Below, piece by piece: positions 1 through 64,000 of a stretch of 64,000 nucleotides of DNA. The notes below the pieces were generated by a model. The model was not told where the DNA came from, did not search any database, and saw only the letters and a program-made list of their open reading frames with translations. Both the position numbers and the translations under genes were made by a program. Source of the DNA: a virus (Duplodnaviria > Heunggongvirae > Uroviricota > Caudoviricetes); the IMG/VR virus record IMGVR_UViG_3300020049_016248, one strand, 5' to 3'. How positions within the stretch are numbered: the stretch's first letter is position 1; the number at the start of each line of letters is the position of its first letter.

Positions 1-85
1 ATGGAAAGAAAAAGGTGATGATTATTATGGAATATTTGATTTAACACCTAATTCTTTGTCATGGAAATTGTTTAATAGAGCATAA
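1..85 (+). CDS. 3' end of an upstream ORF (partial)
   Basis: Frame 2 is open to TAA at 83-85 (..GIFDLTPNSLSWKLFNRA*), which overlaps the next ATG. Confidence 0.6.
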   Translation, partial: WKEKGDDYYGIFDLTPNSLSWKLFNRA

Positions 86-645
86 TGACTAAAAATAGTG
101 AAAACAGTGGAAGTGGTAATAACTTTTACGGAGATAAAACTTTAAAGTATTTAAAAAAGCTTTCAAGAGAATCTGTAGAACAACATACTAATACTTCTGT
201 ATTATATTTTGAAGTAGATTTTGAAAGATCTAAAAGAAATTTCTATGGAGAGATGTTGATTAGAATTTGGAAAAACCCTATTGGAATTAGTGTTAGAGGT
301 GTAATTCAATTAGATCAGTCAGATGAAATAGCAATAGAAGATATTCCCAATAAAACTATGAATTTAAACTTTAGTTGTTACTTAGATCATTTAAAAGAGT
401 TAAACATAGAACCTAAAATTGGTGATTGTTTCTCTATCAAGAATAGAATTTATATGATTTACGATAAAACTATATTAGATGCTAATATGGTTTCAGTAGC
501 AGTTGATAGAGAAGCTTTATATATTAAATACATTTGCATAGCTCTTGATTCAGAGCAAATACAGATACCTGGTGAGAAAGCTAGTTCTCTAGGGTCTAAA
601 AACGATATAACTGGTGATAGTCAAACAGATAAAAGAGTTTATTAA
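85..645 (+). CDS. putative neck/head-completion protein (T4 gp14-like)
   Basis: Lies before the tail terminator and sheath; YGE and P..GD.F motifs resemble gp14-like proteins. Confidence 0.5.
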   Translation: MTKNSENSGSGNNFYGDKTLKYLKKLSRESVEQHTNTSVLYFEVDFERSKRNFYGEMLIRIWKNPIGISVRGVIQLDQSDEIAIEDIPNKTMNLNFSCYLDHLKELNIEPKIGDCFSIKNRIYMIYDKTILDANMVSVAVDREALYIKYICIALDSEQIQIPGEKASSLGSKNDITGDSQTDKRVY

Positions 646-884
646 TGAAAGATAAAAAAAATAGAATTAGAAGTATATTAAAAGAAAGTTTAGGTGATAT
701 TATTGTTTATCCTAAAGATATAGAATCTTTAGTTAAAGAAGAAGACCCTGATTTAACATCATTTGATTTAGAGCAAATTAAGCAAATTATTTTGCGTACA
801 ATGGCAGATGGTAAAATTGTAGAGAAAAAAGATATTCCTTTCTTTATAAATGTTTATATGAAATCTACTAAAAACTTAAACTAA
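645..884 (+). CDS. small virion/head-associated hypothetical protein
   Basis: N-terminal ..SILKES resembles an L-x-E prohead protease site; coupled to both neighbours. Confidence 0.4.
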   Translation: MKDKKNRIRSILKESLGDIIVYPKDIESLVKEEDPDLTSFDLEQIKQIILRTMADGKIVEKKDIPFFINVYMKSTKNLN

Positions 885-1717
885 TGTCTTTAAGAAAGAG
901 AGCGCGTAACGGTTACCCTCAAGTAACTTCTACTTACAATGAAACAAGTGATTTAAACCCATCACATTTACCTAATCAAAACGGTGATTTCATTTTAAGA
1001 GATATTACTTTAGAGAATATTGACCAAGCAGTTTGGGAAACTTTTAATAGAAGATTTACTGTTGCAGAAAAATCTTTAAATTTAATTCCTTTAGATGCTG
1101 ATGTTGCTGCGTTTAAATTTCAAAACCCAGGACAGTTTGATGATAGTACTGGTTATATGAATTTTCCTTATTTTACTATGTGGAGAACAGGAGTAGGTCC
1201 TGAGAATAATATTCGTTCATCTCCATCTAATAAACCTATTATATATACTATTCCAAAGCAAAAAGCTCAAGGAGTTGTATATGAAGAATATATTATGCCT
1301 GCTCCACAATTATTAAGAGCTACGTATACTTTTAAATTTGTTACAACTTATAGAGAGCATACAAATCAATTTGAACAACATATGTTAGATTATTTTAAAA
1401 ATAAAAGAAATCTAATTGTTGTTGATAATGAAAGATTTGAAATGATGCCAGTAACATCAGCTCAACCTTCTAGTTTAGATGTAGCAGATAGAGATGGTTC
1501 AAAAGGTTATTCTTTATATATTTTGACTTATGAATTAGCAGTGATTTGTTATTTAAGAGATTCAAATCAGGTTCAAAAAAGAGAAAGACCTAATACGTAT
1601 ACATTACAAATCACAGAGAGTTCTGGTCCACAAGTAAACGAAATAGTTCAAGCAACATTATCTAGGGGTGTTCAACCTACATTAGATAATACTTCTACTG
1701 ACTTCATACAAGAGTAA
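884..1717 (+). CDS. putative tail terminator/sheath stabiliser (gp15-like)
   Basis: Immediately upstream of the sheath; ITLENIDQAV and P...Y.F...T pattern. Confidence 0.55.
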   Translation: MSLRKRARNGYPQVTSTYNETSDLNPSHLPNQNGDFILRDITLENIDQAVWETFNRRFTVAEKSLNLIPLDADVAAFKFQNPGQFDDSTGYMNFPYFTMWRTGVGPENNIRSSPSNKPIIYTIPKQKAQGVVYEEYIMPAPQLLRATYTFKFVTTYREHTNQFEQHMLDYFKNKRNLIVVDNERFEMMPVTSAQPSSLDVADRDGSKGYSLYILTYELAVICYLRDSNQVQKRERPNTYTLQITESSGPQVNEIVQATLSRGVQPTLDNTSTDFIQE

Positions 1718-1786
1718 ATAAATATCTTAATTATTTCTGGTTTAAAAAGATTCTTAAAAGATAAATTTACTTTTAAGAATTACAGA

Positions 1787-1794
1787 CTATTTAT
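1787..1794 (+). promoter_or_regulatory. putative late promoter (c/a)TATTTA, representative copy
   Basis: Recurs about 10-30 nt before late-gene starts: 1788, 4740, 7612, 8269, 19603, 26374, 27163, 62734, and minus strand 11906, 41579, 55849. Confidence 0.65.
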
Positions 1795-1821
1795 TATAAA
1801 CTAATAAAATATATAAAAACA

Positions 1822-4650
1822 ATGGCTTTAAATAAGATCAGTAAAATTAGCTCTGGGATATATTACCAAGAGGTTGATTTGACAGTAGTTCAACAAGCTG
1901 CTGGTACTTTCGCTGGTGCAATGTTAGGATTAACAGAAAAAGGTCCTGCATTTCAAATCTTAACTTCTACTAGTTTCACAGAACGCGTAACTAGATTTGG
2001 GGATCTAAATCCTTTATACCCTAGTTCATATTATGCTAGAGAATTTCTAGAACAAGCAAACAATTATAAAGAAGTAAGAATTTTAGGTTTAGAAGGTTAT
2101 AACGAAAAACCAGGTGATGAACCAGGAGTAGATTCAGGTAATGATAAATGCTTTGCAATCATTTATAATACAGGTTCTGTTTCTGCAAGAACACCATTAG
2201 GGGTAGGTGGAACAACACCTGTTACTGCTTCACCAGAAACTATTGCAGCAATTTTAAAACCTAGAAGACAAGCTTTTACAGGTTATGGTATTGTTGATTA
2301 TGTAGAGATTACAACAATTCTACAAAGAGACGGTGTAACAACTGATGCTACAGATGATTTGTTTAATGTACATATTGTATTCGAAACAGGCCCTGTGACA
2401 TATGCAGATTTAAACATCCCTTGTTCATTAAGACCAGAAGCAAAAGAATATATTGGAAAAGTATTCGGTTACGATCCAAGAGATACAACAAAAGTTCAAG
2501 GTGTTGTATCACCATTATGGGTTGAGTTTTCTTACCCTTCTAAAACAAGAAAAAGCACTGCATCAGGTGATTCAGAATATTATTACCCTGGAGATACTTC
2601 ACCACAATTAAGTGGATTTTTAAGTGTCTTGATAGGAGATATGACAGTACAAACTGGATTTACTTATACATCTGTTACTCCATCTAACATTACTGTTGGA
2701 GCAACAACAACAGTAACTGCAGCAGGTCATGGTTATGTAAATGGAACACCAATTGTTTTCACTGGAACAAGTTTACCAGTAGCAAACGTTTCTGGTGTTA
2801 CTTCATTAGATAACACTACTTGGTATGTAGGAGGTGTATCAGGTGCAAACTTTAACGTTTACACAGATGCTACATTAACAACATTAGTTGATACAACAAG
2901 TGGAGTATACGTAGCAGGAACAGTTCGTAAAGCATTTATCTCAACTTGGGAAGATGAAGTTATGACATTAGGTGGAATTGATGGTGATGAAGTAGAGTTT
3001 CAAACTCCAATTTCTCCATGGTTAGTTTCAGACGCTGATGCAAACGGTGATGTAAAAAGATTATTTAGAATTTGGTCTATTTCTGACGGTGAAGCAGCTA
3101 ATACAGAAATTAAAATAGAATTATCTAACATTAACCCTGATGGAAATATTGGATTAGGTTCATTTGACATTAAAGTAAGAGCTTATTCTGATAGAGAAGA
3201 TACAGGAACACAAATTGTAGAAGTTTATTCAAACTTAACAATGAATCCTGCATCTGATAATTACGTTTTAAGAAGAATTGGTGATGGTGAAACATTCCCT
3301 TTAAAATCTAGATATATTTTCGTTGAATTAAACGAAGAAGATACAATACCAAATGATGTATTACCATACGGTGTTGAAGGATATATTGGTACAACAGGAA
3401 TTGTAACACCAGATGTAGTTTGGACAAATCAATATGATTTAACTAAACCATTATCTAAACAAATTTTAGGTTTACCTAATAATAGAACAAACATGTTTGC
3501 TGAATTACAATCAGACATGTTATCTTATAAAAACGTAGTAGAATTATCTGCTGCAACAGGTAAAGGTTTCCATTTAAACCCTAATAACAATACAAATATT
3601 TCAACAGCATTGTTTACATTATGTGATACAGATCCATTATCTGCAGATTCTATTTATAGAACATCACCAACAAATGCAACACCAGTTACAGGTTTAACTA
3701 AAGTAGCTCGTAATAAGTTTGTATTTGCATTAGCAGGTGGTTTTGATGCATTTAATGTATATCAAGCAAGAGATTGGGGAACATCTACATCAAAAGACTT
3801 TGAAGCTTTACAAAGAGGTTTAGAAATTTTATCTGACGCAGAGAGTTTAGATGCTGATTTTTCAGTATTAGTTACTCCAGATTTTAACTTCCAAGATCAT
3901 TCATTAGCTGTTGAAACAACTTTAGAAATGGTTGAAGGTAGAGGTGACGCTTTATATTTACCAGACTTTAGATATGAATTAGATCCAATTCCAGATAATG
4001 CTAAATTAGATTTAGAAAATTCTAATATCTTATCTAATTACGATGCGATTTATTACCCTTGGGTTCAAATTGAAGATTCAACAAATAAGGTTAATTTATG
4101 GTTACCTCCTTCATTAATTGCTTTAGCAACAATTGCTGCAACAGCTACAAATGAAAATGTATGGCAACCACCAGCAGGTTCTTTAAGAACAATTACTCAA
4201 CATTTAGTTAGAACTCGTAAGAGAATGAAATTAAATGATAGAGAAATTTTAAAATCTGCTAATATTAATCCTATAACAGAGTTTCCAGGTTCAGGTTTTG
4301 AAATCACAGAAACAAGAACAACTCAAGAAGTGTTTTCAGCATTATCTTTTGTTCATAATAGATTATTATTAAACTATGCTAAAAAAGCTTTAAATCAAGT
4401 ATTGAGACCATTGTTACATCAACTTAATACTCCAAATTTAAGAAATGCTTTCGTTAACGCAGTGAATCCAATTTTTGATAGAATCAAAAAATTAAACGGA
4501 GTTGAAGAGTTTAAAGTATCTGTTATCGATCAAGAAAATGACAGAACAACTTTATATGGAGTTATCGAAATTGTTCCTCTATATCCAGTAGAACGTATTT
4601 CAGTAACATTTACTTTACGTAATGGAACACTTGATTTTAATAATCAATAA
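1822..4650 (+). CDS. contractile tail sheath protein
   Basis: 942 aa; N-terminal SGIYYQEVDLT/GLTEKGPAF; C-terminal YYPWV, WQPPAG, INPI, RLL, IVPLYPVERI. Confidence 0.95.
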   Translation: MALNKISKISSGIYYQEVDLTVVQQAAGTFAGAMLGLTEKGPAFQILTSTSFTERVTRFGDLNPLYPSSYYAREFLEQANNYKEVRILGLEGYNEKPGDEPGVDSGNDKCFAIIYNTGSVSARTPLGVGGTTPVTASPETIAAILKPRRQAFTGYGIVDYVEITTILQRDGVTTDATDDLFNVHIVFETGPVTYADLNIPCSLRPEAKEYIGKVFGYDPRDTTKVQGVVSPLWVEFSYPSKTRKSTASGDSEYYYPGDTSPQLSGFLSVLIGDMTVQTGFTYTSVTPSNITVGATTTVTAAGHGYVNGTPIVFTGTSLPVANVSGVTSLDNTTWYVGGVSGANFNVYTDATLTTLVDTTSGVYVAGTVRKAFISTWEDEVMTLGGIDGDEVEFQTPISPWLVSDADANGDVKRLFRIWSISDGEAANTEIKIELSNINPDGNIGLGSFDIKVRAYSDREDTGTQIVEVYSNLTMNPASDNYVLRRIGDGETFPLKSRYIFVELNEEDTIPNDVLPYGVEGYIGTTGIVTPDVVWTNQYDLTKPLSKQILGLPNNRTNMFAELQSDMLSYKNVVELSAATGKGFHLNPNNNTNISTALFTLCDTDPLSADSIYRTSPTNATPVTGLTKVARNKFVFALAGGFDAFNVYQARDWGTSTSKDFEALQRGLEILSDAESLDADFSVLVTPDFNFQDHSLAVETTLEMVEGRGDALYLPDFRYELDPIPDNAKLDLENSNILSNYDAIYYPWVQIEDSTNKVNLWLPPSLIALATIAATATNENVWQPPAGSLRTITQHLVRTRKRMKLNDREILKSANINPITEFPGSGFEITETRTTQEVFSALSFVHNRLLLNYAKKALNQVLRPLLHQLNTPNLRNAFVNAVNPIFDRIKKLNGVEEFKVSVIDQENDRTTLYGVIEIVPLYPVERISVTFTLRNGTLDFNNQ

Positions 4651-4667
4651 GTATAATTTACAGTAAT

Positions 4668-4702
4668 AAAAAAGGATAGGTGTAAAAATCTATCCTTTTT
4701 TT
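4668..4702 (+). terminator. intrinsic terminator after the sheath gene
   Basis: aaaaaaggatag...ctatccttttttt hairpin with U-tract. Confidence 0.85.
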
Positions 4703-4772
4703 ATGTAAAAAGTTTTGTTTAATTTTAATTACAAACTTCTATTTATATAAAAGAATCTATTTAAAAGATATA

Positions 4773-5048
4773 ATGAGTAAAGAAAAGAAAATTGAAAAAG
4801 TTTTAAATAAAACTTTCTTAAAAGAAGTTGAAGCTCCTGCATCTGAAAGATCAAAAGAAGTGTTTGATTTGTTAGATGAAGCGAGAAAAGCTTTACAAGA
4901 CGCTCAAGCTAATATATATATTCAAATGCCTAATATGTATCAACAAGCATATAAAGCAGAATTAGATTCAATTTATAATCATTGCGGTCAAGCAATAGCT
5001 GAAATTCAAGTTTTAGCTAAAAAAATCCATGGAGAAACTGGACAGTAA
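4773..5048 (+). CDS. putative internal head protein
   Basis: TATTTA upstream; leader MSKEKKIEKVLNKTFLKE ends in L-x-E. Confidence 0.4.
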   Translation: MSKEKKIEKVLNKTFLKEVEAPASERSKEVFDLLDEARKALQDAQANIYIQMPNMYQQAYKAELDSIYNHCGQAIAEIQVLAKKIHGETGQ

Positions 5049-5051
5049 GAA

Positions 5052-6464
5052 ATGGAAAAAGTATATTATTTTGAATATTACCCTTCTAGGGGTGATACTT
5101 TTAAAACAGCTGTGGTTTTAACACTTGAAAGTTTGCAAGCTTTACGGAAAGCTCATGCAACTGACGATGAGTTGTTTGGTGAATTGGTAAGAAAACTAGA
5201 AACTAAAACAAAACAAACAATATGGTTTATATCAGAGATTCTTACTGATGAACCAAAATTAATTTCTAAACTGAAAAGTAAAAAGACTATTGGTGATATG
5301 ACAGAAGAAGGAAGTTGGGCAATGTCTTTAGTTAGTATGAAAGATGCTAAAAACAAAGTAAAAGAAATAGAGTTAGATTTAGACGAAGCAGTGGTAAAAA
5401 AAGCACCTACAAGTTTAGGTTTAATGACTGAAGAGTATAGGGATTTAAAAGATAATCTTTGGATTTTAAAAACAGCTATAAAAAAAGAACCAAATACAAA
5501 AAGGGGGAAAGAAGCAAAAGAAATTTTGAAAGCATATAAGTTTAATGAGTTTGATAAAGAAGAATATGATAACAAAGTTGAATATTTGGACAATGCAGTA
5601 GAAGAATGGATGGATTATTATAATTGGAAAGAAGTCCCTTATCAAACAGAAAACAGTAATAAAATAAAAGAATCAGTTAAAAGTAAACTTAAAGAGTCAA
5701 GACCTAGCGCTATGAGTTTAGAAGAAATCACTTCTATAATTGGAGAAATGAATAATACAATAAGTGGTCCTAGTGAAGAGGGTAAACCTGGTGTTTGTAT
5801 TGTTTACAGTTTTGAAAAAGAACAATTAGATAAATTATGTTCAAAATATGGAATTGAATATGAAATAATTGAAAAATTCGTTGACGGTAACGGTGATGAA
5901 TGTTTAGAAGTTCGAGAAAAACAATTAAAAGAAAATAAAAATATAATGTCAAAGAAAAAACAAATAGAATTACTTGAAGGTGAAATTGAAAAACTAGCAG
6001 GTAAAAAAGTAAAATTAGTAGAATCTTCAATTGAATGTTCTTGTAAAAAAGATAAATTGACAGAAGCTAAAAAAGATAAAGAAGAAAAGGAAGAAGAAGA
6101 GGTTGAAGTAGAAGATACAGCAGTAGCAAAATCAGATGAAGCAGCGTTAAAAGCAGCTACAGAAGATGCTTCTGAACCAATCTTAGGTAATATTATTCCT
6201 GCTTCTGTTATTAAAGAAATTGACGCTTATGTTACAAATACATTAGCAGAGATTGATAAAGCAACAACTCAATTGAGAGCTATAAAAAAACAAATTACAT
6301 CTGGTGCAACTGCATCTAATGAAGATTTTTCTACATTAACAGATAGAATTGCTTTCTTAGTAAAACAATTATCTCGTATTGCTCTTTATTCGTCTAATAC
6401 TATTAAAGCTGGAAAGTTTGATAAAACTTTGTTAGATAAAATTTTCGAACAAAAAGAACTTTAA
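5052..6464 (+). CDS. acidic/Lys-rich putative internal head protein
   Basis: Many L/I-x-E sites; contains EKLAGKKVKLVE motif. Confidence 0.45.
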   Translation: MEKVYYFEYYPSRGDTFKTAVVLTLESLQALRKAHATDDELFGELVRKLETKTKQTIWFISEILTDEPKLISKLKSKKTIGDMTEEGSWAMSLVSMKDAKNKVKEIELDLDEAVVKKAPTSLGLMTEEYRDLKDNLWILKTAIKKEPNTKRGKEAKEILKAYKFNEFDKEEYDNKVEYLDNAVEEWMDYYNWKEVPYQTENSNKIKESVKSKLKESRPSAMSLEEITSIIGEMNNTISGPSEEGKPGVCIVYSFEKEQLDKLCSKYGIEYEIIEKFVDGNGDECLEVREKQLKENKNIMSKKKQIELLEGEIEKLAGKKVKLVESSIECSCKKDKLTEAKKDKEEKEEEEVEVEDTAVAKSDEAALKAATEDASEPILGNIIPASVIKEIDAYVTNTLAEIDKATTQLRAIKKQITSGATASNEDFSTLTDRIAFLVKQLSRIALYSSNTIKAGKFDKTLLDKIFEQKEL

Positions 6465-6552
6465 TCTGATTAAAGTAATGTACAAAACAAATAAATTAAT
6501 CGAAAAGTTAGAAAACTAGTTAATAAAAGAAACTGAAAAAGGAATTAGGTTA

Positions 6553-7494
6553 ATGTTTAGATATGTTGTAGGAATAGATAGAGGTGGAGTAACTGTAGAT
6601 AGTTCTTCTAAAATATCTAAAGAAGAAATGTTACTTGAAGTAAAAGAAATAAGTGAAGAGTTTGATTATGGAATTTATTTTTTTCAAAAAGTTAACGTTT
6701 ACACTGTTTTAGGGGATGAGTACACAATAGTATATTCTCCAGTTGAAATTAACACAGGTAAAATTTTAAATTATGCACAAAACTCTGATGATGGTGTTTA
6801 TGTTTCATTACAAAAGTTAACTTCTTTAATAAAGGAAAGTAGCAACAAAGTAGATAAATTAATCGAAAAGTTAGAAAAACTAACTGGTAAAAAGGTTAAG
6901 TTAAAAGAAGCTTCATCTTCTACAAAGTTTGAATTAACTAGTAAAGGAAAATCTTTAGTTGCTGATTATAAACAACTACATAGTGCATTAGTTAGATTAG
7001 GTGTTGAGGATGATTTTGAATTAGGTGATGATGCTATGGATGCACAAACAGTATATGGTGCAGCTGTAGTTTTAAAAGATATAAATTCTTTAAAACCTTA
7101 TTTTACTTTAGATGAAATAATTGATATAGAAGGTGATGAAGAGTTTGTTGAAAAGACTTTGATTCCTTTATATCTAAGAAGAGGATATATTAAACAAGTA
7201 ACGACAGAAAATGTAAAGTTGACTGAAGTTGCAAAAACGTTTAAAAAAGACATTGGATTGAGTACATCGTTTGACGAATTCAGAGAAATAGATTCCTTGT
7301 TAAGAAAAGCTGGTTTTAAAGCATCAACGATAGAAGATACAGTTCGCGGAATTGTTGACGAAACTTTAGATTATTATTGGTGGATTGCTAGAGGTGATGA
7401 TATGCCTCATGGTATTACAATCAATAACCCTAAAATTTTTAAAACTAAAATGTATAACGCTTTATTAGACTATCAAGGTGAAAGCGAATATTAA
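6553..7494 (+). CDS. putative internal head protein; may originally have started at 6478
   Basis: EKLTGKKVKLKE motif; in-frame upstream ATG at 6478 separated by TAG 6517-6519. Confidence 0.45.
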   Translation: MFRYVVGIDRGGVTVDSSSKISKEEMLLEVKEISEEFDYGIYFFQKVNVYTVLGDEYTIVYSPVEINTGKILNYAQNSDDGVYVSLQKLTSLIKESSNKVDKLIEKLEKLTGKKVKLKEASSSTKFELTSKGKSLVADYKQLHSALVRLGVEDDFELGDDAMDAQTVYGAAVVLKDINSLKPYFTLDEIIDIEGDEEFVEKTLIPLYLRRGYIKQVTTENVKLTEVAKTFKKDIGLSTSFDEFREIDSLLRKAGFKASTIEDTVRGIVDETLDYYWWIARGDDMPHGITINNPKIFKTKMYNALLDYQGESEY

Positions 7495-7534
7495 TTAATA
7501 GTTTTAACCACTCTTAAAATAGAATTTTAAGACA

Positions 7535-7578
7535 GACACTTTTGAGGAAATAAAAAACTTCAAAAGTGTTTCTTTTTT
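7535..7578 (+). terminator. intrinsic terminator
   Basis: gacacttttgagg...cttcaaaagtgtt followed by a T-rich tract. Confidence 0.7.
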
Positions 7579-7641
7579 CTATTAGAAACGATAAACCTAT
7601 AAAATAATTTATATTTATAATAAACAATTAAATTTAAGTGA

Positions 7642-8181
7642 ATGTTAAACAACACAAATATAGTAAAGCCATTTAAAACTGGATATGCAAACTCAGGTCA
7701 ATTATTTTCTAATATCCCAAATCAGTTTGAACCGATAAGAAAAGATTTATGGTCTTTAGAATTTCCAGTTCAAATGGGTATTCCAGAGATTTTGGAAGTG
7801 TCTGCGTCAAGACCAAAAATGACAAATGCTTCAAAAGAAGTTATGTTTAAAAACTTATCTACTTTTTATAAAGGTAAGACAAAAATGGAACCGATGACAA
7901 TTGTTTTCAGAGATGCTATCGGTCCTGCAATTTTCCAAAAACTTTTACAATGGCAAAGAGAACATACAGATTTTGCAACAGGAAAAGGTGGATATGCTGC
8001 AACATATAAGAAAACATTAACTCTTAACATGGAAGATCCAACTGGAGCAGTAATTCAAAAGTTTTATCTTTATGGATGCTTTATAACTGATTTAGATGGT
8101 GGTGAAGTAACAGCAGATTCAGATGATATTGCTACAATTTCAATAACCATACAGTGCGACTCGTTCGTCCAAGTTTTCTAA
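7642..8181 (+). CDS. tail tube protein (T4 gp19-like)
   Basis: FEPIRK..W, SRPK, YKGK..EPMTIVFRD, YKKTLTLNMEDPTG..LYGCFITDLDGG. Confidence 0.9.
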   Translation: MLNNTNIVKPFKTGYANSGQLFSNIPNQFEPIRKDLWSLEFPVQMGIPEILEVSASRPKMTNASKEVMFKNLSTFYKGKTKMEPMTIVFRDAIGPAIFQKLLQWQREHTDFATGKGGYAATYKKTLTLNMEDPTGAVIQKFYLYGCFITDLDGGEVTADSDDIATISITIQCDSFVQVF

Positions 8182-8203
8182 AAAGTTACAAAGAGTATAC
8201 GTT

Positions 8204-8242
8204 AAAAAAAGATTATTAGCACAAACTAATAATCTTTTTTTT
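8204..8242 (+). terminator. intrinsic terminator after the tube gene
   Basis: aaaaaaagattattag-cacaaa-ctaataatctttttttt. Confidence 0.85.
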
Positions 8243-8287
8243 ATTTCACAGTTTTACTGTATATAAACTATTTAAAATAAACTATTT

Positions 8288-8737
8288 ATGACTCGTCTTA
8301 AACAATATGTAATTTCACTATGTTTTCTTTGTTTTGCTAGTATTTCAATAGCAACACCTAGTAAAGATACAGTTCAAGTAAAAAACAAGTTAGAATTAAC
8401 GTTTTTCGATGAAAAACAATTCTTTTCTGATATAGACTGGGGAACATTGCATTGCGAATATCAAGTGTTAAGTGCTTATTTAAAAGATTCTGTACAAATC
8501 TTTGTACAAATAGAAAATCAAACATTAGAATCGATAGAAACTAAAGCAGCAATAAAAGAAAGTTTAAACTTTATATGTGCTTCATTCACAGGATACACTT
8601 ATGATGTATATAAGAAAGAATCAGAACAAGAAGTGATGTATACAATTGTTTTCAATTTAACAGAAACTCTTGAATTGAATCCAAAGTTAAGTTTTTTTAT
8701 GAAACAAAATAAAATTTATAAAATATATTATTATTAA
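8288..8737 (+). CDS. hypothetical protein with N-terminal signal-peptide-like segment
   Basis: Basic N-terminus, hydrophobic stretch, ASISIA. Confidence 0.45.
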   Translation: MTRLKQYVISLCFLCFASISIATPSKDTVQVKNKLELTFFDEKQFFSDIDWGTLHCEYQVLSAYLKDSVQIFVQIENQTLESIETKAAIKESLNFICASFTGYTYDVYKKESEQEVMYTIVFNLTETLELNPKLSFFMKQNKIYKIYYY

Positions 8738-8964
8738 TGGGAAAAGATTATACAAACGGAGATCATAGTTTTAAAAACTGGTTTAAGATTATGTGGAAAA
8801 ACTTTTATATTCAATTGTTTATATTAGCATTAGCTTTTACAATTTACGGGTTTATTGATTTAGAAGGAACCGGTCAATTAGTTTTGATTATTCCTATTTT
8901 AGCAATGAGTGTAATAGCATATTTTGGTTTTTATAAATTCTGGAAAGAGTTAAGAGGTTTATAG
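8737..8964 (+). CDS. small 2-TM membrane protein
   Basis: Two hydrophobic helices. Confidence 0.55.
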   Translation: MGKDYTNGDHSFKNWFKIMWKNFYIQLFILALAFTIYGFIDLEGTGQLVLIIPILAMSVIAYFGFYKFWKELRGL

Positions 8965-8980
8965 TTTAATACTCAATATA

Positions 8981-9481
8981 ATGTCAAAGTTTAAATCTTA
9001 TAAAATTTGGAAAAACTGGCATTGGTGTAATATATTATTCCGATTTAGTTTATTATTTGATTGTAGACGTATGGTTAAACAGGTGATATTTAAAAAATCT
9101 TGCTTATATACTTTACCTTTCCCTGATAAGTTAGATATTAATAAACTCTTTGGATTTTCTTACGGGTTACATCATAATAATTCAGCAAGATTTGGTTGGC
9201 ATTGTGTAGAAGATCATATAGCTCTTTTTGCTTATTGTTATATAAACGGTAAACGAGAAGAAAAATTTATTACTTTAATTAAACCTGAACAAGAATATAA
9301 ACTTATGATTAGTGTAAGTAATAAAAAATATGTATTTACTGTGTTTGAAGGTAAAAACTTGATTCAACGTACAATAGATAAGCCAAATAACCTATTTAAA
9401 ATAGGTTATAAATTATGGCCATATTTTGGTGGTAATAGAAAAGCACCTCATACAATGGAAATTTTATTAGCAGACGAATAA
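8981..9481 (+). CDS. hypothetical phage protein
   Basis: Intact ORF; DINKLFGFSYG..H.NSARFGW and LWPYFGGN motifs. Confidence 0.6.
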   Translation: MSKFKSYKIWKNWHWCNILFRFSLLFDCRRMVKQVIFKKSCLYTLPFPDKLDINKLFGFSYGLHHNNSARFGWHCVEDHIALFAYCYINGKREEKFITLIKPEQEYKLMISVSNKKYVFTVFEGKNLIQRTIDKPNNLFKIGYKLWPYFGGNRKAPHTMEILLADE

Positions 9482-9491
9482 AAATTAAATA

Positions 9492-10673
9492 ATGGACAAG
9501 AAAAACTTAAAAGAAGCAGTTGAAAGTGTTGAACAGTTAAAATCTCGTATTTCTTCTTTAGAACAAGCTTATCAAAATCGTAAAGCAGAAGTTGAAGATG
9601 ATGAATATTGGAAAGATGTTCCTAGGGGAGCTAAGTTAGCAATATTATCAAAGTTAGATTCTTTGCAAAGAGAATTAGATAGAGCTAAAAAGAAACTAAC
9701 ACGATTAGAAGCTAGTGAAGTTGTAGTTGAAGACGAATTACCTGGCGGTATAGGTGATGATGCAAAAGTTAGTGACTTTTCACCAGAACAAATTTCAACA
9801 GGTTTGAAAGTAGAAATGGAACATACTAATGATCCTAAAATAGCTTTAGAAATTGTATTAGATCACTTAACAGAAGATTCAGAATACTATACAAAGTTAG
9901 CTACTATTGAGAGTGAACCAGAAATTGCTTCTTCAGAAATTGTTGCACCAGAAAAAGAAATGAGTATAGACCCTGAACTAGCTCTTAATCAAAGATCACA
10001 ATTAGAAGCTTTAGTTCAACAATTAGAAAATTTTATAATAACTTCAAAAGCTGAAAACACTTTAGCAGATGAATTGAAAGAAGCTTTATCTAAATTAAAA
10101 AACGTTGTAGAGATTTTAGATAAAGAAAGTTCAGTTTTATTTCAAACTAAAGAAAATGAAGATGATATAGATTATGTTGTAACCAGAGAAGATGAACCTT
10201 CTGAGGAAGAACATATAACATCCCTTATTGAAGAAGAAGTTGAAGAAGTTATTCTTGAACCAGAAGCAACTAAAATGGTTAAAAGTATTTTAGCTGATAT
10301 GTTAGCTAATAAAACTCCTTATATAACTGATGCAACTACAAAGTTCCCTTATATAGTTGAAGCTGAACCAGGTGATAATGAAGAATCTGTAGAAATCTTA
10401 TTAGGTTTTAACACAAAAGAATATGGTAAACATTTTGACGGTTGGGTTGAATTAAAATATGTGATTGATTACAGTTATACTCCAGCAAGAGCAAGCAATT
10501 CAAGAGACATTACACCTGAAGATTCAGATTTTGAGTTAAACTCAGTTACAATAGAAAGTATTCAGTTTTATAATGATACTAACAGTGAAAATTATTTCTT
10601 ATCTTTAGGAGATGTAGAGTTAAAAACTCTTGCAGAAAAAGTAGGAAATAAAATTATAGATGTTAGTTATTAA
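9492..10673 (+). CDS. acidic protein with DUF5661-like domain, putative head-associated
   Basis: GLKVEMEHTNDPKIALEIVLDHLTEDSEYYTKL; N-terminal MDKKNLKE. Confidence 0.65.
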   Translation: MDKKNLKEAVESVEQLKSRISSLEQAYQNRKAEVEDDEYWKDVPRGAKLAILSKLDSLQRELDRAKKKLTRLEASEVVVEDELPGGIGDDAKVSDFSPEQISTGLKVEMEHTNDPKIALEIVLDHLTEDSEYYTKLATIESEPEIASSEIVAPEKEMSIDPELALNQRSQLEALVQQLENFIITSKAENTLADELKEALSKLKNVVEILDKESSVLFQTKENEDDIDYVVTREDEPSEEEHITSLIEEEVEEVILEPEATKMVKSILADMLANKTPYITDATTKFPYIVEAEPGDNEESVEILLGFNTKEYGKHFDGWVELKYVIDYSYTPARASNSRDITPEDSDFELNSVTIESIQFYNDTNSENYFLSLGDVELKTLAEKVGNKIIDVSY

Positions 10674-10675
10674 TT

Positions 10676-11011
10676 ATGAAAATATATTTGATCAATCAAA
10701 TCAATACCAATAAGTATAAAATTGGTGTTACAAAAAATAATGTTAGTTTAAGGGTTAAACAATTACAAACTGGTAGTAGTGAATCTTTAACAACGATAAC
10801 AGAATTTGAAACAAATTACGGTTTTAAGTTAGAATCTGTTTTACATCGACATTACGATTGTAAAAAAACTATTGGAGAATGGTTTGAGTTATCTGAACAA
10901 GATATTGCAACGTTTTTAAAAACTTGTGAAGCTTATGAGAATAACTTTAAAATTATAGAAGAACAAAACACTTACTATCAAGATAAAGTAAGTAGACAAA
11001 AGAAAAGCTAG
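10676..11011 (+). CDS. GIY-YIG (T5orf172/MUG113-like) protein
   Basis: IYLI..YKIGVT..RVKQLQTG..ESVLHRHY..GEWF. Confidence 0.85.
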   Translation: MKIYLINQINTNKYKIGVTKNNVSLRVKQLQTGSSESLTTITEFETNYGFKLESVLHRHYDCKKTIGEWFELSEQDIATFLKTCEAYENNFKIIEEQNTYYQDKVSRQKKS

Positions 11012-11029
11012 ATATTATCTAGCTTTTTT
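11003..11029. terminator. bidirectional terminator between convergent genes
   Basis: aaaagctagata-t-tatctagcttttt. Confidence 0.75.
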
Positions 11030-11045
11030 ATTTTTAAATAAATTC

Positions 11046-11378
11046 TTATTTGAAAAGACCAATGATTGCTAATACAACACCAAAGATAATTTGAACAATC
11101 GCCCAAGCAGTAGTAGAAATAGTTTTAAAAGTCTTCAGACGTTCAATTTCATCTCTCATAGATCTAATCTGTGAAGGTGAAGCAACATCGTCAATATCTT
11201 TTTTCCATTGCTTTAACTCACCGATAACAGATGTAGTAGCTTTAATTTCAGCCATTTCTTCTCTCATATCAGCTAGTTCAGTTTTAATACTTTCATAGTT
11301 AGAATTTAAACGTTCTAACTCTTTAAGAACATGTTTTGACCATATTTCCCATGATTCTCCTTGAGGATTCTCTGCCAT
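11046..11378 (-). CDS. coiled-coil protein with C-terminal TM helix (holin/XhlA-like architecture)
   Basis: Heptad region followed by WAIVQIIFGVVLAIIGLFK. Confidence 0.5.
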   Translation of the reverse strand: MAENPQGESWEIWSKHVLKELERLNSNYESIKTELADMREEMAEIKATTSVIGELKQWKKDIDDVASPSQIRSMRDEIERLKTFKTISTTAWAIVQIIFGVVLAIIGLFK

Positions 11379-11881
11379 TATAAATCTCTATGAAAATTAA
11401 CAATATTTTGAAAGTCATCAAAGTCTTGAACAATATGTCCAGAAACTTTAATAACACCTGTAGGATATACTAATATAGCAATATATTGATTTCCTTCATA
11501 GTAACCAAATTTAACAACGTTATTTACACTTTCTTCAGCTTCACCAATATTCAAATGTAAATCATTCGCCCAATTTTCTAAATTAAAAATTGCAACTTCT
11601 TGTACTGAACTTTCAATTCTATCTTTCTCTGAAGTCTGTGTAGGTGTTTCAATTGAAACTTCATCTGCTTCAGCAACAACATTTACAGTAGTTTTATCAG
11701 CTATTTTAGATATTTTATCTGCATCCATAGTAGCTAGATCTTTAACTTTAATATTAACACCTTTAGTTGATGGTAATTCTTCTTTTATAAAGTTTTGTTG
11801 AGAAATACTATGGTCAACGCGTGAAATTGCTTCGTTGATTAATGAAGTTATACGAGATTGTCTTTTTGCTTTGTAAGACAT
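11378..11881 (-). CDS. hypothetical late protein
   Basis: TATTTA on the minus strand at 11906-11911; LINE and FIKE sites. Confidence 0.5.
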   Translation of the reverse strand: MSYKAKRQSRITSLINEAISRVDHSISQQNFIKEELPSTKGVNIKVKDLATMDADKISKIADKTTVNVVAEADEVSIETPTQTSEKDRIESSVQEVAIFNLENWANDLHLNIGEAEESVNNVVKFGYYEGNQYIAILVYPTGVIKVSGHIVQDFDDFQNIVNFHRDL

Positions 11882-11994
11882 TGTTAATGTTACCTAGGTT
11901 TCCTTTAAATATGGAAAAAAAACAAGAAAGAAAATTGTTTTCTAAAAAAAAGTTCTTAAATTAAGGTCTAATTTAAAAATATAACTTTATAACC

Positions 11995-12240
11995 ATGTAT
12001 GAACAATTAAAAGAAAACCTTTCTAAAGGTATTGTTTGTTTCGAATACGAAAAAAGCAATGGGGAAGTACGTAAAGCAATTGGGACAGCTAATTTAAGTT
12101 TTATCCCTGAACAATCTCACCCTAAAACTGCAGTCGAAGAAAAAGGTTCTAGTTTCCCTTATTACGATTTTGCAAAAAAAGATTGGAGAAGTGTAAAGTC
12201 TACTAATGTAAAAAGCATTATTGCAACTTCTCAACAATAA
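11995..12240 (+). CDS. WYL_2/DUF2693-like SH3 beta-barrel protein
   Basis: L..GIVCFEYEKSNGEVRKAIGT...IP...YYDFAKKDWRS. Confidence 0.8.
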   Translation: MYEQLKENLSKGIVCFEYEKSNGEVRKAIGTANLSFIPEQSHPKTAVEEKGSSFPYYDFAKKDWRSVKSTNVKSIIATSQQ

Positions 12241-12260
12241 CAAAAGATTTTTATTATTTG

Positions 12261-12292
12261 AAATCCTTCAGAAATTCTGAAGGATTTTTTTT
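12261..12292 (+). terminator. intrinsic terminator
   Basis: aaatccttcaga-aat-tctgaaggatttttttt. Confidence 0.85.
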
Positions 12293-12350
12293 GTCTCATT
12301 GTTTTTGATAATTGTTTTGTACACTTTTAAAGAAATTTAAAATATATATA

Positions 12351-13022
12351 ATGACAAACAACACAGGAACATCTGAACAAAAAGAAAAAACAATGTTAGG
12401 GGAACCTAACGGAAACCTAGGTTTATCCCTTGAAGAAAGAGCACAAATTATTGAAGAAGCAATTCCACATATGGAAAAGTTTTTAACTGCATTACGTTTT
12501 GATCACGAAAATGCAGCACACATGAAAGACACCCCAAGACGTTTTACTAAAGCTTTGGTGAATGAATTAATGGGAGGTTGTTATTCACAAGAACCTAAAA
12601 TTACAGCATTTGAAAATACAGATAAGTATGATGGAATGGTATTTCAAGGAAATATTGAATTGAAATCGTTATGTTCTCATCATCTTTTACCTTTTGTAGG
12701 TAAAGCTCATGTAGCTTATATCCCTGGTAAAGATGGAAAAGTAATCGGTTTATCAAAATTAAATCGTATTGTAGATTTCTTTTCTCGTAGACCACAAGTG
12801 CAAGAAAATTTAACTATGCAAATACATGACTTTATTAATAAAACATGTGAAGGTAATCAAGGTGTAGCAGTATTCATTGAAGCAGGCCATATGTGTGCAT
12901 GTTTGAGAGGTATTCAACATGATTCAACTATGATGACTTCTAAATTATCTGGTTGTTTTATGGATGACAGTAGTTTATCTAGACAAGAGTTTTATGATTT
13001 TGTTAACAAATTAAAAAAATAA
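12351..13022 (+). CDS. folE: GTP cyclohydrolase I (start moved to ATG 12351)
   Basis: [41 protein letters not shown]. Confidence 0.95.
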
Positions 13023-13026
13023 AAAA

Positions 13027-13569
13027 ATGGAAAAAGTAAACACAGCAACTGTAACAGGAACAGGTGCAGAAATAGCAACACGTATTGGTTTTACTCCTAA
13101 AGAAGGAACGTTAGACAATTGGCCGATGACAGGTGAGAAGTTTATCATTGATGCAGAGTTAGCAGAGTATGGTAAATTTTTAATTAGAAAGTATCGTAAT
13201 GACCTTTTAGGGTCAAATATACAATATGTATTCAAACAAAAAGCATCTAAGCAAGGTGAATTAGCAATTCATGGTCAAGCTAAAACTGAAAATGATTTAC
13301 AAAAAATATTACATGGATTAGATGCAGTAATTATTATTGGTTGGGATGAATGGTGTGCGTTAGATGTAGATAATAAATTGCGTGTTATGCTACATGAACT
13401 TGAAAAACTTCAATTTGATGATAAAAACAAATTAAAGTCTACTAATCCTTCAGTAATGCAGTTCCCTTTAGTTATGCAAGTTTTCGGACCATCTTCACAA
13501 AATGAAATTGATTTAATTTCAGCTTATTCTCGCTTCTGTAAAGACAACGGTGGTGATGGAAAGTTTTAA
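13027..13569 (+). CDS. phage metallopeptidase-like protein, probably degenerate (HELEK in place of HExxH)
   Basis: DAVIIIGWDEW..LD..KLRVMLHELEK. Confidence 0.5.
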   Translation: MEKVNTATVTGTGAEIATRIGFTPKEGTLDNWPMTGEKFIIDAELAEYGKFLIRKYRNDLLGSNIQYVFKQKASKQGELAIHGQAKTENDLQKILHGLDAVIIIGWDEWCALDVDNKLRVMLHELEKLQFDDKNKLKSTNPSVMQFPLVMQVFGPSSQNEIDLISAYSRFCKDNGGDGKF

Positions 13570-13581
13570 AAACTAAAGAAG

Positions 13582-14055
13582 ATGAGAGTAATACTATTAA
13601 AGTTTGATTGTTTAAACTTAAACGGACGAATTTATCGAAAGGAAAGTGTTATCCCTCTTCTAGATGAATTAAATAGTAATGATATTTACGGTGAATTGGA
13701 AAATTTACCTTGTGAAGAAGTTAGTCCTTCAGAAGCTTCTCATGTTGTGAGAAATATTCGAATTGAAGGGGAATATTTAACAGGGGAAGTAGAAATTTTA
13801 AACACACCAAAAGGGGAAATTTTACGTAAAGATTTAAGTAATAGGGTTTTCAGAAGTAGAGGTCAAGGTTGGATAGATGGTTTAACTCATGAAGTTAGAC
13901 TTGAAAAAGTTTTTTCTTTTGATGCTATAAAGAAAGAAGATGATGCATTTGAAATTACTGACTTACAAGTAATTGAATCAGACTTAGAAAAGGAAATAAG
14001 TAAGATAAAAAAAGAGTTGAAGGAAGAAATAATAAACGAAATCGAAAAGGGTTAA
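13582..14055 (+). CDS. T4 gp21-like prohead protease homolog, likely degenerate; carries C-terminal tag
   Basis: NLNGRIY, GELE, ASH, EILNTPKG, RSRGQG. Confidence 0.7.
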   Translation: MRVILLKFDCLNLNGRIYRKESVIPLLDELNSNDIYGELENLPCEEVSPSEASHVVRNIRIEGEYLTGEVEILNTPKGEILRKDLSNRVFRSRGQGWIDGLTHEVRLEKVFSFDAIKKEDDAFEITDLQVIESDLEKEISKIKKELKEEIINEIEKG

Positions 14056-14059
14056 AATA

Positions 14060-14896
14060 ATGGAGAAAAGAAAACATATTTCCTTTTCAGAGTATAGACT
14101 TTATGCTGCATGTAGTTTTAAACATGCTATTCAATATAGACTCAAATTACAAGAAGGTACAAATGAATTTTTAGTGTTCGGTTCTGCTTTACATTCTTCA
14201 ATTGAAGAAATTATTCAAAAGAAGCATAGTAAAATCTTATACGAAAAAGTATTCAAGAAGTATTTAGAAATCGAATCTAATATTATTACTTTAAATTCTT
14301 ACTTTGGTAGAAACTTTTCTATTCAAGGAACAGCAATCTTAAAGACATTAGATTTCTTTGAAAGATTCAAAGAGTATGATGTTGTTGGTGTTGAAGAGGA
14401 AATAATGGAACCTTTATTTCAAGATGAAGATGGGGAGTTCAAATTCAAAGGTATCATTGACTTAATATTAAAACACAAAGAAACAGGGGATATATTAATT
14501 ATAGATTGGAAGTCAGCAACAAAACCTTGGGATATAGATAAAAAACTAGAGGATAAAAGTTTTTTTGGACAATTAGCTTTATATAAACATTTCTTTTCTA
14601 AAAAACATAATATACCCTTAGATAAAATAACTACTCGATTTGTCGCTTTAGCACGAGACCCAATTGATGTACAACAGTATGAGATTAAAATCTCTGATGA
14701 GTTTAGAGAATATATTGTTGAGGATATGACTAGAGTAGCTAAAGAGATAAAACAACAATTACCTTCTACAGAGTTAACTAAAGCTAAAAGTGTTAGTTTA
14801 AGTGCATGTAAATATTGCGCGTTTAATAAAGGTATTTGTACTAATGATTTAAAACAAGATATTGATACAAAAAATGAAGAAGAAAAAAGTATCTAG
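14060..14896 (+). CDS. PD-(D/E)XK exonuclease (Cas4/RecB-like)
   Basis: ISFS..Y..C, FGSALH, GIIDL..IIDWKS, QLALY, CKYC..C. Confidence 0.9.
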   Translation: MEKRKHISFSEYRLYAACSFKHAIQYRLKLQEGTNEFLVFGSALHSSIEEIIQKKHSKILYEKVFKKYLEIESNIITLNSYFGRNFSIQGTAILKTLDFFERFKEYDVVGVEEEIMEPLFQDEDGEFKFKGIIDLILKHKETGDILIIDWKSATKPWDIDKKLEDKSFFGQLALYKHFFSKKHNIPLDKITTRFVALARDPIDVQQYEIKISDEFREYIVEDMTRVAKEIKQQLPSTELTKAKSVSLSACKYCAFNKGICTNDLKQDIDTKNEEEKSI

Positions 14897-15539
14897 AAGA
14901 CCTCGTGTTGGTATTGTTATCGACTATAGTCTTCGTGTACCTAATTTTAAAGAAAGTTATCTAAAGTTTAAAGAACAAGTATTAGTAGGTGTAGCTTCTG
15001 CTGCTAATTTAGGTGAAGAAGATATTTTAGATGAAAATAACTTCTGGGAGAAAGAAAAGAAACTACACCCAGAAATGATTACTTTTTACTCTAAAACACC
15101 AGTCCCTAATTCCAATTGGGAACCTGGATTCGATTTAACATATACAAAGTATTTCTTTAACAAAGATCATTTATCTAAATTTTTAGAAGAGTGGTCTTTT
15201 AATTTATTTGGACAAGGTATTATTGCTAATAAAGCTGATATTAACATTGTTAATTTAGCTCAAAGTAAATTGTTTGATGTAGTTTTATTAGATGTAATTA
15301 CACATACAAGAAAAGTAGCTAATACTTTTGCGTTTTTATCTAAATCTGGTTTGTTTGTAAAAGAAGTAAGATTTGTAAGTGAAAGTGAATTAGAATCTTT
15401 AGGGAAAGAGTTTATAGGTTTATGGAACCCTTTTTTAGAAGAAGGTAAAGTTATAGAAGGTGTAGGTAAGTTTGAGAAACCTACGCAGAAACTTTTAGAT
15501 TGGTTTATGGAATTAGAAACAAAGCAAAATACATTATGA
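14862..15539 (+). CDS. hypothetical protein
   Basis: 225 aa ORF within the operon. Confidence 0.55.
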   Translation: MIQKMKKKKVSRRPRVGIVIDYSLRVPNFKESYLKFKEQVLVGVASAANLGEEDILDENNFWEKEKKLHPEMITFYSKTPVPNSNWEPGFDLTYTKYFFNKDHLSKFLEEWSFNLFGQGIIANKADINIVNLAQSKLFDVVLLDVITHTRKVANTFAFLSKSGLFVKEVRFVSESELESLGKEFIGLWNPFLEEGKVIEGVGKFEKPTQKLLDWFMELETKQNTL

Positions 15540-15829
15540 TTAAAAATTATTTAATATTTCAAGCAACTATAGGTATAAAAGGACTTAGGATGGAGGAGGC
15601 AACGAAAAGTAGTCAAGAAGTTCAAACTATTTTACAAAAAGAATTAGAACAAGAAGGTTTTACTGTTAAAGTAATTGTTGTTCCAGATACTTCTATAGAA
15701 TATGGTGTTGATATTAAGTTAATTTACCCAGTCTATAACTTAATAGATAAAGATGCTTATGATAAACATATAGAACTACATCAAGAAATAGATAAGATTA
15801 AAAAAGAATTAGAGACTAAAGTTGATTAA
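15536..15829 (+). CDS. hypothetical protein with tag-like C-terminus (EIDKIKKEL)
   Basis: ATGA overlap with the previous stop. Confidence 0.55.
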   Translation: MIKNYLIFQATIGIKGLRMEEATKSSQEVQTILQKELEQEGFTVKVIVVPDTSIEYGVDIKLIYPVYNLIDKDAYDKHIELHQEIDKIKKELETKVD

Positions 15830-15883
15830 ACTAGATAAAATAATCACTTTTAACAAAAATGAAAAACATTCGAACACAAAACA

Positions 15884-17137
15884 ATGGGTAAGAAAAATAG
15901 AAAAAAATCAGAGTTTCAAAAGCAATTAGAAGCTGGATTTAGAACACAAACAGATATGAAAATGTCAGAAGAAAAAAGAAAAGAACAAAGATATAATAAG
16001 TTAGAGAGAATCTTTAATGAATTTGGAGATAATAAAAATCGTTATTTATTATATTGTCCTGATATTCCTTTTGCTTGTACTTTAGTTAGAACTGTTTATG
16101 AGCATGCTCGTTTACTTAATGAACTTGGCTTTAATGCACAAATTATTCATGAAGTAAAAGGATTTAAACCTTCTTACTTAAAAGCTGAAGAGTCAAAAGG
16201 TATAACTATTAACTATCTTCAAGAGAAAGATAAGTTTGGTAAATTATCAAAACCAGATTTTAGTTTCTTTCCAACTGATTCAATTATTATACCTGATGGG
16301 TTTTGGACTGTGATGACAGGATTCATTAACACAAAAACTTTACATAAAATTGTATTAGCAACAGGTTATGGTGGATTTTACACAGCAGAGCCAGGAGCTA
16401 ACTGGAGTACTTTAGGTTTTACAGATGTATTATGTTTATCTGAACAATTGAAAGAAGATTACTCTAAACTATGGCCAGAGTTAAAATATCATGTTACAGG
16501 TTATTCAATTGATAGAGAAAGTTTTAAACCTTTAAGTAAAACAGAAATTCAACCTTCTATAGCTTTATCTTGTCGTAGTAGAGAAGATGCTCAAGCATTA
16601 ATTAATATTTTCTATAGCAAATATCCATTTTTAGATTTATTCCAATTTAGAGTTCTAAAGAAATTGGATGTTGAAAATTACACAGAAACTTTAAAGAGAT
16701 CATCTTGTTTGGTTTTTGTAGATGAAAAAGCTGGACATCCTGCTCCACCTTTAGAAGCTTTAGCAAGTAATGTACCTGTGATTGCTGTATATGGTAGAGG
16801 TATGGAACATTTATCTGAACAAGAAGGAATGATTTGGGCTCCAACGAACGACTTATTTATTTTAGCTGAAATGATAGCTGAGTTTTGCATCAATTGGTTA
16901 GAAAATAACATTGCCCCTTTATCAGTTGATAAAGTTTTAGATAATTATGATGTTAAGCAGGTAAAATCTCGTTTGTTGAGTGCAACAAAAGATCTACAAG
17001 CACATAAAGTAAAGTTGTTTACTGCTATAAAGACTGCAGTAGATCAAGGGAAATTAGACGAGACAATGTTAGATGACTTGGTTATGCCTTTAGAAAATAA
17101 AGGAGCTCAAGAACCAGCAATGTCAGTAGTAAAATAG
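15884..17137 (+). CDS. glycosyltransferase (GT-B/GT4-like)
   Basis: YEHARLLNELG, EKAGHPAPPLEALASNVPVI. Confidence 0.75.
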   Translation: MGKKNRKKSEFQKQLEAGFRTQTDMKMSEEKRKEQRYNKLERIFNEFGDNKNRYLLYCPDIPFACTLVRTVYEHARLLNELGFNAQIIHEVKGFKPSYLKAEESKGITINYLQEKDKFGKLSKPDFSFFPTDSIIIPDGFWTVMTGFINTKTLHKIVLATGYGGFYTAEPGANWSTLGFTDVLCLSEQLKEDYSKLWPELKYHVTGYSIDRESFKPLSKTEIQPSIALSCRSREDAQALINIFYSKYPFLDLFQFRVLKKLDVENYTETLKRSSCLVFVDEKAGHPAPPLEALASNVPVIAVYGRGMEHLSEQEGMIWAPTNDLFILAEMIAEFCINWLENNIAPLSVDKVLDNYDVKQVKSRLLSATKDLQAHKVKLFTAIKTAVDQGKLDETMLDDLVMPLENKGAQEPAMSVVK

Positions 17138-17138
17138 T

Positions 17139-17824
17139 ATGCATGAATTATTACACATAATAGGACTTTGTCCTGATAATTTAACTCACACAGATTTGAT
17201 TGACCTTGTTGCAATTAATTATAGTGAGTTAAGTTATTTAACTTTGAATATAAAAAATAAAATAAATGGCACAACGTGGAACACAAAAAGAAGAAAAACC
17301 ATTAAAAAAGTTGTCAAAAACAACAAATAAAGCTCCAGGTAAAAAAGGTAGACCTAAAAAGCAAGACAAATCTAATTTACCTGAAGTGTCTAAAATAGTT
17401 CAAACCACACAAGTTGGACCAGAAGAATTAAAAGCTATTTTAGATAAAGCAAAACAAGAAGAGTCGAAAGCACTTAAGCAAGTTAATGCTCCAGGAGTTA
17501 GTCCAGTACAAGTAAATGTCTTGTATAACCATACAATTAAAAGAAAATAATATGATTGAACCTGTTAAGTCTATAGAAATCCCTATAGGTTATACATTAG
17601 AGAATAAACTCATTAGCGTAATAGTTAATGAGTTTATTTTTAAAAAGATAAGTTCAAAAGAATTTGTTGATATTGAACATTGGCAAAAAGAATTATCTGA
17701 AATGTTGTTACTAAAGTTAAAACTACCTATTTTTCGAGTAGAATTAACCAAAGAAGATCAATTGATTACCGGGTTAGTTGAAAGTACTAAGAATAATCCT
17801 TTAAAATTTGAAATAAAAATATAA
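17139..17824 (+). CDS. three small overlapping hypothetical ORFs (17139-17330, 17266-17550, about 17552-17824)
   Basis: ORF track; the middle ORF is Lys-rich with KKGRPKK. Confidence 0.45.
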
Positions 17825-18501
17825 TGAAAATTAAATATATCGTTACTGTTCCTAAGAGTGAAGATGCTACAGAAGCAAATCTAATTTCTGAAACATTAAA
17901 AAGTGTTACAACTATTATTGGTTCATCTAGAGATGAAGTAAGTGTTGTGAGATACGAATTAAACAAAGAAGAAGAAGAAATCAATAAAGAAGTTAATAAA
18001 ACAGCTGATGCATTTACACATGTTGTTATTATAAACGCTGGTTCAACTTTAAAAGATCATTTTAGAAAAACTGTAGAAGAATATGTAGGTTCTGACAAAG
18101 AAACAATTTATCTACCAATAGTTGAATTGTATACAGAGGAAGCAGGTGAATATTCTTTCAGAGCATTTTTAAATTCGTCTTTATGGAAACCTTATTTAAC
18201 TGATGAAGTAGGTAAGTTAGATTTAAAATTATCTAAAAGAGGAATTGATTTGATTCAATATGGGGCAATTATTCCACTTGATATACTTAAAAAATATTCA
18301 TTTAAAGAAGATATTAAATATTACTCTTATTTTGAATTTTTTAATCGTGTATTAAGTAATGAGGTAAAAGTTAAAAGTATCCCGCGAACTTTACTTCTTT
18401 GCAAAAAAGATTACGAACTTAAAAACGTTTCAAAAGACGAAAAATTAGAAGAGTTTAAAAAAACGCAAGAAGTCTTTCTCACTACAGTAGTTAATCCTTA
18501 A
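17824..18501 (+). CDS. divergent GT2-like glycosyltransferase
   Basis: IYLPIV, FKEDIKYYSYFEFFNR..V.SIPR; adjacent to the GT4-like gene. Confidence 0.5.
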   Translation: MKIKYIVTVPKSEDATEANLISETLKSVTTIIGSSRDEVSVVRYELNKEEEEINKEVNKTADAFTHVVIINAGSTLKDHFRKTVEEYVGSDKETIYLPIVELYTEEAGEYSFRAFLNSSLWKPYLTDEVGKLDLKLSKRGIDLIQYGAIIPLDILKKYSFKEDIKYYSYFEFFNRVLSNEVKVKSIPRTLLLCKKDYELKNVSKDEKLEEFKKTQEVFLTTVVNP

Positions 18502-18581
18502 AATTTTTATTCTCATAACCAAAAACAAATTTAGCTCTTTGCAATGAAGAGCTAATCTTTTATCAATCGGTTATAGAATAA

Positions 18582-19583
18582 ATGCAAGAAGAATCACAAA
18601 AGAAAAAAAGAGGTAGAAAAGCAAAAGTAATTGACGAATCTACCCCAGTTAAAGAAGGATATTTTGGTGCTAAAGAAGAGTTAGCAGTTAAACAATACCT
18701 GTCAAAGGATCTCACAGAAAGAGAGAAAAATAAAATATTTGAAACAATACTAGAACCTTGTTTTAGGGAATTAGTAAATGGTGTCTTACAAATGCCTAAG
18801 TTTCAGAAAATCGTAATCATTGGCTCTAACGAAGAACAGTTAAGAGAAGATGCTTTCTACCATTTAGTCTTTCAAATTCATAAATATGACCCTAATAGAA
18901 TAGGTAAAAATGGGCAATTAGCTAAAGCTTATTCATATCTAGGTACTGTTGTAAAGAATTATTTCCTGCAAATTAAAATTCAAAATGATAGCTTAATTGC
19001 AAAGCATGGTGGAATGCTAGATGTTGATGATTTGAATGATCAAATTCCAGACAATAGAAGAGATCCAAAAGATTTTGATGATTTAAAAAGAAATTTAGTT
19101 GAACAATTAGATAAGACGCTTTTAGCTAAAAGAATGAATAAAAACGATTTAATCGTTGGTCATACTTTAAAATATATGTTGTCTAATTGGCATCGAATTG
19201 AATTTAAAACAAAAAACGAATTTATACGCCAATTGTGTTATTACACACAATTAAACCCTCCTGTAGTTGCAAGAAGTTTAAAGAAATTTAAAACTTTAGT
19301 TTATGACTTTTTAATGCAACCTGTTAAACCTCAAAAAAATAAAGAAGATAAACCTAAAGTTAAAGCAACTTCAACTTTAGATAAAATCATCACACAAGCT
19401 TTTACAACTGAAGATTTGAAAGAGGGAAAAAAACTAGTTTGTGATTACCTACAAAACACTAAAATTAATATAGAGAACAAAGAAAGTATGATTGAAGAGA
19501 TTAAATCAGCTAAGTCTCTTAATGATTTTCATAGATATTTAAGTAATAGCTTATTAAAATATGAAGGACTTGGTTTAAATTAA
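18582..19583 (+). CDS. late transcription sigma factor (T4 gp55-like)
   Basis: YFG..EELAV..YL, EDAFYHL..QIHKYDP, KAYSYLGTVVKNY. Confidence 0.7.
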   Translation: MQEESQKKKRGRKAKVIDESTPVKEGYFGAKEELAVKQYLSKDLTEREKNKIFETILEPCFRELVNGVLQMPKFQKIVIIGSNEEQLREDAFYHLVFQIHKYDPNRIGKNGQLAKAYSYLGTVVKNYFLQIKIQNDSLIAKHGGMLDVDDLNDQIPDNRRDPKDFDDLKRNLVEQLDKTLLAKRMNKNDLIVGHTLKYMLSNWHRIEFKTKNEFIRQLCYYTQLNPPVVARSLKKFKTLVYDFLMQPVKPQKNKEDKPKVKATSTLDKIITQAFTTEDLKEGKKLVCDYLQNTKINIENKESMIEEIKSAKSLNDFHRYLSNSLLKYEGLGLN

Positions 19584-19619
19584 AAACAAGAAGTTGATTA
19601 ACTATTTAAAATTATTATA

Positions 19620-20027
19620 ATGTATGTAGAAATTGCACCAAGACAAACAGGGAAAACAGCTAGACTTATAGAAAGATTAGTTGTAGAGGTATTGAATGGA
19701 AAAACAGTTGCTTTGGTTAGTAGAACTAAAACAATGGCAAATAGTATTAAGCATAAAATTTTAGAAAAATACCCGGAAATAAATTCATCTAGAATAATGA
19801 CTTCACACGTTATGTTAAGGGGAGTAATAAATTTTGTAGATGAGTTTGATTTTATAGATGAAAAAAATTTATTTATAGATAAAGACAGTTATTATACTAC
19901 ATCACTTCATAATGAATTAGGTACAGTTTTTACAAGAGATTTATATATAGGGTACATAAATCAACCTGAATTGTCTGAGTTTGAGAAAGTAGTAATTAAT
20001 ATTCAAAAAGAAATTAATAATGGCTAA
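19620..20027 (+). CDS. truncated terminase-like P-loop ATPase with C-terminal tag
   Basis: APRQTGKT Walker A, FVDEFDF Walker B; only 135 aa; ends FEKVVINIQKEINNG. Confidence 0.6.
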   Translation: MYVEIAPRQTGKTARLIERLVVEVLNGKTVALVSRTKTMANSIKHKILEKYPEINSSRIMTSHVMLRGVINFVDEFDFIDEKNLFIDKDSYYTTSLHNELGTVFTRDLYIGYINQPELSEFEKVVINIQKEINNG

Positions 20028-20545
20028 GAAAAAAGTTAAAGTTAGTGATGATGGACTAGAGGAACTTATAAACGATTTATATAACAGTTGTTTGGACGAT
20101 GTTGAAGAAGCAAACTTAAATGTAAACTTATATAAAACAGAGGTTTTAAATAACACTTTAGGTAAAGAAAGTTATGGTACTTTATTATCTGATGCTTTAA
20201 AAATCAAAGGAGCTGCAAGGGATCGAATAATAAAAGTAGTAAATCTAGTAAAGGATAGGGTAAAATCTAAAGAATTTTTAGATAAATCTACAAATCAAGA
20301 TGATATGTCTCCAGAAAACATCGTAAAAGGGTTAGATATGTACTTACAAGAAGACGAAGACGGTGATGAGTAAATATAAAAATATTTCAAGTGAAGAACT
20401 AGAACAAAGACGTAATCTTTTACATACTAAATCGGAAAGTTTACGTCTTTCCCTTATTAAGCAATGTGCTGAGTTAGATTCTTTATATAAAGAATTAATG
20501 CTTATTACAGGTGAATTGAAAATAAGAAAAGAATTGAATGGCTAA
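20020..20545 (+). CDS. two small helical hypothetical proteins (20020-20373, 20363-20545)
   Basis: ORF track; overlapping starts and stops. Confidence 0.5.
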
Positions 20546-21476
20546 GCAAAATCGTATTAGTGTCTCTCGCCCTGAAACATTTTTAAGTGGAAGAGTCGGG
20601 GATTTATTAAGTGGAGCTGAAAAAAATGGTATAAACCGTGTTTTCTACTTCGGACAAGTTATTGATTCAGAGGACCCAGATAATGCAAATCGTATTAGAG
20701 TAAGGATCCCCTTAATTGATGATGCTTTTTACTATAATGATAGCGGAGAATTAACAAATACAGAAGGTCATGATAAATTACCTTATTGTATTGCTGCACA
20801 TGGTAGGTATGTTGAATCACCAGAGAACGGGTCTGTTGTTTTAGTTGGATTGATGGATCCTTCTTCACCTTTTGCAGGTAGAATTTGGTTTGCAGCATCT
20901 AATGAATTATCATCAACTGATCTTTTTGATAAAGAAAGACTAAATGAAGAAATTGATTCTAACACAGCATGGGAAAATGCAGAAGAATCAATCAGAGTAA
21001 ATTATAACAATACACCTGGTAAAGGTAATAGATCTTCAATTCAATCAAAAAAGAAAACAGTTAATTATAAAGTTGGATTGAGAGGTAAAGATAAGAATAA
21101 ACTTTTATTTGAAAAAGGTAAAACTACTTTAGTTCAAAATGAAGGTGAAAACAATGATGAAAGTAAAATTGAATTAACTGAAAAGTTTATATCAAATGCA
21201 AAAGAGTTTGAATTTCTAGCGAATCAGTCTAATAAAAAACATCAACCAGTTTTTGCTGATCCTTTATTTACATTTATGCAATCACAATTAAATTTATTAA
21301 ATCAAATTATTACACTTTTAAATACTTCACCTGGAACTACTACATATCCCGGTTCACCAGTATCACCTTCACCATCAGCTCCGTCAATTCAAGCGTCATA
21401 TCAAAAATTAACTTTAGATTTTAATAAGTTAAAGCAAAAAGGTGAAGGTCATAGTAAGTATATAACAATTTCATAA
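20538..21476 (+). CDS. baseplate hub/spike protein (gp5/VgrG OB-fold)
   Basis: GQVIDSEDPDNANRIRVRIP, PENGSVVLV. Confidence 0.8.
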   Translation: MAKQNRISVSRPETFLSGRVGDLLSGAEKNGINRVFYFGQVIDSEDPDNANRIRVRIPLIDDAFYYNDSGELTNTEGHDKLPYCIAAHGRYVESPENGSVVLVGLMDPSSPFAGRIWFAASNELSSTDLFDKERLNEEIDSNTAWENAEESIRVNYNNTPGKGNRSSIQSKKKTVNYKVGLRGKDKNKLLFEKGKTTLVQNEGENNDESKIELTEKFISNAKEFEFLANQSNKKHQPVFADPLFTFMQSQLNLLNQIITLLNTSPGTTTYPGSPVSPSPSAPSIQASYQKLTLDFNKLKQKGEGHSKYITIS

Positions 21477-21823
21477 TGGCTACAAGACAAGAAGGTATAG
21501 AGAAAAAAATGTTAGCAGCAGGTGTAGAGATATCAAATCTAACAACACCTGGAATTGCTCCATCTCCAAAATCAGTTATGATAGCTAAAATATCAGCAAA
21601 AGCTATAACTGAAACAAAAGATTCAGGGTTAGTAACTATTACAAACAACTTAGGAGTATATAGTTTTACACACGGTCTAGGTTATACACCAAGTGTAAAT
21701 TTAATAATACCACAATATTCAGGTAATCTACCTTATATAAAAGATATAAACGATCAAACAGTAACAATAAGTGTTATTGGTTCAACAAGTTCACCAACAA
21801 TCATAAGAATTATTTGTCATTAA
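21476..21823 (+). CDS. baseplate-region structural protein
   Basis: FTHGLGYTPSV motif; lies between gp5-like and gp25-like genes. Confidence 0.45.
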   Translation: MATRQEGIEKKMLAAGVEISNLTTPGIAPSPKSVMIAKISAKAITETKDSGLVTITNNLGVYSFTHGLGYTPSVNLIIPQYSGNLPYIKDINDQTVTISVIGSTSSPTIIRIICH

Positions 21824-22197
21824 TGAAAAAATCTGCCTCATTACTTTTTCCTTTTCAAAAAGACTCAGAAACAAATGGGTTGAAAAGAGCTCATACAGTT
21901 AACGATACGATAACAAGTGCTATAAAATTATTCTTGATAACAGAAAAAGGTCAGAGAAGAGGGAATCCTATTGGATCTTTTTTACCTTCTTTGCAACATA
22001 AATTAATTCCACAAGAAGCTTTATCAGGTTTTGCTGATGAATTGAAAAATGAATTAACTAAACAATTCCCTGGAGTTACATTTACTAACATTACTTTAAC
22101 TAAAGTAATAGAGAATAATACAAGTGTTTTAAAAGTTAACGTAGAGTTTGGTACAGCTTTATCTGACATATCTCAACTTGAACTGTTAATACAGTAG
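21814..22197 (+). CDS. baseplate wedge subunit (gp25-like)
   Basis: FPF, IKLFLITEKGQRRGNPIGS, QFPGV. Confidence 0.85.
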   Translation: MSLMKKSASLLFPFQKDSETNGLKRAHTVNDTITSAIKLFLITEKGQRRGNPIGSFLPSLQHKLIPQEALSGFADELKNELTKQFPGVTFTNITLTKVIENNTSVLKVNVEFGTALSDISQLELLIQ

Positions 22198-22245
22198 TTC
22201 AGGGAAAAAAAATTGTTTATTTTGTTATATTTAACTTAAAAGTAA

Positions 22246-23091
22246 ATGGAAACAACATTTATTTATGCACTGATTGACCCTAGAGATAATAAAGTAAGAT
22301 ATATTGGGAAAGCAAATAAGCCTAAGTATCGTTTACAAGCACATTTAACAGATAAGACAAAAACACATAAATGTAGTTGGATTAAAAGTTTGTTAAAAGA
22401 AGATTTAAAACCAGAACTTTTAATCATAGATGAAGTTTCTTTTAAAGAATGGCAATTTTGGGAACAACATTATATCAGTTTATATAAATCATGGGGGTTT
22501 AATTTAACTAATGGAAACAGTGGCGGGTATGGACAGGTAAAATGTTCTGAAACTACTCGGGTAAAATTACGTCTAGCAAATTTAGGTAAAAAAATTTCTA
22601 ATGCGACAAAAATTAAAATGAGTAAAAGTCATAAAGTATTTTATGCAAAAATGACTATAGAGCAAAAAAAAGAAAGAAAAAAAATTGCCAAACTAGCAGG
22701 TAAAAAAACAAAAAAAACACGAACAAAAAACAATTCATATTCTCGATCTTTAGAATCAATAGAGAAAATGTTACAAACGAGAGTTGAAAAAAAGTTAAAT
22801 AAACATTCAGAAGTCGCTAAGGCTAAAATGCGTGAAAGACGATTGGAAAACCCGGTTACCTTTTGGAAAGGTAAAACTAGTGAAAATTGTGAGCAAGTTA
22901 GAAAAAATGCAGAAAAGCGTTGTAAAAAAGTTTTGCAAAAATCTCTTGAAAACGGTAGTGTTAAAGAATGGTCATCAATAAAAGAAGCTGCGTTGACACT
23001 AAATATAGCATCTTCTAGAATAAGTGAATGTTGTAATTCATATAAAGGAAGAACAACAATTGGTAAATATAAATGGGAATTTAAGAAATAA
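22246..23091 (+). mobile_element. free-standing GIY-YIG homing endonuclease with NUMOD-like repeats
   Basis: FIYALIDPRDNKVRYIGK, LTNGNSGG, SETTRVKLR/HSEVAKAKM repeats, SIKEAA..ISECC..YKW. Confidence 0.85.
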
Positions 23092-23103
23092 AGTAAAAAA
23101 GCA

Positions 23104-25278
23104 ATGGCAAGTACACAAAACGTTCAAGTTAATTATTTAAGTAGAGATTTTAACTCTTTGAGAGAAGATTTAATTAATTTTGCAAAACAATATCATCCGG
23201 ATAAGTTTGCTTATTTTAACGATGCTTCACCAGATATAATGTATGCAGAAATGTGTGCTTTCGTAGGAGATATGTTATCTTATTATACAGATAAGAGTTT
23301 TAACGAAAGTTTTCTATCAACTGCACAAGCAGGTTTATCATTAGTTAGAATTGCACAAGATTTAGGGTTTTTTGAATTAGGTCAAACACCTGCTTCAACT
23401 CAAGTGATGTTATCTATCACAGTACCTAAATATGTAGACCCTTTAACAGGAGTTGTTTCTCCTAACTCTGATTTATTACCTGCTTTGAAACCTGGGATAT
23501 TATTAAAATCAGACAGTGGTGTTAGTTTTGAAATCTTAGAAGAAGTTAATTTTGCTGATTCATTCAATCGACAAATAATCCCTAATTTTGATGCTAACAA
23601 TCAAATAATTGATTATGTAGTAGAAAAAGCAGTAGTTGCAAAGGCTGGTGAGACAAAAATACAAAGATTTTATGTATCAGCTGATTTAGCTAAACCTTTT
23701 TTAAACATTACATTAGATGATAATGATATTACTGAAGTTGTAGGTGTTGTTACAAAGACAGGTAATCAATATGTAGCACCTCCAGATGAAGATTTTATTG
23801 ACCCAGACAAAGCATGGTTTGAGGTAAGAGCTTTAGCAGATAATAAATTATTCGTTGATATAAATACAACTCAACAAGTTACTCAAAGTTTAGCAAGTTA
23901 TATTACTCCAGTAGTAAAACAAGGAACATATGTAGATATTCCTAAAAGATTTATTACTAGAAGAGATGTTAATGGTTTAGTTTCTTTAACTTTTGGTTCT
24001 AGTACACCATTGTTTGATTCTTTTAATAGTTTAATACAACAAAGTGTTGTTAATTCAAGTACAATTTCTTTGAATACTGTATTACAAAATTCTGTTTTAG
24101 GTGAAATACCTGCCCCGAACACAACTTTATTTATAAAGTATAGAATTGGTGGCGGAGTTGAATCTAATGTTCAAACAGGTCAAATTAACACAGTTGCTAT
24201 CAAGACATTTTTCCCTGCATCACCAACAGCATCTTTAACAGATTTACAAACTGTTAGAAACTCGTTGAAAGTAAGAAACGATATACCAGCAATGGGTGGT
24301 AAAGCTGCTCCTTCTAAAGAAGAGATAAGAGCAACTGCATCTAAATTGTTTGCTGCACAAGACAGAGGTGTAACTTATGAAGATATTAAGAGTATCATTT
24401 CAACTATGCCACCAGAGTTTGGTAGACCTTTTCGTATAGCTTATGAGGAAATAAAACCAAGAGTGGCAAATTATCAACAAGTAGAAAATGGTGTCAATTC
24501 ATTGTTAACTGATTTACTTGCAGAAACTACTGCAGTAGGGAGACAACAGAAAGCACAAGCTATTTCTAAATTCTTAACAGATTTAAGAAATGGTCCAGTT
24601 ACTATAAATAATACAACAGTTCAATCAACGTTAGATACTACATCTTTAAACTTATTAGGTGTAGCACCAAGTTTATGGATTGGGGAAAAGGCTAGGTTAT
24701 ATGTATTAGGAATAGATGAAAATCAACAATTACTTTCTGCATATAAAAATAGTGATAACATTTGGATATCACCAAATGAATTATTGAAAACAAATATAAG
24801 AGAATTTTTATCTACAAAAAGATTAATAGGGGATTGGATTGATATAGTAGATGCTAGAATTGTAAATATTCAAGTAGAATTTACAGTTTTAGTAGATAAG
24901 AAAAATAAGCAACAAGTATTACTTGAATGTTTAAATAAATTAAGAGATTATTTTAATATTAACAACTGGCAAATTAATCAACCAATATTTGTATCAAACG
25001 TAAGTACTATTTTACAAGAGATTAACGGTGTGATAAACGTTGTTGATTTGAAATTTTATAATATTTTCGGAACATCAACAAGTAATATAGACCCTATATC
25101 AGGTAGAGTTTATTCTCCAATAGAAACAGGTCGTTATAGAAACAATTCCTCTACTCCAGCTTCTTTAAGTAACAATAAGTTTTTAATGAATCAAGTTAAT
25201 GGAGTAATATTACCTTATAGTGATACTATTTTTGAAGTAAAATACCCCGAGAGCGATATCGTGGCTAAGGCAATTTAA
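23104..25278 (+). CDS. baseplate wedge protein (T4 gp6-like)
   Basis: NYLSRDFNSLREDL, LSYYTD, KYRIGGG, AAQDRGVTYEDI. Confidence 0.9.
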   Translation: MASTQNVQVNYLSRDFNSLREDLINFAKQYHPDKFAYFNDASPDIMYAEMCAFVGDMLSYYTDKSFNESFLSTAQAGLSLVRIAQDLGFFELGQTPASTQVMLSITVPKYVDPLTGVVSPNSDLLPALKPGILLKSDSGVSFEILEEVNFADSFNRQIIPNFDANNQIIDYVVEKAVVAKAGETKIQRFYVSADLAKPFLNITLDDNDITEVVGVVTKTGNQYVAPPDEDFIDPDKAWFEVRALADNKLFVDINTTQQVTQSLASYITPVVKQGTYVDIPKRFITRRDVNGLVSLTFGSSTPLFDSFNSLIQQSVVNSSTISLNTVLQNSVLGEIPAPNTTLFIKYRIGGGVESNVQTGQINTVAIKTFFPASPTASLTDLQTVRNSLKVRNDIPAMGGKAAPSKEEIRATASKLFAAQDRGVTYEDIKSIISTMPPEFGRPFRIAYEEIKPRVANYQQVENGVNSLLTDLLAETTAVGRQQKAQAISKFLTDLRNGPVTINNTTVQSTLDTTSLNLLGVAPSLWIGEKARLYVLGIDENQQLLSAYKNSDNIWISPNELLKTNIREFLSTKRLIGDWIDIVDARIVNIQVEFTVLVDKKNKQQVLLECLNKLRDYFNINNWQINQPIFVSNVSTILQEINGVINVVDLKFYNIFGTSTSNIDPISGRVYSPIETGRYRNNSSTPASLSNNKFLMNQVNGVILPYSDTIFEVKYPESDIVAKAI

Positions 25279-25320
25279 CGAGATTTTTACCAATTTTATA
25301 TAAAACTAAAAAAATATATT

Positions 25321-26394
25321 ATGGATTTGGGAAAATATCACTCATTGCAAAAGAAATTTGAAAACAAACGCTTCGAAAAAACTCATTACTGGACTAATAA
25401 AACTTTATACTATGGTTCTTTTTTAGGGAACTTACTAAGTATTATACTTGCTTTCTTCTTTGTTAATAAAATTTCCAAAGAAACAGCAGTTCATTTTGCA
25501 GGTCAAGATTGGATATTACCAATCTTTGTTGTTCTTTTCTTAACAATATTTGAATTTGCTAAACGATTTACCTTTGCAAACACTGTAGTTTCTTATCTAA
25601 CTACAAAGAAACTAACCTTAACTTTTTTTCTAAGTTTAATTTTTTCCTTATCTCTTGTAGGTTTAACCTTTTATTTATCTTTAAGTGGAGCAAATCATTA
25701 TGCTAATAAATCAGAGGTCATTGAGATTAATACTCAACAAAGTATCAATAAAGTAAATGATAGTTTAACAAATTATTATGTTGTTGAAAATAAGAAATTA
25801 GAAGATAGAATTGATTATCTTTATACAGCAGCTGCACAAAGAAAAAAGAAAAGCTTAACAGAGAGTGAAGTACAACAAGTACAAGGGTGGGAAGTTCTAA
25901 TAGAAAAAAACAAACAAGTATTAGAAAATAAGATTAAAGAAGCAAATCAAGTTTCATTATTAAGTGCAGAGAAAGAAAAAGAAAAATCTAGTAAAAATCA
26001 AATAGCTTTTATTTTGATTTCTGCATTTATTGAATTGTTAATTTTAATAGGTGTAGGTTTCTCTCAATATTATGCATTTCTTTCTTTCAAAGAAAAGAAA
26101 GAAGCTCTTGTAAACAATGCGAACTATCATAAACTTATTAATTACCTTGATCTCTTAAGAGTTCTATACAACAATGGTAAAACAACAACTGGTGCTATTT
26201 TACCTTCTTTTAATCAATTTAAAGATTTAGCTAACGCTTCAGGAAAAAAATATCAATATAAAACTTTAAAAGAATTTATAACACTAACAAGTCATTTGAA
26301 AGTAATACAAACAGTAGGTAAAAATAAAACAGTAATTGTTTCTTATGAACAAGCACAAGAGATAATAAATAACTATTTAACAATAGAAGATTAA
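25321..26394 (+). CDS. multi-TM plus coiled-coil membrane protein
   Basis: Three N-terminal TM segments, a coiled coil, then a fourth TM. Confidence 0.6.
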   Translation: MDLGKYHSLQKKFENKRFEKTHYWTNKTLYYGSFLGNLLSIILAFFFVNKISKETAVHFAGQDWILPIFVVLFLTIFEFAKRFTFANTVVSYLTTKKLTLTFFLSLIFSLSLVGLTFYLSLSGANHYANKSEVIEINTQQSINKVNDSLTNYYVVENKKLEDRIDYLYTAAAQRKKKSLTESEVQQVQGWEVLIEKNKQVLENKIKEANQVSLLSAEKEKEKSSKNQIAFILISAFIELLILIGVGFSQYYAFLSFKEKKEALVNNANYHKLINYLDLLRVLYNNGKTTTGAILPSFNQFKDLANASGKKYQYKTLKEFITLTSHLKVIQTVGKNKTVIVSYEQAQEIINNYLTIED

Positions 26395-26408
26395 CTAATA
26401 CATAACAA

Positions 26409-27161
26409 ATGAGAAAACCGAAAAGTAAAAAGCGTTTATCCTCTGAGGAAGAAGATGAAATTGTTCGAAGTATGAATCAAAGAGCTAAACCTAACGAGTT
26501 TAATTTGAATAACTTAAACATAAATTTTAAATGTAAAACAGAAAATCAAAAAAAATTCGTCAATTTAATCAAAGAAAAAGAAATTATAATTGGTGCTGGG
26601 TTTTCAGGTTGTGGTAAGACTTTTCTTGCAGCTGCACAAGCTTTAAAACTATTGAAATCAGAACCACATTTTAAAAAAATCATGTTAGTTAAATCAGTAA
26701 CTGATTTGAAAGGTGAAGAAGTAGGGTTTTTAAAAGGTGAGTTGAAAGATAAAATGCAACCTTATATGGAATCTTTCAAAGATAATTTTACTAAATTGAT
26801 AGGACCAGCTAATGCTAACAAATTACAAGAATTAGGGTTGATTGAAATACAACCTTTAGCATTTATTCGTGGAAGATCGATTGATAATACGATTATTATT
26901 GTAGATGAAGCTCAAAACTTAAGTTATGATGTAATGAAAGCTGTTTTAACTCGAATAGGGGAAAATAGTAAAATAATTATAACTGGAGATGTTAAGCAAA
27001 TAGATTTAAAGCAAAAGCGAGAATCTTGTTTGTTATGGTTAACAGAAAAGTTTGAAGGTAATTCTCACTTTGGGGTTGTAAAGTTTGAAAAAACAGATCA
27101 GGTGAGAAACCCAATAATTAATATTATTGAAGATATGTTTGATGAATTAGATAATAAATAA
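26409..27161 (+). CDS. phoH: PhoH-family ATPase
   Basis: GFSGCGKT, GFLKGEL, LAFIRGRS, IVDEAQN, LTRIGE, GDVKQID. Confidence 0.95.
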   Translation: MRKPKSKKRLSSEEEDEIVRSMNQRAKPNEFNLNNLNINFKCKTENQKKFVNLIKEKEIIIGAGFSGCGKTFLAAAQALKLLKSEPHFKKIMLVKSVTDLKGEEVGFLKGELKDKMQPYMESFKDNFTKLIGPANANKLQELGLIEIQPLAFIRGRSIDNTIIIVDEAQNLSYDVMKAVLTRIGENSKIIITGDVKQIDLKQKRESCLLWLTEKFEGNSHFGVVKFEKTDQVRNPIINIIEDMFDELDNK

Positions 27162-27189
27162 CTATTTATCAATATAATCTAAGTTAAAA

Positions 27190-27825
27190 ATGAATTATCA
27201 ACAAAATATACAGAAGTTAAATAAAGCTTTGGAGATGTTAGCAAATCAAGATAAGCTAACTCCGCAACATGAAACTAAAATTAAACAAATTAATCAAATT
27301 ACTGATTTGTTTCAAAAATATACTGCTTTAAATAAGTTTTATATTGATAGTAACTTCCCAGCAATTGATACGTTGTTAAAACCAGAGGTAGAAAGTAAAT
27401 CAGGTTTATCTTCAGAAGAAATAAACACTATGAAGTTAGATCAAATAACTACTTGGTTAAATATTTATAACACTGTAATAAATACTAAACATAAAAACGA
27501 TGAGTTTGATAAAAACACTTTTGCTGAATTGTTAAATTCAAATAAAAAAGCTGGAAACGATACTAGAAAGCAATTATTAAGTTTAGTTTCATTTGCTAAC
27601 AAATATCTTGCAGGTGAAAATATTAAAGCAGAGTTTGATAAAATTAAAGAAGAACAAGGTAAACAAACTACTCAATCTCAACCTGCAAGCGTTGTTGATA
27701 ATTTAACTGCTAAAGGTTTAACAAGTGTGAAGAAAAAATCACCTGAGGAAATTAAATTATTAAATAGATATGTTAGTTATATTGAAAAATTAACTGGTCA
27801 AAAAATCAAATTTGTTGAAAATTAA
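27190..27825 (+). CDS. late hypothetical protein with C-terminal EKLTGQKIKFVE motif
   Basis: TATTTA at 27163; motif shared with the 5052 and 6553 ORFs. Confidence 0.55.
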   Translation: MNYQQNIQKLNKALEMLANQDKLTPQHETKIKQINQITDLFQKYTALNKFYIDSNFPAIDTLLKPEVESKSGLSSEEINTMKLDQITTWLNIYNTVINTKHKNDEFDKNTFAELLNSNKKAGNDTRKQLLSLVSFANKYLAGENIKAEFDKIKEEQGKQTTQSQPASVVDNLTAKGLTSVKKKSPEEIKLLNRYVSYIEKLTGQKIKFVEN

Positions 27826-28079
27826 TGAAAACAGATAAACTTACCTTAGAAAGGAAAATGATGATAATTGAATGTCTCAGTGAAAGAGGACGCTATAAAA
27901 ATTGTAGTTTAAGGACCAGATTAGGTGTGTTAAAAGCTAGAATTATTTGGTTTTTGATTTATCGTTGGGTGTGATTTTAAAAAACGTATTCTAGGGTTAG
28001 GTAGACTTACCCCTATTGAAGTAAATGTTAACGACAGTAACAAAGAAAGTTAACTAAATTTCTTAAAAATTACCTAGTG

Positions 28080-28105
28080 AAACCTGCAGAGATTGCAGGT
28101 TTTGT
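28080..28105 (+). terminator. intrinsic terminator ending the late block
   Basis: aaacctgca-gagat-tgcaggtttt. Confidence 0.8.
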
Positions 28106-28149
28106 TGTTTATAAAATATTTCTTATATTCAGGTATATAGAGAACTCGT

Positions 28150-31019
28150 ATGCAAATAGAAGCGCTAACTCATATCTTAGGAAAAAGAGTAAAAGTTAAA
28201 GATAAAAAAGGTGAAGAACATTTTGGTATTCTTCAATTCGTTGGTGAAAGTGAATTCTTTCCTAGTGTAGGTTTGTGTTGCACTATCAGTAGACAGCCTC
28301 ATATTCAAATCAAATCAATTTTAGATATAACTCTATTAGAAGAATAGTATGGAGAAGTTTCCCTATACAGCAGGTGTTTTTAAACGAATGGATTGCATTT
28401 GTGAAATTTATGCAATCCATTCTACCCCTAGTCGTAGTTGTGCACTTAGTTATTGTATACCAGTTAAAAGTTTACCAACTGCTTTTTTTGAATCACTGAC
28501 AGACCCAGATGATAGGGTGTTTTGTTTGAAAGAGTGGACTGTTGCTAATTGGGCTTCCAATAATCAGCTTACTATAGATGTTTCAGAAAATATTACCTCT
28601 CACTTTGGAGATGAATGTATTTGGGTGTCAGATGTTGAAATTTGTTTAATAGAAATAAAAGATATAGAAAAAGAAATTATAAAAATTAACGTTGAATTGA
28701 ATTCACAATGAGCTTAAGAGATACGGAATTAGTTTTAGGTGATATAGTTAAAATTATAATAGGGCATCAAACTTTTATTGGAGAAGTTGTTGTTGTTAGA
28801 AAGTTTTTAAGTGATTACGCTAAAAAAAATTGGAATAAAACTTTAATAAAAATTATAGACGGTGCTCCATATAAAGTACTTCCTACTCAAACTATCACCC
28901 CCACACTTTTTAGAATAACACATGATATAATTAATAGAGAATTAACAGAGCATCAGAAAGAGTTTTACATTGAAGAGTCTAATCTTCAAGAAGAAGATCT
29001 TTTCAGTTTAGCAACATGGATATCAAATGATGTTACATATTTGGAAAAGGTTTCAGAAAACATTTTACTTTTAAGCAAAACTATAAGTAGTATAAACGAA
29101 GAATTAGAAAGTTAACATGGCAACACAGACAATTTATGTTTTTCAACCTGAAGATTATCAAGGTGAATTGAATTTAAACGCATTAGAAAGAAGAATTATT
29201 GTTCGAGAATTAAAAAGAACTCAACGTTTCAATAAAGCAGTTGCTTTGTTAGGGTTTACTACAAAGAGTTTAGAACGAAAATTAGTAGCACATCAAATTA
29301 AAGAAGAAGAATGGAAAGTTATAAAACCAAGTACATCTAAGTTTAGAACAAAATGGGATTAACACAAAATGTATTCAAACCAATCTCTGTTAACAATACA
29401 ATTGTTTATAAAGACAAACAATATGTTGTAAGAGGTATAATGCAAGACAGAGGTTCTGAATGGATATTAGTAGACTGTAAAGAGGTAAGTTTTATTGATG
29501 GTAGGACTTGTTTTTTTCTAACACGTTCAATGTTAGATAATTGGTCTGTAAGAGAACCTTTGTTAGATGAAGCAAATCTTAAAATTGGAAATGCTTACTG
29601 TTGGTTACCTTCTAAGGAAGTAGAGTTACTTAGTTTAGATCAAATAATTTTAAATATTAACATTGAGTTAGATTCAAATGTGTAAAGCATTATCTTTAGG
29701 TAGGTTTCGTCTTGGACAAGTTTATTCTTTTGAAGGACTTGATTTTATTGTCCGCGGTGTGATGGATAATGGATTTGCGAATAAACCTCAAAGATTATTA
29801 TTAGAGATTTATAAAGGAATTAATTATACACACTTGAATAGTCAGTGGGAATTGAATGATTATAGTTTTGTTATGGGGGAAGATATTAACTTGTATATCG
29901 CTAATTGGGAACAACAAAATCATTTTATAGATAAAAAAGTATTACTTCCAGACTCTCGTTATATTGTATTAATGAACACTGTTTTATTATCTTTCGGTGT
30001 TGAATTAGATTCATTTTTAATGGCTGAAGAAATAAAAAAAATAACACAAGAATTAAACAATGAATAAGTTTTTTTTAAATCAAGTTTTTTTTAAAGACGG
30101 TTATTATTTAGTCGTTCGAGGTGTAACAGGTAAAAGTTTTACAGGTGTAAAATCTAATCAAGAATTATTGTTAGAAGTTCGTAGTTCTGTAGAAGGTTCT
30201 AATAATTTAATAAAACCTTCTTGGTTAGCACATTCATTTGTTTTAACAAAGGTGACAAGTCATATTGCAGCATGGGAAAGTCAAGAATTTTTAATTGCTA
30301 AAAACTTTTTAAAAGAAGGAAAAAAATATGTTTGGTTGTCAGCTGATAAGTTTAGTAGAGAAGTTTTTGAATCATTAGAAGTTATTGTAGATAATATTAA
30401 TAGAGAATTGAATGCATGAAATCTGAAAAGTTAAAATATACTAAATATACTATTGGTAGTTTATTTGATGGTAAATTAGTTTTAGGTTTACTTTATGATA
30501 AACAAATGGATGAAGGTTATCTATTAGTTGCAGATGAAGAAAGCGGTTGGAATTGGAGTGCAGCAAAAGCATACGTACCTGAAGTTCAGCAGAGGTTTGA
30601 ACAAAGTTATGACTTGGAGTGTGGTCGAAAAGTTTTGTGGAAATTTGTTTTGAGAGAACAAATTATGTTCTCAGATGAAATAGTAGATGAATCTTTTAGT
30701 AATATAGTTAACGAAATAAACAATGAGTTATACGATAAATAGTTTTTACAAAGATGGTGGAAATCTTAAACGAATTTTAGGAGTGTATGTTAATTCAACT
30801 CGTGATTCTGGAGCTATATTACTTCCTAATAGTGATGGTTGGACTTATGAAGTAGGTGTAGAGCGTAATTGGACTCCAGGGTTTACAGTAGAATATAGTA
30901 CTTGGTTGAAAGAAGGTACTCGTGTTGCTTGGATAGTTGTTGACATTGGAGATATATATTTTTCAAGTCAAGAATTTGAATTTACAATTAATCAAATAAA
31001 TTTAGAACTAAACTCATGA
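28150..31019 (+). CDS. array of 9 small overlapping ORFs; 7 end in the IN.EL tag
   Basis: Tagged ORFs start at 28349, 28708, 29353, 29678, 30060, 30416 and 30723. Confidence 0.7.
29117..29362 (+). CDS. Fis-type HTH protein
   Basis: LNLNALERRIIVRELKR..KAVALLGFTTKSLERKL. Confidence 0.7.
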   Translation: MATQTIYVFQPEDYQGELNLNALERRIIVRELKRTQRFNKAVALLGFTTKSLERKLVAHQIKEEEWKVIKPSTSKFRTKWD

Positions 31020-31756
31020 AAGCATTTTTAGAAACATTAGGTGAAGAGTATTTAGACGACTTTGTCTACTGTTCTGTTTTACCTTTAAAAGATTTAGGTT
31101 ATACAATTGTAAAATTTGATGGTGCTGATTTAGAAAACACACTTTTGAATAAACGAATTACATCTTCAGATATTATTATTGGTTCTGTAGAAGCAACGAG
31201 TGCATTTTTTCAAGAGCTTAAAATTCAAGAACCTAAATATTTAGGTTACCCAGAAGAGTTAGAACAATACTTAGGTAGAACGATTAGTAAAATTACATTA
31301 GAAGAATGTAAACAATGGAGTTATCCTTTTTTCATAAAACCGGCTGATAAAATTAAGTTATTTTCAGGTAGTTTGATTGAAAAAGAAAGTACAATAAACT
31401 TCTTAAAAGAATATTGTAATGTCCCAGGTGAAACTTTAGTTTATTTAAGTGATCTTATTAAAATTAAGTCAGAATATAGAGTCTTCGTTTACAAAGGGGA
31501 GATCAAAGGTATTCAATATTATCTAGGTGATTTTAAAACATTCCCTTCAATAGATAAAATTGAAGAAATGGTAAGAACTTACACTAGTTCACCAGTAGCT
31601 TACACGTTAGATGTTGGTGTAACTGATAAAAATGAAACAGTTTTAATTGAAGTGAATGACTTTTGGGCTATAGGGTCATATGGATTTGATGCTAAAACTT
31701 ATGTTAAGATGATTATTTCACGATTTCAACAAATAATTTTACAACATGTCTGTTAA
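31016..31756 (+). CDS. ATP-grasp protein (R2K/DUF4343-like)
   Basis: YPEELEQYLGR, FFIKP..KLFSG, SEYRVFV, YTLDVG, LIEVND. Confidence 0.85.
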   Translation: MKAFLETLGEEYLDDFVYCSVLPLKDLGYTIVKFDGADLENTLLNKRITSSDIIIGSVEATSAFFQELKIQEPKYLGYPEELEQYLGRTISKITLEECKQWSYPFFIKPADKIKLFSGSLIEKESTINFLKEYCNVPGETLVYLSDLIKIKSEYRVFVYKGEIKGIQYYLGDFKTFPSIDKIEEMVRTYTSSPVAYTLDVGVTDKNETVLIEVNDFWAIGSYGFDAKTYVKMIISRFQQIILQHVC

Positions 31757-32493
31757 ATCAAAACCATATAAAATCGGAGATATGTTAAATGGCAAGTTAA
31801 TTGTTGGGACGTGGTTCCAAGAATCTACTAAATTTACTAATTCAAGTTGTTTTCTTTTATTGAAATTTCTCGACCCTTCTGAAAAAAATTTGAATGTTGA
31901 TGGTAGGAATGGGTTTGTTTTAAGTGAATATGCAATTGAAAAGTGGAATGATTTAGAGAGTGTTACATATTATGTTGATTGGAATTTAGTACGTTACCAT
32001 GACAATGTTATCTGGACATCAGTATCAATGGACGTATTCCCTTTAATACAAATTGAGATAATAATCAAAGCAATAAATGATGAGTTGAATGAGTAAAGGT
32101 CAAACGTATAAGATAAATAGTTTATACAAAGGAGCTATTGTTTTAGGGGTTTACAAGCATTATACTAGAGATATCTTTTTTACAAAAGGAAGTCGTTTTA
32201 AGACTTCATCTTGGATTTTAGTTCTTGATAACGTTTTAGTAACTGAAACATTAACTGGTAGTATATTACTTGAGAGTGTTTGGGACACTTATAAAGCAGG
32301 TTCAAACCCTTTTCAAATTGTTGAATTTTTACCTGCAGAGGAATTGGAAATACTCCAACTGTCAGGTGATTCAAAAGTAACATGGTTACCGATAAAAGAA
32401 TATCAAGGTGAATCTGTTGGATTTATTCAAACAGACAATCTAATATTAGAAATTGATAATGAATTAAAAGAATGGGAACAAGAAGATTTGTAA
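31746..32493 (+). CDS. two tagged hypothetical proteins (31746-32096, 32089-32493)
   Basis: End IIKAINDELNE and LILEIDNELK. Confidence 0.65.
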
Positions 32494-33203
32494 TGGGGGA
32501 CATACATGGTGAAGCTGATAAATTAAAAGCTGCATTGAAAGCTGTAAACTTTGACTATGAAAACGATGAACTAATACAATTAGGGGATATTGTAGACAGA
32601 GGTTTACAGAGCTACGAATGTGTTGAAGAATTATTAAAAATAAAAAAACTAATCTCAATAAAGGGTAACCATGACGTTTGTTTTTATGATTCAATAAGAA
32701 CAGGTCGAGCTAATATTTTATTCAATCAAGGTGGTAAGCAAACTTTACAATCGTACATAAGAAATTGCGACCCAGATAAAGAAATTTCTATTAAACTCTC
32801 TGAGTATTCTACAGATTTTGATTATGACAATTACCCTATAACACATATTAATTTCTTTGCCAATCAAAAAAATTACTACCTTGATCAAGAAAATAACTTT
32901 TTTGTACACGGTGGTTTTGATCGTCATAAGTTAGTTGAAGAAGAATCTGACCCAGAAGTATTCTACTGGGATAGAGATTTATTCTTAGCAGCTAAGAGCT
33001 ATGCAAGTATGAAAAACAATAATTATCCTTTTAAAATGAAAAATAATTTCAAAGAGGTTTTTATTGGACATACTCCAACGACATACTTTGAAGAAACAAA
33101 ACCTATTAATGCTGCAAACATTTGGAATTTAGATACAGGTTGTGGTAAAGGAGGATTATTAACGATTATGAATGTAAAAACAAAAGAATATGTCCAAGTC
33201 TAG
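32472..33203 (+). CDS. Ser/Thr phosphatase-type metallophosphoesterase
   Basis: GDIHG, GDIVDRG, GNHD, VHGG, GHT, LDTG. Confidence 0.92.
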   Translation: MGTRRFVMGDIHGEADKLKAALKAVNFDYENDELIQLGDIVDRGLQSYECVEELLKIKKLISIKGNHDVCFYDSIRTGRANILFNQGGKQTLQSYIRNCDPDKEISIKLSEYSTDFDYDNYPITHINFFANQKNYYLDQENNFFVHGGFDRHKLVEEESDPEVFYWDRDLFLAAKSYASMKNNNYPFKMKNNFKEVFIGHTPTTYFEETKPINAANIWNLDTGCGKGGLLTIMNVKTKEYVQV

Positions 33204-36020
33204 AAGAGGGAGACCTAAAAAAGGTTTAGAATTAATTAAAACTGTTAATATAATAGGTTTAGAATTATTAGAAAAAGATTTTATAAAAGGGGAACATGTT
33301 TATTATATTCCTCCACATCTTATGAACACTGAATTGTACCTAACACATCCTCAAGTTGAATCAGGTATTGTAAGCTCAATGAACAAACAATATGTTTTTG
33401 TTCGTTTCTTTGAAGTAGATGGGGAAAAAGGTCTTGTAAGTTTACAGGAAACAGGAAAAGCATGTTCTAGGGATAATTTATTTCCAATGTCTATTAGAGA
33501 TATAATTCCATATTAACCAATGAAAACAAATAATAAATAAAATGGCAAAAAAACAATCGTCAACATCTCAGTTAGGACATAACTATGTCTACCATTATAA
33601 TGAATTTGAATGTAAATGGTATTGCATTCACAGAGATAGTTATATGAATTATTGGAATAAAAATTTTAAACATGATGACCGTCTTTGGACTTCAGGTCAA
33701 ACAGCAGAAGAAGCAGCTGAAAAAATGTTAAAACATCCAGTTAGAAAAAAGAAAGAAGCTTTATAATGATACTACACATATCTTTATTTATTGTAGCATG
33801 GATTTTATTGTTTCTTATCAACATACAAATGTATAAATTGTATCGTAGGAGAGAAAATTTCTTCTACCCAAGTGTACTGTTTTGTTTTCTTCATATTGTA
33901 GGAACTCTTTTACTTTTAATTCTTTTAATTGATACTTACAATGTATTTAGTAAAATTTTAAATTATTTTAAGAAATAAAAATGATTGAATGTATATTTGA
34001 AGAATTGAAAGTAGGAGATGAAGTAGTAGATTTAGAATCTAACACTGGGGTAGTAGATAGTATTGGTGATATTCATAATATTTTTGTCTTATACGGTGAA
34101 CAAGGTAACCTTGGAAGTGGTTTACATTGTTTAGATAAGAGCTGTAGTCATTATGACCCATTGTTTAAATTAAAACCACAATTAACATGACATTAGAAGA
34201 ATTGATTGCACAAGAACTTTACTCAGATGTAAAGTTAGAAGATGCATTAAAATATGTAGAAGCTGATAAGCAAAACGGTAAACACTTATATTCAATGAAT
34301 GAAGTAATTCGTTGTATGAAATCAGCTCTAAGTAATAAAATAAATTTACCTGTCGTGAAACATACGAGAGATTTTTCTTCTTTTCAAGAAGGAAAAATTT
34401 ATTCAACAGTAGGAGCTTGCCCAGAACCTTTTTTAATTAAAAAGATTGTTACTGTTGAAAGAAAAGGTGGGTCAAAAGAAATTGTAAAGTTTATTGGAGA
34501 GTATGTTAATAGACCTAATTTAGGTTTATGTCCGATAAACCCTGAATTGTTAAACTCTAAAGTGAAATAAAATGGATTTAAACCTTGACCCTAATAGTGA
34601 AATTATAATAGGATGTATTCCTATTGTTTTACAAGACTTTCCACCTGCTGATTATAAAAACCCTTTTATAGGGAAATGTGAAAATTGTGATAAAGACATT
34701 TGGATGAGTGAAAAGAAAAAACAAGTTAAATTAGATCATCCGAAAGCAAAGTGTTTATGCATGTTTTGTTGTGCTAAAGTAGTAGCAACTGCAGATAAAA
34801 ATGAATTTACAGTTCGTAATATAGGTGAAGGTAAGAGTCCTTCTACCCCTGGTGAAGATTTAGAAATGTAAAAAAAAATAAAATGAGAACTCCAAAACCA
34901 AAAAGCAAATTAGTAAATAAAATAGGTAAATTTACCCCAAAATTAGTTCCAGAACCGAAATCAGAACCAGGGTTACTTTGGGTTGATGAAAAAGCACAAG
35001 AAGAAGATGAAGATCAACCTTTTAATACATTATCATCACTTGGAAGAGGAGCGACAGATACATTTGTTACAGAGAATTTAATTGTTAAAGGTAACATGAC
35101 TCCTACATTACCACCACAAGTTTATTATACAAATTTAAGGGTACAGATAGAAAACTATCATGGAACAGGGTTGTATTACCCACCATTATCCTTAAATCTC
35201 GGTGAAGTTGTTGTCAGTCAATCTACCTGCTCATCTTATGACAGTTATGGTTCACTCACAACTGTAACAACTTTAACAATCGGGACACCTTGCTTAATTC
35301 ATGATTTTGCATTAGAGAATGAAATAAAAAGACACACTCACACACGTGATGCTTTACTCCAAGAGCAAGAATATGTAATTAAAAAATTAAAAGCAGAGAT
35401 ATCAACTACGCAAGATCTTTTAAGTTTAGCTAAAACAGTTCTAAAAGATCATAACTTAGAAGATCAATTGTTGATTGCTGAATTCACTAAGGGTGTAACT
35501 GATGAGTTGAATACATAAAGAAAATATTTTAATTTTAGCTCCTATGAAATATAATGTTAAAGCAACTTTAAAGAAAGTTAAAACCCTTAAAGGTAATCCG
35601 GTAAAACGAACAATCGTAAAGAAAAATAGTTTTAATGCAAATCTTTTTTTACAAAATTGTAATAAGCGTAGGAAATTAAAAAAAGGAACTGCAAAAACTT
35701 TAAAAGATTTAGTTACATTAATGAATTTTGAATTACAATCATAAATGAAAAAAAAGAAAACAACTACACCATCGGGATGGCAGACAGTTTATGACGAAAG
35801 TCTTTTGAAAGGTTTAGAAGCTTTATTGTTACCTCTAGGTGCTGAAATGTTAGCCTCACCGCCTGAGTATCATGATGTTGCTGTTGACTTTCTTGAAGAC
35901 TTCAAAGTTCATTACTGTGAAACTTTAGATGCTAAAGGTCATAAGAAACCACGTAAGCAAAGTTATAAACAAGCTTTAAAACAAACCGTTAAAAGTATAA
36001 ATGATGAGTTGAATGCTTGA
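33190..36020 (+). CDS. run of small hypothetical ORFs (33190, 33542, 33766 membrane, 33981, 34187, 34572 Cys-rich, 34883, 35544, 35745)
   Basis: ORF track; the last three end in tag variants. Confidence 0.6.
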
Positions 36021-36071
36021 GATTATCTAAATTAATTACTAATTTTAAAGAAAACAATAAATTTTAACACA

Positions 36072-36251
36072 ATGGAATCATTTAATGAATTAAAAACACT
36101 AGTAGAATCTTTACAAGCAGACGTTGAAAAGTTTTCTAGTGGAAACAATGCAGCAGGTACTCGTGTGAGAACAGGTTTACAATCTGTAAAAAAATTAGCT
36201 CAACAAATTCGTTTAGAAGTACAAGATGCTAAAAAAGCTAAAAAAGCTTAA
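36072..36251 (+). CDS. Hc1/histone-H1-like small protein (Bacteroidota type), not in the ORF track
   Basis: MESFNELKTLVESLQADVEKFSSGNNAAGTRVRTGLQSVKKLAQQIRLEVQDAKKAKKA. Confidence 0.8.
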   Translation: MESFNELKTLVESLQADVEKFSSGNNAAGTRVRTGLQSVKKLAQQIRLEVQDAKKAKKA

Positions 36252-36258
36252 TAATGGT

Positions 36259-36298
36259 TAAGAGCTGGATAATGTCCAGCTCTTAATTTTATTTTTTT
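36259..36298 (+). terminator. terminator-like hairpin upstream of the sigma-70 gene
   Basis: taagagctgga-taatg-tccagctctta followed by a T-rich tract. Confidence 0.7.
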
Positions 36299-36320
36299 CT
36301 CATAACCTAACCTCTTTTCT

Positions 36321-37175
36321 ATGAAACAGATTTATTCTAAATCAGATACGGTAATAAGCCGTGATATTAATATTGAACGCTACTTACGAGACATACGTCA
36401 CTTTCAACCCTTAACAAGAGTAGAAGAAAAAGAATTGTTAGAAAAAGCACAAAACGGAGACAAAGTAGCTGAACATAGATTAGTTCAAGCAAATTTAAAA
36501 TTCGTAGTAAATTGTGCAAAGGAATATCAAACACCAGGTATTGAAATAGTTGACCTTATTATGGTTGGTAATATAGGTTTAATTGACGCTGTAAAAAAAT
36601 ATGATTATAAAATAAACGATGTAAAGTTTATTTCATACGCTGTATGGTGGATCAAAAATGCAATTATTGAATATCTTCGTACTTACAATAAACCTATCAG
36701 ATTACCTTACAATCAACAAAACGAAGTAAAACGTTTTCACAAAGAAAAGCAAAGATTAGAACAACAATATGAAGCTAATTTAAACATTGAACAGGTTTGT
36801 GATTTAATACAAGATGATAGTTTGTTAAATTTACAACAAGCATTGATTGTAAGTTCATCCCCAGCCTTTTTAAGTGACCCTTTGAATGATGAAGATTCTT
36901 CAACTGTTGAAGATCTTTTAACAAACGAACAGGAAGATGTTACAAAGCTTTATGATTTAAGTCATCGTTCTAAAGTAATACAAAACTCTTTAAAAACATT
37001 ACCTACTTTACAACAACAAGTTTTAGTTTTATCTTTCGGATTAGAAGATGATATCCCGAGAACAAACGAAGATATAGCTCATATGTTAGGGTTAACAGCA
37101 GAAAGAATTAGACAAGTAAGAGGTCAAGCTCTCGTTCAATTGAAGAAAAGTCAAGAGTTGAAAGAAACATTATAA
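36321..37175 (+). CDS. sigma-70 family RNA polymerase sigma factor (RpoD/SigA-like)
   Basis: LVQANLKFVV, DLI..GNIGLI.A, KFISYAVWWI, IRLP, LTAERIRQV. Confidence 0.95.
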   Translation: MKQIYSKSDTVISRDINIERYLRDIRHFQPLTRVEEKELLEKAQNGDKVAEHRLVQANLKFVVNCAKEYQTPGIEIVDLIMVGNIGLIDAVKKYDYKINDVKFISYAVWWIKNAIIEYLRTYNKPIRLPYNQQNEVKRFHKEKQRLEQQYEANLNIEQVCDLIQDDSLLNLQQALIVSSSPAFLSDPLNDEDSSTVEDLLTNEQEDVTKLYDLSHRSKVIQNSLKTLPTLQQQVLVLSFGLEDDIPRTNEDIAHMLGLTAERIRQVRGQALVQLKKSQELKETL

Positions 37176-37199
37176 CATTTTAAACAATTTAATAAAATT

Positions 37200-37228
37200 A
37201 AAACCTTCTCAAAAAAAGAAGGTTTTTC
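37200..37228 (+). terminator. intrinsic terminator
   Basis: aaaaccttct-caaaaaa-agaaggttttt. Confidence 0.75.
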
Positions 37229-37306
37229 TTTGTAAACAACCTTCTCTATATTTTCCTTTTTCATATTGAAAAAGTTTATATTTTTATACAAACAAATAAA
37301 CAAACT

Positions 37307-38152
37307 ATGAGCTTACATTTGCAAGACAAATTAAAAAAAGACACTGCTTCAGCAGAGAAGTATTTAAAATTTCTAATGGCAACTTATGTTACCTTATCTA
37401 GTGGTTACACTACATTTAGGATAGGGTTTATGTTAAAGCAGCATAAGATTGACAAGTATACTTTTTCTGCTTTAATTTCTTTAGGTTGGGTTTCTAAAAT
37501 ATCTACAGAAGCAGGGGTGAAGTATTTTTGGAGAGGTCCTATTCCAACATTAGATAATGTAGACGAAGTAAAGAAAGCAATTTCAAAATGTAAAAACAAA
37601 ACTCCTATAAAAATAGCTTCACCTATATCCTCATCTGGTAAAGCTTTAATTCCAATTGTGAAACCAAAAATGAGCTCTAGAAAAAAATCAACACCTTCTT
37701 TACAGAGATATTTTGATTTCTTAACAGAGTTAAAATTAAGTACTTTAACTTTTTCTAAAATCGATGCCCCGGGGTTAGTTATGGTGCATCAAATAGCAAA
37801 AGGTGCATTCTACTCAGCAGTAAACTTAGGTATTGTTTTGAAGGAAAAAAGTAAAAACAGTAAAACTGTTTTATTCAAATGGAACAGTGGAGAAGTTACT
37901 TTCGAGTTAGCTCAAAAAGTATTATCCCATGCTTCTTTACAGGTTAAAAAAAGTACCTTATCAAAAAAACAAGATAATAAAACAGTTCATACTGAACCTA
38001 TAGCAAGTATACCTGTTGTTCAAACAATTACCGGAGAAGTAAAATTACCTATTGAAAACAAAAATCTAAATAAAGATTTTGCAATGAAACTTTTCAAATT
38101 AGGTTATGTTGAGGAAGCTAATCAAGTTTTAGACACTTTAATTTCAAAGTAA
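37307..38152 (+). CDS. basic protein with two similar domains (possible tandem wHTH)
   Basis: KYLKFL..HKIDKYTFSALISLG..YFWRG vs RYFDFL..HQIAKGAFYSAVNLG..FKWNS. Confidence 0.5.
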   Translation: MSLHLQDKLKKDTASAEKYLKFLMATYVTLSSGYTTFRIGFMLKQHKIDKYTFSALISLGWVSKISTEAGVKYFWRGPIPTLDNVDEVKKAISKCKNKTPIKIASPISSSGKALIPIVKPKMSSRKKSTPSLQRYFDFLTELKLSTLTFSKIDAPGLVMVHQIAKGAFYSAVNLGIVLKEKSKNSKTVLFKWNSGEVTFELAQKVLSHASLQVKKSTLSKKQDNKTVHTEPIASIPVVQTITGEVKLPIENKNLNKDFAMKLFKLGYVEEANQVLDTLISK

Positions 38153-38538
38153 TGACATTATTATGGATACTTTTAACTTATATACTACTAGGGGTATTAA
38201 GTTCATTGTTTTTGTTTTTTCAAATAGTTTACATAACTAAAAGAAAACCAAAAGCTATTTTTAAACAGTTGTTGATAGACCCAGAGTTTAAAGCTGTTAC
38301 AGTTACATTAATTGCTATATGGATAGCTATTATAGGTTTATTTTTCGTTAAGAGAGATGACCTTGATGGTAAAACATCTTTCTCTCAATGGCGTGAATCT
38401 TTAAAAGAGCGTAATAAAGAACGTAATAAAGCAATGAATAGATTGGAAAAAATTAAAGCTGTAAGAAAGTATAGGGAAGATAATCCAACTTCTATTGAAG
38501 ATATAATAGAAAATTTAAACAGAGAAATAGCAAAGTAG
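38152..38538 (+). CDS. 2-TM membrane protein with tag variant
   Basis: Hydrophobic helices; ends IEDIIENLNREIAK. Confidence 0.6.
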   Translation: MTLLWILLTYILLGVLSSLFLFFQIVYITKRKPKAIFKQLLIDPEFKAVTVTLIAIWIAIIGLFFVKRDDLDGKTSFSQWRESLKERNKERNKAMNRLEKIKAVRKYREDNPTSIEDIIENLNREIAK

Positions 38539-38660
38539 TAAATAAATTTTGAACATTTTTAACGAAACTAAAATTTAAAAACAATGTTAAAAGTAGTAGG
38601 AGTAATAGTTTTTGCAATAATTATTTATGCAATATTAAAACGTAACAATTTTATTGATTA

Positions 38661-39377
38661 ATGATAAAAATTTATAAAGATAAAATCATTGCAACGGTTT
38701 ATAATTCTAAAACAAGTTCTTGGGAAGAAATAAATATTATTGAACAAGATGAGTCTTTATTGAATTACTTTAAAGATGAAGTTCAAATTGACAAAGGTGT
38801 AACTGTTTTAGATTTGATGAAAATCTTACAAAGAGAAAGTCATGTAATAGATACAATATTTTTCTCTTGGAACGGAGGTATACCTGTTCAAGTTTTTTTA
38901 GATTGGATTAAAGAACACCCTGGTGAAGAAAATAAATCTTTTAAAAAAATTGTGTTCAGTCAAGCTATAGATTTTAACCAAGAAGAGTTTGAATTAATTA
39001 AAGACGTTTCAGTAAGTGATCATGCAAATGTTTCTCATGGTTTAGATTTCTCACAAATCTCTGAATGGTATCATTTACCAATTGAAATAAATAACCGCTT
39101 AATTCCTGGTGTGAGTAAAACTCTTAAACTTTCTTTGTTTGATTTCATAGCAATGTTTTTAGACGAATTAACTTTCCATGGTAAACCAGAAAATCAAATC
39201 TCTAATATAAAGGAAATAGTTCAAACTCTTGAAGAGTTCAAAGAAGTTTCATTAGAACCGATTACATTAACTATAGACCAACTACAAGATAAATTAAACC
39301 AAGCTTTGCAACAAGAAGATTATGAGGCTGCTTCACTTTTAAGAGATGAAATTAGAAAAAAACAAATCAAAAAATAA
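38661..39377 (+). CDS. protein with C-terminal UVR (UvrB/C) motif
   Basis: LQDKLNQALQQEDYEAASLLRDEI. Confidence 0.7.
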   Translation: MIKIYKDKIIATVYNSKTSSWEEINIIEQDESLLNYFKDEVQIDKGVTVLDLMKILQRESHVIDTIFFSWNGGIPVQVFLDWIKEHPGEENKSFKKIVFSQAIDFNQEEFELIKDVSVSDHANVSHGLDFSQISEWYHLPIEINNRLIPGVSKTLKLSLFDFIAMFLDELTFHGKPENQISNIKEIVQTLEEFKEVSLEPITLTIDQLQDKLNQALQQEDYEAASLLRDEIRKKQIKK

Positions 39378-40274
39378 AAAAGAATACCAAGTTCTTTTAA
39401 CACACACAATTCAAAGTATTCAGTTTGAGTTACTATCAATTTACCAAATAAATCAAAAGGTAAAGATACCTTATACTTTTTATAGTGGTCCTTCTATATT
39501 AGAAGGAAAGATAGTAGGTGCTTCTTTAAATAAATCTTCAAAAAGAATTAGTTCTTACTGGGTTGAGTTGAAAGGGAATACAATGAACACTGTAGCAATA
39601 CCAGGTGTAGAAAGAGGTTTGAAGAACCCTGTTTATATTGAACCTAGTTTTTGGTCACCATATATAGAAAGGTATAAAAAAACATTAAGTGGTAATACTC
39701 TTGTTAGAATGAAAACTAAAGCATTAGATAAACTTATTAAGTAAATTTTTTATGAGTGACAGTGATGTAATAGAAGAGAAACTTTTATTCCCAGTTGGAA
39801 CACATGTTGTTTGTAAAGCCGGAACTTATAAAGATAAACTCGACTCTGAAAAAGGTGGAGCTGGTTTTCAACCAGGTAAACAATTTGTAGTACACAGAGT
39901 AACTACGAGCCCTACTGGTCATTATATTTTATGGCCAGAGGGAGGTCATGGTGTATATCAATATGCTGTTGAACTTGATGGTTTAGGGGGTGTTATAGAC
40001 ATTATTAATAAAGAATTAAATGGAAACATTTAAAGTTGGTGATGTAGTAAAACGCGTTAAACATGATTTTCATTACACTAAACGTTGGTGTCATTATATA
40101 GTTGTATGTAAGGTTGAAAACTTAGGTTCAACAGAGTTACTGTTGAAAGATTTACATTCTCATTTACCAATCCCAGGGTCTTACGATCCGGATAGTTTTA
40201 TACTTGTTTCTTCAGGGGAGAAGGAACAAATTTCTATTATTATAGAAAAAATTAATGATGAATTAAATGGATAG
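39346..40274 (+). CDS. three hypothetical ORFs (39346, 39752 tagged, 40020 tagged)
   Basis: ORF track. Confidence 0.6.
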
Positions 40275-40500
40275 GTTTGAAAGATTAGTATCAACGGATT
40301 ATGGTGATTTGAAAGCACGAGGTTTTTTTATAAAAACTAAAAACAAAGAAGGTTATATGATGTATTTTGTAGAAATACCAGGGGCAGTTGCAGAGGGTAA
40401 AACAGAAGAAGAAACTGAATATAATCTCAAAGCTGCTTTAGAAGCTAATTTAGATTTTATTCTTGATGAACTTTTAAATAAAATAAATGATGACAATTAA
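40267..40500 (+). CDS. HicB-like domain protein (orphan)
   Basis: EGYMMYFVEIPGAVAEGKTEEETEYNLKAAL. Confidence 0.7.
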   Translation: MDRFERLVSTDYGDLKARGFFIKTKNKEGYMMYFVEIPGAVAEGKTEEETEYNLKAALEANLDFILDELLNKINDDN

Positions 40501-40762
40501 TACTTTTATTTTATTGTATCTTACAATAGTGATAGTAAGTTCTTTAGCAGTGTTACCAATTTATATTATTCTACAAAAAGAACTGATAGAATTTAGTGAA
40601 TATACGTTGTATCGTTATATTTTATTAATTTTTACAGTTGGGTTTATTGGATTTCCTTTTTATTTAATAGCTGCAATCTTTACTTATATAATTTGCATAA
40701 TTCTTTTCTTTAAAGAAGGTAAAACTTTTAATCAAGTAATTAAAGAAATTTACGAGAATTAA
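40487..40762 (+). CDS. small membrane protein
   Basis: Highly hydrophobic. Confidence 0.55.
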   Translation: MMTINTFILLYLTIVIVSSLAVLPIYIILQKELIEFSEYTLYRYILLIFTVGFIGFPFYLIAAIFTYIICIILFFKEGKTFNQVIKEIYEN

Positions 40763-40939
40763 TTAAAATTTTCTTACTTTTAAAATAACAAAATGTCAAA
40801 AAAAATATAATGATAAGAAAAAAAGTATTTTCAACAACAAATAGTAGTGTCGTAAGTGTTTATTTTTGCGGACTTTTAATTTACCGCAAAACTGTAGCAG
40901 GTTAATCGTTTAAAACTATCTACGAAATCTATGCTATTG

Positions 40940-41557
40940 TTAAGCAGTAGCTGTATCAATATCTTCTTCAGTTATCAAAGTATAAGTAAAAGAGTTTCCG
41001 TAAAGCTTTTTAGCTTCTTTACATAAAAGCATAAATTCTTGAAAATCACTCCATTTTTGAAATACTTGACAACCCGCACTCCAACGGTTTACAAGTAAGC
41101 TCACTGCAGTTGGGGAAGTGGAGTGAATATTGATCCCATACATACCTTCTGTAATTGTTTTAGAATCATAATCTAAAACTTGATTTTTATTTTTATCTCT
41201 ATAAGTTTTTACTGGACTTTTTTGACATAAAGCTTCGTATTTTCCTTGATGTAAACCTATTTGCCAGCAGCTTTTATATTGACCTGGAACTAAAATTGCA
41301 GTACCATTAGGGTTTAATAAGTTTAATAACCAATGTAACCCAGGTTCTGTAGTTGCAGAATAAGTTTTAAACCTTTGAACACCTGTTACATCTTTGTATG
41401 TAACAGTAATATAGTCATCATACTTGTTAGGAACGTTGTTTTTCTTTCTTACTCCTACAATCATTAAATTATAGTTTCCTGTTTCATAATAAGTATACCC
41501 TTTGTTAAGAATAGTTTTCTTAATATTTTCTGCTGTAAGTTTCTTTAAAAAATCCAT
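40940..41557 (-). CDS. putative cell-wall hydrolase/endolysin (His/Cys transpeptidase-like motif)
   Basis: TTEPG, AILVPGQY, GINIH..WSAGCQV; own TATTTA at 41579-41584 (minus). Confidence 0.55.
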   Translation of the reverse strand: MDFLKKLTAENIKKTILNKGYTYYETGNYNLMIVGVRKKNNVPNKYDDYITVTYKDVTGVQRFKTYSATTEPGLHWLLNLLNPNGTAILVPGQYKSCWQIGLHQGKYEALCQKSPVKTYRDKNKNQVLDYDSKTITEGMYGINIHSTSPTAVSLLVNRWSAGCQVFQKWSDFQEFMLLCKEAKKLYGNSFTYTLITEEDIDTATA

Positions 41558-41642
41558 TAAAAGTTTATTAGTTTATAGTAAATAGTTACTTTTTTCATTG
41601 TTTTCAGTAATATCTTTTTTATTTTTAGTGAAAATAAAAACT

Positions 41643-42471
41643 ATGGCTTACTTTACCTTAACCTCATCAGAACATAGAAGATTTCAGTATCTTGTTAATC
41701 TAAGTGCATTTAGTATAGGTGATGTAGTTAAAACTTGTCATGCAGGGAATGATAGTAGTTTTCCAACATACCCTATCCCTGGTTCATCATCACATGCAAT
41801 GAATAGAAGTAATCATTTAATTTCCCAGGGTGGTGAAATTGCAACAATTGTTGACATTTACTTAAACGATTCAGATCAATTGTCTTTTAAACTTCAATTA
41901 GAAAACAATTCTTTAGATTATTTTGTAGTTCGAGAAAAGTATTGTTATTTAGTCGCTAAAGGTGAAGGTGTACATGCAATCATTTATCACATTAACAAAG
42001 AATTAAATGATAAAATTTAAAGATCCGAGAAAGTTGACAAGTGAACAGGAAGAACAATTTATTCAATTTGTTAAAAAGAGTCGTATTAAAGTTGGTGATA
42101 TAGTTGCATTGCATAAAAACAAAGTAATGCATACAACAGAGACAAATAAAGTGAAAGGAGATTATGTGTATGGACAGGTTGTATGTTTAGATTTAGATGA
42201 AGAGTGTAGTGTTTTAGTAGAAATAAATTTCTCTCAATGGGAAATTCCAGAAGCTAAAATTTATGGTATTTCTCGCAACGATATTGGTTTATACTTCAAC
42301 GAAGAAGCTTGTGATAAGATTATAAGTACAGTTGGTGATAGTATAAAAGGAAATTTATTTTGGTTTCATCATGACAGTTGGGATTTTGTTGAATTAATAC
42401 TCGTTGCACCTTTTATATTTACTAACTTAGAAGATACTGTTAACTATATAAATTATGAATTATGGAATTGA
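41643..42471 (+). CDS. two tagged SH3-like hypothetical proteins (about 41643-42020, 42007-42471)
   Basis: F/I.(I/V)GD.V motifs; end HINKELN and YINYELWN. Confidence 0.65.
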
Positions 42472-42914
42472 TAACAACATACATTTGCAAAACATCTGAC
42501 GTTGGAGTACACTCTAATATGTTTGGTGGAACAATCTTAGGTTTGATAGATCAAAGTTCTGGTGCGTATGCATCACAAATTTGTGATACACCTAAAATGG
42601 TAACTATAAAAATTGACGAATTGGTTTTCAAAAACCCTGTAAAGCAAGGAAATATTATTAAAATATATGCTAAAGTGATGGAGTTTGGGAACTCTTCTGT
42701 TACTTTATATGTTGAGGTGAGAAAGCATAATGTTTATACTGGTGAACAAGAAGTAGTTGTTCATACAAATATTAAATTTGTAAGAATAGATGAAGAAGGT
42801 CATCCTATTCCTATTTCTGAAAGAGTAAAGAAAAGATATACAGAAAGATTGAATAAATACGGGAAAGGTTTATTGAGTCAAGAAGAAAGAGAAATTGAAA
42901 AGTCAAGTAAATAA
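42462..42914 (+). CDS. hotdog-fold acyl-CoA thioesterase (YciA-like)
   Basis: SNMFGGTILGLID, VTIKIDELVFKNPV, GNSSV, FVRIDEEGHP. Confidence 0.9.
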   Translation: MELITTYICKTSDVGVHSNMFGGTILGLIDQSSGAYASQICDTPKMVTIKIDELVFKNPVKQGNIIKIYAKVMEFGNSSVTLYVEVRKHNVYTGEQEVVVHTNIKFVRIDEEGHPIPISERVKKRYTERLNKYGKGLLSQEEREIEKSSK

Positions 42915-42926
42915 AAAAACAAATAT

Positions 42927-44006
42927 ATGAACAATTTAGATAAACAATACTTAGATCTTGCTAAAGATATTTTAGAAAACGGGGTAAAAAAAGCAACAAG
43001 AAATGGAGATGTTTTAAGTGTATTCGGTAGAACTATTCGTCATAAAATGTCAGAAGGTTTTCCTTTACTTACAACAAAGAAAATGTATTTCAAAGGTATT
43101 GTAACAGAATTGTTATGGTTTTTAAAAGGTGGAACAAACATCAAATACCTTTTAGACAACAATTGTCATATTTGGGACGGTGATTGTTATAAGAACTATG
43201 AACAAGAATGGTTGAAAGAAAACCCTCCGATGTCAGGACCTTACACTGAAAAGATGTTATCTAAAGAGGAGTTTATTAACAGCATTAAAACAGATGATAA
43301 GTTTGCTGAACAATGGGGTGAGTTAGGACCGATTTACGGTTCTCAGTGGAGAAAATGGGAAGGATTTCATGAAGCATTTGGTGAAAGTAATAGGTTTATA
43401 AAAAACACAAATGATATTGATCAAATTGAAAATCTTATCAATGAACTTAAAATAAACCCTGACTCAAGAAGAATGATTGTATCAGCGTGGAACCCAGCAG
43501 AGTTGAGTAAAATGGTCTTACCGCCTTGTCATTATGGGTTTCAAGTCTATACAAGAGAGTTGAGTTTAGAAGAAAGAGAAAATTATTTTAGAAATGAAAT
43601 GGGGATGAAAAATATTAATTTTTTAGTGTGGTCTTTAGAAGGGGAAGAAGGGTTACATAAAGAATATGACAAACAAGGTGTACCTAGACGAGCAATTTCT
43701 TTAATGTGGAGTCAGAGATCAGTTGATCTCCCGTTAGGTCTTCCTTTTAACATTGCTTCATATGGGTTACTATTAGAAATGTTAGCAGATGAAGTTAATA
43801 TGATGCCTGATGAGTTAATTTGCAGTCTAGGTGATTGTCATATTTATCAAAACCAAATAGATGGTGTAAAAGAGCAATTAACAAGAGAACCTTTGTCACT
43901 ACCAACAATTCATATAAGAGATGGGATTTATTGTTCTTCTGTTAATGATGTTATTCTTGACAAGTATATAAGTCACCCAGGTATTCATTTCCCTTTATCT
44001 AATTAA
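42927..44006 (+). CDS. thyA: thymidylate synthase
   Basis: FPLLTTKK, ELLWF, LGPIYGSQWR, DSRR, LPPCH, QRSVD, GLPFNIASY, GDCHIY. Confidence 0.97.
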   Translation: MNNLDKQYLDLAKDILENGVKKATRNGDVLSVFGRTIRHKMSEGFPLLTTKKMYFKGIVTELLWFLKGGTNIKYLLDNNCHIWDGDCYKNYEQEWLKENPPMSGPYTEKMLSKEEFINSIKTDDKFAEQWGELGPIYGSQWRKWEGFHEAFGESNRFIKNTNDIDQIENLINELKINPDSRRMIVSAWNPAELSKMVLPPCHYGFQVYTRELSLEERENYFRNEMGMKNINFLVWSLEGEEGLHKEYDKQGVPRRAISLMWSQRSVDLPLGLPFNIASYGLLLEMLADEVNMMPDELICSLGDCHIYQNQIDGVKEQLTREPLSLPTIHIRDGIYCSSVNDVILDKYISHPGIHFPLSN

Positions 44007-44081
44007 TAAAAGTAATTTTCTTTAACCTTTAAGAAGTGAAAAATTATTGTTGTTTAGAGATAAAGTTATAATTTTATATTT

Positions 44082-47000
44082 ATGCGTTTTAAAGTAGGTG
44101 ATAAGGTAATTATAAAAACTAAAGAGCAAATTTATTCTTCTGGATATAATCCAGAGGATGGATTTGGTGTTTGTAAAAAAATATCAGGATGGTATTTTTC
44201 ACCTAAGATGTTTGAATATTGCGGAAGAGAATTAACAGTATCTCATATTGATTCTTTTTCTCATGAAAGCGTTCAAATTTTATACTATTTTAAAGAATGT
44301 ACTGATACTTGGAGCTGGTGTGAAGAATGTTTTCAAGAATCAATAGATATAATAGTTGCACAAATTGATAGAGAATTATGCTCGATATAAAAACTTGTAA
44401 TAATCTTTTAGGTGAAATAATAGAATTAAGTACAGTTTGGTGTTTAGATCATTTAGTTCGATATCAAAAACAAAACGTTATAGACGCTAAACATCTAAAA
44501 CCTGGGAAGCAAAAATTATTTATTTGGTTAGAAGAGTCTGAGTTAGAATATTTAGTCCCTCTCAATCAACTTCAAGAAATTGTTGTTGAGATAAATAACG
44601 AATTGAATTATGATAAAGAAAAAATTTAAAATAGGTGATTGGGTGAAAGTATTTTGGTATGGTCCTAGATATATTTTCGGTGAAATCATTTGTTTAGAGT
44701 TAGATGAAGATTGTGAATTTATAGTGCGATTTCCATCTTTTATTTTTGAAGAGTTAGAAGACACAGCTGATATGAAAGGTGAACTTATTGACTATAATAT
44801 GTTAGGGAGATATTTTATTGGAGAAAATGTATCAGGAACTCTAACAAGTATTATACCGAGTAATAAAGAAAATGAAGAAAGTAAATATCTTTGGTATCGC
44901 TATGATGAAAACTTAGTTAAATTAGTTGAAGATTTTACATTAGAATTAACTATCGCGAAAATAAACGATGAATTAAACAAAAGAAAATGATAGAAAAAAA
45001 CAAATTAGGCGCTGGTATTTCTTTTACTTTAAGAGGAAAAAAGATTAGAGGTATTGTTTGTGGTGAAAGGACACATGCACAACCTCAATACTTCACTGTT
45101 GTTCATATATTAGATTCTTCTGATGCTAGACTTATTGAAAAGTTTTGTGTAGGAGCAGGCACTCGAAACGATGATGACCCTGAAATTTATAATGTTCACA
45201 ATGAAGGTGAAATATATTCAGCTTCATCATTAGTTATAGATTCGAAGTATTGGAAAGATTTTATACCTTACGAAGAATTTGAATCTATAAAGTCAAATTG
45301 TTTCTATGTTTCATTAGGGAATTTAACTCTATGGGATGAGGAGGATGAAGTTCATAATTTGATTCGAGAAATTGATTTTGAGTTAGGGTTAGTTGTAGAT
45401 CCTAGCCCAATAATTATTGATTAAATAAGATTATTAATATAACTAATTAACTTGATATGGAATTAAAAATAGGGAGTTTAGTAAGAATTAAACTAATTGG
45501 AGAAGCACGAGAAATTCAAGGTGTTCTTATAGGTGAAAGAAAAGAAATAGAACCTCACTTTGCCACTGCTGTATATATATTAGACTCTACAGATAGTTGT
45601 AAGTTGTTAAATGAATACTCAATTGGTCATCAGAGTGTTAGATTTGTAAATCCTTTAGATAAAAGTATACATTCATTTGGGTCAGATGTCTGGTTAAAGT
45701 TAATTCATGTTAACTTGTACAATCGCATAGTTAATAATAATAAAATTTATTTAATTGATTACGAGAACTTAAGCCCTATTACCAATAATGATGGTAAGGT
45801 TATATTACTAAATCATAAAATGCTTGAGGTAATTGTAGGGATAGATGATGAGTTGAATAGGAAAATAGTTCCGTATGAAAGTGTTTATTCAGTAGATGAT
45901 GAATTATATTCTGTTGGAGCATAATGAAAAATACAAAGACAAATCATATTGCAAAAGTTTTAATGAGAACACCTATTGCTATAAGGTATTTTTCACAACA
46001 AGAACTTATTGACATTTTAAACATGGTAGGTTTACCTTTAAATAGAGTTGTGCTCGATTCAAACGGGTTACTTTCTTTTTTTTGGCATAGTCAACAAAAA
46101 ACATTTACTTTAGAAGATTTAAGCGATGGTTTTACTATCGAAAGTGGATTTGATCTTGAAGACCAAAACTTTTATGAAGCAGAACGAGGATGTGACTTTC
46201 ATCTCTATCAATATGATAAAACAAGTTATTATAAAAATTATTCTTATACAATCTTAAACTATTCTGAATTTATAGAAAAATGTGAATTTTATAAAACTTT
46301 AGAAGAAATAGAAAACGAATTAAACAATGGACCAATTAACAGAATTTAAAATAGGGAAGAAAATTGAGCTTAATTTTCATTTACCAGGTGTTTCAAATCA
46401 TATTGGAAAAGGTATTTTGATTGGTGAGAGAGTTGAACCAGTTCCATGGAAGAGTACATTAATATTAGTAAATAATAAAACTGATCGAATGTATTTAGAA
46501 AGAATTATCGAGCAAGGTGTTTTAGGTGAAGCATTGAGAAAGTTAACTGATAATTTGCACTTAGTAGATGCAAAATTTTCTAGTTATTCTGACACGTGGG
46601 AAAACTTATTAGATTATGAATTGTTGTTAAAGTTGCATAAAAACATCTATTTGATAGATTATCAACATTTAAACCAAATTTTTGATGCAAAAACTAATTT
46701 ACCTTTATCAGAAGATTTAAAATTGTTAGAAGTAGTTTCTAGTATAAATACAGAATTAAATGAAGTATAAATTAAAAGATTGGGTTTCTACAGAATATGG
46801 CTCTAAACAAATAGTAGCTATATTAGAGTATTTGGGAAGTATTAATTATATTTTAGGTTTTCATGAAAAGGACAACCCTGACTTTGATAGTGTTTGTTGG
46901 CCCAAGTTAAATGATATAACATTTCAAGAACACTATAAAGTATTTGATGATATTCAAATACTTGAAGAAGTATCTGGTGCTTTCTTAGTGTTGAAAAATT

Positions 47001-47428
47001 ATATTGGATATCGTTGTATATCAGAAAGTGAAATTTTTACAGTTGAAAAAAGGAGTGAATTAATTAATCTAGTTGAAGATATTAATATAGAATTAAACAA
47101 TTAAGATATGATAGAAATAAAATATAAATTAGGTGAGTGGGTTTACTTTAATAATGCATTACTCCAAATTGTAGCTATCATAAGATCAGATAATGAAATT
47201 CATTACATTTTAGGTTACAAAGACTATTCTTTAAACCCTAGCTGCTGGAGAAAACCAGAGTCAACATTTTCTGAATATTATCGCAGCAGGTCAGACACTT
47301 TAATTGTTTTGGAAGAATTACCCCCTGACCAATTACCTTATAAACTCTTTTTCGGTGTCATAGAGTATGACCTTATAAATGAATTTGAAAAAGTAGTACT
47401 TCAAATAAAAGAAGAACTTGTTACCTAG
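44082..47428 (+). CDS. array of 9 consecutive small ORFs, all carrying the tag
   Basis: Starts 44082, 44378, 44610, 44987, 45457, 45924, 46327, 46760, 47108. Confidence 0.75.
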
Positions 47429-47545
47429 TAATACTCAATAGAATCAATGGGTTGAAAGTTTACTAGTTATATCATATCTTTAGATTATAAATTAAATGGT
47501 ATGAAAACAGTTAATTACATAACATTAACAAATTAAACGATTAAA

Positions 47546-48460
47546 ATGAAAAAAATAAAAGTAATAAGCAAAGGGTATACTCTTACAGTTGTTTCCTGGG
47601 AAATTGATGATGCTACATTTGAATTTAACTATAAAACACAACAAGTTACTGTTGAAGATAAAAACGTTGCAGCAGCACTTGTTAAAATGTGTAGAGAGTT
47701 ATTATTATCAATAAACAATAGTACAACTGGTGTTGGTAATGCTACAAAAGATAAAACAGAAACTGCAGAAAAACTAGTTGTAGAGTTTATGAAAAGCAAC
47801 CCTGTTTTATGTAACGGTAAAAGTGAAGCTAAAAAGCTTATCCCAATTGCGAGAGATTGGATTTATAATCTTGTAGATAGTTCAGAGTATTATTATGCAA
47901 GAGTGTGTGAAAGTGTTTCAGTTACTTATTCCTCTGAAGATGTTTATTTAGAAGAAGTTAATTTTTAAAATGGAAACACATTTAGAGAAAATAATAAGAC
48001 TCTTTGATGAATTAATTGCTGAAATTAAAACTCTTCAAACTGAAGAAGAAAAGCAAAAACAATTAAATAAAACAGGTAAAAAGTGAAAACAATTCCAACA
48101 GCAAAAGAATTTCTTAAAGAAAAAGGCATTGACAATGAACTTGTTGAAGAGCTTTTAATAAGTTTTGCAAAATTACACCTTCAAGCTCAAAGAAAAGAAA
48201 TGGAAAAAGAAAAAAGTTACAGAGGAATGTTGGTGGAAGTTATTGTAAAATCTTTCATCACAGATTATTTATTTCATTCAGTAGATAGATTAAAAGAAAT
48301 TTTACAAGAGAAATTAGACTTAAACTTAAAGTTCGATACAAACGTTTCAGAAATTGAAACTAAAAATGAACATGTATTAGGTAAAATTTCTTTTGAAGAT
48401 GAAAATAATGTGGTGAGAGTAATAGATTTTACAATAGCTGGTAGTTCGGTGGTTGTTTAA
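47546..48460 (+). CDS. hypothetical ORFs 47546-47968 and 48083-48460
   Basis: ORF track. Confidence 0.55.
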
Positions 48461-48464
48461 AAGA

Positions 48465-48512
48465 TTTATCGTAGCATTCGATTAACAAAGTTTATCGTAG
48501 CATTCGATTAAC
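48465..48512 (+). repeat. 22-bp direct repeat, two copies
   Basis: tttatcgtagcattcgattaac at 48465-48486 and 48491-48512. Confidence 0.9.
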
Positions 48513-48597
48513 CTAACGGGTCTAGGGTAACCCAACTTGTTCATTGAAGAGCAAACTAGAGGGGAGAGAAAATTTCTCTAAAGAACTAACCTATTGA

Positions 48598-48626
48598 AAC
48601 TGTAATATTAACTTATTGCAGTTTTT
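48598..48626 (+). terminator. intrinsic terminator
   Basis: aactgtaata-ttaact-tattgcagttttt. Confidence 0.7.
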
Positions 48627-48657
48627 ATTTTAACAATAAAAGTAATATCTTTATCAT

Positions 48658-50454
48658 ATGGAAGGGAAACTAGAAGCAAAATGGGCTTTAAGATTTAAAG
48701 TAGGTGATATTGTTCATTTATTAGATCATGAAGCTTTATATTTTTTATATTACGTAAAAGAAATTAACTTTGAATCTGAATGTTATATTGTCAATAAAGG
48801 ACTTTTATACTTTGAAGATCAAGATAAGTTTGAGTTATATACAGGTGAAGTTAGAGAAGACTTCTTAGAAGAGGTTGAAGCATTCCGATTAGGGGAATTG
48901 ATAAAATCAATCGATTACGATTTATATATGTAATATGATACAATTGAGAGATACTTTCGGACATAAGTTATTAATAGATACTGAAGAGAGTATAGGTTTA
49001 AAGGAGTGGTATTATGATAGTCTTAAAGGAACAGTATGGCAGAATATCAGCAACTCTGCTTTAAAAGAAGCTTACCCTTTCTGTTTTAAGATCATTGCAG
49101 CTGAAAAAACACTAATAGACTTATATAACATGAAAAAGGTTGAAGAGTTTTTAATTGCTAAAGAACCTGAAGAACAATTTGACTTTCTTCATTTAACATT
49201 AAGTTATAGAGGGGAAGAGTTATATGACTATTCTAATTCAAATTGGGGATATGAGTTGCAGCAACCATCATGGTCACGAGCAGAAGGGTCAAAATATAAT
49301 GGTTTAATAACATCTTCATTTGAATGTTATAAAAAAGCAGATGATAGTATTAATTTTACTATCGGAACACCACACGACTTATATCGCTTCTATTTAGAAA
49401 CTTTAGTATTACTCGAACGTGCGAACAATAGTGAAGAAATTTCAAGAGTTATAAGTGCAATTGATCGAGAGTTAAATGAAGACGAGCTTTAAAAAAGGGG
49501 ATATTGTAACTTGTATAGATAATTCTAATCTAGACATAGAAAAGAACGGTGTTTCTATAATACGTAAAGGAGCAAGATATATCGTTCAAAAGACTATGAC
49601 TTGTCATAAAGGTTGTTGTAACCTCATTGATATAGGTCTTTCAGTTGATTTCACAAGAACAAACTGCGGCTGCATTATAACAGATAAAAAATGGTGGATG
49701 AAAGCTGAAAGGTTTAGATTAGCTTCATCTACTATGAGCGAATTAGATAAAGTAGTCTACTCTATTAAAGAAGAATTAAATAAATAACTAATGGGTTCAT
49801 TTTTATATAACATAGGTGATATTGTAACAGTTCACTCTCCAGGTAAGTGTTACTCTCGCTGGGTGGAGATGTTTAAATATCTTGGGTTCAAGAACGTTAA
49901 CCCAATAGATGAAATTAATAAGAATCATATTCAAAACCAAACCTGGATTGTGTTCAACTCAATAGAACATAGTAATAGACGAACAAATATTTATGCTATT
50001 CGAAATATAAACAACTCAGATGAAGAGTTATTAATAGATGAAACAGGTATTAGTTGTGATTCAAGTATTAACGGTATAGTTTCACAGATCAATTACGAAC
50101 TTAACAATTCATAAGAAGATGTCTAATAATAAATTTAAGATAGGAGATATTATAGTTTGTGTCAACTCTGATAAGCTTCGACCAACGAGTAGGAATAAAC
50201 CACCTGTTCGTTTAGATAAGAGATATATTGTTCAAGATATTATAACCTGCGATAAGGGTTGCTGTAACCTTATTGATATAGGGTTCTATTGTCAAAATAG
50301 GATAGAGACTATGTGTGGTTATCAATTAGATGACGACATCTGGTGGGTGTCTGCTAGCCGCTTTATTAAAGATAATCTTAATAAGAAAGAAGTAATACTT
50401 ATTGAAGATGAATTACAAAGGGTATGTCATTCAATTGAAAAAGAATTAAAATAA
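48658..50454 (+). CDS. five tagged small ORFs (48658, 48935, 49476, 49791, 50119)
   Basis: FKxGDIV N-termini in four of them; tag at the C-terminus. Confidence 0.75.
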
Positions 50455-50459
50455 GTAAT

Positions 50460-50801
50460 ATGAAAAATAAATTCAATATAGGTGATATTGTATATGTTAG
50501 TAAACCTGGAATGATTCATAGTACTTATGTAGATATGTTTAAAGAACTTGGCTTCATTAATCAAGTAGAGAATTCATTATACTTAGCTGATCAATTACAT
50601 CTTAAAACTAAACCTTGGGTTGTATGGGCCGTTACTAAACATCCTATCTTTAAAACTTTTATTTATGCTCTTTAAACTTTAGACTCCTCACAAAGACAAT
50701 TATTAATACAAGAGAATGGCATTGGCTTTGGTCCTTCTTCTACCTTCACTTCTGTAGAAGAAGCTATTTTTATTATGAATATTGAACTACTACAAGAGTA
50801 A
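50460..50801 (+). pseudogene. paralog of 49791-50114 interrupted by in-frame TAA at 50673-50675
   Basis: Same frame continues TLDSSQRQLLIQENGIG..VEEAIFIMNIELLQE*, aligning with the paralog and the tag. Confidence 0.8.
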
Positions 50802-51065
50802 ACTTCCTACTAGAATTAAATTTATTTTTTTTGAAACCCGGAATCAGGTAGGCCCCTTTTTGGGAATAATGGGAGAGGCTAATTCTCATCGTCCCCGAGA
50901 TTTTAGAGTAAAAGTTGGTCTTTCATTTCTAATGCATTTCAAAACAAGAAATTCCAATATTCCGGGGAAATTTCCCCCTAAAATTTTAAAATAAAAGTTA
51001 CTTATCATAACTTACTTTCTATTAAAACTTTTTAAAGTTATATTCAATTCATTTATCTTTAGAAA

Positions 51066-53672
51066 ATGATAACTTTAGAACAAAAGATTCGATTTTCATT
51101 AGCATCTTCACCTCTTAAGATTTGCAATGCAACTGTCTTAGGGGTGTTAGCATGGAAAGGGTCTATTCAATATTTAGTTAGTATTGACGATGAAGAGTGG
51201 AGTAGTCAATATGGTTGGAATCCTATTCAACTTCCAGACTCGGGTTCAAGTAGTCCTGTTTCTGATTATATTACTTCTAGATTTAATTATGAAATAGTTG
51301 CTATGATTCCAGAATCATCTTTCAAAAATTACAATGCATGTTTATTTATCGACTCTTCTCAGATAGCATTATCAGGAGTTGAATTAGCAATAAGTCAAAT
51401 TAATGAAGAATTAAGTAGTTAATATAAGTCTCGTGAGAAAAACATTTCCTTTGCATTCAAAAGTAGTTTACCATGACCAAGATCGCGGTAAAACTTATCT
51501 CGGACGTGTATTAGCTATATTTGAATGTGGAACTCATGTAATAGGGTTTAAGAGTTCAGACCCGCAACCTGCTACTTGGAATCCTAATAGTCGAAAAACT
51601 CTCTCACCAGCACAGTATATTACATATGATACTAATTACTTAATAAAAGAAATAGTTCCAGCATGGGCTTTCGCAGATGAAAGATGTATGTATGTTAACC
51701 CTAATAAACTTCGAGAAGTAGATGATTTATTCAATTTAATAGCTGAAATTAATAAAGAATTAAAATAGTCAATGAATAAGAAAGTTTTAAAAGAACAAGT
51801 TTATTTAATGAAATACGAACTTGGTGTAGCAGGGAGTAAAACGTTAAGAAAAAAGTCAGCAAAGTATAATGAAAAATCTCTTTATAAAGAAGGGGAAATA
51901 GTTGAATGTGTTTTCGTAACAGGTGGCAAAGCAAAGATACATTTAATATTAGGAAAGAGTAAAAGACGTAATGCTCCGATGAATTATCTAATTGAATTAT
52001 CAAAAGGATCGAGTGGATGGGTATTATCTGAAAAAGAAAGATTACAATATGGATGTCATCCAGATAAACAATATAAAATAGTTTTAGAACAATGGCTGTT
52101 AAAAAAGCATTAAAATTCGGGGAAGATGCACCCCCTTTTAAGAAAGGTGATATTGTTGAATGTTTACCAGGTTTTGATGGTGCTGAAAAAAACGGTGGTT
52201 CAGGTTATTGGCCTGGTCGTATTTTTAAAATAGGAGAGATTTCAAACGCTGTAACTCCAATTGTACTCTGGCCAGATGAAAAGTATGATAGAGCACTTTA
52301 TAAACTAGAGGAGCTCAGTGAGCAAAGGAGATTTGATTTGAGGAACGGAGTGTATGGTTACGCGGTTACACCTATTGATGAGGCTATTTCAGTTGTAATC
52401 GATAAGATTAACATAGAGCTTAACAGTTTGTAAGTTTACAAAAAAAACGTTATATTTAGATAACTTAAAAACCCAATAAACATGGCAATCTTAAATTTAA
52501 AAGCTTTAATTTCGATTAAGGTTTATAATTCTGAAGTTTCTAGTAGATTTTATGTTAACTTTGCTCGACCAAAATGGTTATGGCGAAAGGCTCGACCAGC
52601 GCGAGTAAATTCTCTTTATGAATCACCTCTTTCAATCGAAGAGTTCCAAAAGAAGCATAAAGTTAAATATCACTGTAATGCACTTTGTTCTGAAGTAACA
52701 GTTAAACCATCTTGTCAGTTAGATTTCGGAACGGTAAAAGAAACTTTCTACTTCAACACAGTAGAAGAAGCTTTCAAGTTTCGCGATTCAATCAAATTTG
52801 AAAATACATTAGATACTGGTGATTACCCAGAAAATTGGTCTAACATATATTAATTAAAAAAATAAAACCATGGATATTAAAATCTTCACTCTCATCGGCT
52901 TAATATTTTTAGCTTATGAAATTCTAGTATTAATCTATACAACAGAATATATTAATATTCTCGAGAAGGTTAAAACTTTAGATGTTTTATTAGCAAAAGA
53001 CCCATCAAACGAACTTACTAAAAGAGAAACACTTTGGGTTGTAGTAAACATATTTTATTCGATATGGGGAATTTTCGGAATCTTAACTGATTATTTTTTC
53101 TTATTTGCTTTATGGTTTTTCATCGGTTGGGGTTTAAGTCATGTAAAAAGAGTTACCACTAATGATAATTTTAAATGGACACTCACTAAATTTGATGCTG
53201 AGATAAGTATTGCATTTTATATAGTATTGTTTGTTTCTGTATTCATTTATGGATAAAGCTTTTGACATAAACGGTGAAGAGCTTCATGTGCATGATAAGG
53301 TTTTAGAAACCTGGGAACATTCACCATTTTATAACCAGGTATTTGAAATAGTGAAAATTGACTCAGAGGGGATGGTTTATTACAGTAGACAAGAATTTAG
53401 TAGACTTTCATGTTCCCCTAGTTGTAAATTAAAAAAAGTTGAATCATTATATAATATAGTAAGTAAAATTAACAACGAATTAAATAGTTAGAACAATGGC
53501 AAGATCAGCAGGTAAAAAAGCAACATCACAAAATTTAGAAGGGAAGTCTGTTTATTTTTATGTTAAAGTTTTATCTTGCGGAACTGAATGTGTTCGTGGG
53601 CCGTATATGAGAAAAAACAAAGCAAGAAACGGTGAGAGATTAGAAGAGTATGCATTAATTAAATTTAATTAA
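51066..53672 (+). CDS. run of small ORFs (51066, 51433, 51772, 52092, 52482, 52870 membrane, about 53249, 53496)
   Basis: ORF track plus a 58-aa ORF at 53496-53672; four are tagged. Confidence 0.65.
52427..52458 (+). promoter_or_regulatory. Bacteroidota-like sigma promoter (TTTG-N20-TATATTTA)
   Basis: Matches the -33 TTTG / -7 TAnnTTTG layout, with terminal A. Confidence 0.5.
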
Positions 53673-53803
53673 AAATGAATATATCAGCAAACGTATTAGA
53701 GCAAGCAATTTTATTTGCTGCAGAGAAACAAACGGAGTATTATAGTGCAAAGTTAGATACAATGGTATTCTATAACGATTGCGGAGTACGTATTGAATTG
53801 GAT

Positions 53804-53898
53804 AAATAACGTATCGGGGCTTTGCGTAGTAGCCCTTAGTAGAACTTAAAATTAACCACGACACTTGATAGGGCTATTACGCAAAGCCCTTGTTATGT
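53804..53898 (+). mobile_element. attC-like site 1
   Basis: AAATAAC..gggctttgcgtagtagccct / agggctattacgcaaagccc..GTTATGT. Confidence 0.65.
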
Positions 53899-53916
53899 GC
53901 CGTTAAATTTAGAACG

Positions 53917-54093
53917 ATGAAAAAAGTATTTAAAAATGATGGTGATTTGATTTTGCGTTTTGCTAAAGATGCGAAAGAACAAATTGTTAAATGGCTTGAT
54001 GGTGTTGATTATGATTATGCTGTTCAATACGCAAAAGAAGCGGATTGCCCTGTTTTTGGTAAAGCGTTAGATTTTCCTTGTGTGGTCGCTTAA
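53917..54093 (+). CDS. 58-aa cassette-like ORF between the attC-like sites
   Basis: MKKVFKNDGD..FPCVVA; flanked by 15-nt inverted ends. Confidence 0.65.
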   Translation: MKKVFKNDGDLILRFAKDAKEQIVKWLDGVDYDYAVQYAKEADCPVFGKALDFPCVVA

Positions 54094-54097
54094 TGGC

Positions 54098-54196
54098 ACA
54101 TAACGTTTTGTGGCTTTGTGTCTGTTTGCCCCTTGCACAAAGTTTTAATTTACGACAAATGTTGATGGGGCAAATAGCACAAAACCGCTGTTATAC
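54098..54196 (+). mobile_element. attC-like site 2
   Basis: ACATAAC..tttgtg(t)ctgtttgcccc / ggggcaaatagcacaaa..GTTATAC with one extrahelical base. Confidence 0.65.
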
Positions 54197-54371
54197 GCTG
54201 GCACGGTTAAAACAGAAGGTATTTTACTTTACGGAAAAGTAGGTAAAATAGGTACAATTACTGGTTTCAGTAAAAACTACAGAGGTGTATCGTGTGTAAA
54301 CGTTACTATAAATGATGTTGTAGGAGAACTTATACCTGTAAGTTCTTCTTTTATTCTTTTAGAAGAAAAAT

Positions 54372-54797
54372 ATGTTAACAAATAAAGAAAAGAAAAAATT
54401 ACAAATAGAGTTAAAATATTTGTTAAAAAAACATAAAGTAAAAGTTCGTAAGTGGTCTAAGAAAAACCAAGGTTTAGCTTATATTGAAAAACGAGAAATA
54501 GAAATACCAAAAGTTAATTCTATTATTAGTTTTATGATTGGTTTGCATGAATTAGTTCATGTAATTTATAATTTAGATTATAAGCGAAGTCGTTTAACAT
54601 GCGAGTTTAAAGTTGAACTATTAACAATAAACTGGGCAAAAGAATATAACTTACATAAAGATTACCCTTATGAATTTCAACATTACATTAAACACACTAT
54701 AAAACATTTAGCTATGTATTGCAATCAGGAAAACAAATATCCCAAATATGTTATAAATTGGATGAGACAAAATGAGAATAAACATAAAAAAGTTTAA
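54372..54797 (+). CDS. HExxH metallopeptidase-like protein
   Basis: GLAY..EIEIP..LHELVH..E. Confidence 0.65.
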   Translation: MLTNKEKKKLQIELKYLLKKHKVKVRKWSKKNQGLAYIEKREIEIPKVNSIISFMIGLHELVHVIYNLDYKRSRLTCEFKVELLTINWAKEYNLHKDYPYEFQHYIKHTIKHLAMYCNQENKYPKYVINWMRQNENKHKKV

Positions 54798-55518
54798 TAC
54801 TAAAACTTACGTTCAAAGAGAAAACTGGGGGAAGGGACCTTCTAAAAAGAAACAAAAACAACCTCTTTTTAAGAGAGATACTTTCCATACAGTGAAAGAA
54901 GAAATGATTAAAGCAGAATCATTAAAATTATTCGGTTGGGAGAAGTATATAGGTTATGTTCAAATAGATCCTAAAAAAATAGTTCCAGCTATAGAACAAG
55001 GTTTCAGCACAGAAGAATATGAAAACATATTACTTTTACATTCTGAAATTGGAACTGTTTTTAGTGTAGAGATAGGTAATACTTTAGTATTTTCTTCATT
55101 TCATAGTTCAGCTTCATTTACTTCTACAACAATAAAGACTAAAGCTAATGAAACATATTTAGTTCCATTAAGTTTACTGAAAACTGTTGAACCAACAGAT
55201 GAAGAAGTTTATGTTGAATTAATGAATCGAGAATTGAATAAGTAAACTATGAAGCACACAATACTTTTAAGTAAATTTGTTGAAGTTCGTTTGAAAGAAT
55301 CTCAAACGAGTAGTTTTATGTCTCATGGAATAGTTTATAAAACAAATGAAATTTCATTCAACAGTTCAGCAGCTTTATTTGCAATCAGATTAGCTGATGG
55401 TTATTTTCACTTCCTTGTTTCTCGCTTCGATATTCTCTCTTCAGAAGATGAAAAGCTTATCAATGATATTATTTTTTTTCAACAAACAATACAAAACATT
55501 AACAGGGAGTTAAAATAA
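54772..55518 (+). CDS. two tagged hypothetical proteins
   Basis: End ELMNRELNK and QNINRELK. Confidence 0.65.
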
Positions 55519-55519
55519 A

Positions 55520-55834
55520 TTAAAGACTAGAGATAGATAATTCTGCAATAGTCCAAGTTACTTCTAGCATAGGTAATGTATCAGTAGTAATTTTAGCGCG
55601 ATACCCTAACTCTTTTAATCTTTTAAGAATGTAGTTTTTTATTCTTTGTTCTTGTAGAGGTCCTGAAACTGAATTCAAAGCAGTATCAATATCATATTCA
55701 ATTTTATATTCTGTTTCTTCTTGAGTAGCAGTATCAATAGCTAAAGAAAGATCATTCTTTATAGTATTAATAAAAGGTTCATCTCTCAATAGAGTTTCAT
55801 CAGTTAAAGTTTTAATATTTTTTAAGTCTGCCAT
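55520..55834 (-). CDS. isolated minus-strand late hypothetical protein
   Basis: TATTTA on the minus strand at 55849-55858. Confidence 0.6.
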   Translation of the reverse strand: MADLKNIKTLTDETLLRDEPFINTIKNDLSLAIDTATQEETEYKIEYDIDTALNSVSGPLQEQRIKNYILKRLKELGYRAKITTDTLPMLEVTWTIAELSISSL

Positions 55835-55864
55835 TAATTACCTATTTTTAAATAAATATTAAAA

Positions 55865-56209
55865 ATGACTAAAGATTTAGCAAAAGTGATTGTGGAAATA
55901 AGAAGAGAATTAGGTTTCCCTGATTTCTCTCATGGTGACATTGTGTTGTTTAAAAACAACTCTTATATACCACCTGAATTAGTTAAAGGTAAGTTTATTA
56001 GTTATTGCATAGAAACACCAGAGGTTGCATTGATACAAGTTGCTGTTCCTTCTGACGGTTATTATTTTTACGATTTAGCAAAAAAACATTGGGTAGAAGA
56101 AATAGAAAAATTTTTAGGTACAAAGTTAGATTCACTAGGTTACTATCTATGGGTTGAACATGTACATTTATCACTAGACTATGAAGAAGACATACCTAGT
56201 GATACATGA
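55865..56209 (+). CDS. SH3-like hypothetical protein with the tag at its N-terminus
   Basis: MTKDLAKVIVEIRRELG then FSHGDIV. Confidence 0.6.
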   Translation: MTKDLAKVIVEIRRELGFPDFSHGDIVLFKNNSYIPPELVKGKFISYCIETPEVALIQVAVPSDGYYFYDLAKKHWVEEIEKFLGTKLDSLGYYLWVEHVHLSLDYEEDIPSDT

Positions 56210-56278
56210 GATTAGATAAATTCTTTTTATTTTGACTGTATAAGTTATATTTTTAGTATAACTTATTAATCAAAACAC

Positions 56279-56542
56279 ATGAAATCAGACGTTAATTTAA
56301 TTTGTACAGAAGGTTCTAGTAACAAGTATTACAATTTCCATGATAATGGAAACGGCACATTTACTGCTACATATGGCCGCATTGGTTCTACAAAACAAAA
56401 AGCAACATACTCTTCTCGGATGTGGGATAGTAAATTGAGAGAGAAATTAAAAAAAGGGTATAGAGATGTTACAGGTGTAGACTCTAAAGATATTGAATTC
56501 CAAAAGTTAATTAAAGAAATGGAAAAGGAGTTAGCTTCGTAA
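56279..56542 (+). CDS. WGR domain protein with tag
   Basis: SNKYY..ATYGRIGS..REKLKKGY; ends LIKEMEKELAS. Confidence 0.85.
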   Translation: MKSDVNLICTEGSSNKYYNFHDNGNGTFTATYGRIGSTKQKATYSSRMWDSKLREKLKKGYRDVTGVDSKDIEFQKLIKEMEKELAS

Positions 56543-57381
56543 TGGAAAAATATTATTTAAAAACTAGTAAAGTTGAGAATAAACCTGGTCAATGGAATTC
56601 TGTCTTATGTGAGATTTACAACTCAAAAGATGAAAAGTTAGGGGAATATCTCCGACATTATTATTCATTCGCTTTTTCAACCTTTTTTCCATTTTCTTCA
56701 AACGGTAAAGATTATGCTTTGTATTCAGCTGACTACAATACAATTTCAGTAATGAATTTACCGAACTGTACACCTGTTGAACTTAAACCAGAATGTATTG
56801 AACAATTAAATCATTTTTGTCCAGTTGAAGTTTATGTCCCTCGTTTTGAAGACCATGATAAGTATAGAAGTCAAATTCATTCTTCAGATGAAAAATATGA
56901 AGAAGGTTATAGTGGGTTTTCTACTTTAGCTTTTGTTACCGGTTGTGTTTGGGGAGATGATAGTTCTTGGAAGTTAAATTTATTAGACTTGTCAAACATT
57001 GAAAACGGTGAACTATGGTATGTCGATAATTCTTTAAACAAGAAATGGTTATATGTTGATACTCCTATATCACCTGATAAATTTCATTGCTTTTTTGAGA
57101 AAGATAGCAACTTTCCTTATGCCTATGACCAAGTTATCGAAGAGCATCAAAACTTTCGACACAATATTTTAAATGAGTTAGAAATAAATGAGCATGACTC
57201 TGTAATTTCAATAGTTAATATTGAAGATATTCCTAGAGAAACAGAAGGTGTTGTAGTTCATGTTTATCATAGTTCTAAAGTTTTTGCAGTAGAATTTTTT
57301 GAAAATAAAAAAAGCTTAGGGGTATTCACAGTAAAAGGACATCAATTAAAAAAACTCAATACATCAAATGAAAATAAATAA
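56542..57381 (+). CDS. hypothetical protein with C-terminal DUF4926-like domain
   Basis: EHDSV..DIP..TEGVVVHVY..FAVEFF. Confidence 0.55.
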   Translation: MEKYYLKTSKVENKPGQWNSVLCEIYNSKDEKLGEYLRHYYSFAFSTFFPFSSNGKDYALYSADYNTISVMNLPNCTPVELKPECIEQLNHFCPVEVYVPRFEDHDKYRSQIHSSDEKYEEGYSGFSTLAFVTGCVWGDDSSWKLNLLDLSNIENGELWYVDNSLNKKWLYVDTPISPDKFHCFFEKDSNFPYAYDQVIEEHQNFRHNILNELEINEHDSVISIVNIEDIPRETEGVVVHVYHSSKVFAVEFFENKKSLGVFTVKGHQLKKLNTSNENK

Positions 57382-58309
57382 TCTTCTTAAGTCACGTTTA
57401 TTTCTCTCATGTTTAGGGACTGTAATGTTTGTATTAGGATTTTGGAGCTGGTGGCAAGTAGCTGACACTCCATCATCTACACCTATTTACTGGTTTCAAC
57501 TTACACTAGGTGTAATTTTAATAGTTTTTTCATTAGCATTAACTTATCTACTTTATCTTGACTGGTGTTCAAAAAAAGAACCTAAAAGTGAATTGAAAGA
57601 TGAATATTATTTATTTCTAGATGATGACCGTATTCCAGCTGATTGCGCTACGTATATGTATGCATTTAAAGTAGATTGTAAGATTTATCATAAACCTTGG
57701 GAGATTGTAAGATCTTATAGTCAATTCAAAGAAATAATTGAAAGGAGAGGTTTACCAAAATTAATTTCCTTTGACCATGATTTAGCTGATAATTGGAAAT
57801 TGAGAGAAAGTTTAGATATTAAAGATTGGTTTGATGAAACTGAAGGTAGAGAGTATACAGGGATGGATTGTGCAAAATGGTTAGTGCAATACTGTTTAGA
57901 AAAAGATTTACTATTACCTAAGTTTATAGTTCACTCTGCTAACCCTGTAGGGAGAGAAAATATTAAGTCTTATTTAACTAATTTCAAACTAAGACAAGGT
58001 TTAACGATTGGTGATGTTGAGTGGAGTTGGAGAAAGGATTTAAAAGATAGTTATCTTTGGGAAGCTAATTGGGTATCGTTAGATGGTGATGGGATAAGAT
58101 TATATATTCAAAAAGATGAAACAGGTTTTTCTTTAGAGTGTTTTAGTGGTATTCCAGCAAGTTCAATTAACATAGATTCAATAGATTATGGGTCATTGTG
58201 GAGTAAGATGAATGTAGTTGAACCTATATCAGATTATAGTTATATTCAACAAAGTGTAATAATAGCAAATTATTTATGTGAACAATTTTGCGAAAAAAGC
58301 GAATTTTAA
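57368..58309 (+). CDS. 2-TM protein with cyclic-phosphate-processing receiver-like domain
   Basis: LFLDDDRIP, VRSY.QF, ISFDHDL, TGMDCAKWL, HSANPVGRENI. Confidence 0.75.
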   Translation: MKINNLLKSRLFLSCLGTVMFVLGFWSWWQVADTPSSTPIYWFQLTLGVILIVFSLALTYLLYLDWCSKKEPKSELKDEYYLFLDDDRIPADCATYMYAFKVDCKIYHKPWEIVRSYSQFKEIIERRGLPKLISFDHDLADNWKLRESLDIKDWFDETEGREYTGMDCAKWLVQYCLEKDLLLPKFIVHSANPVGRENIKSYLTNFKLRQGLTIGDVEWSWRKDLKDSYLWEANWVSLDGDGIRLYIQKDETGFSLECFSGIPASSINIDSIDYGSLWSKMNVVEPISDYSYIQQSVIIANYLCEQFCEKSEF

Positions 58310-59333
58310 TATGACAAAGTTTTTTAATTATCAAGCATTCCGTAATGATGAACAAATGTTCAAACATTATGTAACAGCATTTCAAATGTTGTTCAATGAA
58401 GGATCTATTTTTGTTTCTACTAGGTTTAAAATGATTTATGTTTTTACTTCTAAAGAGTTAACTGTTAGGGAAATTGTTTTATTATTTGAGAAAAACCAAG
58501 TTGGTGGTGCAAAAACTTTTGAAGGTATTTTACAAGAAATAAGCCCTTGTTCACTTTCAGGTTATCTTCCAAAAGTTTTCTTTGACACAAAAGATGGCAA
58601 AGATCAATTTAGTAATTTTGAAGATATTTTAGTAAAAGCAAGGGAAGAAGAAAAAGGTAGCTTAATAGGTACAGTCGCAAAAATTAAAGAAGAGTTAAAT
58701 AAAGATTAGTAATGACGATAGAAGAGTTTATTGAAACTACGTATAATGTAACAGTTACACCTGGGTTTTCTTATCAAAAGATAAGACCTAGGATTGTTTG
58801 TAATGATGGGTTTAGTTTAAGTGTTCAATGTTCTGAATATGCTTATTCTACACCTAGAAAAAACATTAAAAAGTATACAGAAGTAGAAATAGGTTATCCT
58901 TCAAGTGAAGAAGAATTAATTGTTGAGTATGCTGAAGACCCAGATCATCTAACAGAAACTGTTTATGGTTACGTTCCTATAGAAGTAGTTAGAGAGGTTT
59001 TAAATAAACATCGAGGTATTAATATTGGTGCAACATTCCCTCGTATCGTTGAAGAAACAGTAAAAAAGATAAATAAAGAATTAGATGAAGAAAGATAAAG
59101 ATAAAGAAGAATTTCTCATTGACAAGAAAATTATAAGTGGATTGACCCCAGGTCAATGTAACGCTTTAGCTAACTCTATTGAAGAAAACTATCATAAGTT
59201 GAAAGAGACTTGGGAGTTGGTTAAGACAACTGCAGAACAAAAAAGATATTTAGAAAGTTTAGATTTAAGAATAAAAAACTATAGAGCATATTACGAACAA
59301 GACTTACTGAGTACAACAAAAGAAAAACAATAA
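58278..59333 (+). CDS. three hypothetical ORFs (58278 tagged, 58712 tagged, 59085)
   Basis: 58712 has RIVCNDGFSLSVQ..YSTPR..TVYGYVP. Confidence 0.65.
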
Positions 59334-59338
59334 AATAG

Positions 59339-59369
59339 TTTGTAGTTTGAAAAATAAAGCATACTTTTA
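59339..59369 (+). promoter_or_regulatory. Bacteroidota-like promoter for the tRNA operon (TTTG-N19-TACTTTTA)
   Basis: Motif and spacing; a TATTTA is also present at 59393. Confidence 0.55.
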
Positions 59370-59404
59370 GGTTATAATTAAGAGAATAAGTATATTTAAT
59401 AACA

Positions 59405-59500
59405 ATGAAAAGAATTTTTAACATAACTTTTTGTCCGATAACAATCGTTGAGGATATTATTGCGGTGGATGAACCGTCAGTAAAAACTAGAGGTATGTAA
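59405..59500 (+). CDS. attenuator leader peptide 1 (31 aa)
   Basis: MKRIFNITFCPITIVEDIIAVDEPSVKTRGM; control codons match the downstream tRNAs. Confidence 0.8.
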   Translation: MKRIFNITFCPITIVEDIIAVDEPSVKTRGM

Positions 59501-59523
59501 AAATAAAAATATATTAAATATTT

Positions 59524-59558
59524 AAACCTCTAGTTGTAAAAAAGCTAGAGGTTTTTTT
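59524..59558 (+). terminator. attenuator terminator 1
   Basis: aaacctctagtt-gtaaaaa-agctagaggttttttt; 5' arm also complementary to aactagaggt at 59485-59494. Confidence 0.9.
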
Positions 59559-59600
59559 ATCTTTAAAAAACAACGTGTGGTATAAGGGGTAGGTTTATCT

Positions 59601-59673
59601 CGAGAATATGGTGTAATCTGGTCGCACAAATGCTTTGGGAGCATTAAGAGCCGTTCAAATCGGATATTCTCGA
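59601..59673 (+). tRNA. tRNA-Pro(TGG), slightly atypical acceptor/T stem
   Basis: aatgc-tttggga-gcatt; C1-G72, A73. Confidence 0.8.
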
Positions 59674-59716
59674 CTTCTTTGGTTCGAACCTTGCTACCCT
59701 GACAACAATTAATAAT

Positions 59717-59788
59717 GCTCCCGTCGTCTACTGGCTAGGACATAAGGTTTTCAACCTTAAAAAGGCGGATCGATACCGCTCGGGAGTA
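59717..59788 (+). tRNA. tRNA-Glu(TTC)
   Basis: taagg-ttttcaa-cctta; gctcccg/cgggagt; T-loop ATCGATA. Confidence 0.9.
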
Positions 59789-60016
59789 CAAACAAAAAAA
59801 TAACAATATGAAAAAAACTTTTAAAAAACTTTTAACTATCAAGAAGAAAGAAACTGTAAAAGAAATTAAAACTTTTCATTCTATAGCAATAAGAGTAGAT
59901 GAAATAGGTAAAAAGAGATTAATAATCTAAAACAATCTTGTTCTAGTTGTGTGATAGCATATAGAATCCAAAGTAAATCTTAGTAATAGGGTCTAAGAAG
60001 ATTGTTTTAAAATTTT

Positions 60017-60096
60017 GGTCTACGGGGCTGCTAGACGTGGCCGTCGCACTGTCACTGCGAAGATTCAGATGGGTTTAAATCCCATGTAGACCGCCA
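60017..60096 (+). tRNA. tRNA-Asp(GTC) with encoded CCA
   Basis: tcgca-ctgtcac-tgcga; ggtctac/gtagacc G CCA. Confidence 0.9.
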
Positions 60097-60100
60097 AAAT

Positions 60101-60229
60101 AGCACAATCGTCTAATTGTACGAAAATCGTACTGTTAGTTTTCAGTTCGAAAGACTATTGGAAAAACTGATACGGTAAGGGTACCGGCTTTGGATGCCGG
60201 AGATCTAGGTTCGAGTCCTAGTTGTGCTG
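60101..60229 (+). tRNA. tRNA-like gene (anticodon TGG by pairing) with 58-nt D-loop insertion
   Basis: agcacaa/ttgtgct, ccggc-tttggat-gccgg, ctagg-ttcgagt-cctag. Confidence 0.7.
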
Positions 60230-60239
60230 CTAAATTGAA

Positions 60240-60479
60240 ATGATTATGAATATGGATTTAAACTTAACAGCTATTGTCAAAGATAACTTTGTACACTTTA
60301 GAAGATATAGAGTAGGTAATTTCTTTTACGGAGTTGTATACAAAGGAGAAAAGTATGAATTTCCAGTTCCTTTAGAAGATATCGGAGATGCAACATTGCC
60401 TGATTCTGACAAAGCAATTATGTTTATGCGTTACATAAGAAAAGCAATTAACGATAATACATTTGTAAGTATAAATTAA
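60240..60479 (+). CDS. small hypothetical protein inside the tRNA cluster
   Basis: FPVPLEDIGDAT..DKAIMFMRYIRKA. Confidence 0.65.
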   Translation: MIMNMDLNLTAIVKDNFVHFRRYRVGNFFYGVVYKGEKYEFPVPLEDIGDATLPDSDKAIMFMRYIRKAINDNTFVSIN

Positions 60480-60486
60480 TTAATAA

Positions 60487-60559
60487 GGGCTTGTAGCTCA
60501 ACTGGCTGAGCGCTTCGTTTGCAACGAAGAGGATGAGGGTTCAAATCCCTTCAGGTCCA
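60487..60559 (+). tRNA. tRNA-Ala(TGC)
   Basis: cttcg-tttgcaa-cgaag; G3.U70. Confidence 0.93.
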
Positions 60560-60579
60560 CTGAGTAAATTACAATATAT

Positions 60580-60651
60580 ACTCATATAATTCAGTGGTAG
60601 AATGCGATCCTGATAAGATCGATGTCGAAGGTTCAATTCCTTCTATGAGTA
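60580..60651 (+). tRNA. tRNA-Ile(GAT)
   Basis: cgatc-ctgataa-gatcg; actcata/tatgagt. Confidence 0.92.
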
Positions 60652-60818
60652 CATGAACAGTAAAAATAATGATTACAGAATTAGACAATAAAGTTCAAAA
60701 AGAAATTGAAGCAATTTTCGATAAAGAAAAGGAAACTAAAAACTTACCTTCTCGTAAACGTAAGTTGAAAAGAATGAGATTAAAAGTTTGTAAGTTTTTT
60801 TCTTTTAACTAATTTTAT

Positions 60819-60893
60819 GTCCGATTAGCTCAGCAGGTTTAGAGCGTTGGTTTTACACACCAAAGGTCACAAGTTCGACTCTTGTATCGGATA
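60819..60893 (+). tRNA. tRNA-Val(TAC)
   Basis: ttggt-tttacac-accaa; gtccgat/atcggat. Confidence 0.92.
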
Positions 60894-60910
60894 CTTAAAA
60901 AAAAGAAAAC

Positions 60911-61387
60911 ATGAATGTAAGTGGTTATGAAATCGAAAACCGTTATCTCTTAAAAAGAGTTCCAAATATTTCTTTTGATGAGGTTTTTGAAATTGAACAA
61001 TTTTATACCCCTGAAGGTAGATTTAGATTCAAAAAAAATAAGAACACAAAAGAGGTTTCTTACTATCAAACGAACAAAAAAACTATATCACCTGGTGTTA
61101 ATGAAGAGATTGAAAAAGAGATCTCAGAATTTGAATTTAACAAAGCTATTAAAACAGCTACAAGAAAAATAGTTAAAGAAAGAGGTATAATAAAACATTC
61201 AGGTTTAACTTGGGAAGTAGATTATTTCATTGGAAACTTATTAGTAATCTTAGAGGTTGAAGTTGATACTGTAGAAGATCTTAAACAAATTGTTTTACCT
61301 GACTTCTTTCAAGAGGTTTTAATCTTAGATGTTACAGGTATAAAAGAGTTTTCAAATTATAATTTAGCTGACAATATAAAAAACTAA
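60911..61387 (+). CDS. CYTH (triphosphate tunnel) domain protein
   Basis: EIENRYL, IEQFY, EEIEKEI, IVKER, WEVDYF, LEVE, DVTG..SNYNL. Confidence 0.85.
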   Translation: MNVSGYEIENRYLLKRVPNISFDEVFEIEQFYTPEGRFRFKKNKNTKEVSYYQTNKKTISPGVNEEIEKEISEFEFNKAIKTATRKIVKERGIIKHSGLTWEVDYFIGNLLVILEVEVDTVEDLKQIVLPDFFQEVLILDVTGIKEFSNYNLADNIKN

Positions 61388-61389
61388 AA

Positions 61390-61587
61390 ATGGAATTAGA
61401 CAAGTTTGTAAATCAAGTTTTAAATAAAGAAAAGGGAACAGTAATTAAATTATGCAAAGAGTCTAAATTGATTCCTAGAGTTGTGAGAGAAGATAAAACA
61501 ACTTTTTTCGGAACACAAGACTTAAACTTTGAAAGAGTTAATTTAGAAATCGACAACGGTATTGTTACAAACGCTTATTTAGGATAA
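61390..61587 (+). CDS. small protein resembling the I78 inhibitor family
   Basis: TQDLNFERVNLEIDNGIVTNAYLG. Confidence 0.5.
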   Translation: MELDKFVNQVLNKEKGTVIKLCKESKLIPRVVREDKTTFFGTQDLNFERVNLEIDNGIVTNAYLG

Positions 61588-62258
61588 TGGAACTATCAAT
61601 TTTACATATTTCTGACACACACAATAAACATAAAATTATTCCGAAAGACTGGTTAGTGCCAGCAGATGTAATTGTACATTCGGGTGACATTTCAGGTAGA
61701 GGTTATTTTGCAGAAATTGAAGATTTTTTAAGCTGGTATTCAAACTTAACACAATATACATATAAAATTTTAATTGCAGGTAATCATGATTTTGGTTTTC
61801 AAGATAACCCTAATAAAGTGCGAGAGTTATTGAATGATTATCCTGATATTATTTATTTAGAAGATTCAGGTGTTGAAATTCTTGGGGTAAAATTTTGGGG
61901 TTCACCTTGGCAACCTACTTTCTTTAATTGGGCTTTCAATTTAGATAGAGGTTTACCTTTGAAAGAGAAATGGGATTTAATACCAAAAGATACAAACGTA
62001 TTGATAACACATGGACCTGTTAAGGGTTATAGAGACAAAGTTTACAATAGATATAGTACAAGTGGTGAAAGTGTAGGTTGTGAAGATTTGTTGAAAGTAG
62101 TTTTAAAAATAAAACCTAAATTATTTTGTTGTGGACACATCCACTGCAGTTATGGTATAGAAGAAAACGAAAATACTATATTTAGTAATGGATCGATTTT
62201 AGACGAAGATTATCAAATTGCGAATCACCCTAATGTTTTTAAAATCAATTGCCCATGA
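61587..62258 (+). CDS. metallophosphoesterase (MPPED-like)
   Basis: ISDTH, HSGD, IAGNHD, GSPWQP, ITHGP, GHIH. Confidence 0.92.
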   Translation: MELSILHISDTHNKHKIIPKDWLVPADVIVHSGDISGRGYFAEIEDFLSWYSNLTQYTYKILIAGNHDFGFQDNPNKVRELLNDYPDIIYLEDSGVEILGVKFWGSPWQPTFFNWAFNLDRGLPLKEKWDLIPKDTNVLITHGPVKGYRDKVYNRYSTSGESVGCEDLLKVVLKIKPKLFCCGHIHCSYGIEENENTIFSNGSILDEDYQIANHPNVFKINCP

Positions 62259-62458
62259 TATTATTAGAGTTTACAAAGCAAGAGTTAAGTAAATGTGTTT
62301 TAGCACAAATACTTACAGGTAGAGGGAAAGATCAATATGAGTCTATGTTAAGTGTAGGAATATCTCCAAGTATAGTGGAAAATTGTATAAGGAATAAAGT
62401 TACATTATCACAGTATGAAAAAAAACAAATTGAAATATTAAAAACGATTATTATATAA
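62249..62458 (+). CDS. hypothetical protein
   Basis: Its stop overlaps the leader-2 ATG (TAATG). Confidence 0.5.
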   Translation: MPMILLEFTKQELSKCVLAQILTGRGKDQYESMLSVGISPSIVENCIRNKVTLSQYEKKQIEILKTIII

Positions 62459-62517
62459 TGAGAACAAATTTAACAATATGTATATGTTTAAAAAATTTAA
62501 TTCTACCTAAGAGTTGA
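62458..62517 (+). CDS. attenuator leader peptide 2 (19 aa)
   Basis: MRTNLTICICLKNLILPKS with ATA-TGT-ATA-TGT. Confidence 0.7.
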   Translation: MRTNLTICICLKNLILPKS

Positions 62518-62541
62518 AAGACATAACTATTGTTATAACTT

Positions 62542-62576
62542 AAAACCTCTAGATAGAAATATTTAGAGGTTTTTTT
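62542..62576 (+). terminator. attenuator terminator 2
   Basis: aaaacctctagata-gaaa-tatttagaggttttttt; alternative pairing with ttctacctaagag at 62501-62513. Confidence 0.9.
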
Positions 62577-62580
62577 ATTT

Positions 62581-62655
62581 GTTGGGGAAGCATAACTGGT
62601 ACATGCGCAAAGCTTATACCTTTGAGACAGTCGGGTTCAAGTCCCACCCCCAATA
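62581..62655 (+). tRNA. tRNA-Ile(TAT)
   Basis: caaag-cttatac-ctttg; gttgggg/ccccaat A73; D stem gcat/atgc. Confidence 0.85.
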
Positions 62656-62754
62656 CTACATAAGGTGCTTTTGTTCATGGAGAGCAGTAGTAAGTGTATT
62701 TGAGTTTGTTAACAGTTTTGAACCTATTATACCTATTTATAATAAAAAATTACA

Positions 62755-63582
62755 ATGGGAAATAATAAGAGCTATGACAAAGTGATAATTCACCCAAACC
62801 ATATTAAAAATTCAAAACAACTTACTGCGTTGGTAAGGAGTAGAAAGATAGAAAACGAACGCATATATTTAGAGTCACCGAAATGTTGTAAACAGTGTTT
62901 TAAAGTTTTAGAGTATGAAGATAGAACTAAAGAATTTTGCAATCGTTCATGTGCAAGTATTTATTCTAATATTAATAGAGTGTTTGCACCTAAGAATGAT
63001 CAAAGAACAAAAAAAGGGAACTGTAAAAAATGTAACAAAGAAGTTGTGGTTAATATAAGAGCTTCAAGTGAAAACATTGTATGTAAAGAATGTAAGGAAG
63101 CTAACCCTTACAATAAGGTAAAATATAAAAAAGGAATAAATAAATGTAAATTTTGTACTGAAGATGTTGTGCAACCTAAAATGATTTGCACAACATGTAG
63201 AGACAATTTTAAAAATGTTTATAGTTTCAACTGTAGATTTGATTTCCCTTTAAGTAAGTTTGTTGAATTGTTTGACTTTGAACTAATAAAAAAACACGGT
63301 TGGTATAAAGCAAAAAATAAAGGTAATAATTTACGTGGTGTGAGTAGGGATCATAAATTTTCAATTACAAGTGGGTTTAAAAATAAGATAGATCCAGTAT
63401 TAATGAAGCACCCTTGTAATTGTCAATTATTGTTACATAAAGATAATCAAAAGAAAAGACACAATTGTTCTATTTCTTTAGAACAGTTAATAAAAGAGGT
63501 AATAGCGTTTGAAAAAAAATATAATTATTGCCCTGAAGTTTTAACTTACATTAAAACTTTGAATACTGGTGATGTGGTCTGA
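62755..63582 (+). mobile_element. HNH endonuclease with Zn-finger CxxC repeats in the tRNA cluster
   Basis: Several CxxC pairs; SRDHKFS..HPCNCQLL.HKDN; TATTTA at 62734. Confidence 0.75.
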
Positions 63583-63650
63583 GTTGGTCGAAGGCATTCC
63601 ATTGCAACTGGAAAATACAAACATCGTGGGTTCGAATCCTACCATCACCT
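63568..63650 (+). tRNA. tRNA-Cys(GCA) with 12-nt variable loop
   Basis: ttcca-ttgcaac-tggaa; ggtgatg/catcacc U73. Confidence 0.85.
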
Positions 63651-63663
63651 CTTAACTTACAGA

Positions 63664-63688
63664 ACTGGTTCGATCCCAGTAGGCACCT
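63664..63688 (+). pseudogene. 3' tRNA fragment (T arm plus acceptor strand)
   Basis: actgg-ttcgatc-ccagt aggcacct with no 5' half. Confidence 0.55.
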
Positions 63689-63724
63689 CTTGATTGTTTG
63701 TAGTTTTGTTCGTATCTTTAGTGT

Positions 63725-64000
63725 ATGGAAAATTATAAACCTTTACCGTTACCTAAAGATACAGCGTGGGAAAGAAAATCCCTTTCTAAATATTTACCAA
63801 TTTGGTTAAATCATTTTATTGAAAGTTTACGAAACACTTTAAAATGGTTACCAGTTATTTGGGGAGATAAACATTGGGACTATTATTATGTTTATGAAAT
63901 GTTAAAGAAAAAACTAGAATTTCAAAGAGAATATTTAGTTAAGAATAACAGAAACTTAGGGGTGCCTAGTGATAATTTTTACATAACAATTTGTTTAAAT
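63725..64000 (+). CDS. hypothetical protein, runs off the window
   Basis: MENYKPL..KWLPVIWGDKHWDYYYVYEMLKKKL. Confidence 0.7.
   Translation, partial: MENYKPLPLPKDTAWERKSLSKYLPIWLNHFIESLRNTLKWLPVIWGDKHWDYYYVYEMLKKKLEFQREYLVKNNRNLGVPSDNFYITICLN

Follow-up and report, generated by a model that had tools for sequence, protein, structure and literature searches.

In an uncultured huge phage from wastewater (about 220 kb), roughly 40 proteins, small, quick to evolve and for the most part unrelated, share a C-terminal helix of 13 residues, with the consensus h-x-x-h-h-x-x-I-N-x-E-L-N. This tag is real, under selection as a peptide, helical and portable, and is kept in relatives while the bodies that carry it turn over; we found no published description of an I-N-x-E-L-N tag. 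The chances are about even, in our judgement, that it serves as a portable docking helix at the C-terminus, recognised by one putative partner shared by all its carriers; both the docking to a common reader and the identity of that reader are what we infer.

Occurrence and position of the tag

In the window, the whole 64,000-nucleotide stretch of phage DNA analysed here, 28 of the 124 non-nested plus-strand ORFs have the strict pattern I-[ND]-x-E-L within their final 20 residues; elsewhere there are 5 matches in 16,852 body residues, which gives a 38-fold C-terminal enrichment and confirms the motif at the C-termini originally predicted to carry it. With a leave-one-out profile of 15 columns, 41 of the 124 ORFs exceed the 99th percentile of shuffled proteins (10.3 bits), where about one would be expected; in 40 of these 41 it ends 0-21, mostly 0-3, residues before the stop. 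The full profile, not leave-one-out, places the tag on 44 ORFs, the same number as the "about 44" of the original prediction, three of them being weak members (34883, 35544 and 48658). Of the 43 members with the tag at the C-terminus, 35 have at most three residues after it. Between 28349 and 59098, 37-40 of 76 ORFs carry it, and three others lie at 13582, 15500 and 19620 (Table 1). The tag had also been held to be absent from a set of other proteins; this stands for sheath, baseplate, ThyA and sigma factor, but the C-terminal helix of PhoH (26409-27161) is a borderline case, tag-like at 10.1 bits against the threshold of 10.3, so that absence from this protein is uncertain.

Table 1. Tagged and related ORFs in the window.
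ORF	Strand	Description	Tag	Bits	Remarks
13582..14055	+	157 aa, tag-like C-terminal helix, K-rich, structural region	13984-14022	18.5	10 residues to stop
15500..15829	+	109 aa, tag-like C-terminal helix	15776-15814	17.7	4 residues to stop
19620..20027	+	135 aa, tagged, tail like that of 47108	19980-20018	15.0	CTATTTA 18 nt upstream
28349..28711	+	120 aa, tagged	28664-28702	14.7 (leave-one-out)	2 residues to stop
28708..29115	+	135 aa, tagged, family A	29071-29109	17.9	aligned in A4
29353..29685	+	110 aa, tagged, family A	29635-29673	18.6	aligned in A4
29678..30067	+	129 aa, tagged, family A	30020-30058	11.9	BLAST paralog of 30060
30060..30419	+	119 aa, tagged, family A	30375-30413	26.4	folded with AF2
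30416..30742	+	108 aa, tagged, family A	30695-30733	21.8	
30723..31019	+	98 aa, tagged, family A	30975-31013	19.7	4-nt stop overlap with R2K gene start
31016..31756	+	R2K-clade ATP-grasp ligase, untagged, inside tagged array			Pfam R2K_2 E 1.3e-34, 119.6 bits (cut-off 26.2)
31746..32096	+	116 aa, tagged, family A	32052-32090	23.7	
32089..32493	+	134 aa, tagged, family A	32431-32469	14.1	then 7 residues
34883..35518	+	211 aa, weak tag variant, doubtful member	35474-35512	3.0 (leave-one-out), 10.8 (full)	
35544..35744	+	66 aa, basic, weak tag variant, doubtful member	35700-35738	5.5 (leave-one-out), 13.2 (full)	
35745..36020	+	91 aa, tagged	35976-36014	22.1	51 nt to next gene
38152..38538	+	128 aa, probable membrane protein (hydrophobic N-terminal segments), weaker tag	38494-38532	11.0	phage B ortholog 12.0
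39752..40033	+	93 aa, tagged	39983-40021	18.9	BLAST paralog of 52092
40020..40274	+	84 aa, tagged, K-x-G-D-x-V start	40230-40268	24.7	
41598..42020	+	140 aa, tagged	41970-42008	16.4	
42007..42471	+	154 aa, tagged	42427-42465	12.8	paralog of 44610
44082..44390	+	102 aa, tagged, body similar to phrog_7488	44343-44381	19.1	PHROG E 1.4e-8, residues 1-92
44378..44629	+	83 aa, tagged	44570-44608	23.5	then 6 residues
44610..44990	+	126 aa, tagged	44940-44978	23.4	
44987..45424	+	145 aa, tagged	45350-45388	12.2	then 11 residues; paralog cluster with 45457, 46327
45457..45924	+	155 aa, tagged	45820-45858	12.9	then 21 residues
45924..46349	+	141 aa, tagged	46287-46325	12.8	then 7 residues
46327..46770	+	147 aa, tagged	46723-46761	18.2	
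46760..47104	+	114 aa, tagged	47060-47098	18.8	paralog of 47108
47108..47428	+	106 aa, tagged	47384-47422	14.3	117 nt to next gene
48658..48933	+	91 aa, weak tag variant	48889-48927	8.6 (leave-one-out, below threshold), 15.4 (full)	
48935..49492	+	185 aa, tagged	49439-49477	22.5	
49476..49787	+	103 aa, tagged	49743-49781	19.7	paralog of 50119, 44% identity
49791..50114	+	107 aa, tagged	50067-50105	22.0	
50119..50454	+	111 aa, tagged	50413-50451	10.6	tag runs up to stop
50460..50801	+	tagged gene with premature stop (50673-50675)			tag-coding sequence retained downstream; strain L081 comparison
51066..51422	+	118 aa, tagged, family A	51378-51416	13.4	aligned in A4
51433..51768	+	111 aa, tagged, family A	51727-51765	18.0	
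52092..52433	+	113 aa, tagged	52386-52424	21.3	48 nt to next gene
53231..53491	+	86 aa, tagged	53447-53485	25.9	
54772..55245	+	157 aa, tagged	55201-55239	13.0	
55249..55518	+	89 aa, tagged	55477-55515	16.5	next plus-strand gene 346 nt away
55865..56209	+	114 aa, tag-like helix N-terminal, none at C-terminus	55877-55915	15.2	97 residues from C-end
56279..56542	+	87 aa, WGR domain, tagged	56498-56536	14.9	Pfam WGR E 0.0023; phrog_23333 residues 11-69
58278..58709	+	143 aa, tagged	58662-58700	17.1	
58712..59098	+	128 aa, member of widespread family, tag appended	59048-59086	15.3	

Selection on the peptide

Across the tag, codon positions 1-2 hold 1-2.5 bits of information and third positions 0.1-0.7 bits; codon choice at I0, N1, E3, L4 and N5 follows genome usage (p 0.06-0.98), and the DNA pattern ATH-AAY-NNN-GAR-YTN has 25 matches, all 25 in frame and 24 of them within 25 codons of a stop, with zero matches on the opposite strand or out of frame. 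Free third positions, genome-like codons and matches confined to the reading frame thus place selection on the peptide, as had been argued from the synonymous variation. That the conserved codons serve instead as a nucleic-acid signal, by which translation of the next gene would be coupled or initiated in a genome that largely dispenses with Shine-Dalgarno sequences (absent in 73 of 76 genes), is close to refuted. Many downstream starts do have the tag 0-12 nt upstream, and about seven of the following ATGs arise from the codon of Asn +5 together with the G after it; but, besides the third positions and codon usage, the hydrophobic periodicity reaches 21 nt further upstream, genes after untagged genes start without the motif, and strong tags stand with no close gene downstream (gaps to the next gene 48-346 nt), which also counts for a role of the peptide.

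Structure of the helix

The tag is an amphipathic helix of 13-15 residues, whose hydrophobic face is formed by positions -7, -4, -3, 0 and +4 and flanked by the invariant polar residues Asn +1 and Glu +3; Asn +5 probably acts as a helix cap. The amphipathic character originally proposed is borne out by a hydrophobic moment that peaks at 100 degrees (1.58, against 0.88 in control tails), by a Pro+Gly content of 2% (8% overall), and by the AF2 models of the two proteins folded, 30060 and 58712, in both of which the tag is helical. In 30060, of family A, the helix spans residues 95-118 and the last 20 residues have pLDDT 55-62; in 58712 the body reaches about 96 and the tail helix (110-127) 86-88, a value at which the tail could pack on its own body.

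Bodies, relatives and expression context

The tag is borne by family A, by several clusters of small-barrel-like proteins with a K-x-G-D-x-V start, by a WGR domain, by a probable membrane protein and by the 58712 family; several of the families that carry it lack mutual BLAST similarity. Its predicted portability is upheld by 58712, whose family is widespread: in 77 of 80 homologs the protein is about 20 residues shorter and has no tail, and the tail is confined to the nearest relatives (85% and 63% identity). It is upheld also by the WGR protein, in which the tag follows a domain found elsewhere in other architectures, and whose orthologs at 77-85% identity retain it. The bodies had been described as unrelated, which is true of the 58712 family, the WGR protein and the membrane protein, but many others are paralogs: BLAST of the tail-less bodies yields six clusters, family A and five small ones, and part of the sharing is therefore simple common descent. 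Family A has 10 members (28.7-32.5 kb and 51.1-51.8 kb), alignable over their whole length; its profile, run against 1.84 billion representatives, matches the phage's own lineage only, and its fold matches are weak and all small beta-barrels. The K-x-G-D-x-V start is common to many tagged proteins, and tagged proteins are acidic, with a median pI of 5.0.

A related phage, B, has 28 C-terminal tags of the same consensus among 81 ORFs in 39 kb, and a second relative, phage C, also carries the tag. Median best-hit identity is 41% for tagged proteins, against 70% for their untagged neighbours, and many tagged proteins are without a counterpart; in 54772, comparison with phage B gives 92% identity in the tag but 40% in the body. 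The phage B ortholog of 55865 likewise has its tag-like helix at the N-terminus and none at the C-terminus. Within the tagged block, strains are set apart by an indel of 1,259 nt and by a nonsense mutation; in strain L081 (99.7% identical) the 50460 gene is intact and encodes a 113-aa protein with a terminal tag. A K-rich ending similar to that of the 13582 ORF also occurs in the distant relative G001. In the available parts of more distant relatives (baseplate 35-45% identical) no tag was seen, so that the known range of the system is a single narrow lineage.

CTATTTA, presumably a late motif, stands upstream of the sheath and other structural genes and occurs at no promoter position in 28-59 kb; because the tagged block is without it, the timing of the tagged proteins, read from this one sequence motif, is probably early or middle.

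Relation to known systems

The internal proteins of phage T4 share a short conserved terminal peptide, while the proteins themselves are highly diverse and fast-evolving (PMC3012670). Like the capsid targeting sequence (CTS) of T4 IPI-III and Alt, the tag described here is portable and is all that is conserved on diverse small phage proteins; the CTS, however, lies at the N-terminus and is cut off by the head protease, whereas the tag is a C-terminal amphipathic helix and has at least 40 clients with genes outside units bearing the presumed late motif. Encapsulin cargo-loading peptides and microcompartment encapsulation peptides are short terminal peptides through which otherwise unrelated proteins dock on one repeated partner, and the latter are amphipathic helices of similar length and spacing; the consensus differs from theirs, and the clients are small proteins of unassigned function, not enzymes. 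We know of no shell gene in the tagged phage. The C-terminal ClpX-binding tail of SspB and ssrA-type degrons link varied proteins to one processing machine, but are unstructured and do not need a helix, whereas the tag is helical and tolerates extensions of up to 21 residues. Poxvirus ankyrin/PRANC proteins and cellular F-box and SOCS-box adaptors combine a variable binding body with a C-terminal module that stays constant and brings in one host machine; they share this logic only, their domains being unrelated, much larger, tied to eukaryotic ubiquitin machinery and without homology to the tag.

Alternative explanations

It is rather unlikely that the tag reflects a lineage-specific expansion without a shared reader, in which all or most tagged genes would descend from one ancestral small protein, the helix would be the slowest-evolving part, kept for the protein's own fold or for homo-oligomerisation, and the few foreign bodies would have gained it through 3'-end recombination with a neighbour. 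The six paralog clusters, the whole-length alignment of the 10 family A members, the K-x-G-D-x-V start in many other members, the confinement of family A profile matches to one lineage, its small beta-barrel fold matches and the well-placed tail of 58712 all fit such a history; yet the clear non-paralogs keep the tag, it is conserved in relatives at 57-85% identity, the tag region of family A is predicted with low confidence, and invariant polar residues are hard to explain if the helix packs on different folds. A C-terminal degron or a tether to an AAA+ protease, by which clients would undergo timed destruction or act as adaptors at a host or phage unfoldase-protease, is improbable. Peptides at the C-terminus serve as degrons in bacteria and as the SspB tether, the tag mostly ends within three residues of the C-terminus, and a block without the presumed late motif, with probably early or middle products, would suit this role; against it, as many as 21 residues are tolerated after the motif, and the degrons known to us are unstructured, not amphipathic helices with conserved Asn and Glu. 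Phage genes of the ClpP-like type, moreover, often encode proteases of head maturation.

Quite improbable, too, is a loading signal for a virion or compartment, with the helix docking on a scaffold, capsid interior or shell and a library of counter-defence proteins being packaged and delivered along with the DNA. Such a signal, akin to the T4 CTS or to the targeting peptides of encapsulins and microcompartments, would share the T4-like pattern in which the tag stays constant while the bodies evolve fast, and a lattice would offer many binding sites to many clients; but at least 40 species would have to be packaged, they are acidic, their block is without the CTATTTA of the structural genes at promoter positions, and a non-systematic look revealed no shell or scaffold gene. 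The heptad-like spacing of the hydrophobic positions and the amphipathicity would allow the tags to zip into short bundles, forming mixed oligomers or a condensate with no separate reader, which is very unlikely, since four helical turns are short for a stable coiled coil and a complementary charge pattern is absent. A long shot, and a speculative one, is that the reader is the embedded R2K ATP-grasp ligase, recognising the helix and modifying its invariant Glu or the C-terminus. Its gene is embedded among those of family A, with its start overlapping the stop of the tagged gene before it, and phage B has it in the same place, although the two phages are syntenic and the shared place amounts to a single observation. 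R2K.2 enzymes, which are present in phages, are predicted to be peptide ligases that modify proteins, with targets unknown (PMC4431377). R2K genes are, however, common in large phages without such tags.

A proposed docking helix for one partner

For a docking helix with a shared reader speaks the conservation of N1, E3 and N5 across bodies diverged beyond recognition, which argues for one external partner and not for packing on each protein's own fold; the pLDDT of 55-62 in the tag region of the family A model counts in the same direction. At least 40 clients exceed one single-copy site, and the partner would thus most likely be either a machine that takes its clients in turn (for instance an unfoldase/protease, or an apparatus for loading or transport) or an assembly of many copies (for instance the inside of the capsid, the shell of a compartment or a host complex that is abundant). 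The phage would equip many accessory proteins of its non-late block, which are small, acidic and fast-evolving, with the helix, the variable body providing each with its own target or activity and the constant helix connecting all of them to the one common partner.

Occurrence and anatomy of the C-terminal helix

The tag, a C-terminal helix of 13-15 residues, has the consensus [LIF]-x-x-[ITVL]-[IV]-x-x-I-N-x-E-L-N, where the Ile of the I-N-x-E-L-N core is numbered 0. Among the 124 non-nested plus-strand ORFs of at least 40 residues (each named by its start coordinate), 28 carry the strict form I-[ND]-x-E-L in their final 20 residues; the bodies hold five matches in 16,852 residues, so that the termini are enriched 38-fold. 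When tails are scored leave-one-out against a profile of 15 columns, with the 99th percentile of shuffled proteins (10.3 bits) as cut-off, 41 of the 124 ORFs lie beyond it, against an expectation of about one, and 40 of these have 0-21 residues between motif and stop. The full profile recovers 44 ORFs, three of them weak (34883, 35544 and 48658), in agreement with the about 44 tagged proteins of the original prediction. Between 28349 and 59098 the tag is found on 37-40 of the 76 ORFs. Of the 43 C-terminal members, 35 have 0-3 residues between tag and stop, and the other eight have 6-21. The tag had also been described as absent from several proteins; this holds for the sheath, the baseplate, ThyA and the sigma factor, as well as for the other enzymes of the window, and is not clear-cut for the PhoH-like protein, the tail of which scores just short of the cut-off (see table).

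Of 40 aligned tags, 39 have Glu at +3, 39 Leu at +4 and 35 Ile at 0, while +1 is Asn in 26 (Asp in six) and +5 is Asn in 23. The hydrophobic moment reaches its maximum of 1.58 (0.88 in control tails) at 100 degrees per residue, and Pro and Gly together make up 2% of the tag, compared with 8% overall. AlphaFold2 places a helix over the tag in both proteins that were folded: in 58712 it spans residues 110-127 (pLDDT 86-88, with the body at about 96), and in 30060, a member of the paralogous family A described below, it spans residues 95-118, with a pLDDT of only 55-62 over the final 20 residues of the protein.

Features of the window and of its relatives (coordinates refer to the window unless a contig is named; phages B and C are related phages, L210 is a phage B contig and L081 a strain contig)
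Feature	Coordinates	Observation	Counterpart in relatives
CTATTTA	1787, 4739, 4757, 8268, 19602, 26373, 27162	Precedes the sheath gene and five others (0-27.2 kb) by 16-36 nt	
PhoH-like protein	26409-27161	Borderline tag-like C-terminal helix, 10.1 bits (threshold 10.3)	
R2K.2 ATP-grasp ligase gene	31016-31756	Embedded in the family A array; overlaps a tagged gene's stop; Pfam R2K_2, E 1.3e-34, 119.6 bits (curated cut-off 26.2)	Same position in phage B (L210 1806-2534)
Small lysine-rich protein	36072-36251	Lies ahead of the sigma factor gene	Phage B counterpart annotated as Hc1 histone-like family
Tagged gene	50460-50801	TAA nonsense codon at 50673-50675	99.7%-identical L081 (1749-2090) reads through, giving a tagged protein of 113 residues
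Basic 141-residue protein	54372-54797	H-E-x-x-H motif, no Pfam match; candidate small metalloprotease; runs into the start of a tagged gene	Identity of 76% in both B and C
Protein with N-terminal helix	55865-56209	Tag-like amphipathic helix at the N-terminus, not the C-terminus	Conserved in phages B and C
Receiver-domain protein	57368-58309	Hydrophobic N-terminus and cREC_REC (cyclic-phosphate processing receiver) domain, E 6e-21; its neighbours are the WGR protein and one that matches DUF4926 weakly	61-74% identity
IS1595-family transposase	L210 5832-6725	Within the syntenic early region of phage B; absent from the window	

Selection acts on the peptide

No Shine-Dalgarno-like sequence is found upstream of 73 of the 76 genes in the interval 28000-59400, so that the host probably initiates translation without such pairing; Bacteroidota initiate translation in this way. 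Many gene starts in the same interval overlap the preceding gene. Since Shine-Dalgarno sequences are missing and tags often lie just ahead of the next start, we asked whether the motif could be a coupling signal in the nucleic acid. The information in the motif-aligned genes lies in codon positions 1 and 2 at -7, -4, -3, 0, +1, +3, +4 and +5, third positions holding 0.1-0.7 bits, and the synonymous codons at I0, N1, E3, L4 and N5 follow genome usage (p 0.06 to 0.98). All 25 DNA matches to the back-translated tag are in frame with an ORF, 24 of them at most 25 codons from its stop, and the reverse strand and the other frames of the window yield none. Gaps and overlaps are alike after tagged and untagged genes; strong tags are kept even with 48-346 nt to the next gene, and genes behind untagged genes begin without the motif. 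Selection is thus on the peptide, as originally proposed, and not on a DNA repeat; a nucleic-acid signal is nearly excluded. Searched against viral contigs, a degenerate DNA pattern for the tag gave just single, chance-like matches among the matches listed.

The tagged proteins

With a median length of 116 residues the tagged proteins are small, and with a median pI of 5.0 and a net charge of about -5 they are acidic; among the untagged proteins of the block the median pI is 7.9. BLAST among the bodies, stripped of their tails, joins them only into six small paralog clusters, and homology along the bodies of all members, as expected of a single paralogous family, is not found. One group, family A, comprises ten proteins (28708-32493, 51066 and 51433) that can be aligned end to end. 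Its profile matches 12 of 1.84 billion representative proteins; 11 are members, orthologs or one further paralog, all terminating in the tag, and the remaining one, a protein of 738 residues, is matched only marginally. No tagged protein from outside the family is recovered by this search. Pfam and PHROGs give almost no matches for tagged proteins, and 44082 has one close homolog in a word-index search and none in cultured phages by tblastn. The structural matches of family A are all small β-barrels (CAP-Gly, UvrD/CarD Tudor, SH3-like), weak at Z 3.3-4.0; neither the 58712 nor the 30060 model has a Foldseek match in the PDB at E ≤ 0.001, and look-alikes in the ESM Atlas are viral clusters without names. 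As many tagged proteins outside the family share a start of the form K-x-G-D-x-V, the SH3-like character ascribed to the small proteins is plausible for many of them.

The bodies had been called unrelated. They are several lineage-specific paralog groups together with a few clearly foreign ones. The body of 58712 belongs to a different, widespread family with 80 homologs. Of these, 77 end about 20 residues earlier, right behind a conserved H-G-G (lengths 85-161 residues, plus one of 217), and thus lack the tail; the helix is confined to the nearest relatives (85% and 63% identity), in one of which nine residues follow it. In the WGR protein the tag stands directly behind the domain, the PHROG match to which covers only residues 14-72 of a profile of 383 positions, and in 38152, which has hydrophobic N-terminal segments, a weaker copy is kept in the ortholog. 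The tail has thus been added to pre-existing domains and then retained.

Relatives and gene turnover

The window has a GC content of about 29%, with nearly all genes on the plus strand, and encodes a tail sheath, a baseplate wedge protein, a sigma-70-type factor, a metallophosphatase, a thioesterase and the R2K-clade ATP-grasp ligase; its thymidylate synthase was identified through the annotation of a relative. No close cultured phage was found for it. The phage is present at about 99.7% identity on contigs of several samples, a contig 219,579 bases long is on record with its proteins, and public runs containing the stretch come from activated sludge, anaerobic digester, wastewater and freshwater metagenomes of several studies.

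The WGR protein leads to two related phages, B (85% identity; contigs of 214 and 245 kb) and C (77%). In 39.3 kb of phage B, assembled by walking and syntenic with the window, 28 of 81 ORFs carry the motif at most eight residues from the C-terminus, with a consensus identical to that of the window. Untagged neighbours are 57-90% identical between the two phages (median 70%); tagged proteins, except for the WGR protein, are 31-47% identical (median 41%) or have no counterpart. More distant relatives (35-45% identity), reached through the baseplate protein, show no tag in 54 kb and 95 kb of mostly structural sequence, and two untagged early proteins used as queries found no relatives among viral contigs. 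The system is thus conserved across a narrow lineage, within which its clients change quickly.

At strain level, 48071 is joined directly to 49331 in contigs from two public runs, so that 1,259 nt of the tagged block are missing there, and in several contigs the sequence departs at or near tag ends (44608, 47079-47128). Such differences suggest gene turnover between strains within the block, possibly by exchange at gene junctions.

Genomic context

The heptamer CTATTTA is probably a late promoter element, as judged from its place ahead of the sheath and other genes (see table). It is not found in such an upstream position between 28 and 59 kb, and judged by this position the genes of the tagged block are probably expressed early or in the middle phase; a scan with the sigma-70 consensus gave no promoters above shuffled sequence. 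Within the block, the ligase gene of the family A array encodes an R2K.2 enzyme, a class predicted to comprise protein-modifying peptide ligases (PMC4431377). R2K genes are common in large phages without tags, and the embedded ligase is for this reason only a lead as a partner of the tag.

What the tag may do

The combination of a constant terminal helix, invariant polar residues and small, acidic, fast-changing proteins of several origins, kept across relatives, agrees with a label for docking or addressing that a single partner reads, an explanation to which we give an even chance. With at least 40 clients, such a partner should handle them in turn or exist in many copies. Its main rival, which we consider a good deal less probable though far from negligible, is that the helix is simply what is best conserved in expanded paralog families, where it serves the fold or oligomer of each protein; the six clusters and the end-to-end similarity of family A speak for it, the tailless homologs of 58712 and the tag behind the WGR domain against it. 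The idea of a shared partner covers four variants, each unlikely by itself. One is a protease tether or degron; most tags lie close to the stop, and eight members tolerate 6-21 residues beyond the motif. Loading into the virion or a compartment is marginally less likely still; the tag resembles encapsulin and microcompartment peptides in being a short, terminal, amphipathic peptide on unrelated cargo, and Pfam and PHROG scans of part of the ORFs, in 64 kb of a genome of about 220 kb, revealed no shell protein gene. That the tags bundle with one another, as their amphipathic character might allow, seems improbable to us, and recognition by the embedded R2K ligase, in spite of its equivalent position in phage B, more improbable again. 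A membrane-targeting helix was set aside, the polar face being acidic or neutral and not basic, as was a clamp-binding tail, the consensus being unlike generally known clamp motifs.

Of the published systems, the capsid targeting sequence of T4 comes nearest; the internal proteins of T4 are described as highly diverse defence proteins in which this sequence alone is conserved (PMC3012670); here, too, the tag alone is conserved on diverse, fast-evolving clients. The T4 sequence, however, is an N-terminal leader of about 10 residues that is cleaved by the head protease, whereas the tag is C-terminal, and the latter is therefore not a member of that class. The SspB tail, F-box-type adaptors and the encapsulin and microcompartment peptides share its logic without a demonstrable relationship. 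Literature searches turned up no account of a C-terminal helix that dozens of small phage proteins have in common. More speculatively, and with less than even but by no means small probability, the tag could be one case of an undescribed, general protein-addressing code of huge phages, in which a clade-specific C-terminal helix and a dedicated, co-evolving receptor would route dozens of small, fast-evolving effectors to one place or machine; the receptor might then be a loading apparatus, an unfoldase or the embedded ligase.

One label is shared by half of the genes of a 31-kb block, and to find its reader would place dozens of functionally uncharacterised proteins in a common pathway; it would also give access to the small, fast-evolving genes, which are the part of huge phage genomes that is least understood. 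Should the tag be an address, it would provide a compact, transferable module of 13 residues for directing proteins in the host.

Follow-up and report, generated by a model that had tools for sequence, protein, structure and literature searches.

What controls the expression of the tRNA genes that a phage carries? Such genes are usually seen as constitutive supplements to codon usage or as stand-ins for tRNAs that host defences destroy; to our knowledge, the control of their expression is largely unexplained. The question is raised here by a tRNA island in the window (the whole stretch of 64,000 nucleotides that was analyzed), in which a short open reading frame (ORF) and a terminator lie ahead of a block of tRNA genes. 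We consider it likely, with a probability of about 0.75, that in this region, module 1 (59338-59558), ribosomes control transcription of the tRNA genes by attenuation of the trp/his/ilv type, an inference drawn from sequence alone. The anatomy of module 1 and of the tRNA block behind it is as follows:

59338-59404, plus strand: conserved promoter-like region upstream of leader 1 (88-92% nucleotide identity in relatives)
59405-59500, plus strand: leader ORF of module 1 (31 codons plus TAA)
59444-59476, plus strand: 11-codon control run of the module 1 leader (P = 7e-5; rare codons used)
59459-59481, plus strand: small hairpin within the control run, predicted in all four lineages compared
59524-59558, plus strand: intrinsic terminator of module 1 (12-bp stem, 7-nt loop, seven T)
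59601-59674, plus strand: tRNA-Pro(TGG) (tRNA call; Rfam)
59717-59789, plus strand: tRNA-Glu(TTC) (tRNA call; Rfam)
60017-60096, plus strand: tRNA-Asp(GTC) (tRNA call)
60101-60230, plus strand: tRNA-like gene, TGG anticodon, long insertion in the D region (ARAGORN, partial Rfam)
60487-60560, plus strand: tRNA-Ala(TGC) (tRNA call; Rfam)
60580-60652, plus strand: tRNA-Ile(GAT) (tRNA call; Rfam)
60819-60894, plus strand: tRNA-Val(TAC) (tRNA call; Rfam)

The leader ORF ends 100 nt upstream of the first tRNA gene and on the same strand. Its control run reads Ile, Val, Glu, Asp, Ile, Ile, Ala, Val, Asp, Glu, Pro, so that only six amino acids are encoded and all six are present; tRNAs for Pro, Glu, Asp, Ala, Ile (with anticodon GAT, behind Ile codons ATC and ATT) and Val follow. 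The P value is the probability that a random ORF of the same length, drawn with the phage's own codon usage, contains at least 11 such codons consecutively, and none of the 15,112 11-codon windows in the real genes of the window qualified. Several codons of the run are rare in this phage and would be read slowly: GCG supplies 3.7% of its Ala codons, CCG 5.6% of those for Pro, GTG 6.4% for Val and ATC 9.5% for Ile. Two caveats apply. The rare G-ending codons also form a local hairpin, which could account for their presence without slow decoding; and the GTT codon in the run requires U34 wobble to be read by tRNA-Val(TAC). The hairpin at 59459-59481 could possibly be a pause hairpin for RNA polymerase, a function that is only inferred.

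An earlier note on this locus had placed the ORF, the run, a 10-nt complement between the end of the ORF and the terminator, the terminator itself and the tRNA genes where we find them, and all of these held. So did its claims that G-ending codons are unusual for this DNA, as judged by the codon usage of the phage, and that the block contains a TGG tRNA-like gene: with its threshold lowered, ARAGORN calls a tRNA-Pro(TGG) at 60160-60230, and the Rfam tRNA family gives a partial match at 60162-60223. The promoter-like motif that it had described held only in part. The block 59338-59404 is conserved, but its elements (TTGAAA and TATAAT, spaced 20 nt) match sigma-70 promoters poorly, and the motif was not among the sites listed in a promoter scan. 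The region can be aligned with the region upstream of module 3 in two relatives (L091 and L094); a motif search for a shared promoter-like box, which was mis-specified, found no enrichment.

Translation of the leader is likewise inferred, there being no ribosome or reporter data. No Shine-Dalgarno sequence precedes leader 1, but the other genes of the phage also lack one, and its absence here is therefore normal. The ORF was left uncalled by gene callers in every relative.

Could the match between codons and tRNAs have arisen by chance? Module 1 is one of five paralogous leader-plus-terminator modules (M1 to M5) in the same phage family, and each of the others likewise has a leader ORF directly upstream of tRNA genes on the same strand. 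With the hypothesis already formed, we predicted that further tRNA blocks would be preceded by modules, and M3 to M5 were located in this way; the limits of the tRNA blocks of M1 and M2 were set after the data had been seen. The second module also lies in the window:

62458-62517, plus strand: leader ORF of module 2 (19 codons; ATG overlapping the stop codon of the gene before it)
62476-62487, plus strand: control run ATA TGT ATA TGT of module 2 (P = 4.5e-5)
62542-62580, plus strand: terminator of module 2, with a core in common with the module 1 terminator
62581-62656, plus strand: tRNA-Ile(TAT) (tRNA call; Rfam)
63568-63651, plus strand: tRNA-Cys(GCA) (tRNA call; Rfam)

The run of M2 alternates Ile-ATA and Cys codons twice, and the Ile(TAT) and Cys tRNAs lie behind it. 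These two tRNA genes are adjacent in L091 and 36 nt apart in L108; the L094 leader retains its Cys codons, yet no tRNA-Cys follows tRNA-Ile(TAT) there. The run of M3 consists of Trp, Ser-TCN, Thr, Met, Arg-CGC and His codons and is followed by tRNAs Trp, Ser(TGA), Thr, Thr, His, Arg(ACG) and Met. In M5 eight codons for Gln and Ser-AGT precede the Gln(TTG) and Ser(GCT) tRNAs. The leader of M4, which has the Leu(TAG) and Leu(TAA) tRNAs behind it, carries four Leu codons within a stretch of seven, but this match is weak (P = 0.015): the four Leu codons alternate and are as many as those in the leader of M2. The block-specific runs thus comprise 11, 4, 11 and 8 consecutive codons (M1, M2, M3 and M5), with probabilities of 7e-5 (M1), 4.5e-5 (M2), and 2e-8 and 2e-9 (M3, M5), and for these modules the matrix of leaders against blocks is diagonal. 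The matching extends to isoacceptors, with Ile ATC/ATT ahead of tRNA-Ile(GAT) and ATA ahead of tRNA-Ile(TAT), and Ser TCN ahead of tRNA-Ser(TGA) and AGT ahead of tRNA-Ser(GCT). The codon match is not due to chance in four modules; for the fifth, the Leu module, the case is weak.

These results bear on the view that an ordinary small gene and an ordinary terminator meet at an operon border, the codon match and the 10-nt complement being coincidental. In its favor, small ORFs are abundant in phage genomes, this one went uncalled in relatives, and the core of the terminator recurs at 62545. Against it, the joint probabilities across modules are far below 1e-10, the matching is specific to isoacceptors, modules turned up where they were predicted, unrelated phages show the design as well, and the leader is better conserved than the flanking genes and two of the tRNAs. 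We regard coincidence as all but excluded. A chance ORF was considered and rejected.

The conservation is evident at the nucleotide level. Leader 1 is 94-97% identical across four lineages and has the same length and frame in L091, L093 and L094; in the same lineages the flanking genes are 55-82% identical and tRNA-Ile and tRNA-Val 66-77%. Only two changes occur in the control run among relatives, both synonymous. The terminator stems are invariant among lineages, the loop and the upstream spacer vary, and single changes in paired segments preserve pairing as G-U. The near-invariance of the leader, third codon positions included, leaves few substitutions, and hence it is not possible to tell apart selection acting on the peptide, the codons or the RNA. 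Conservation of the leader of module 2 extends to L091, where one 3-nt indel keeps the frame, and to L094 and L108.

Might the region then work untranslated, as a small RNA having a promoter and terminator of its own or as a T-box-like element binding tRNA anticodons directly through the codon run? The near-invariance of the sequence even at third codon positions, the absence of a Shine-Dalgarno sequence at the leader and the fold z-score of the region (-4.9) speak for this view. Against it, in each module an ATG opens a frame whose stop codon lies beside the antiterminator segment; the indel in leader 2 is in frame; a T-box relies on a single specifier, but the matches here span 4-11 consecutive codons in one frame; Rfam gives no match to any family, the T-box among them, at E up to 1; and Shine-Dalgarno sequences are lacking throughout the phage. 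We therefore hold an untranslated RNA to be very unlikely. As to the T-box in particular, a reading that was rejected, the only Rfam matches in 59000-64000 at E up to 1 were the tRNAs and two chance-level matches to unrelated families.

We return to the attenuator and to how its terminator might be switched. Two further segments of module 1 are involved:

59414-59431, plus strand: segment 0, anti-antiterminator, pairing with 59489-59504 in the untranslated RNA
59485-59494, plus strand: segment 1, antiterminator arm, the exact 10-nt complement of 59526-59535

The arms of the terminator stem (59524-59535 with 59543-59554) form a hairpin of -15.4 to -15.9 kcal/mol, with its seven T at 59552-59558. 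Segment 1, which sits 3 nt ahead of the leader stop codon (59498), would form a duplex of -14.8 kcal/mol with the terminator arm, a value matched by 1 of 2,000 dinucleotide shuffles. All five modules have intrinsic terminators with T-runs, and in M1, M3, M4 and M5, whose stems differ, the tail of the ORF pairs with the 5' arm of its own terminator, the observed energy being reached in 1 of 2,000; 0, 3 and 8 of 2,000; 6 of 2,000; and 42 of 2,000 shuffles. The placement of the stop codon beside the antiterminator segment is repeated in M4 and similar in M5. Duplication alone was considered as a source of the terminator repeat and rejected: although the core is also found at 62545, the stems of modules 3 to 5 are different ones, each with a matching partner.

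The evidence for the antiterminator is in silico only, consisting of folds and shuffles. In the fold of the untranslated RNA, segment 0 pairs with segment 1 and the terminator is present; the segment 0 pairing appears in the full-length minimum-energy fold in all four lineages. Placing a ribosome at the stop codon likewise gives the terminator. With a ribosome early in the run, the antiterminator forms in the folds of the window and of L094. In most masked equilibrium folds, the terminator equals or exceeds the antiterminator in stability, and the switch must therefore be kinetic. Indeed, equilibrium folding alone did not predict a switch for modules 2 and 3 or for two lineages of module 1. 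This insufficiency is the reason for our use of pre-terminator folds and shuffle tests. When the RNA is folded before the 3' arm exists, the antiterminator forms in all four lineages, and of the 12 nt in the terminator arm segment 1 captures 10-11. For module 2, folds and shuffles revealed no significant antiterminator duplex in either the window or L108, and the duplex in L094 is comparably weak.

Such results leave room for a leader that senses tRNA supply by a route other than a terminator/antiterminator switch, for example through Rho access, RNase cleavage, precursor stability or translational coupling, the hairpin being mainly an element of processing or stability. Consistent with this possibility, module 2 is without a convincing antiterminator in three of four lineages, the terminator is mostly kept in equilibrium folds, and Arg-rich leaders in L038 and L055 are without a clear intrinsic terminator. 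On the other hand, four modules with different stems each have a complementary segment in the ORF tail, as do several unrelated phages, and the hairpins are canonical intrinsic terminators with T-runs. We judge a sensor without a switch to be unlikely. A switch of the opposite polarity, in which stalling would lower and smooth translation would raise tRNA transcription as a feed-forward link to translation capacity, must also be considered: no experiment sets the direction, and the terminator is thermodynamically dominant. However, with segment 1 only 3 nt before the stop codon, a terminating ribosome would mask the antiterminator and a stalled one would free it, and M4 has the same layout and M5 a similar one. 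This alternative seems to us very improbable.

The attenuation that we favor would operate as follows. Transcription would begin in the conserved upstream region, and the 31-codon leader would be translated while being made. With an ample supply of the cognate tRNAs (Ile for ATC/ATT, Val, Glu, Asp, Ala and Pro), the ribosome would arrive at the stop codon and mask segment 1, the terminator would form, and transcription would halt ahead of the tRNA genes. Should any of the sampled tRNAs be scarce, uncharged or damaged, the ribosome would stall in 59444-59476, leaving segment 1 free to pair with the 5' arm of the terminator as it emerges, and RNA polymerase would read through. The limiting tRNAs would then be made, and their build-up would close the switch again, a negative feedback. 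Without translation, segment 0 would pair with segment 1 and the terminator would form, so that the default state would be off. With at least five modules in the phage family, one per tRNA block, supply would be tuned block by block. The direction and size of the read-through response and its natural trigger are inferred, as no transcript, ribosome or reporter data exist.

The earlier note had proposed this same interpretation, together with observations that would refute it, and it is supported: the tests were passed as far as sequence allows. The leader is conserved across four lineages beyond its surroundings, leader codons co-vary with tRNA content across the five paralogous modules and in unrelated phages, and the alternative-hairpin geometry holds and recurs with different stems in modules 1, 3, 4 and 5. 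Its suggestion that the trigger is depletion of host tRNAs or their cleavage by anticodon nucleases remains an inference only. It knew of no described attenuator of a phage tRNA array; this agrees with the full-text literature searched, in which we found no published account of such control for tRNA genes.

How does the proposed attenuator compare with known systems? The ilvGMEDA leader senses Ile, Leu and Val, and the thr leader senses Thr and Ile. Module 1 resembles them in having a short translated leader (here predicted) with codons for several amino acids, a terminator and a competing antiterminator, with ribosome position deciding between them and an off state by default without translation. 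It differs in that the targets are tRNA genes, the product being the sensed molecule rather than a biosynthetic enzyme; in that a single run queries as many as six tRNA species, most of them no more than twice, with rare codons; and in that several differently tuned modules serve one tRNA island, in a phage without Shine-Dalgarno sequences. hisL, trpL, leuL and pheL are attenuators of biosynthesis that respond to a single amino acid through runs of one codon type. The mechanism and geometry are alike, including the stop codon beside the would-be antiterminator segment, but only the Arg-rich leaders of L038 and L055 resemble the single-amino-acid form. In E. coli the pheM leader attenuates pheST, which encodes phenylalanyl-tRNA synthetase; it too is a leader-peptide attenuator on the decoding apparatus rather than on a biosynthetic pathway, but pheST is cellular, the target is a synthetase and one amino acid is sensed. 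T-box riboswitches also sense tRNA status with a terminator/antiterminator switch upstream of genes of the aminoacylation system. They bind uncharged tRNA directly, without a ribosome, by a single specifier codon and the T-box sequence, whereas the element here is an ORF with no T-box match. Leader-peptide attenuation of tRNA genes is thus likely to represent a textbook mechanism with a new class of target, outside the classical members.

The genes behind module 1 are the tRNAs and a few small ORFs, not enzymes of amino-acid biosynthesis or a synthetase. Protein genes within and beyond the block lie at 59808, 60240, 60669, 60911 and 61587, and the switch would accordingly control them too, which counts against the attenuator reading. 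Pfam and PHROGs assigned no function to most of the neighboring genes. A cREC_REC protein (57368-58309) and a metallophosphoesterase (61587-62258) adjoin the island, and synthetase-like genes do so in L108.

If the attenuator reading is true, the phage would gauge decoding speed codon by codon and make only the tRNAs that are limiting, with feedback built in. Leader codons would reveal, from sequence alone, which tRNAs a phage "worries about", and would connect phage counter-measures to defences that target tRNAs in a way that can be tested; the modules might also be put to use as small natural sensors reporting how available a given tRNA is. A bolder reading, which we consider possible but less likely than not, is that the modules are a tRNA-damage alarm in the arms race between phage and host. 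The leaders would sample those tRNA species that are removed by host anticodon nucleases or by phage-induced host shut-off, and cleavage of one tRNA would stall the ribosome and elicit a burst of replacement tRNAs from that block only. This reading fits because genes of RNA-repair type adjoin the island (cREC_REC, the metallophosphoesterase and, in L108, the synthetase-like genes). Were it true, a phage tRNA island would act as a counter-defence operon, inducible and self-limiting, and not as a constitutive supplement to codon usage.

Finally, we looked for the module in other phages. The phage itself is large and uncultured, and the samples behind L091-L109, in which it occurs, come from sewage and digesters. 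The closest cultured phages are less than 30% identical in the tail sheath. A DNA search of INPHARED with 58700-61400 returned short tRNA matches only, and no meaningful match in phages came from tblastn with leaders 1 and 3. In IMG/VR, relatives of a 128-aa upstream protein (L001-L010) carry no tRNAs, a 158-aa protein has no relatives, and pattern scans for the module found no match. Of two pattern scans of metagenomes, the first was empty and the second returned three chance matches in coding genes and one relative, the low-coverage contig L107, in which a 1-nt deletion in segment 1 shifts the frame, a point against the attenuator. Codon-matched leaders with terminators were present in unrelated large phages, and the design may therefore be widespread. 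Arg-rich leaders precede tRNA-Arg(TCT) in L038 and L055, the two cases mentioned above for their lack of a clear intrinsic terminator. Examples with a terminator are found at 4880-4978 and 6728-6826 in L055, 10556-10651 in L090 and 2984-3091 in L037, and pairing of tail to arm in the unrelated phages was reached by 2-11 of 1,000 shuffles.

The earlier note had proposed that a leader-peptide attenuator at 59339-60893 controls phage tRNA genes. All of the elements it listed were confirmed at their positions, but the promoter-like motif could be retained only as a block that is conserved upstream of the leader despite its poor fit: it is not a good sigma-70 site, because its spacer is 20 nt and it is absent from the promoter scan list. 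We refer to a leader ORF and terminator ahead of a tRNA block as a module, and the features of module 1 are as follows.

59405-59500, leader ORF, 31 codons
59444-59476, control run (the matched codons), eleven codons
59485-59494, segment 1 (the proposed antiterminator arm), 10 nt, exact complement of 59526-59535
60101-60230, tRNA-like gene (TGG anticodon, long D-region insertion), missed by standard ARAGORN settings; also at 7200-7270 of L094, a contig from a related phage

The terminator consists of a stem of 12 bp with a 7-nt loop, plus seven T (-15.4 to -15.9 kcal/mol), and behind it come tRNAs Pro, Glu, Asp, Ala, Ile(GAT) and Val, in that order. The extra TGG gene was found by ARAGORN at a lowered threshold and has a partial Rfam match. 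Protein genes are present both inside and downstream of the block.

With the 79 long ORFs of the window as the reference for codon usage, the codons read by the six block-1 tRNAs make up 33% of the total, and an 11-codon run in a 30-codon ORF has a probability of 7e-5 under the phage's own usage. No eleven-codon stretch among 15,112 in the window's real genes qualified. Rare codons occur in the run: GCG accounts for 3.7% of Ala codons, CCG for 5.6% of those for Pro, GTG for 6.4% of those for Val and ATC for 9.5% of those for Ile. The rare ones that end in G also build a local hairpin. Module 2 likewise lies in the window, and modules 3 to 5 came from inspecting, as a test of the hypothesis, the regions upstream of additional tRNA blocks in metagenomic contigs of related phages (L091, L094 and L108).

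Module 2, window 62458-62517, leader of 19 codons in which Ile-ATA and Cys alternate twice, followed by a terminator, tRNA-Ile(TAT) and tRNA-Cys
Module 3, L091 10031-10129, L094 10300-10398 and L108 4719-4817, leader ahead of tRNAs Trp, Ser(TGA), Thr, Thr, His, Arg(ACG) and Met
Module 4, L108 7992-8054, Leu at 4 of 7 codons, ahead of Leu(TAG) and Leu(TAA)
Module 5, L108 10165-10242, eight codons of Gln and Ser-AGT, ahead of Gln(TTG) and Ser(GCT)

The module 3 run reads Trp, Ser-TCN, Thr, Met, Thr, Thr, Arg-CGC, His, Ser-TCG, Met. Run probabilities were 7e-5, 4.5e-5, 2e-8 and 2e-9 for the modules other than module 4, which stands at 0.015; its alternating Leu codons number only four, and leader 2 contains equally many. 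A matrix of leaders against blocks was diagonal for modules 1, 2, 3 and 5, and the match extends to isoacceptors: Ser is TCN in module 3 but AGT in module 5, and Ile is ATC/ATT in module 1 but ATA in module 2. In our view it is beyond reasonable doubt that the leaders are matched to their own tRNA blocks.

The leaders have an N-terminal motif in common, and modules 1 and 3 share an upstream region; the modules are therefore paralogues whose control runs and stems have diverged. All five leaders (window 59405-59425 and 62458-62478; L108 4719, 7992 and 10165) start similarly, with Met, Lys/Ile and an Asn-rich stretch ending in Ile-ATA, and AACATA immediately ahead of the control run is invariant in modules 1 and 3. 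The motif may have to do with initiation or with the nascent peptide, or it may serve as an ATA test codon. Leader 2 is kept in L091 (with an in-frame 3-nt indel), L094 and L108; L094 has lost tRNA-Cys, yet the Cys codons of its leader are retained. Past tRNA-Ile(TAT), at L094 9449-9560, tRNA-Cys and most of the next gene are missing and the 3' end of that gene is left, a pattern that probably reflects a deletion in the L094 lineage.

Searches of phage database DNA and proteins found no close cultured phage, and no cultured phage has a tail sheath that reaches 30% identity to the one in the window. Relatives were instead reached through an 82-aa protein just upstream of leader 1, which led to metagenomic contigs of four lineages (71-100% protein identity) with the same gene order. 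In the alignment the promoter-like block and the entire leader 1 ORF are nearly invariant and the stems fully so; the post-stop spacer and terminator loop vary. Leader 1 is 94-97% identical to the other three lineages; the flanking genes are 55-82% identical and tRNA-Ile and tRNA-Val just 66-77%. The control run has only two changes, both synonymous; the N-terminal part of the peptide has non-synonymous changes. In L091, one A-to-G substitution within segment 1 retains pairing as G-U. Because leader 1 is nearly invariant, too few substitutions remain to separate coding constraint from RNA constraint. In a further related contig of low coverage (1.6x), segment 1 (L107 1040-1060) has a 1-nt deletion together with one substitution, and the leader frame is shifted; the cause is either an error in sequencing or natural variation that alters the position of the stop.

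The structures of leader 1 given here are predicted folds. When the leader is untranslated, segment 0 (59414-59431) pairs with the segment 1 region and the terminator forms, in all four lineages. As long as the 3' arm has yet to be transcribed, segment 1 sequesters 10-11 nt of the 12-nt terminator 5' arm, again in 4/4. If a ribosome is modelled early in the run, the window and L094 adopt the antiterminator as their minimum-energy fold, and in L091 and L093 it is near in energy. Once the antiterminator has formed, the A-rich loop can in prediction pair with the T-run as well. With the ribosome at the stop codon, the terminator is predicted to be the sole structure able to form. We also compared the pairing of each ORF tail with its own terminator arm against that of shuffled tails, counting those that reached the observed energy.

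Module 1, 1/2000
Module 3, 0, 8 and 3 per 2000 in three lineages
Module 4, 6/2000
Module 5, 42/2000

Stem sequences differ among these four modules. Module 2 has no clear antiterminator; its pairing is significant in L091 alone (24/2000) and in the window and in L108 does not exceed chance level.

The best-supported mechanism, to which we assign a probability of about 0.75 in the absence of expression data, is that the leaders are ribosome-sensing terminator/antiterminator switches, which would open when the matched codons are read slowly. Since the terminator is usually the stabler structure, such a switch must be kinetic, as in the trp attenuator. A tie to anticodon-nuclease defences, also raised in the earlier note, is an attractive but untested extension.

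A blind scan of loci of unrelated large phages, collected for another reason, also turned up small ORFs in which long codon runs match the tRNA block that comes next, with a terminator after the ORF.

L055/L053 and L064, leader ahead of Ile, Asn, Tyr, Trp, Phe, Pro, Gln, His, Ser, Ile, Arg and Cys
L090, leader ahead of Phe, Ile, Gln, Lys, Val, Tyr, Cys, His, Arg and Trp
L055, second leader, ahead of Val, Thr, Lys, Met and Ala
L038 and L055, Arg-rich leaders ahead of tRNA-Arg(TCT), without a clear intrinsic terminator

In four of the leaders from unrelated phages, the energy of tail-to-arm pairing was reached by only 2-11 of 1000 shuffles. The full-text literature that we searched held no account of leader-peptide attenuation of tRNA genes, phage or cellular.

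No Shine-Dalgarno sequences were found in the phage's genes, and random positions carry such sequences more often than the regions upstream of genes do, so the A-rich, Shine-Dalgarno-free start of leader 1 is normal here. Their absence is typical for phages of Bacteroidota-type hosts, and the gene starts suggest a host in which initiation is independent of Shine-Dalgarno sequences, such as Bacteroidota. Regions upstream of genes in the window are A-rich, the GC content of the window is ~29%, and the source samples include sewage and digester metagenomes.

In L093, L094 and L107 a complete tRNA-Pro(TGG) stands behind the terminator; the window, 3' of its own terminator, has 28 nt (59573-59600) homologous to the acceptor and D arm that make up the 5' part of that tRNA. 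A different tRNA-Pro comes next in the window, and past it (59675-59712) lie a stretch resembling a T arm and a segment with complementarity to 59586-59592. These pieces appear to be what is left of a first tRNA-Pro that was either disrupted by the second or fused around it. A conserved Lys-rich ORF of 40 aa (59808-59930), located between tRNA-Glu and tRNA-Asp, is a called gene in all lineages (77-98% nucleotide identity). Between tRNA-Ile(TAT) and tRNA-Cys lies a 275-aa Cys-rich ORF (62755-63582; phrog_23051, no Pfam match) that overlaps the tRNA-Cys start by 15 nt. Because the two tRNAs are adjacent in L091 and 36 nt apart in L108, this ORF is probably an inserted mobile gene, conceivably a homing endonuclease. 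Three genes flank the tRNA island.

57368-58309, cREC_REC (cyclic-phosphate processing receiver) domain protein
60911-61387, conserved 158-aa protein, phrog_6660
61587-62258, metallophosphoesterase

Their context suggests RNA repair. In the L093/L108 lineage the island has extra genes (L108 1153-1764, 5074-5694, 7441-7926 and 8653-9885): a GIY-YIG endonuclease between tRNA-Ala and tRNA-Ile, a 206-aa fragment resembling HisRS between tRNA-Ser and tRNA-Thr, an HNH endonuclease, and a class I synthetase-like gene of 410 aa.

Follow-up and report, generated by a model that had tools for sequence, protein, structure and literature searches.

A probable codon-matched leader-peptide attenuator in front of the tRNA-Ile(UAU) and tRNA-Cys genes of a tailed phage

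The DNA analysed here, a 64,000-nucleotide stretch of a Caudoviricetes virus (IMG/VR record IMGVR_UViG_3300020049_016248; hereafter the window), has a G+C content of 28–31% throughout and carries eight tRNA genes, all on the plus strand between 59.6 and 63.7 kb, as located by ARAGORN with Rfam in agreement. Two of them, tRNA-Ile(UAU) and tRNA-Cys(GCA), stand behind a short leader ORF and an intrinsic terminator, together referred to as the Ile-Cys unit (Table 1). The ATG of the leader overlaps the TAA of the upstream ORF (TAATG), and the encoded peptide reads M-R-T-N-L-T-I-C-I-C-L-K-N-L-I-L-P-K-S-stop. The 19-codon ORF with its run of ATA TGT ATA TGT is therefore present as the original prediction had described it.

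Table 1. Features of the Ile-Cys unit and its surroundings, in window coordinates
Feature	Position	Strand	Basis or remark
Sister unit ("attenuator 1"): 31-codon leader and terminator	59405–59558	+	Precedes tRNAs Pro, Glu, Asp, Ala, Ile(GAU), Val
Upstream 67-aa ORF (69 aa from TTG at 62249)	62255–62458	+	Also a called gene in public contigs
Leader ORF, 19 codons and TGA	62458–62517	+	Frame, start and stop kept in five distinct alleles
Hairpin P1 (putative anti-antiterminator)	62471–62535	+	Minimum-free-energy fold of free RNA
Control codons ATA TGT ATA TGT (Ile-Cys-Ile-Cys)	62476–62487	+	Invariant in 7 of 7 aligned sequences
Putative antiterminator: 62501–62515 with 62544–62558 (terminator 5' arm and loop)	62501–62558	+	Predicted fold
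Intrinsic terminator: 14-bp stem, GAAA loop, T-run	62542–62580	+	Terminator scan; invariant in relatives
tRNA-Ile(UAU)	62581–62656	+	ARAGORN and Rfam, 45 bits
275-aa ORF, phrog_23051 (function not annotated), between both tRNAs	62755–63582	+	In some relatives only
tRNA-Cys(GCA), 84 nt, second gene behind the terminator	63568–63651	+	ARAGORN and Rfam, 46 bits

A run of at least four consecutive ATA/TGY codons is rare in this DNA: among the 502 small ORFs of the 64-kb window (10–60 codons, six frames), two contain one, and the leader is one of the two. Five of its 18 residues are cognate to tRNA-Ile or tRNA-Cys, four of these being the control codons, and ATA occurs at 29.5 per 1000 codons in the long ORFs of the window. 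Given so few control codons, the leader at 62458–62517 taken alone would be weak evidence. The leader has no Shine–Dalgarno sequence, which is normal for this phage and no objection, as such a motif precedes just 4 of the 79 long ORFs of the window. TAnnTTTG-like motifs precede the leaders in relatives; together with the rare Shine–Dalgarno motifs, they would fit a Bacteroidota-type host. An ORF in the +1 frame at 62477 (10 codons) was also considered and was ruled out, as it is shortened to 4 codons in the diverged relative L211 (see below).

The terminator hairpin proper spans 62542–62573 in the terminator scan, with 14 pairs, a 4-nt loop and a T-run behind it. Its core, AACCTCTAG, is found in the sister hairpin at 59524–59554 as well, which confirms the predicted 14-bp, GAAA-capped terminator that shares a core with attenuator 1. 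The region holds six terminator-like sites against 1.7 expected. tRNA-Ile(UAU) begins 8 nt past the terminator stem, and ARAGORN and Rfam agree on the predicted order, with tRNA-Ile(UAU) a few nucleotides after the terminator and tRNA-Cys(GCA) further on. As the 8-nt gap leaves no space for a promoter of its own, tRNA-Ile(UAU) must come from read-through. By contrast, behind a plain operon-end terminator no gene would depend on read-through. The best promoter hit near the unit, a sigma-70-like match at 62430–62459, was rejected: L211 lacks its -35 element, and transcription from it would begin after the leader ATG. No promoter motif was recognisable for the Ile-Cys unit (62458–62580). The unit would be an attenuator within an operon, reached by transcription from the upstream genes. 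An Rfam cmscan of 58000–64000 (E ≤ 1) returned only tRNAs and two chance matches, with no T-box (RF00230) and no cis-regulatory element.

Folded as free RNA, the interval adopts P1 plus the terminator at −32.3 kcal/mol (z = −6.45). The outer stem of P1 is predicted to pair 62471–62489 with 62519–62535 and the inner stem 62496–62504 with 62510–62518; in this fold the control codons lie within P1, which also masks the antiterminator strand. The original prediction had paired the leader end, 62501–62513, with the terminator. Once the terminator 3' arm is omitted, the pairing of 62501–62513 with 62547–62558 is indeed the minimum-free-energy fold (−12.5 kcal/mol, z = −3.5), and none of 200 shuffles folded as well. 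We then modelled three states by constraining a ribosome-sized stretch to be single-stranded. The predicted folds were P1 plus the terminator without a ribosome, the antiterminator with a ribosome on the last control codon, and the terminator alone with a ribosome at the stop codon.

How well the antiterminator competes depends on the allele. In the window, its plain duplex energy is weak (−4.6 kcal/mol, z = −0.3), with C62507 as a mismatch, and in the full-length fold with a stalled ribosome the terminator remains the more stable structure, so that read-through would have to be kinetic. Most relatives have T in place of C62507 and lack the mismatch, and the L211 allele reaches −19.6 kcal/mol (z = −3.6), against −12.5 kcal/mol in the constrained fold of the window allele, and outcompetes its terminator even at equilibrium. 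The original prediction had staked itself on an antiterminator that is both competitive and conserved. Of the alignment cells of this helix, 93% are paired in the relatives, and the predicted antiterminator competes in L211; the window allele is weak and loses to its terminator. The antiterminator duplex of the sister unit (59405–59558) has −14.8 kcal/mol (z = −5.3). P1 is paired in 99% of cells across seven sequences, every change being a one-sided U-A/U-G swap. Double (compensatory) changes were found in none of the three helices among the close relatives, all changes being one-sided; covariation is therefore silent and neither supports nor refutes the helices.

The same locus was compared in near and diverged relatives. 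Near-identical contigs from several samples (L081–L087) were found by exact-protein look-up, and diverged relatives through homologues of the 67-aa protein at 84, 79 and 72% identity, L211 being the 72% relative. The contigs of the 72–84% relatives, one of them of 214–245 kb, carry the same interval, and in all of them the leader start, frame, stop and four control codons are unchanged. One indel lies inside the leader ORF and is 3 nt long; the three after its stop are 1 nt each. Within the ORF, one change among the relatives is synonymous. Identity to the window is 89–93% for leader plus terminator and 76–82% for the flanking gene, and leader plus terminator are more conserved than the neighbour on either side. 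Divergence begins exactly after the terminator T-run, and behind the same leader stand four tRNA-Ile alleles that are 42–72% identical to one another, all of them UAU. tRNA-Cys follows tRNA-Ile(UAU) in all four relative lineages with contigs reaching that far. The comparison with related phages supports the predicted unit: diverged relatives keep the ORF, the control codons and the terminator as well as the Ile(UAU)-Cys pair.

One extension of the prediction failed in the same comparison. The leader codons TTA, AAA and AAT had been read as announcing Leu(TAA), Lys or Asn tRNAs further downstream. Such tRNAs are not under the control of this leader. Three relatives have F-N in place of L-K-N, so that these are not control codons. 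In near-identical L081, the next genes are a third leader followed by tRNA-Trp and tRNA-Thr; in L211, Leu(TAA) lies ~4.7 kb further on behind a Leu-rich leader of its own, and neither tRNA-Lys nor tRNA-Asn was seen within 10 kb.

Several other searches gave little. The exact terminator pattern was absent from IMG/VR and from JGI metagenome contigs, and a looser hairpin pattern returned unrelated matches only. The 67-aa protein had no relatives in IMG/VR; the phosphoesterase had 80 loci there, the closest of them without tRNAs nearby. In metagenome contigs, the relatives found for the 177-aa downstream protein were distant and added nothing, and GenBank phages included no close relative of the window, with tRNA-sized matches only.

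A further 24 more distant relatives were located by the neighbouring phosphoesterase, at about 50% identity. Leaders were called by a blind rule, as the longest ATG ORF of 12–60 codons ending at most 75 nt before a strong terminator, and the family set comprises 35 unique units at 25 related loci. A leader-like ORF stands before nearly every tRNA block; it usually starts M-K-T/N and has its terminator ~24 nt past the stop; in many units the first tRNA abuts the terminator at a distance of 7–20 nt. The composition of the leaders follows that of the blocks. In L211, a leader with a Q/S run precedes tRNA-Gln and tRNA-Ser, a T/W/M/R-rich leader precedes Trp, Thr, Arg and Met tRNAs, and a Leu-rich leader precedes two tRNA-Leu genes. 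The K/Y/C/D/A leader of L230 has exactly those five tRNAs behind it. The leaders of L207 and L208 are homologous; the L208 block is without tRNA-Ala and tRNA-Asp, and its leader is without Ala and Asp codons. The tracking is imperfect, as leader 1 of L211 retains Asp codons and tRNA-Asp was not found in its block. The claim that the window holds a reusable module is supported in silico by these codon-matched leaders before nearly every tRNA block at the 25 loci.

Over the 35 units, 622 of 1052 leader residues have a tRNA in their own block, against 438 expected (z = 12.6). The match persists when each of the 25 clusters is represented by a single unit (z = 11.4) and against a null of pooled leader composition (z = 9.9). 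When blocks were permuted among the leaders of the same phage, the observed score was reached in 0 of 20,000 permutations. For 19 of the 20 amino acids, the residue is commoner in leaders whose block has its tRNA, Met showing no difference. The match extends to isoacceptors for Arg (AGR vs CGN, p = 0.003), Leu (TTR vs CTN, p = 0.01) and Gly (GGR vs GGY, p = 0.001) and is not significant for Ser, although these and the following p-values overstate independence because the family units are phylogenetically related. For Ile (ATA vs ATY) there is a trend only (Fisher p = 0.066). The prediction had stressed precisely this specificity, ATA with the UAU tRNA here versus ATT/ATC in the sister leader. 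Family-wide it is a trend, and the sister leader is mixed, with two ATA codons beside its four ATT/ATC codons.

The distal part of the leaders is matched to the terminators as well. The last 12 codons plus the spacer are complementary to the 5' arm of their own terminator (mean z = −2.45, p = 6e-8), and own arms beat those of other units by 3.6 kcal/mol (p = 3e-6). This own-versus-swapped result is family-level co-variation of the distal leader with the terminator. The antiterminator strand lies mostly within the last 30 nt of the ORF, a stretch that would be covered by a ribosome at the stop codon and left free by one that has stalled upstream.

From these sequence comparisons, it is fairly likely that the Ile-Cys unit is a working codon-matched leader-peptide transcription attenuator that gates tRNA-Ile(UAU) and tRNA-Cys. 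Its support in silico consists of the anatomy, the conservation, the match of leader codons to tRNA sets and the co-variation of the distal leader with the terminator. As a leader with ATA and TGT codons and a switchable terminator stand directly before the cognate tRNAs, the phage probably makes tRNA-Ile(UAU) and tRNA-Cys only when ribosomes read ATA and TGT slowly. We infer that the leader (62458–62517) is translated, that ribosomes stall on it, and the direction in which it switches. In the proposed mechanism, transcripts from the upstream genes would carry the 19-codon leader. With quick reading of ATA and TGT, the ribosome would reach the stop codon and cover 62501–62515, the terminator would form, and transcription would end 8 nt before tRNA-Ile(UAU). 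Without translation, P1 would sequester 62501–62515 and the terminator would form too. If charged cognate tRNA is scarce, the ribosome would stall on ATA or TGT with its front edge near 62500, leaving 62501–62515 free to pair with the terminator 5' arm, and the polymerase would enter both tRNA genes. RNase P would then release tRNA-Ile(UAU) and tRNA-Cys from the read-through transcript. The outcome would be negative feedback, with both tRNAs supplied on demand.

Three other readings of the locus were weighed. The best of them, though unlikely, accepts a real translated switch and lets it read another signal, such as amino-acid starvation, ribosome availability or infection timing, or lets it run with inverted logic, stalling lowering tRNA synthesis. 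A missing and an uncharged tRNA look alike to a stalled ribosome, and the ribosome geometry used here was taken from footprints in other bacteria and may not be that of the host. However, the match at isoacceptor level (AGA vs CGN, GGR vs GGY, TTR vs CTN) argues for the tRNA species, rather than the amino acid, as the signal. In addition, the control codons are closely followed by the putative antiterminator strand, within the last codons of the ORF; in this trp-type layout stalling leads to read-through. We regard as slightly less probable again that an ordinary terminator closes the upstream operon, with a small ORF that arose by chance in AT-rich DNA and tRNAs made by unregulated leaky read-through. 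This would leave unexplained the leader/tRNA match (z = 10–12) and the own-versus-swapped complementarity. It also sits poorly with a frame, start and stop that diverged relatives retain, the indel inside the ORF being in frame, with a leader–terminator interval more conserved than the flanking gene, and with a codon run seen in just 2 of 502 small ORFs. What speaks for it is the textbook hairpin and T-run right behind a coding gene, the plain 6-nt repeat nature of ATATGTATATGT, the weak antiterminator of the window and the close relatives without covariation. Least probable is a conserved structured RNA in which the open frame is incidental (a pre-tRNA 5' leader, a hairpin for processing or stability, a small RNA, or a boundary at which tRNA cassettes are swapped by recombination or homing): nucleotide conservation is very high, synonymous sites included, the fold is strong (z = −6.45), and divergence sets in directly behind the T-run, with four tRNA-Ile alleles and varying endonuclease-like ORFs beyond it, but this reading gives no account of the kept frame or of leader codons that follow the tRNA sets, Rfam matches only tRNAs, and the roles of boundary and attenuator are compatible. 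Given the fold, conservation and family results, a trp-type attenuator acting on tRNA genes is the simplest account.

The predicted parts of the unit are those of a classical leader-peptide attenuator, and what would be new is tRNA genes as the target. The classical leader-peptide attenuators of amino-acid operons include trpL, which has just two control codons, hisL and the ilvGMEDA leader, which is multivalent and has codons for Ile, Leu and Val. Like these, the phage unit has a short ORF, a few cognate codons and a terminator, with a pause or anti-antiterminator hairpin and an antiterminator predicted in series before it; like the ilv leader, it has more than one codon type per leader. Unlike them, it would gate tRNA genes and not biosynthetic enzymes, and its leader lists the codons read by the gated tRNAs, in the family down to isoacceptors. 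It further differs in being phage-encoded, intra-operon and set against a tRNA 5' end in a genome without Shine–Dalgarno sequences. The pheM leader attenuator, which controls pheST (phenylalanyl-tRNA synthetase) in E. coli, resembles the phage unit as leader-peptide attenuation of a translation-apparatus gene that senses the supply of charged tRNA; it differs in controlling a synthetase and not a tRNA, in sensing a single amino acid and in being bacterial. Like the proposed phage unit, T-boxes switch between terminator and antiterminator according to the state of one specific tRNA, sensed via codon–anticodon pairing, but in T-boxes the uncharged tRNA is bound directly and neither a ribosome nor an ORF takes part. 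To our knowledge, the regulated genes of all described leader-peptide attenuators are amino-acid biosynthesis or synthetase genes, whereas the genes after the terminator at 62542–62580 are tRNAs. A search of the full-text literature found no published description of leader-peptide attenuation of tRNA genes.

Current ideas on why phages carry tRNAs are that they compensate for codon usage, stand in for host tRNAs that have been degraded, or help to evade anticodon nucleases. We give about even chances to a broader reading, in which the phage clade runs a modular, codon-resolved sensor of tRNA demand, with a separate "checklist" leader for every tRNA sub-operon. The Ile-Cys unit would then be the minimal form, with four control codons, two tRNAs and one isoacceptor (ATA/UAU), and the phage would replace exactly those decoding capacities of the host that fail in infection, possibly through codon-usage mismatch, host tRNA decay or an anticodon-nuclease defence. 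On the same reading, the leader–terminator cassette may act as a fixed socket for the exchange of tRNA alleles and endonuclease genes. If attenuation at these units is real, a phage would sense translational demand codon by codon and answer with the matching tRNA, leader-peptide attenuation would extend to tRNA genes as targets, the question of phage tRNA use would become directly testable, and compact, programmable sensors of tRNA supply would be at hand. With its four control codons and two tRNAs, the minimal unit is a convenient test case.

The tRNA clusters of T4- and T5-type phages have homing endonuclease genes interspersed, and the present locus resembles them in its clustered tRNA genes with inserted endonuclease-like ORFs; we know of no leader-peptide attenuators described in those clusters, and the full-text literature search brought up none. 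The 275-aa ORF between the two tRNAs of the Ile-Cys unit was considered as an HNH endonuclease and rejected, as Pfam gave no match and PHROGs only phrog_23051, without an assigned function. This ORF is present in the window, L081 and L213. In L211 and L215 it is absent and tRNA-Ile and tRNA-Cys lie 8–38 nt apart, and in L084 a GIY-YIG-like ORF stands in its place.

The tRNA-Ile(UAU) gene that follows the terminator of leader 2 (62581-62656) occurs as four alleles in the window and the related contigs L081, L211 and L213, with identities of 42-72%, whereas the leader and terminator ahead of the four alleles are identical. Because the divergence sets in exactly past the T-run of the terminator, the comparison suggests that cassettes are exchanged at the boundary between the leader-terminator segment and the tRNA.

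Further units of leader, terminator and tRNAs were found in the relatives. The near-identical contig L081 carries a third one, equivalent to ~64355-64594, just beyond the end of the window, in which the leader has 32 codons, many of them for Thr, Trp, Met or Arg, and is followed by a terminator and then by tRNA-Trp and tRNA-Thr. L211 has five consecutive units.

Motifs recur near the leaders and tRNAs. ATATTTAA lies 6-30 nt upstream of many leader ATGs in relatives and has six sites on the plus strand of the window, one of them at 59392; leader 2 lacks it. A role as a promoter element of the phage is possible. In seven contigs (L207, L208, L217, L221, L229, L232 and L235), units with a terminator-to-tRNA gap of 30-60 nt repeatedly carry the motif GTTCTTTGA(A/C)AT in that gap, ahead of the first tRNA. 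The motif could act as a second promoter or in processing, and would complicate a pure read-through model for these units.

Endonuclease-like ORFs are variably present or absent between the tRNAs. The 275-aa ORF of the window shares its last 15 nt with the 5' end of tRNA-Cys; L211 and L215 lack this ORF.

Features in the window and in near-identical contigs (L081, L084)
Feature	Location	Strand	Remarks
275-aa ORF	window 62755-63582	+	phrog_23051; Pfam, no match
ORF, weak GIY-YIG match	L084 11104-11769		site equivalent to 275-aa ORF
ORF, weak GIY-YIG match	L081 6775-7443		farther along than 275-aa ORF site
Third unit	L081 6494-6733
tRNA-Cys(GCA)	window 63568-63651	+	84 nt
Partial tRNA match	window 60162-60223		Rfam, 34 bits, model positions 6-65

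The D arm of the tRNA-Cys(GCA) is class-II-like and the variable region is long, yet the discriminator is U73; in relatives this tRNA measures 78-83 nt, shorter than in the window. An apparent 3' half of a further tRNA (T arm and acceptor strand) lies 3' of it at ~63660-63690 (within 63568-63695), and this fragment is also retained in L215. At the partial match, unlike Rfam, ARAGORN calls no tRNA.

Shine-Dalgarno-like 4-mers precede only 4 of the 79 long plus-strand ORFs of the window, a frequency below that at random positions (10%), and the tRNA-Ile of the window is 78.5% identical to one in Bacteroides phage DAC15; both features hint at a host of Bacteroidota type.
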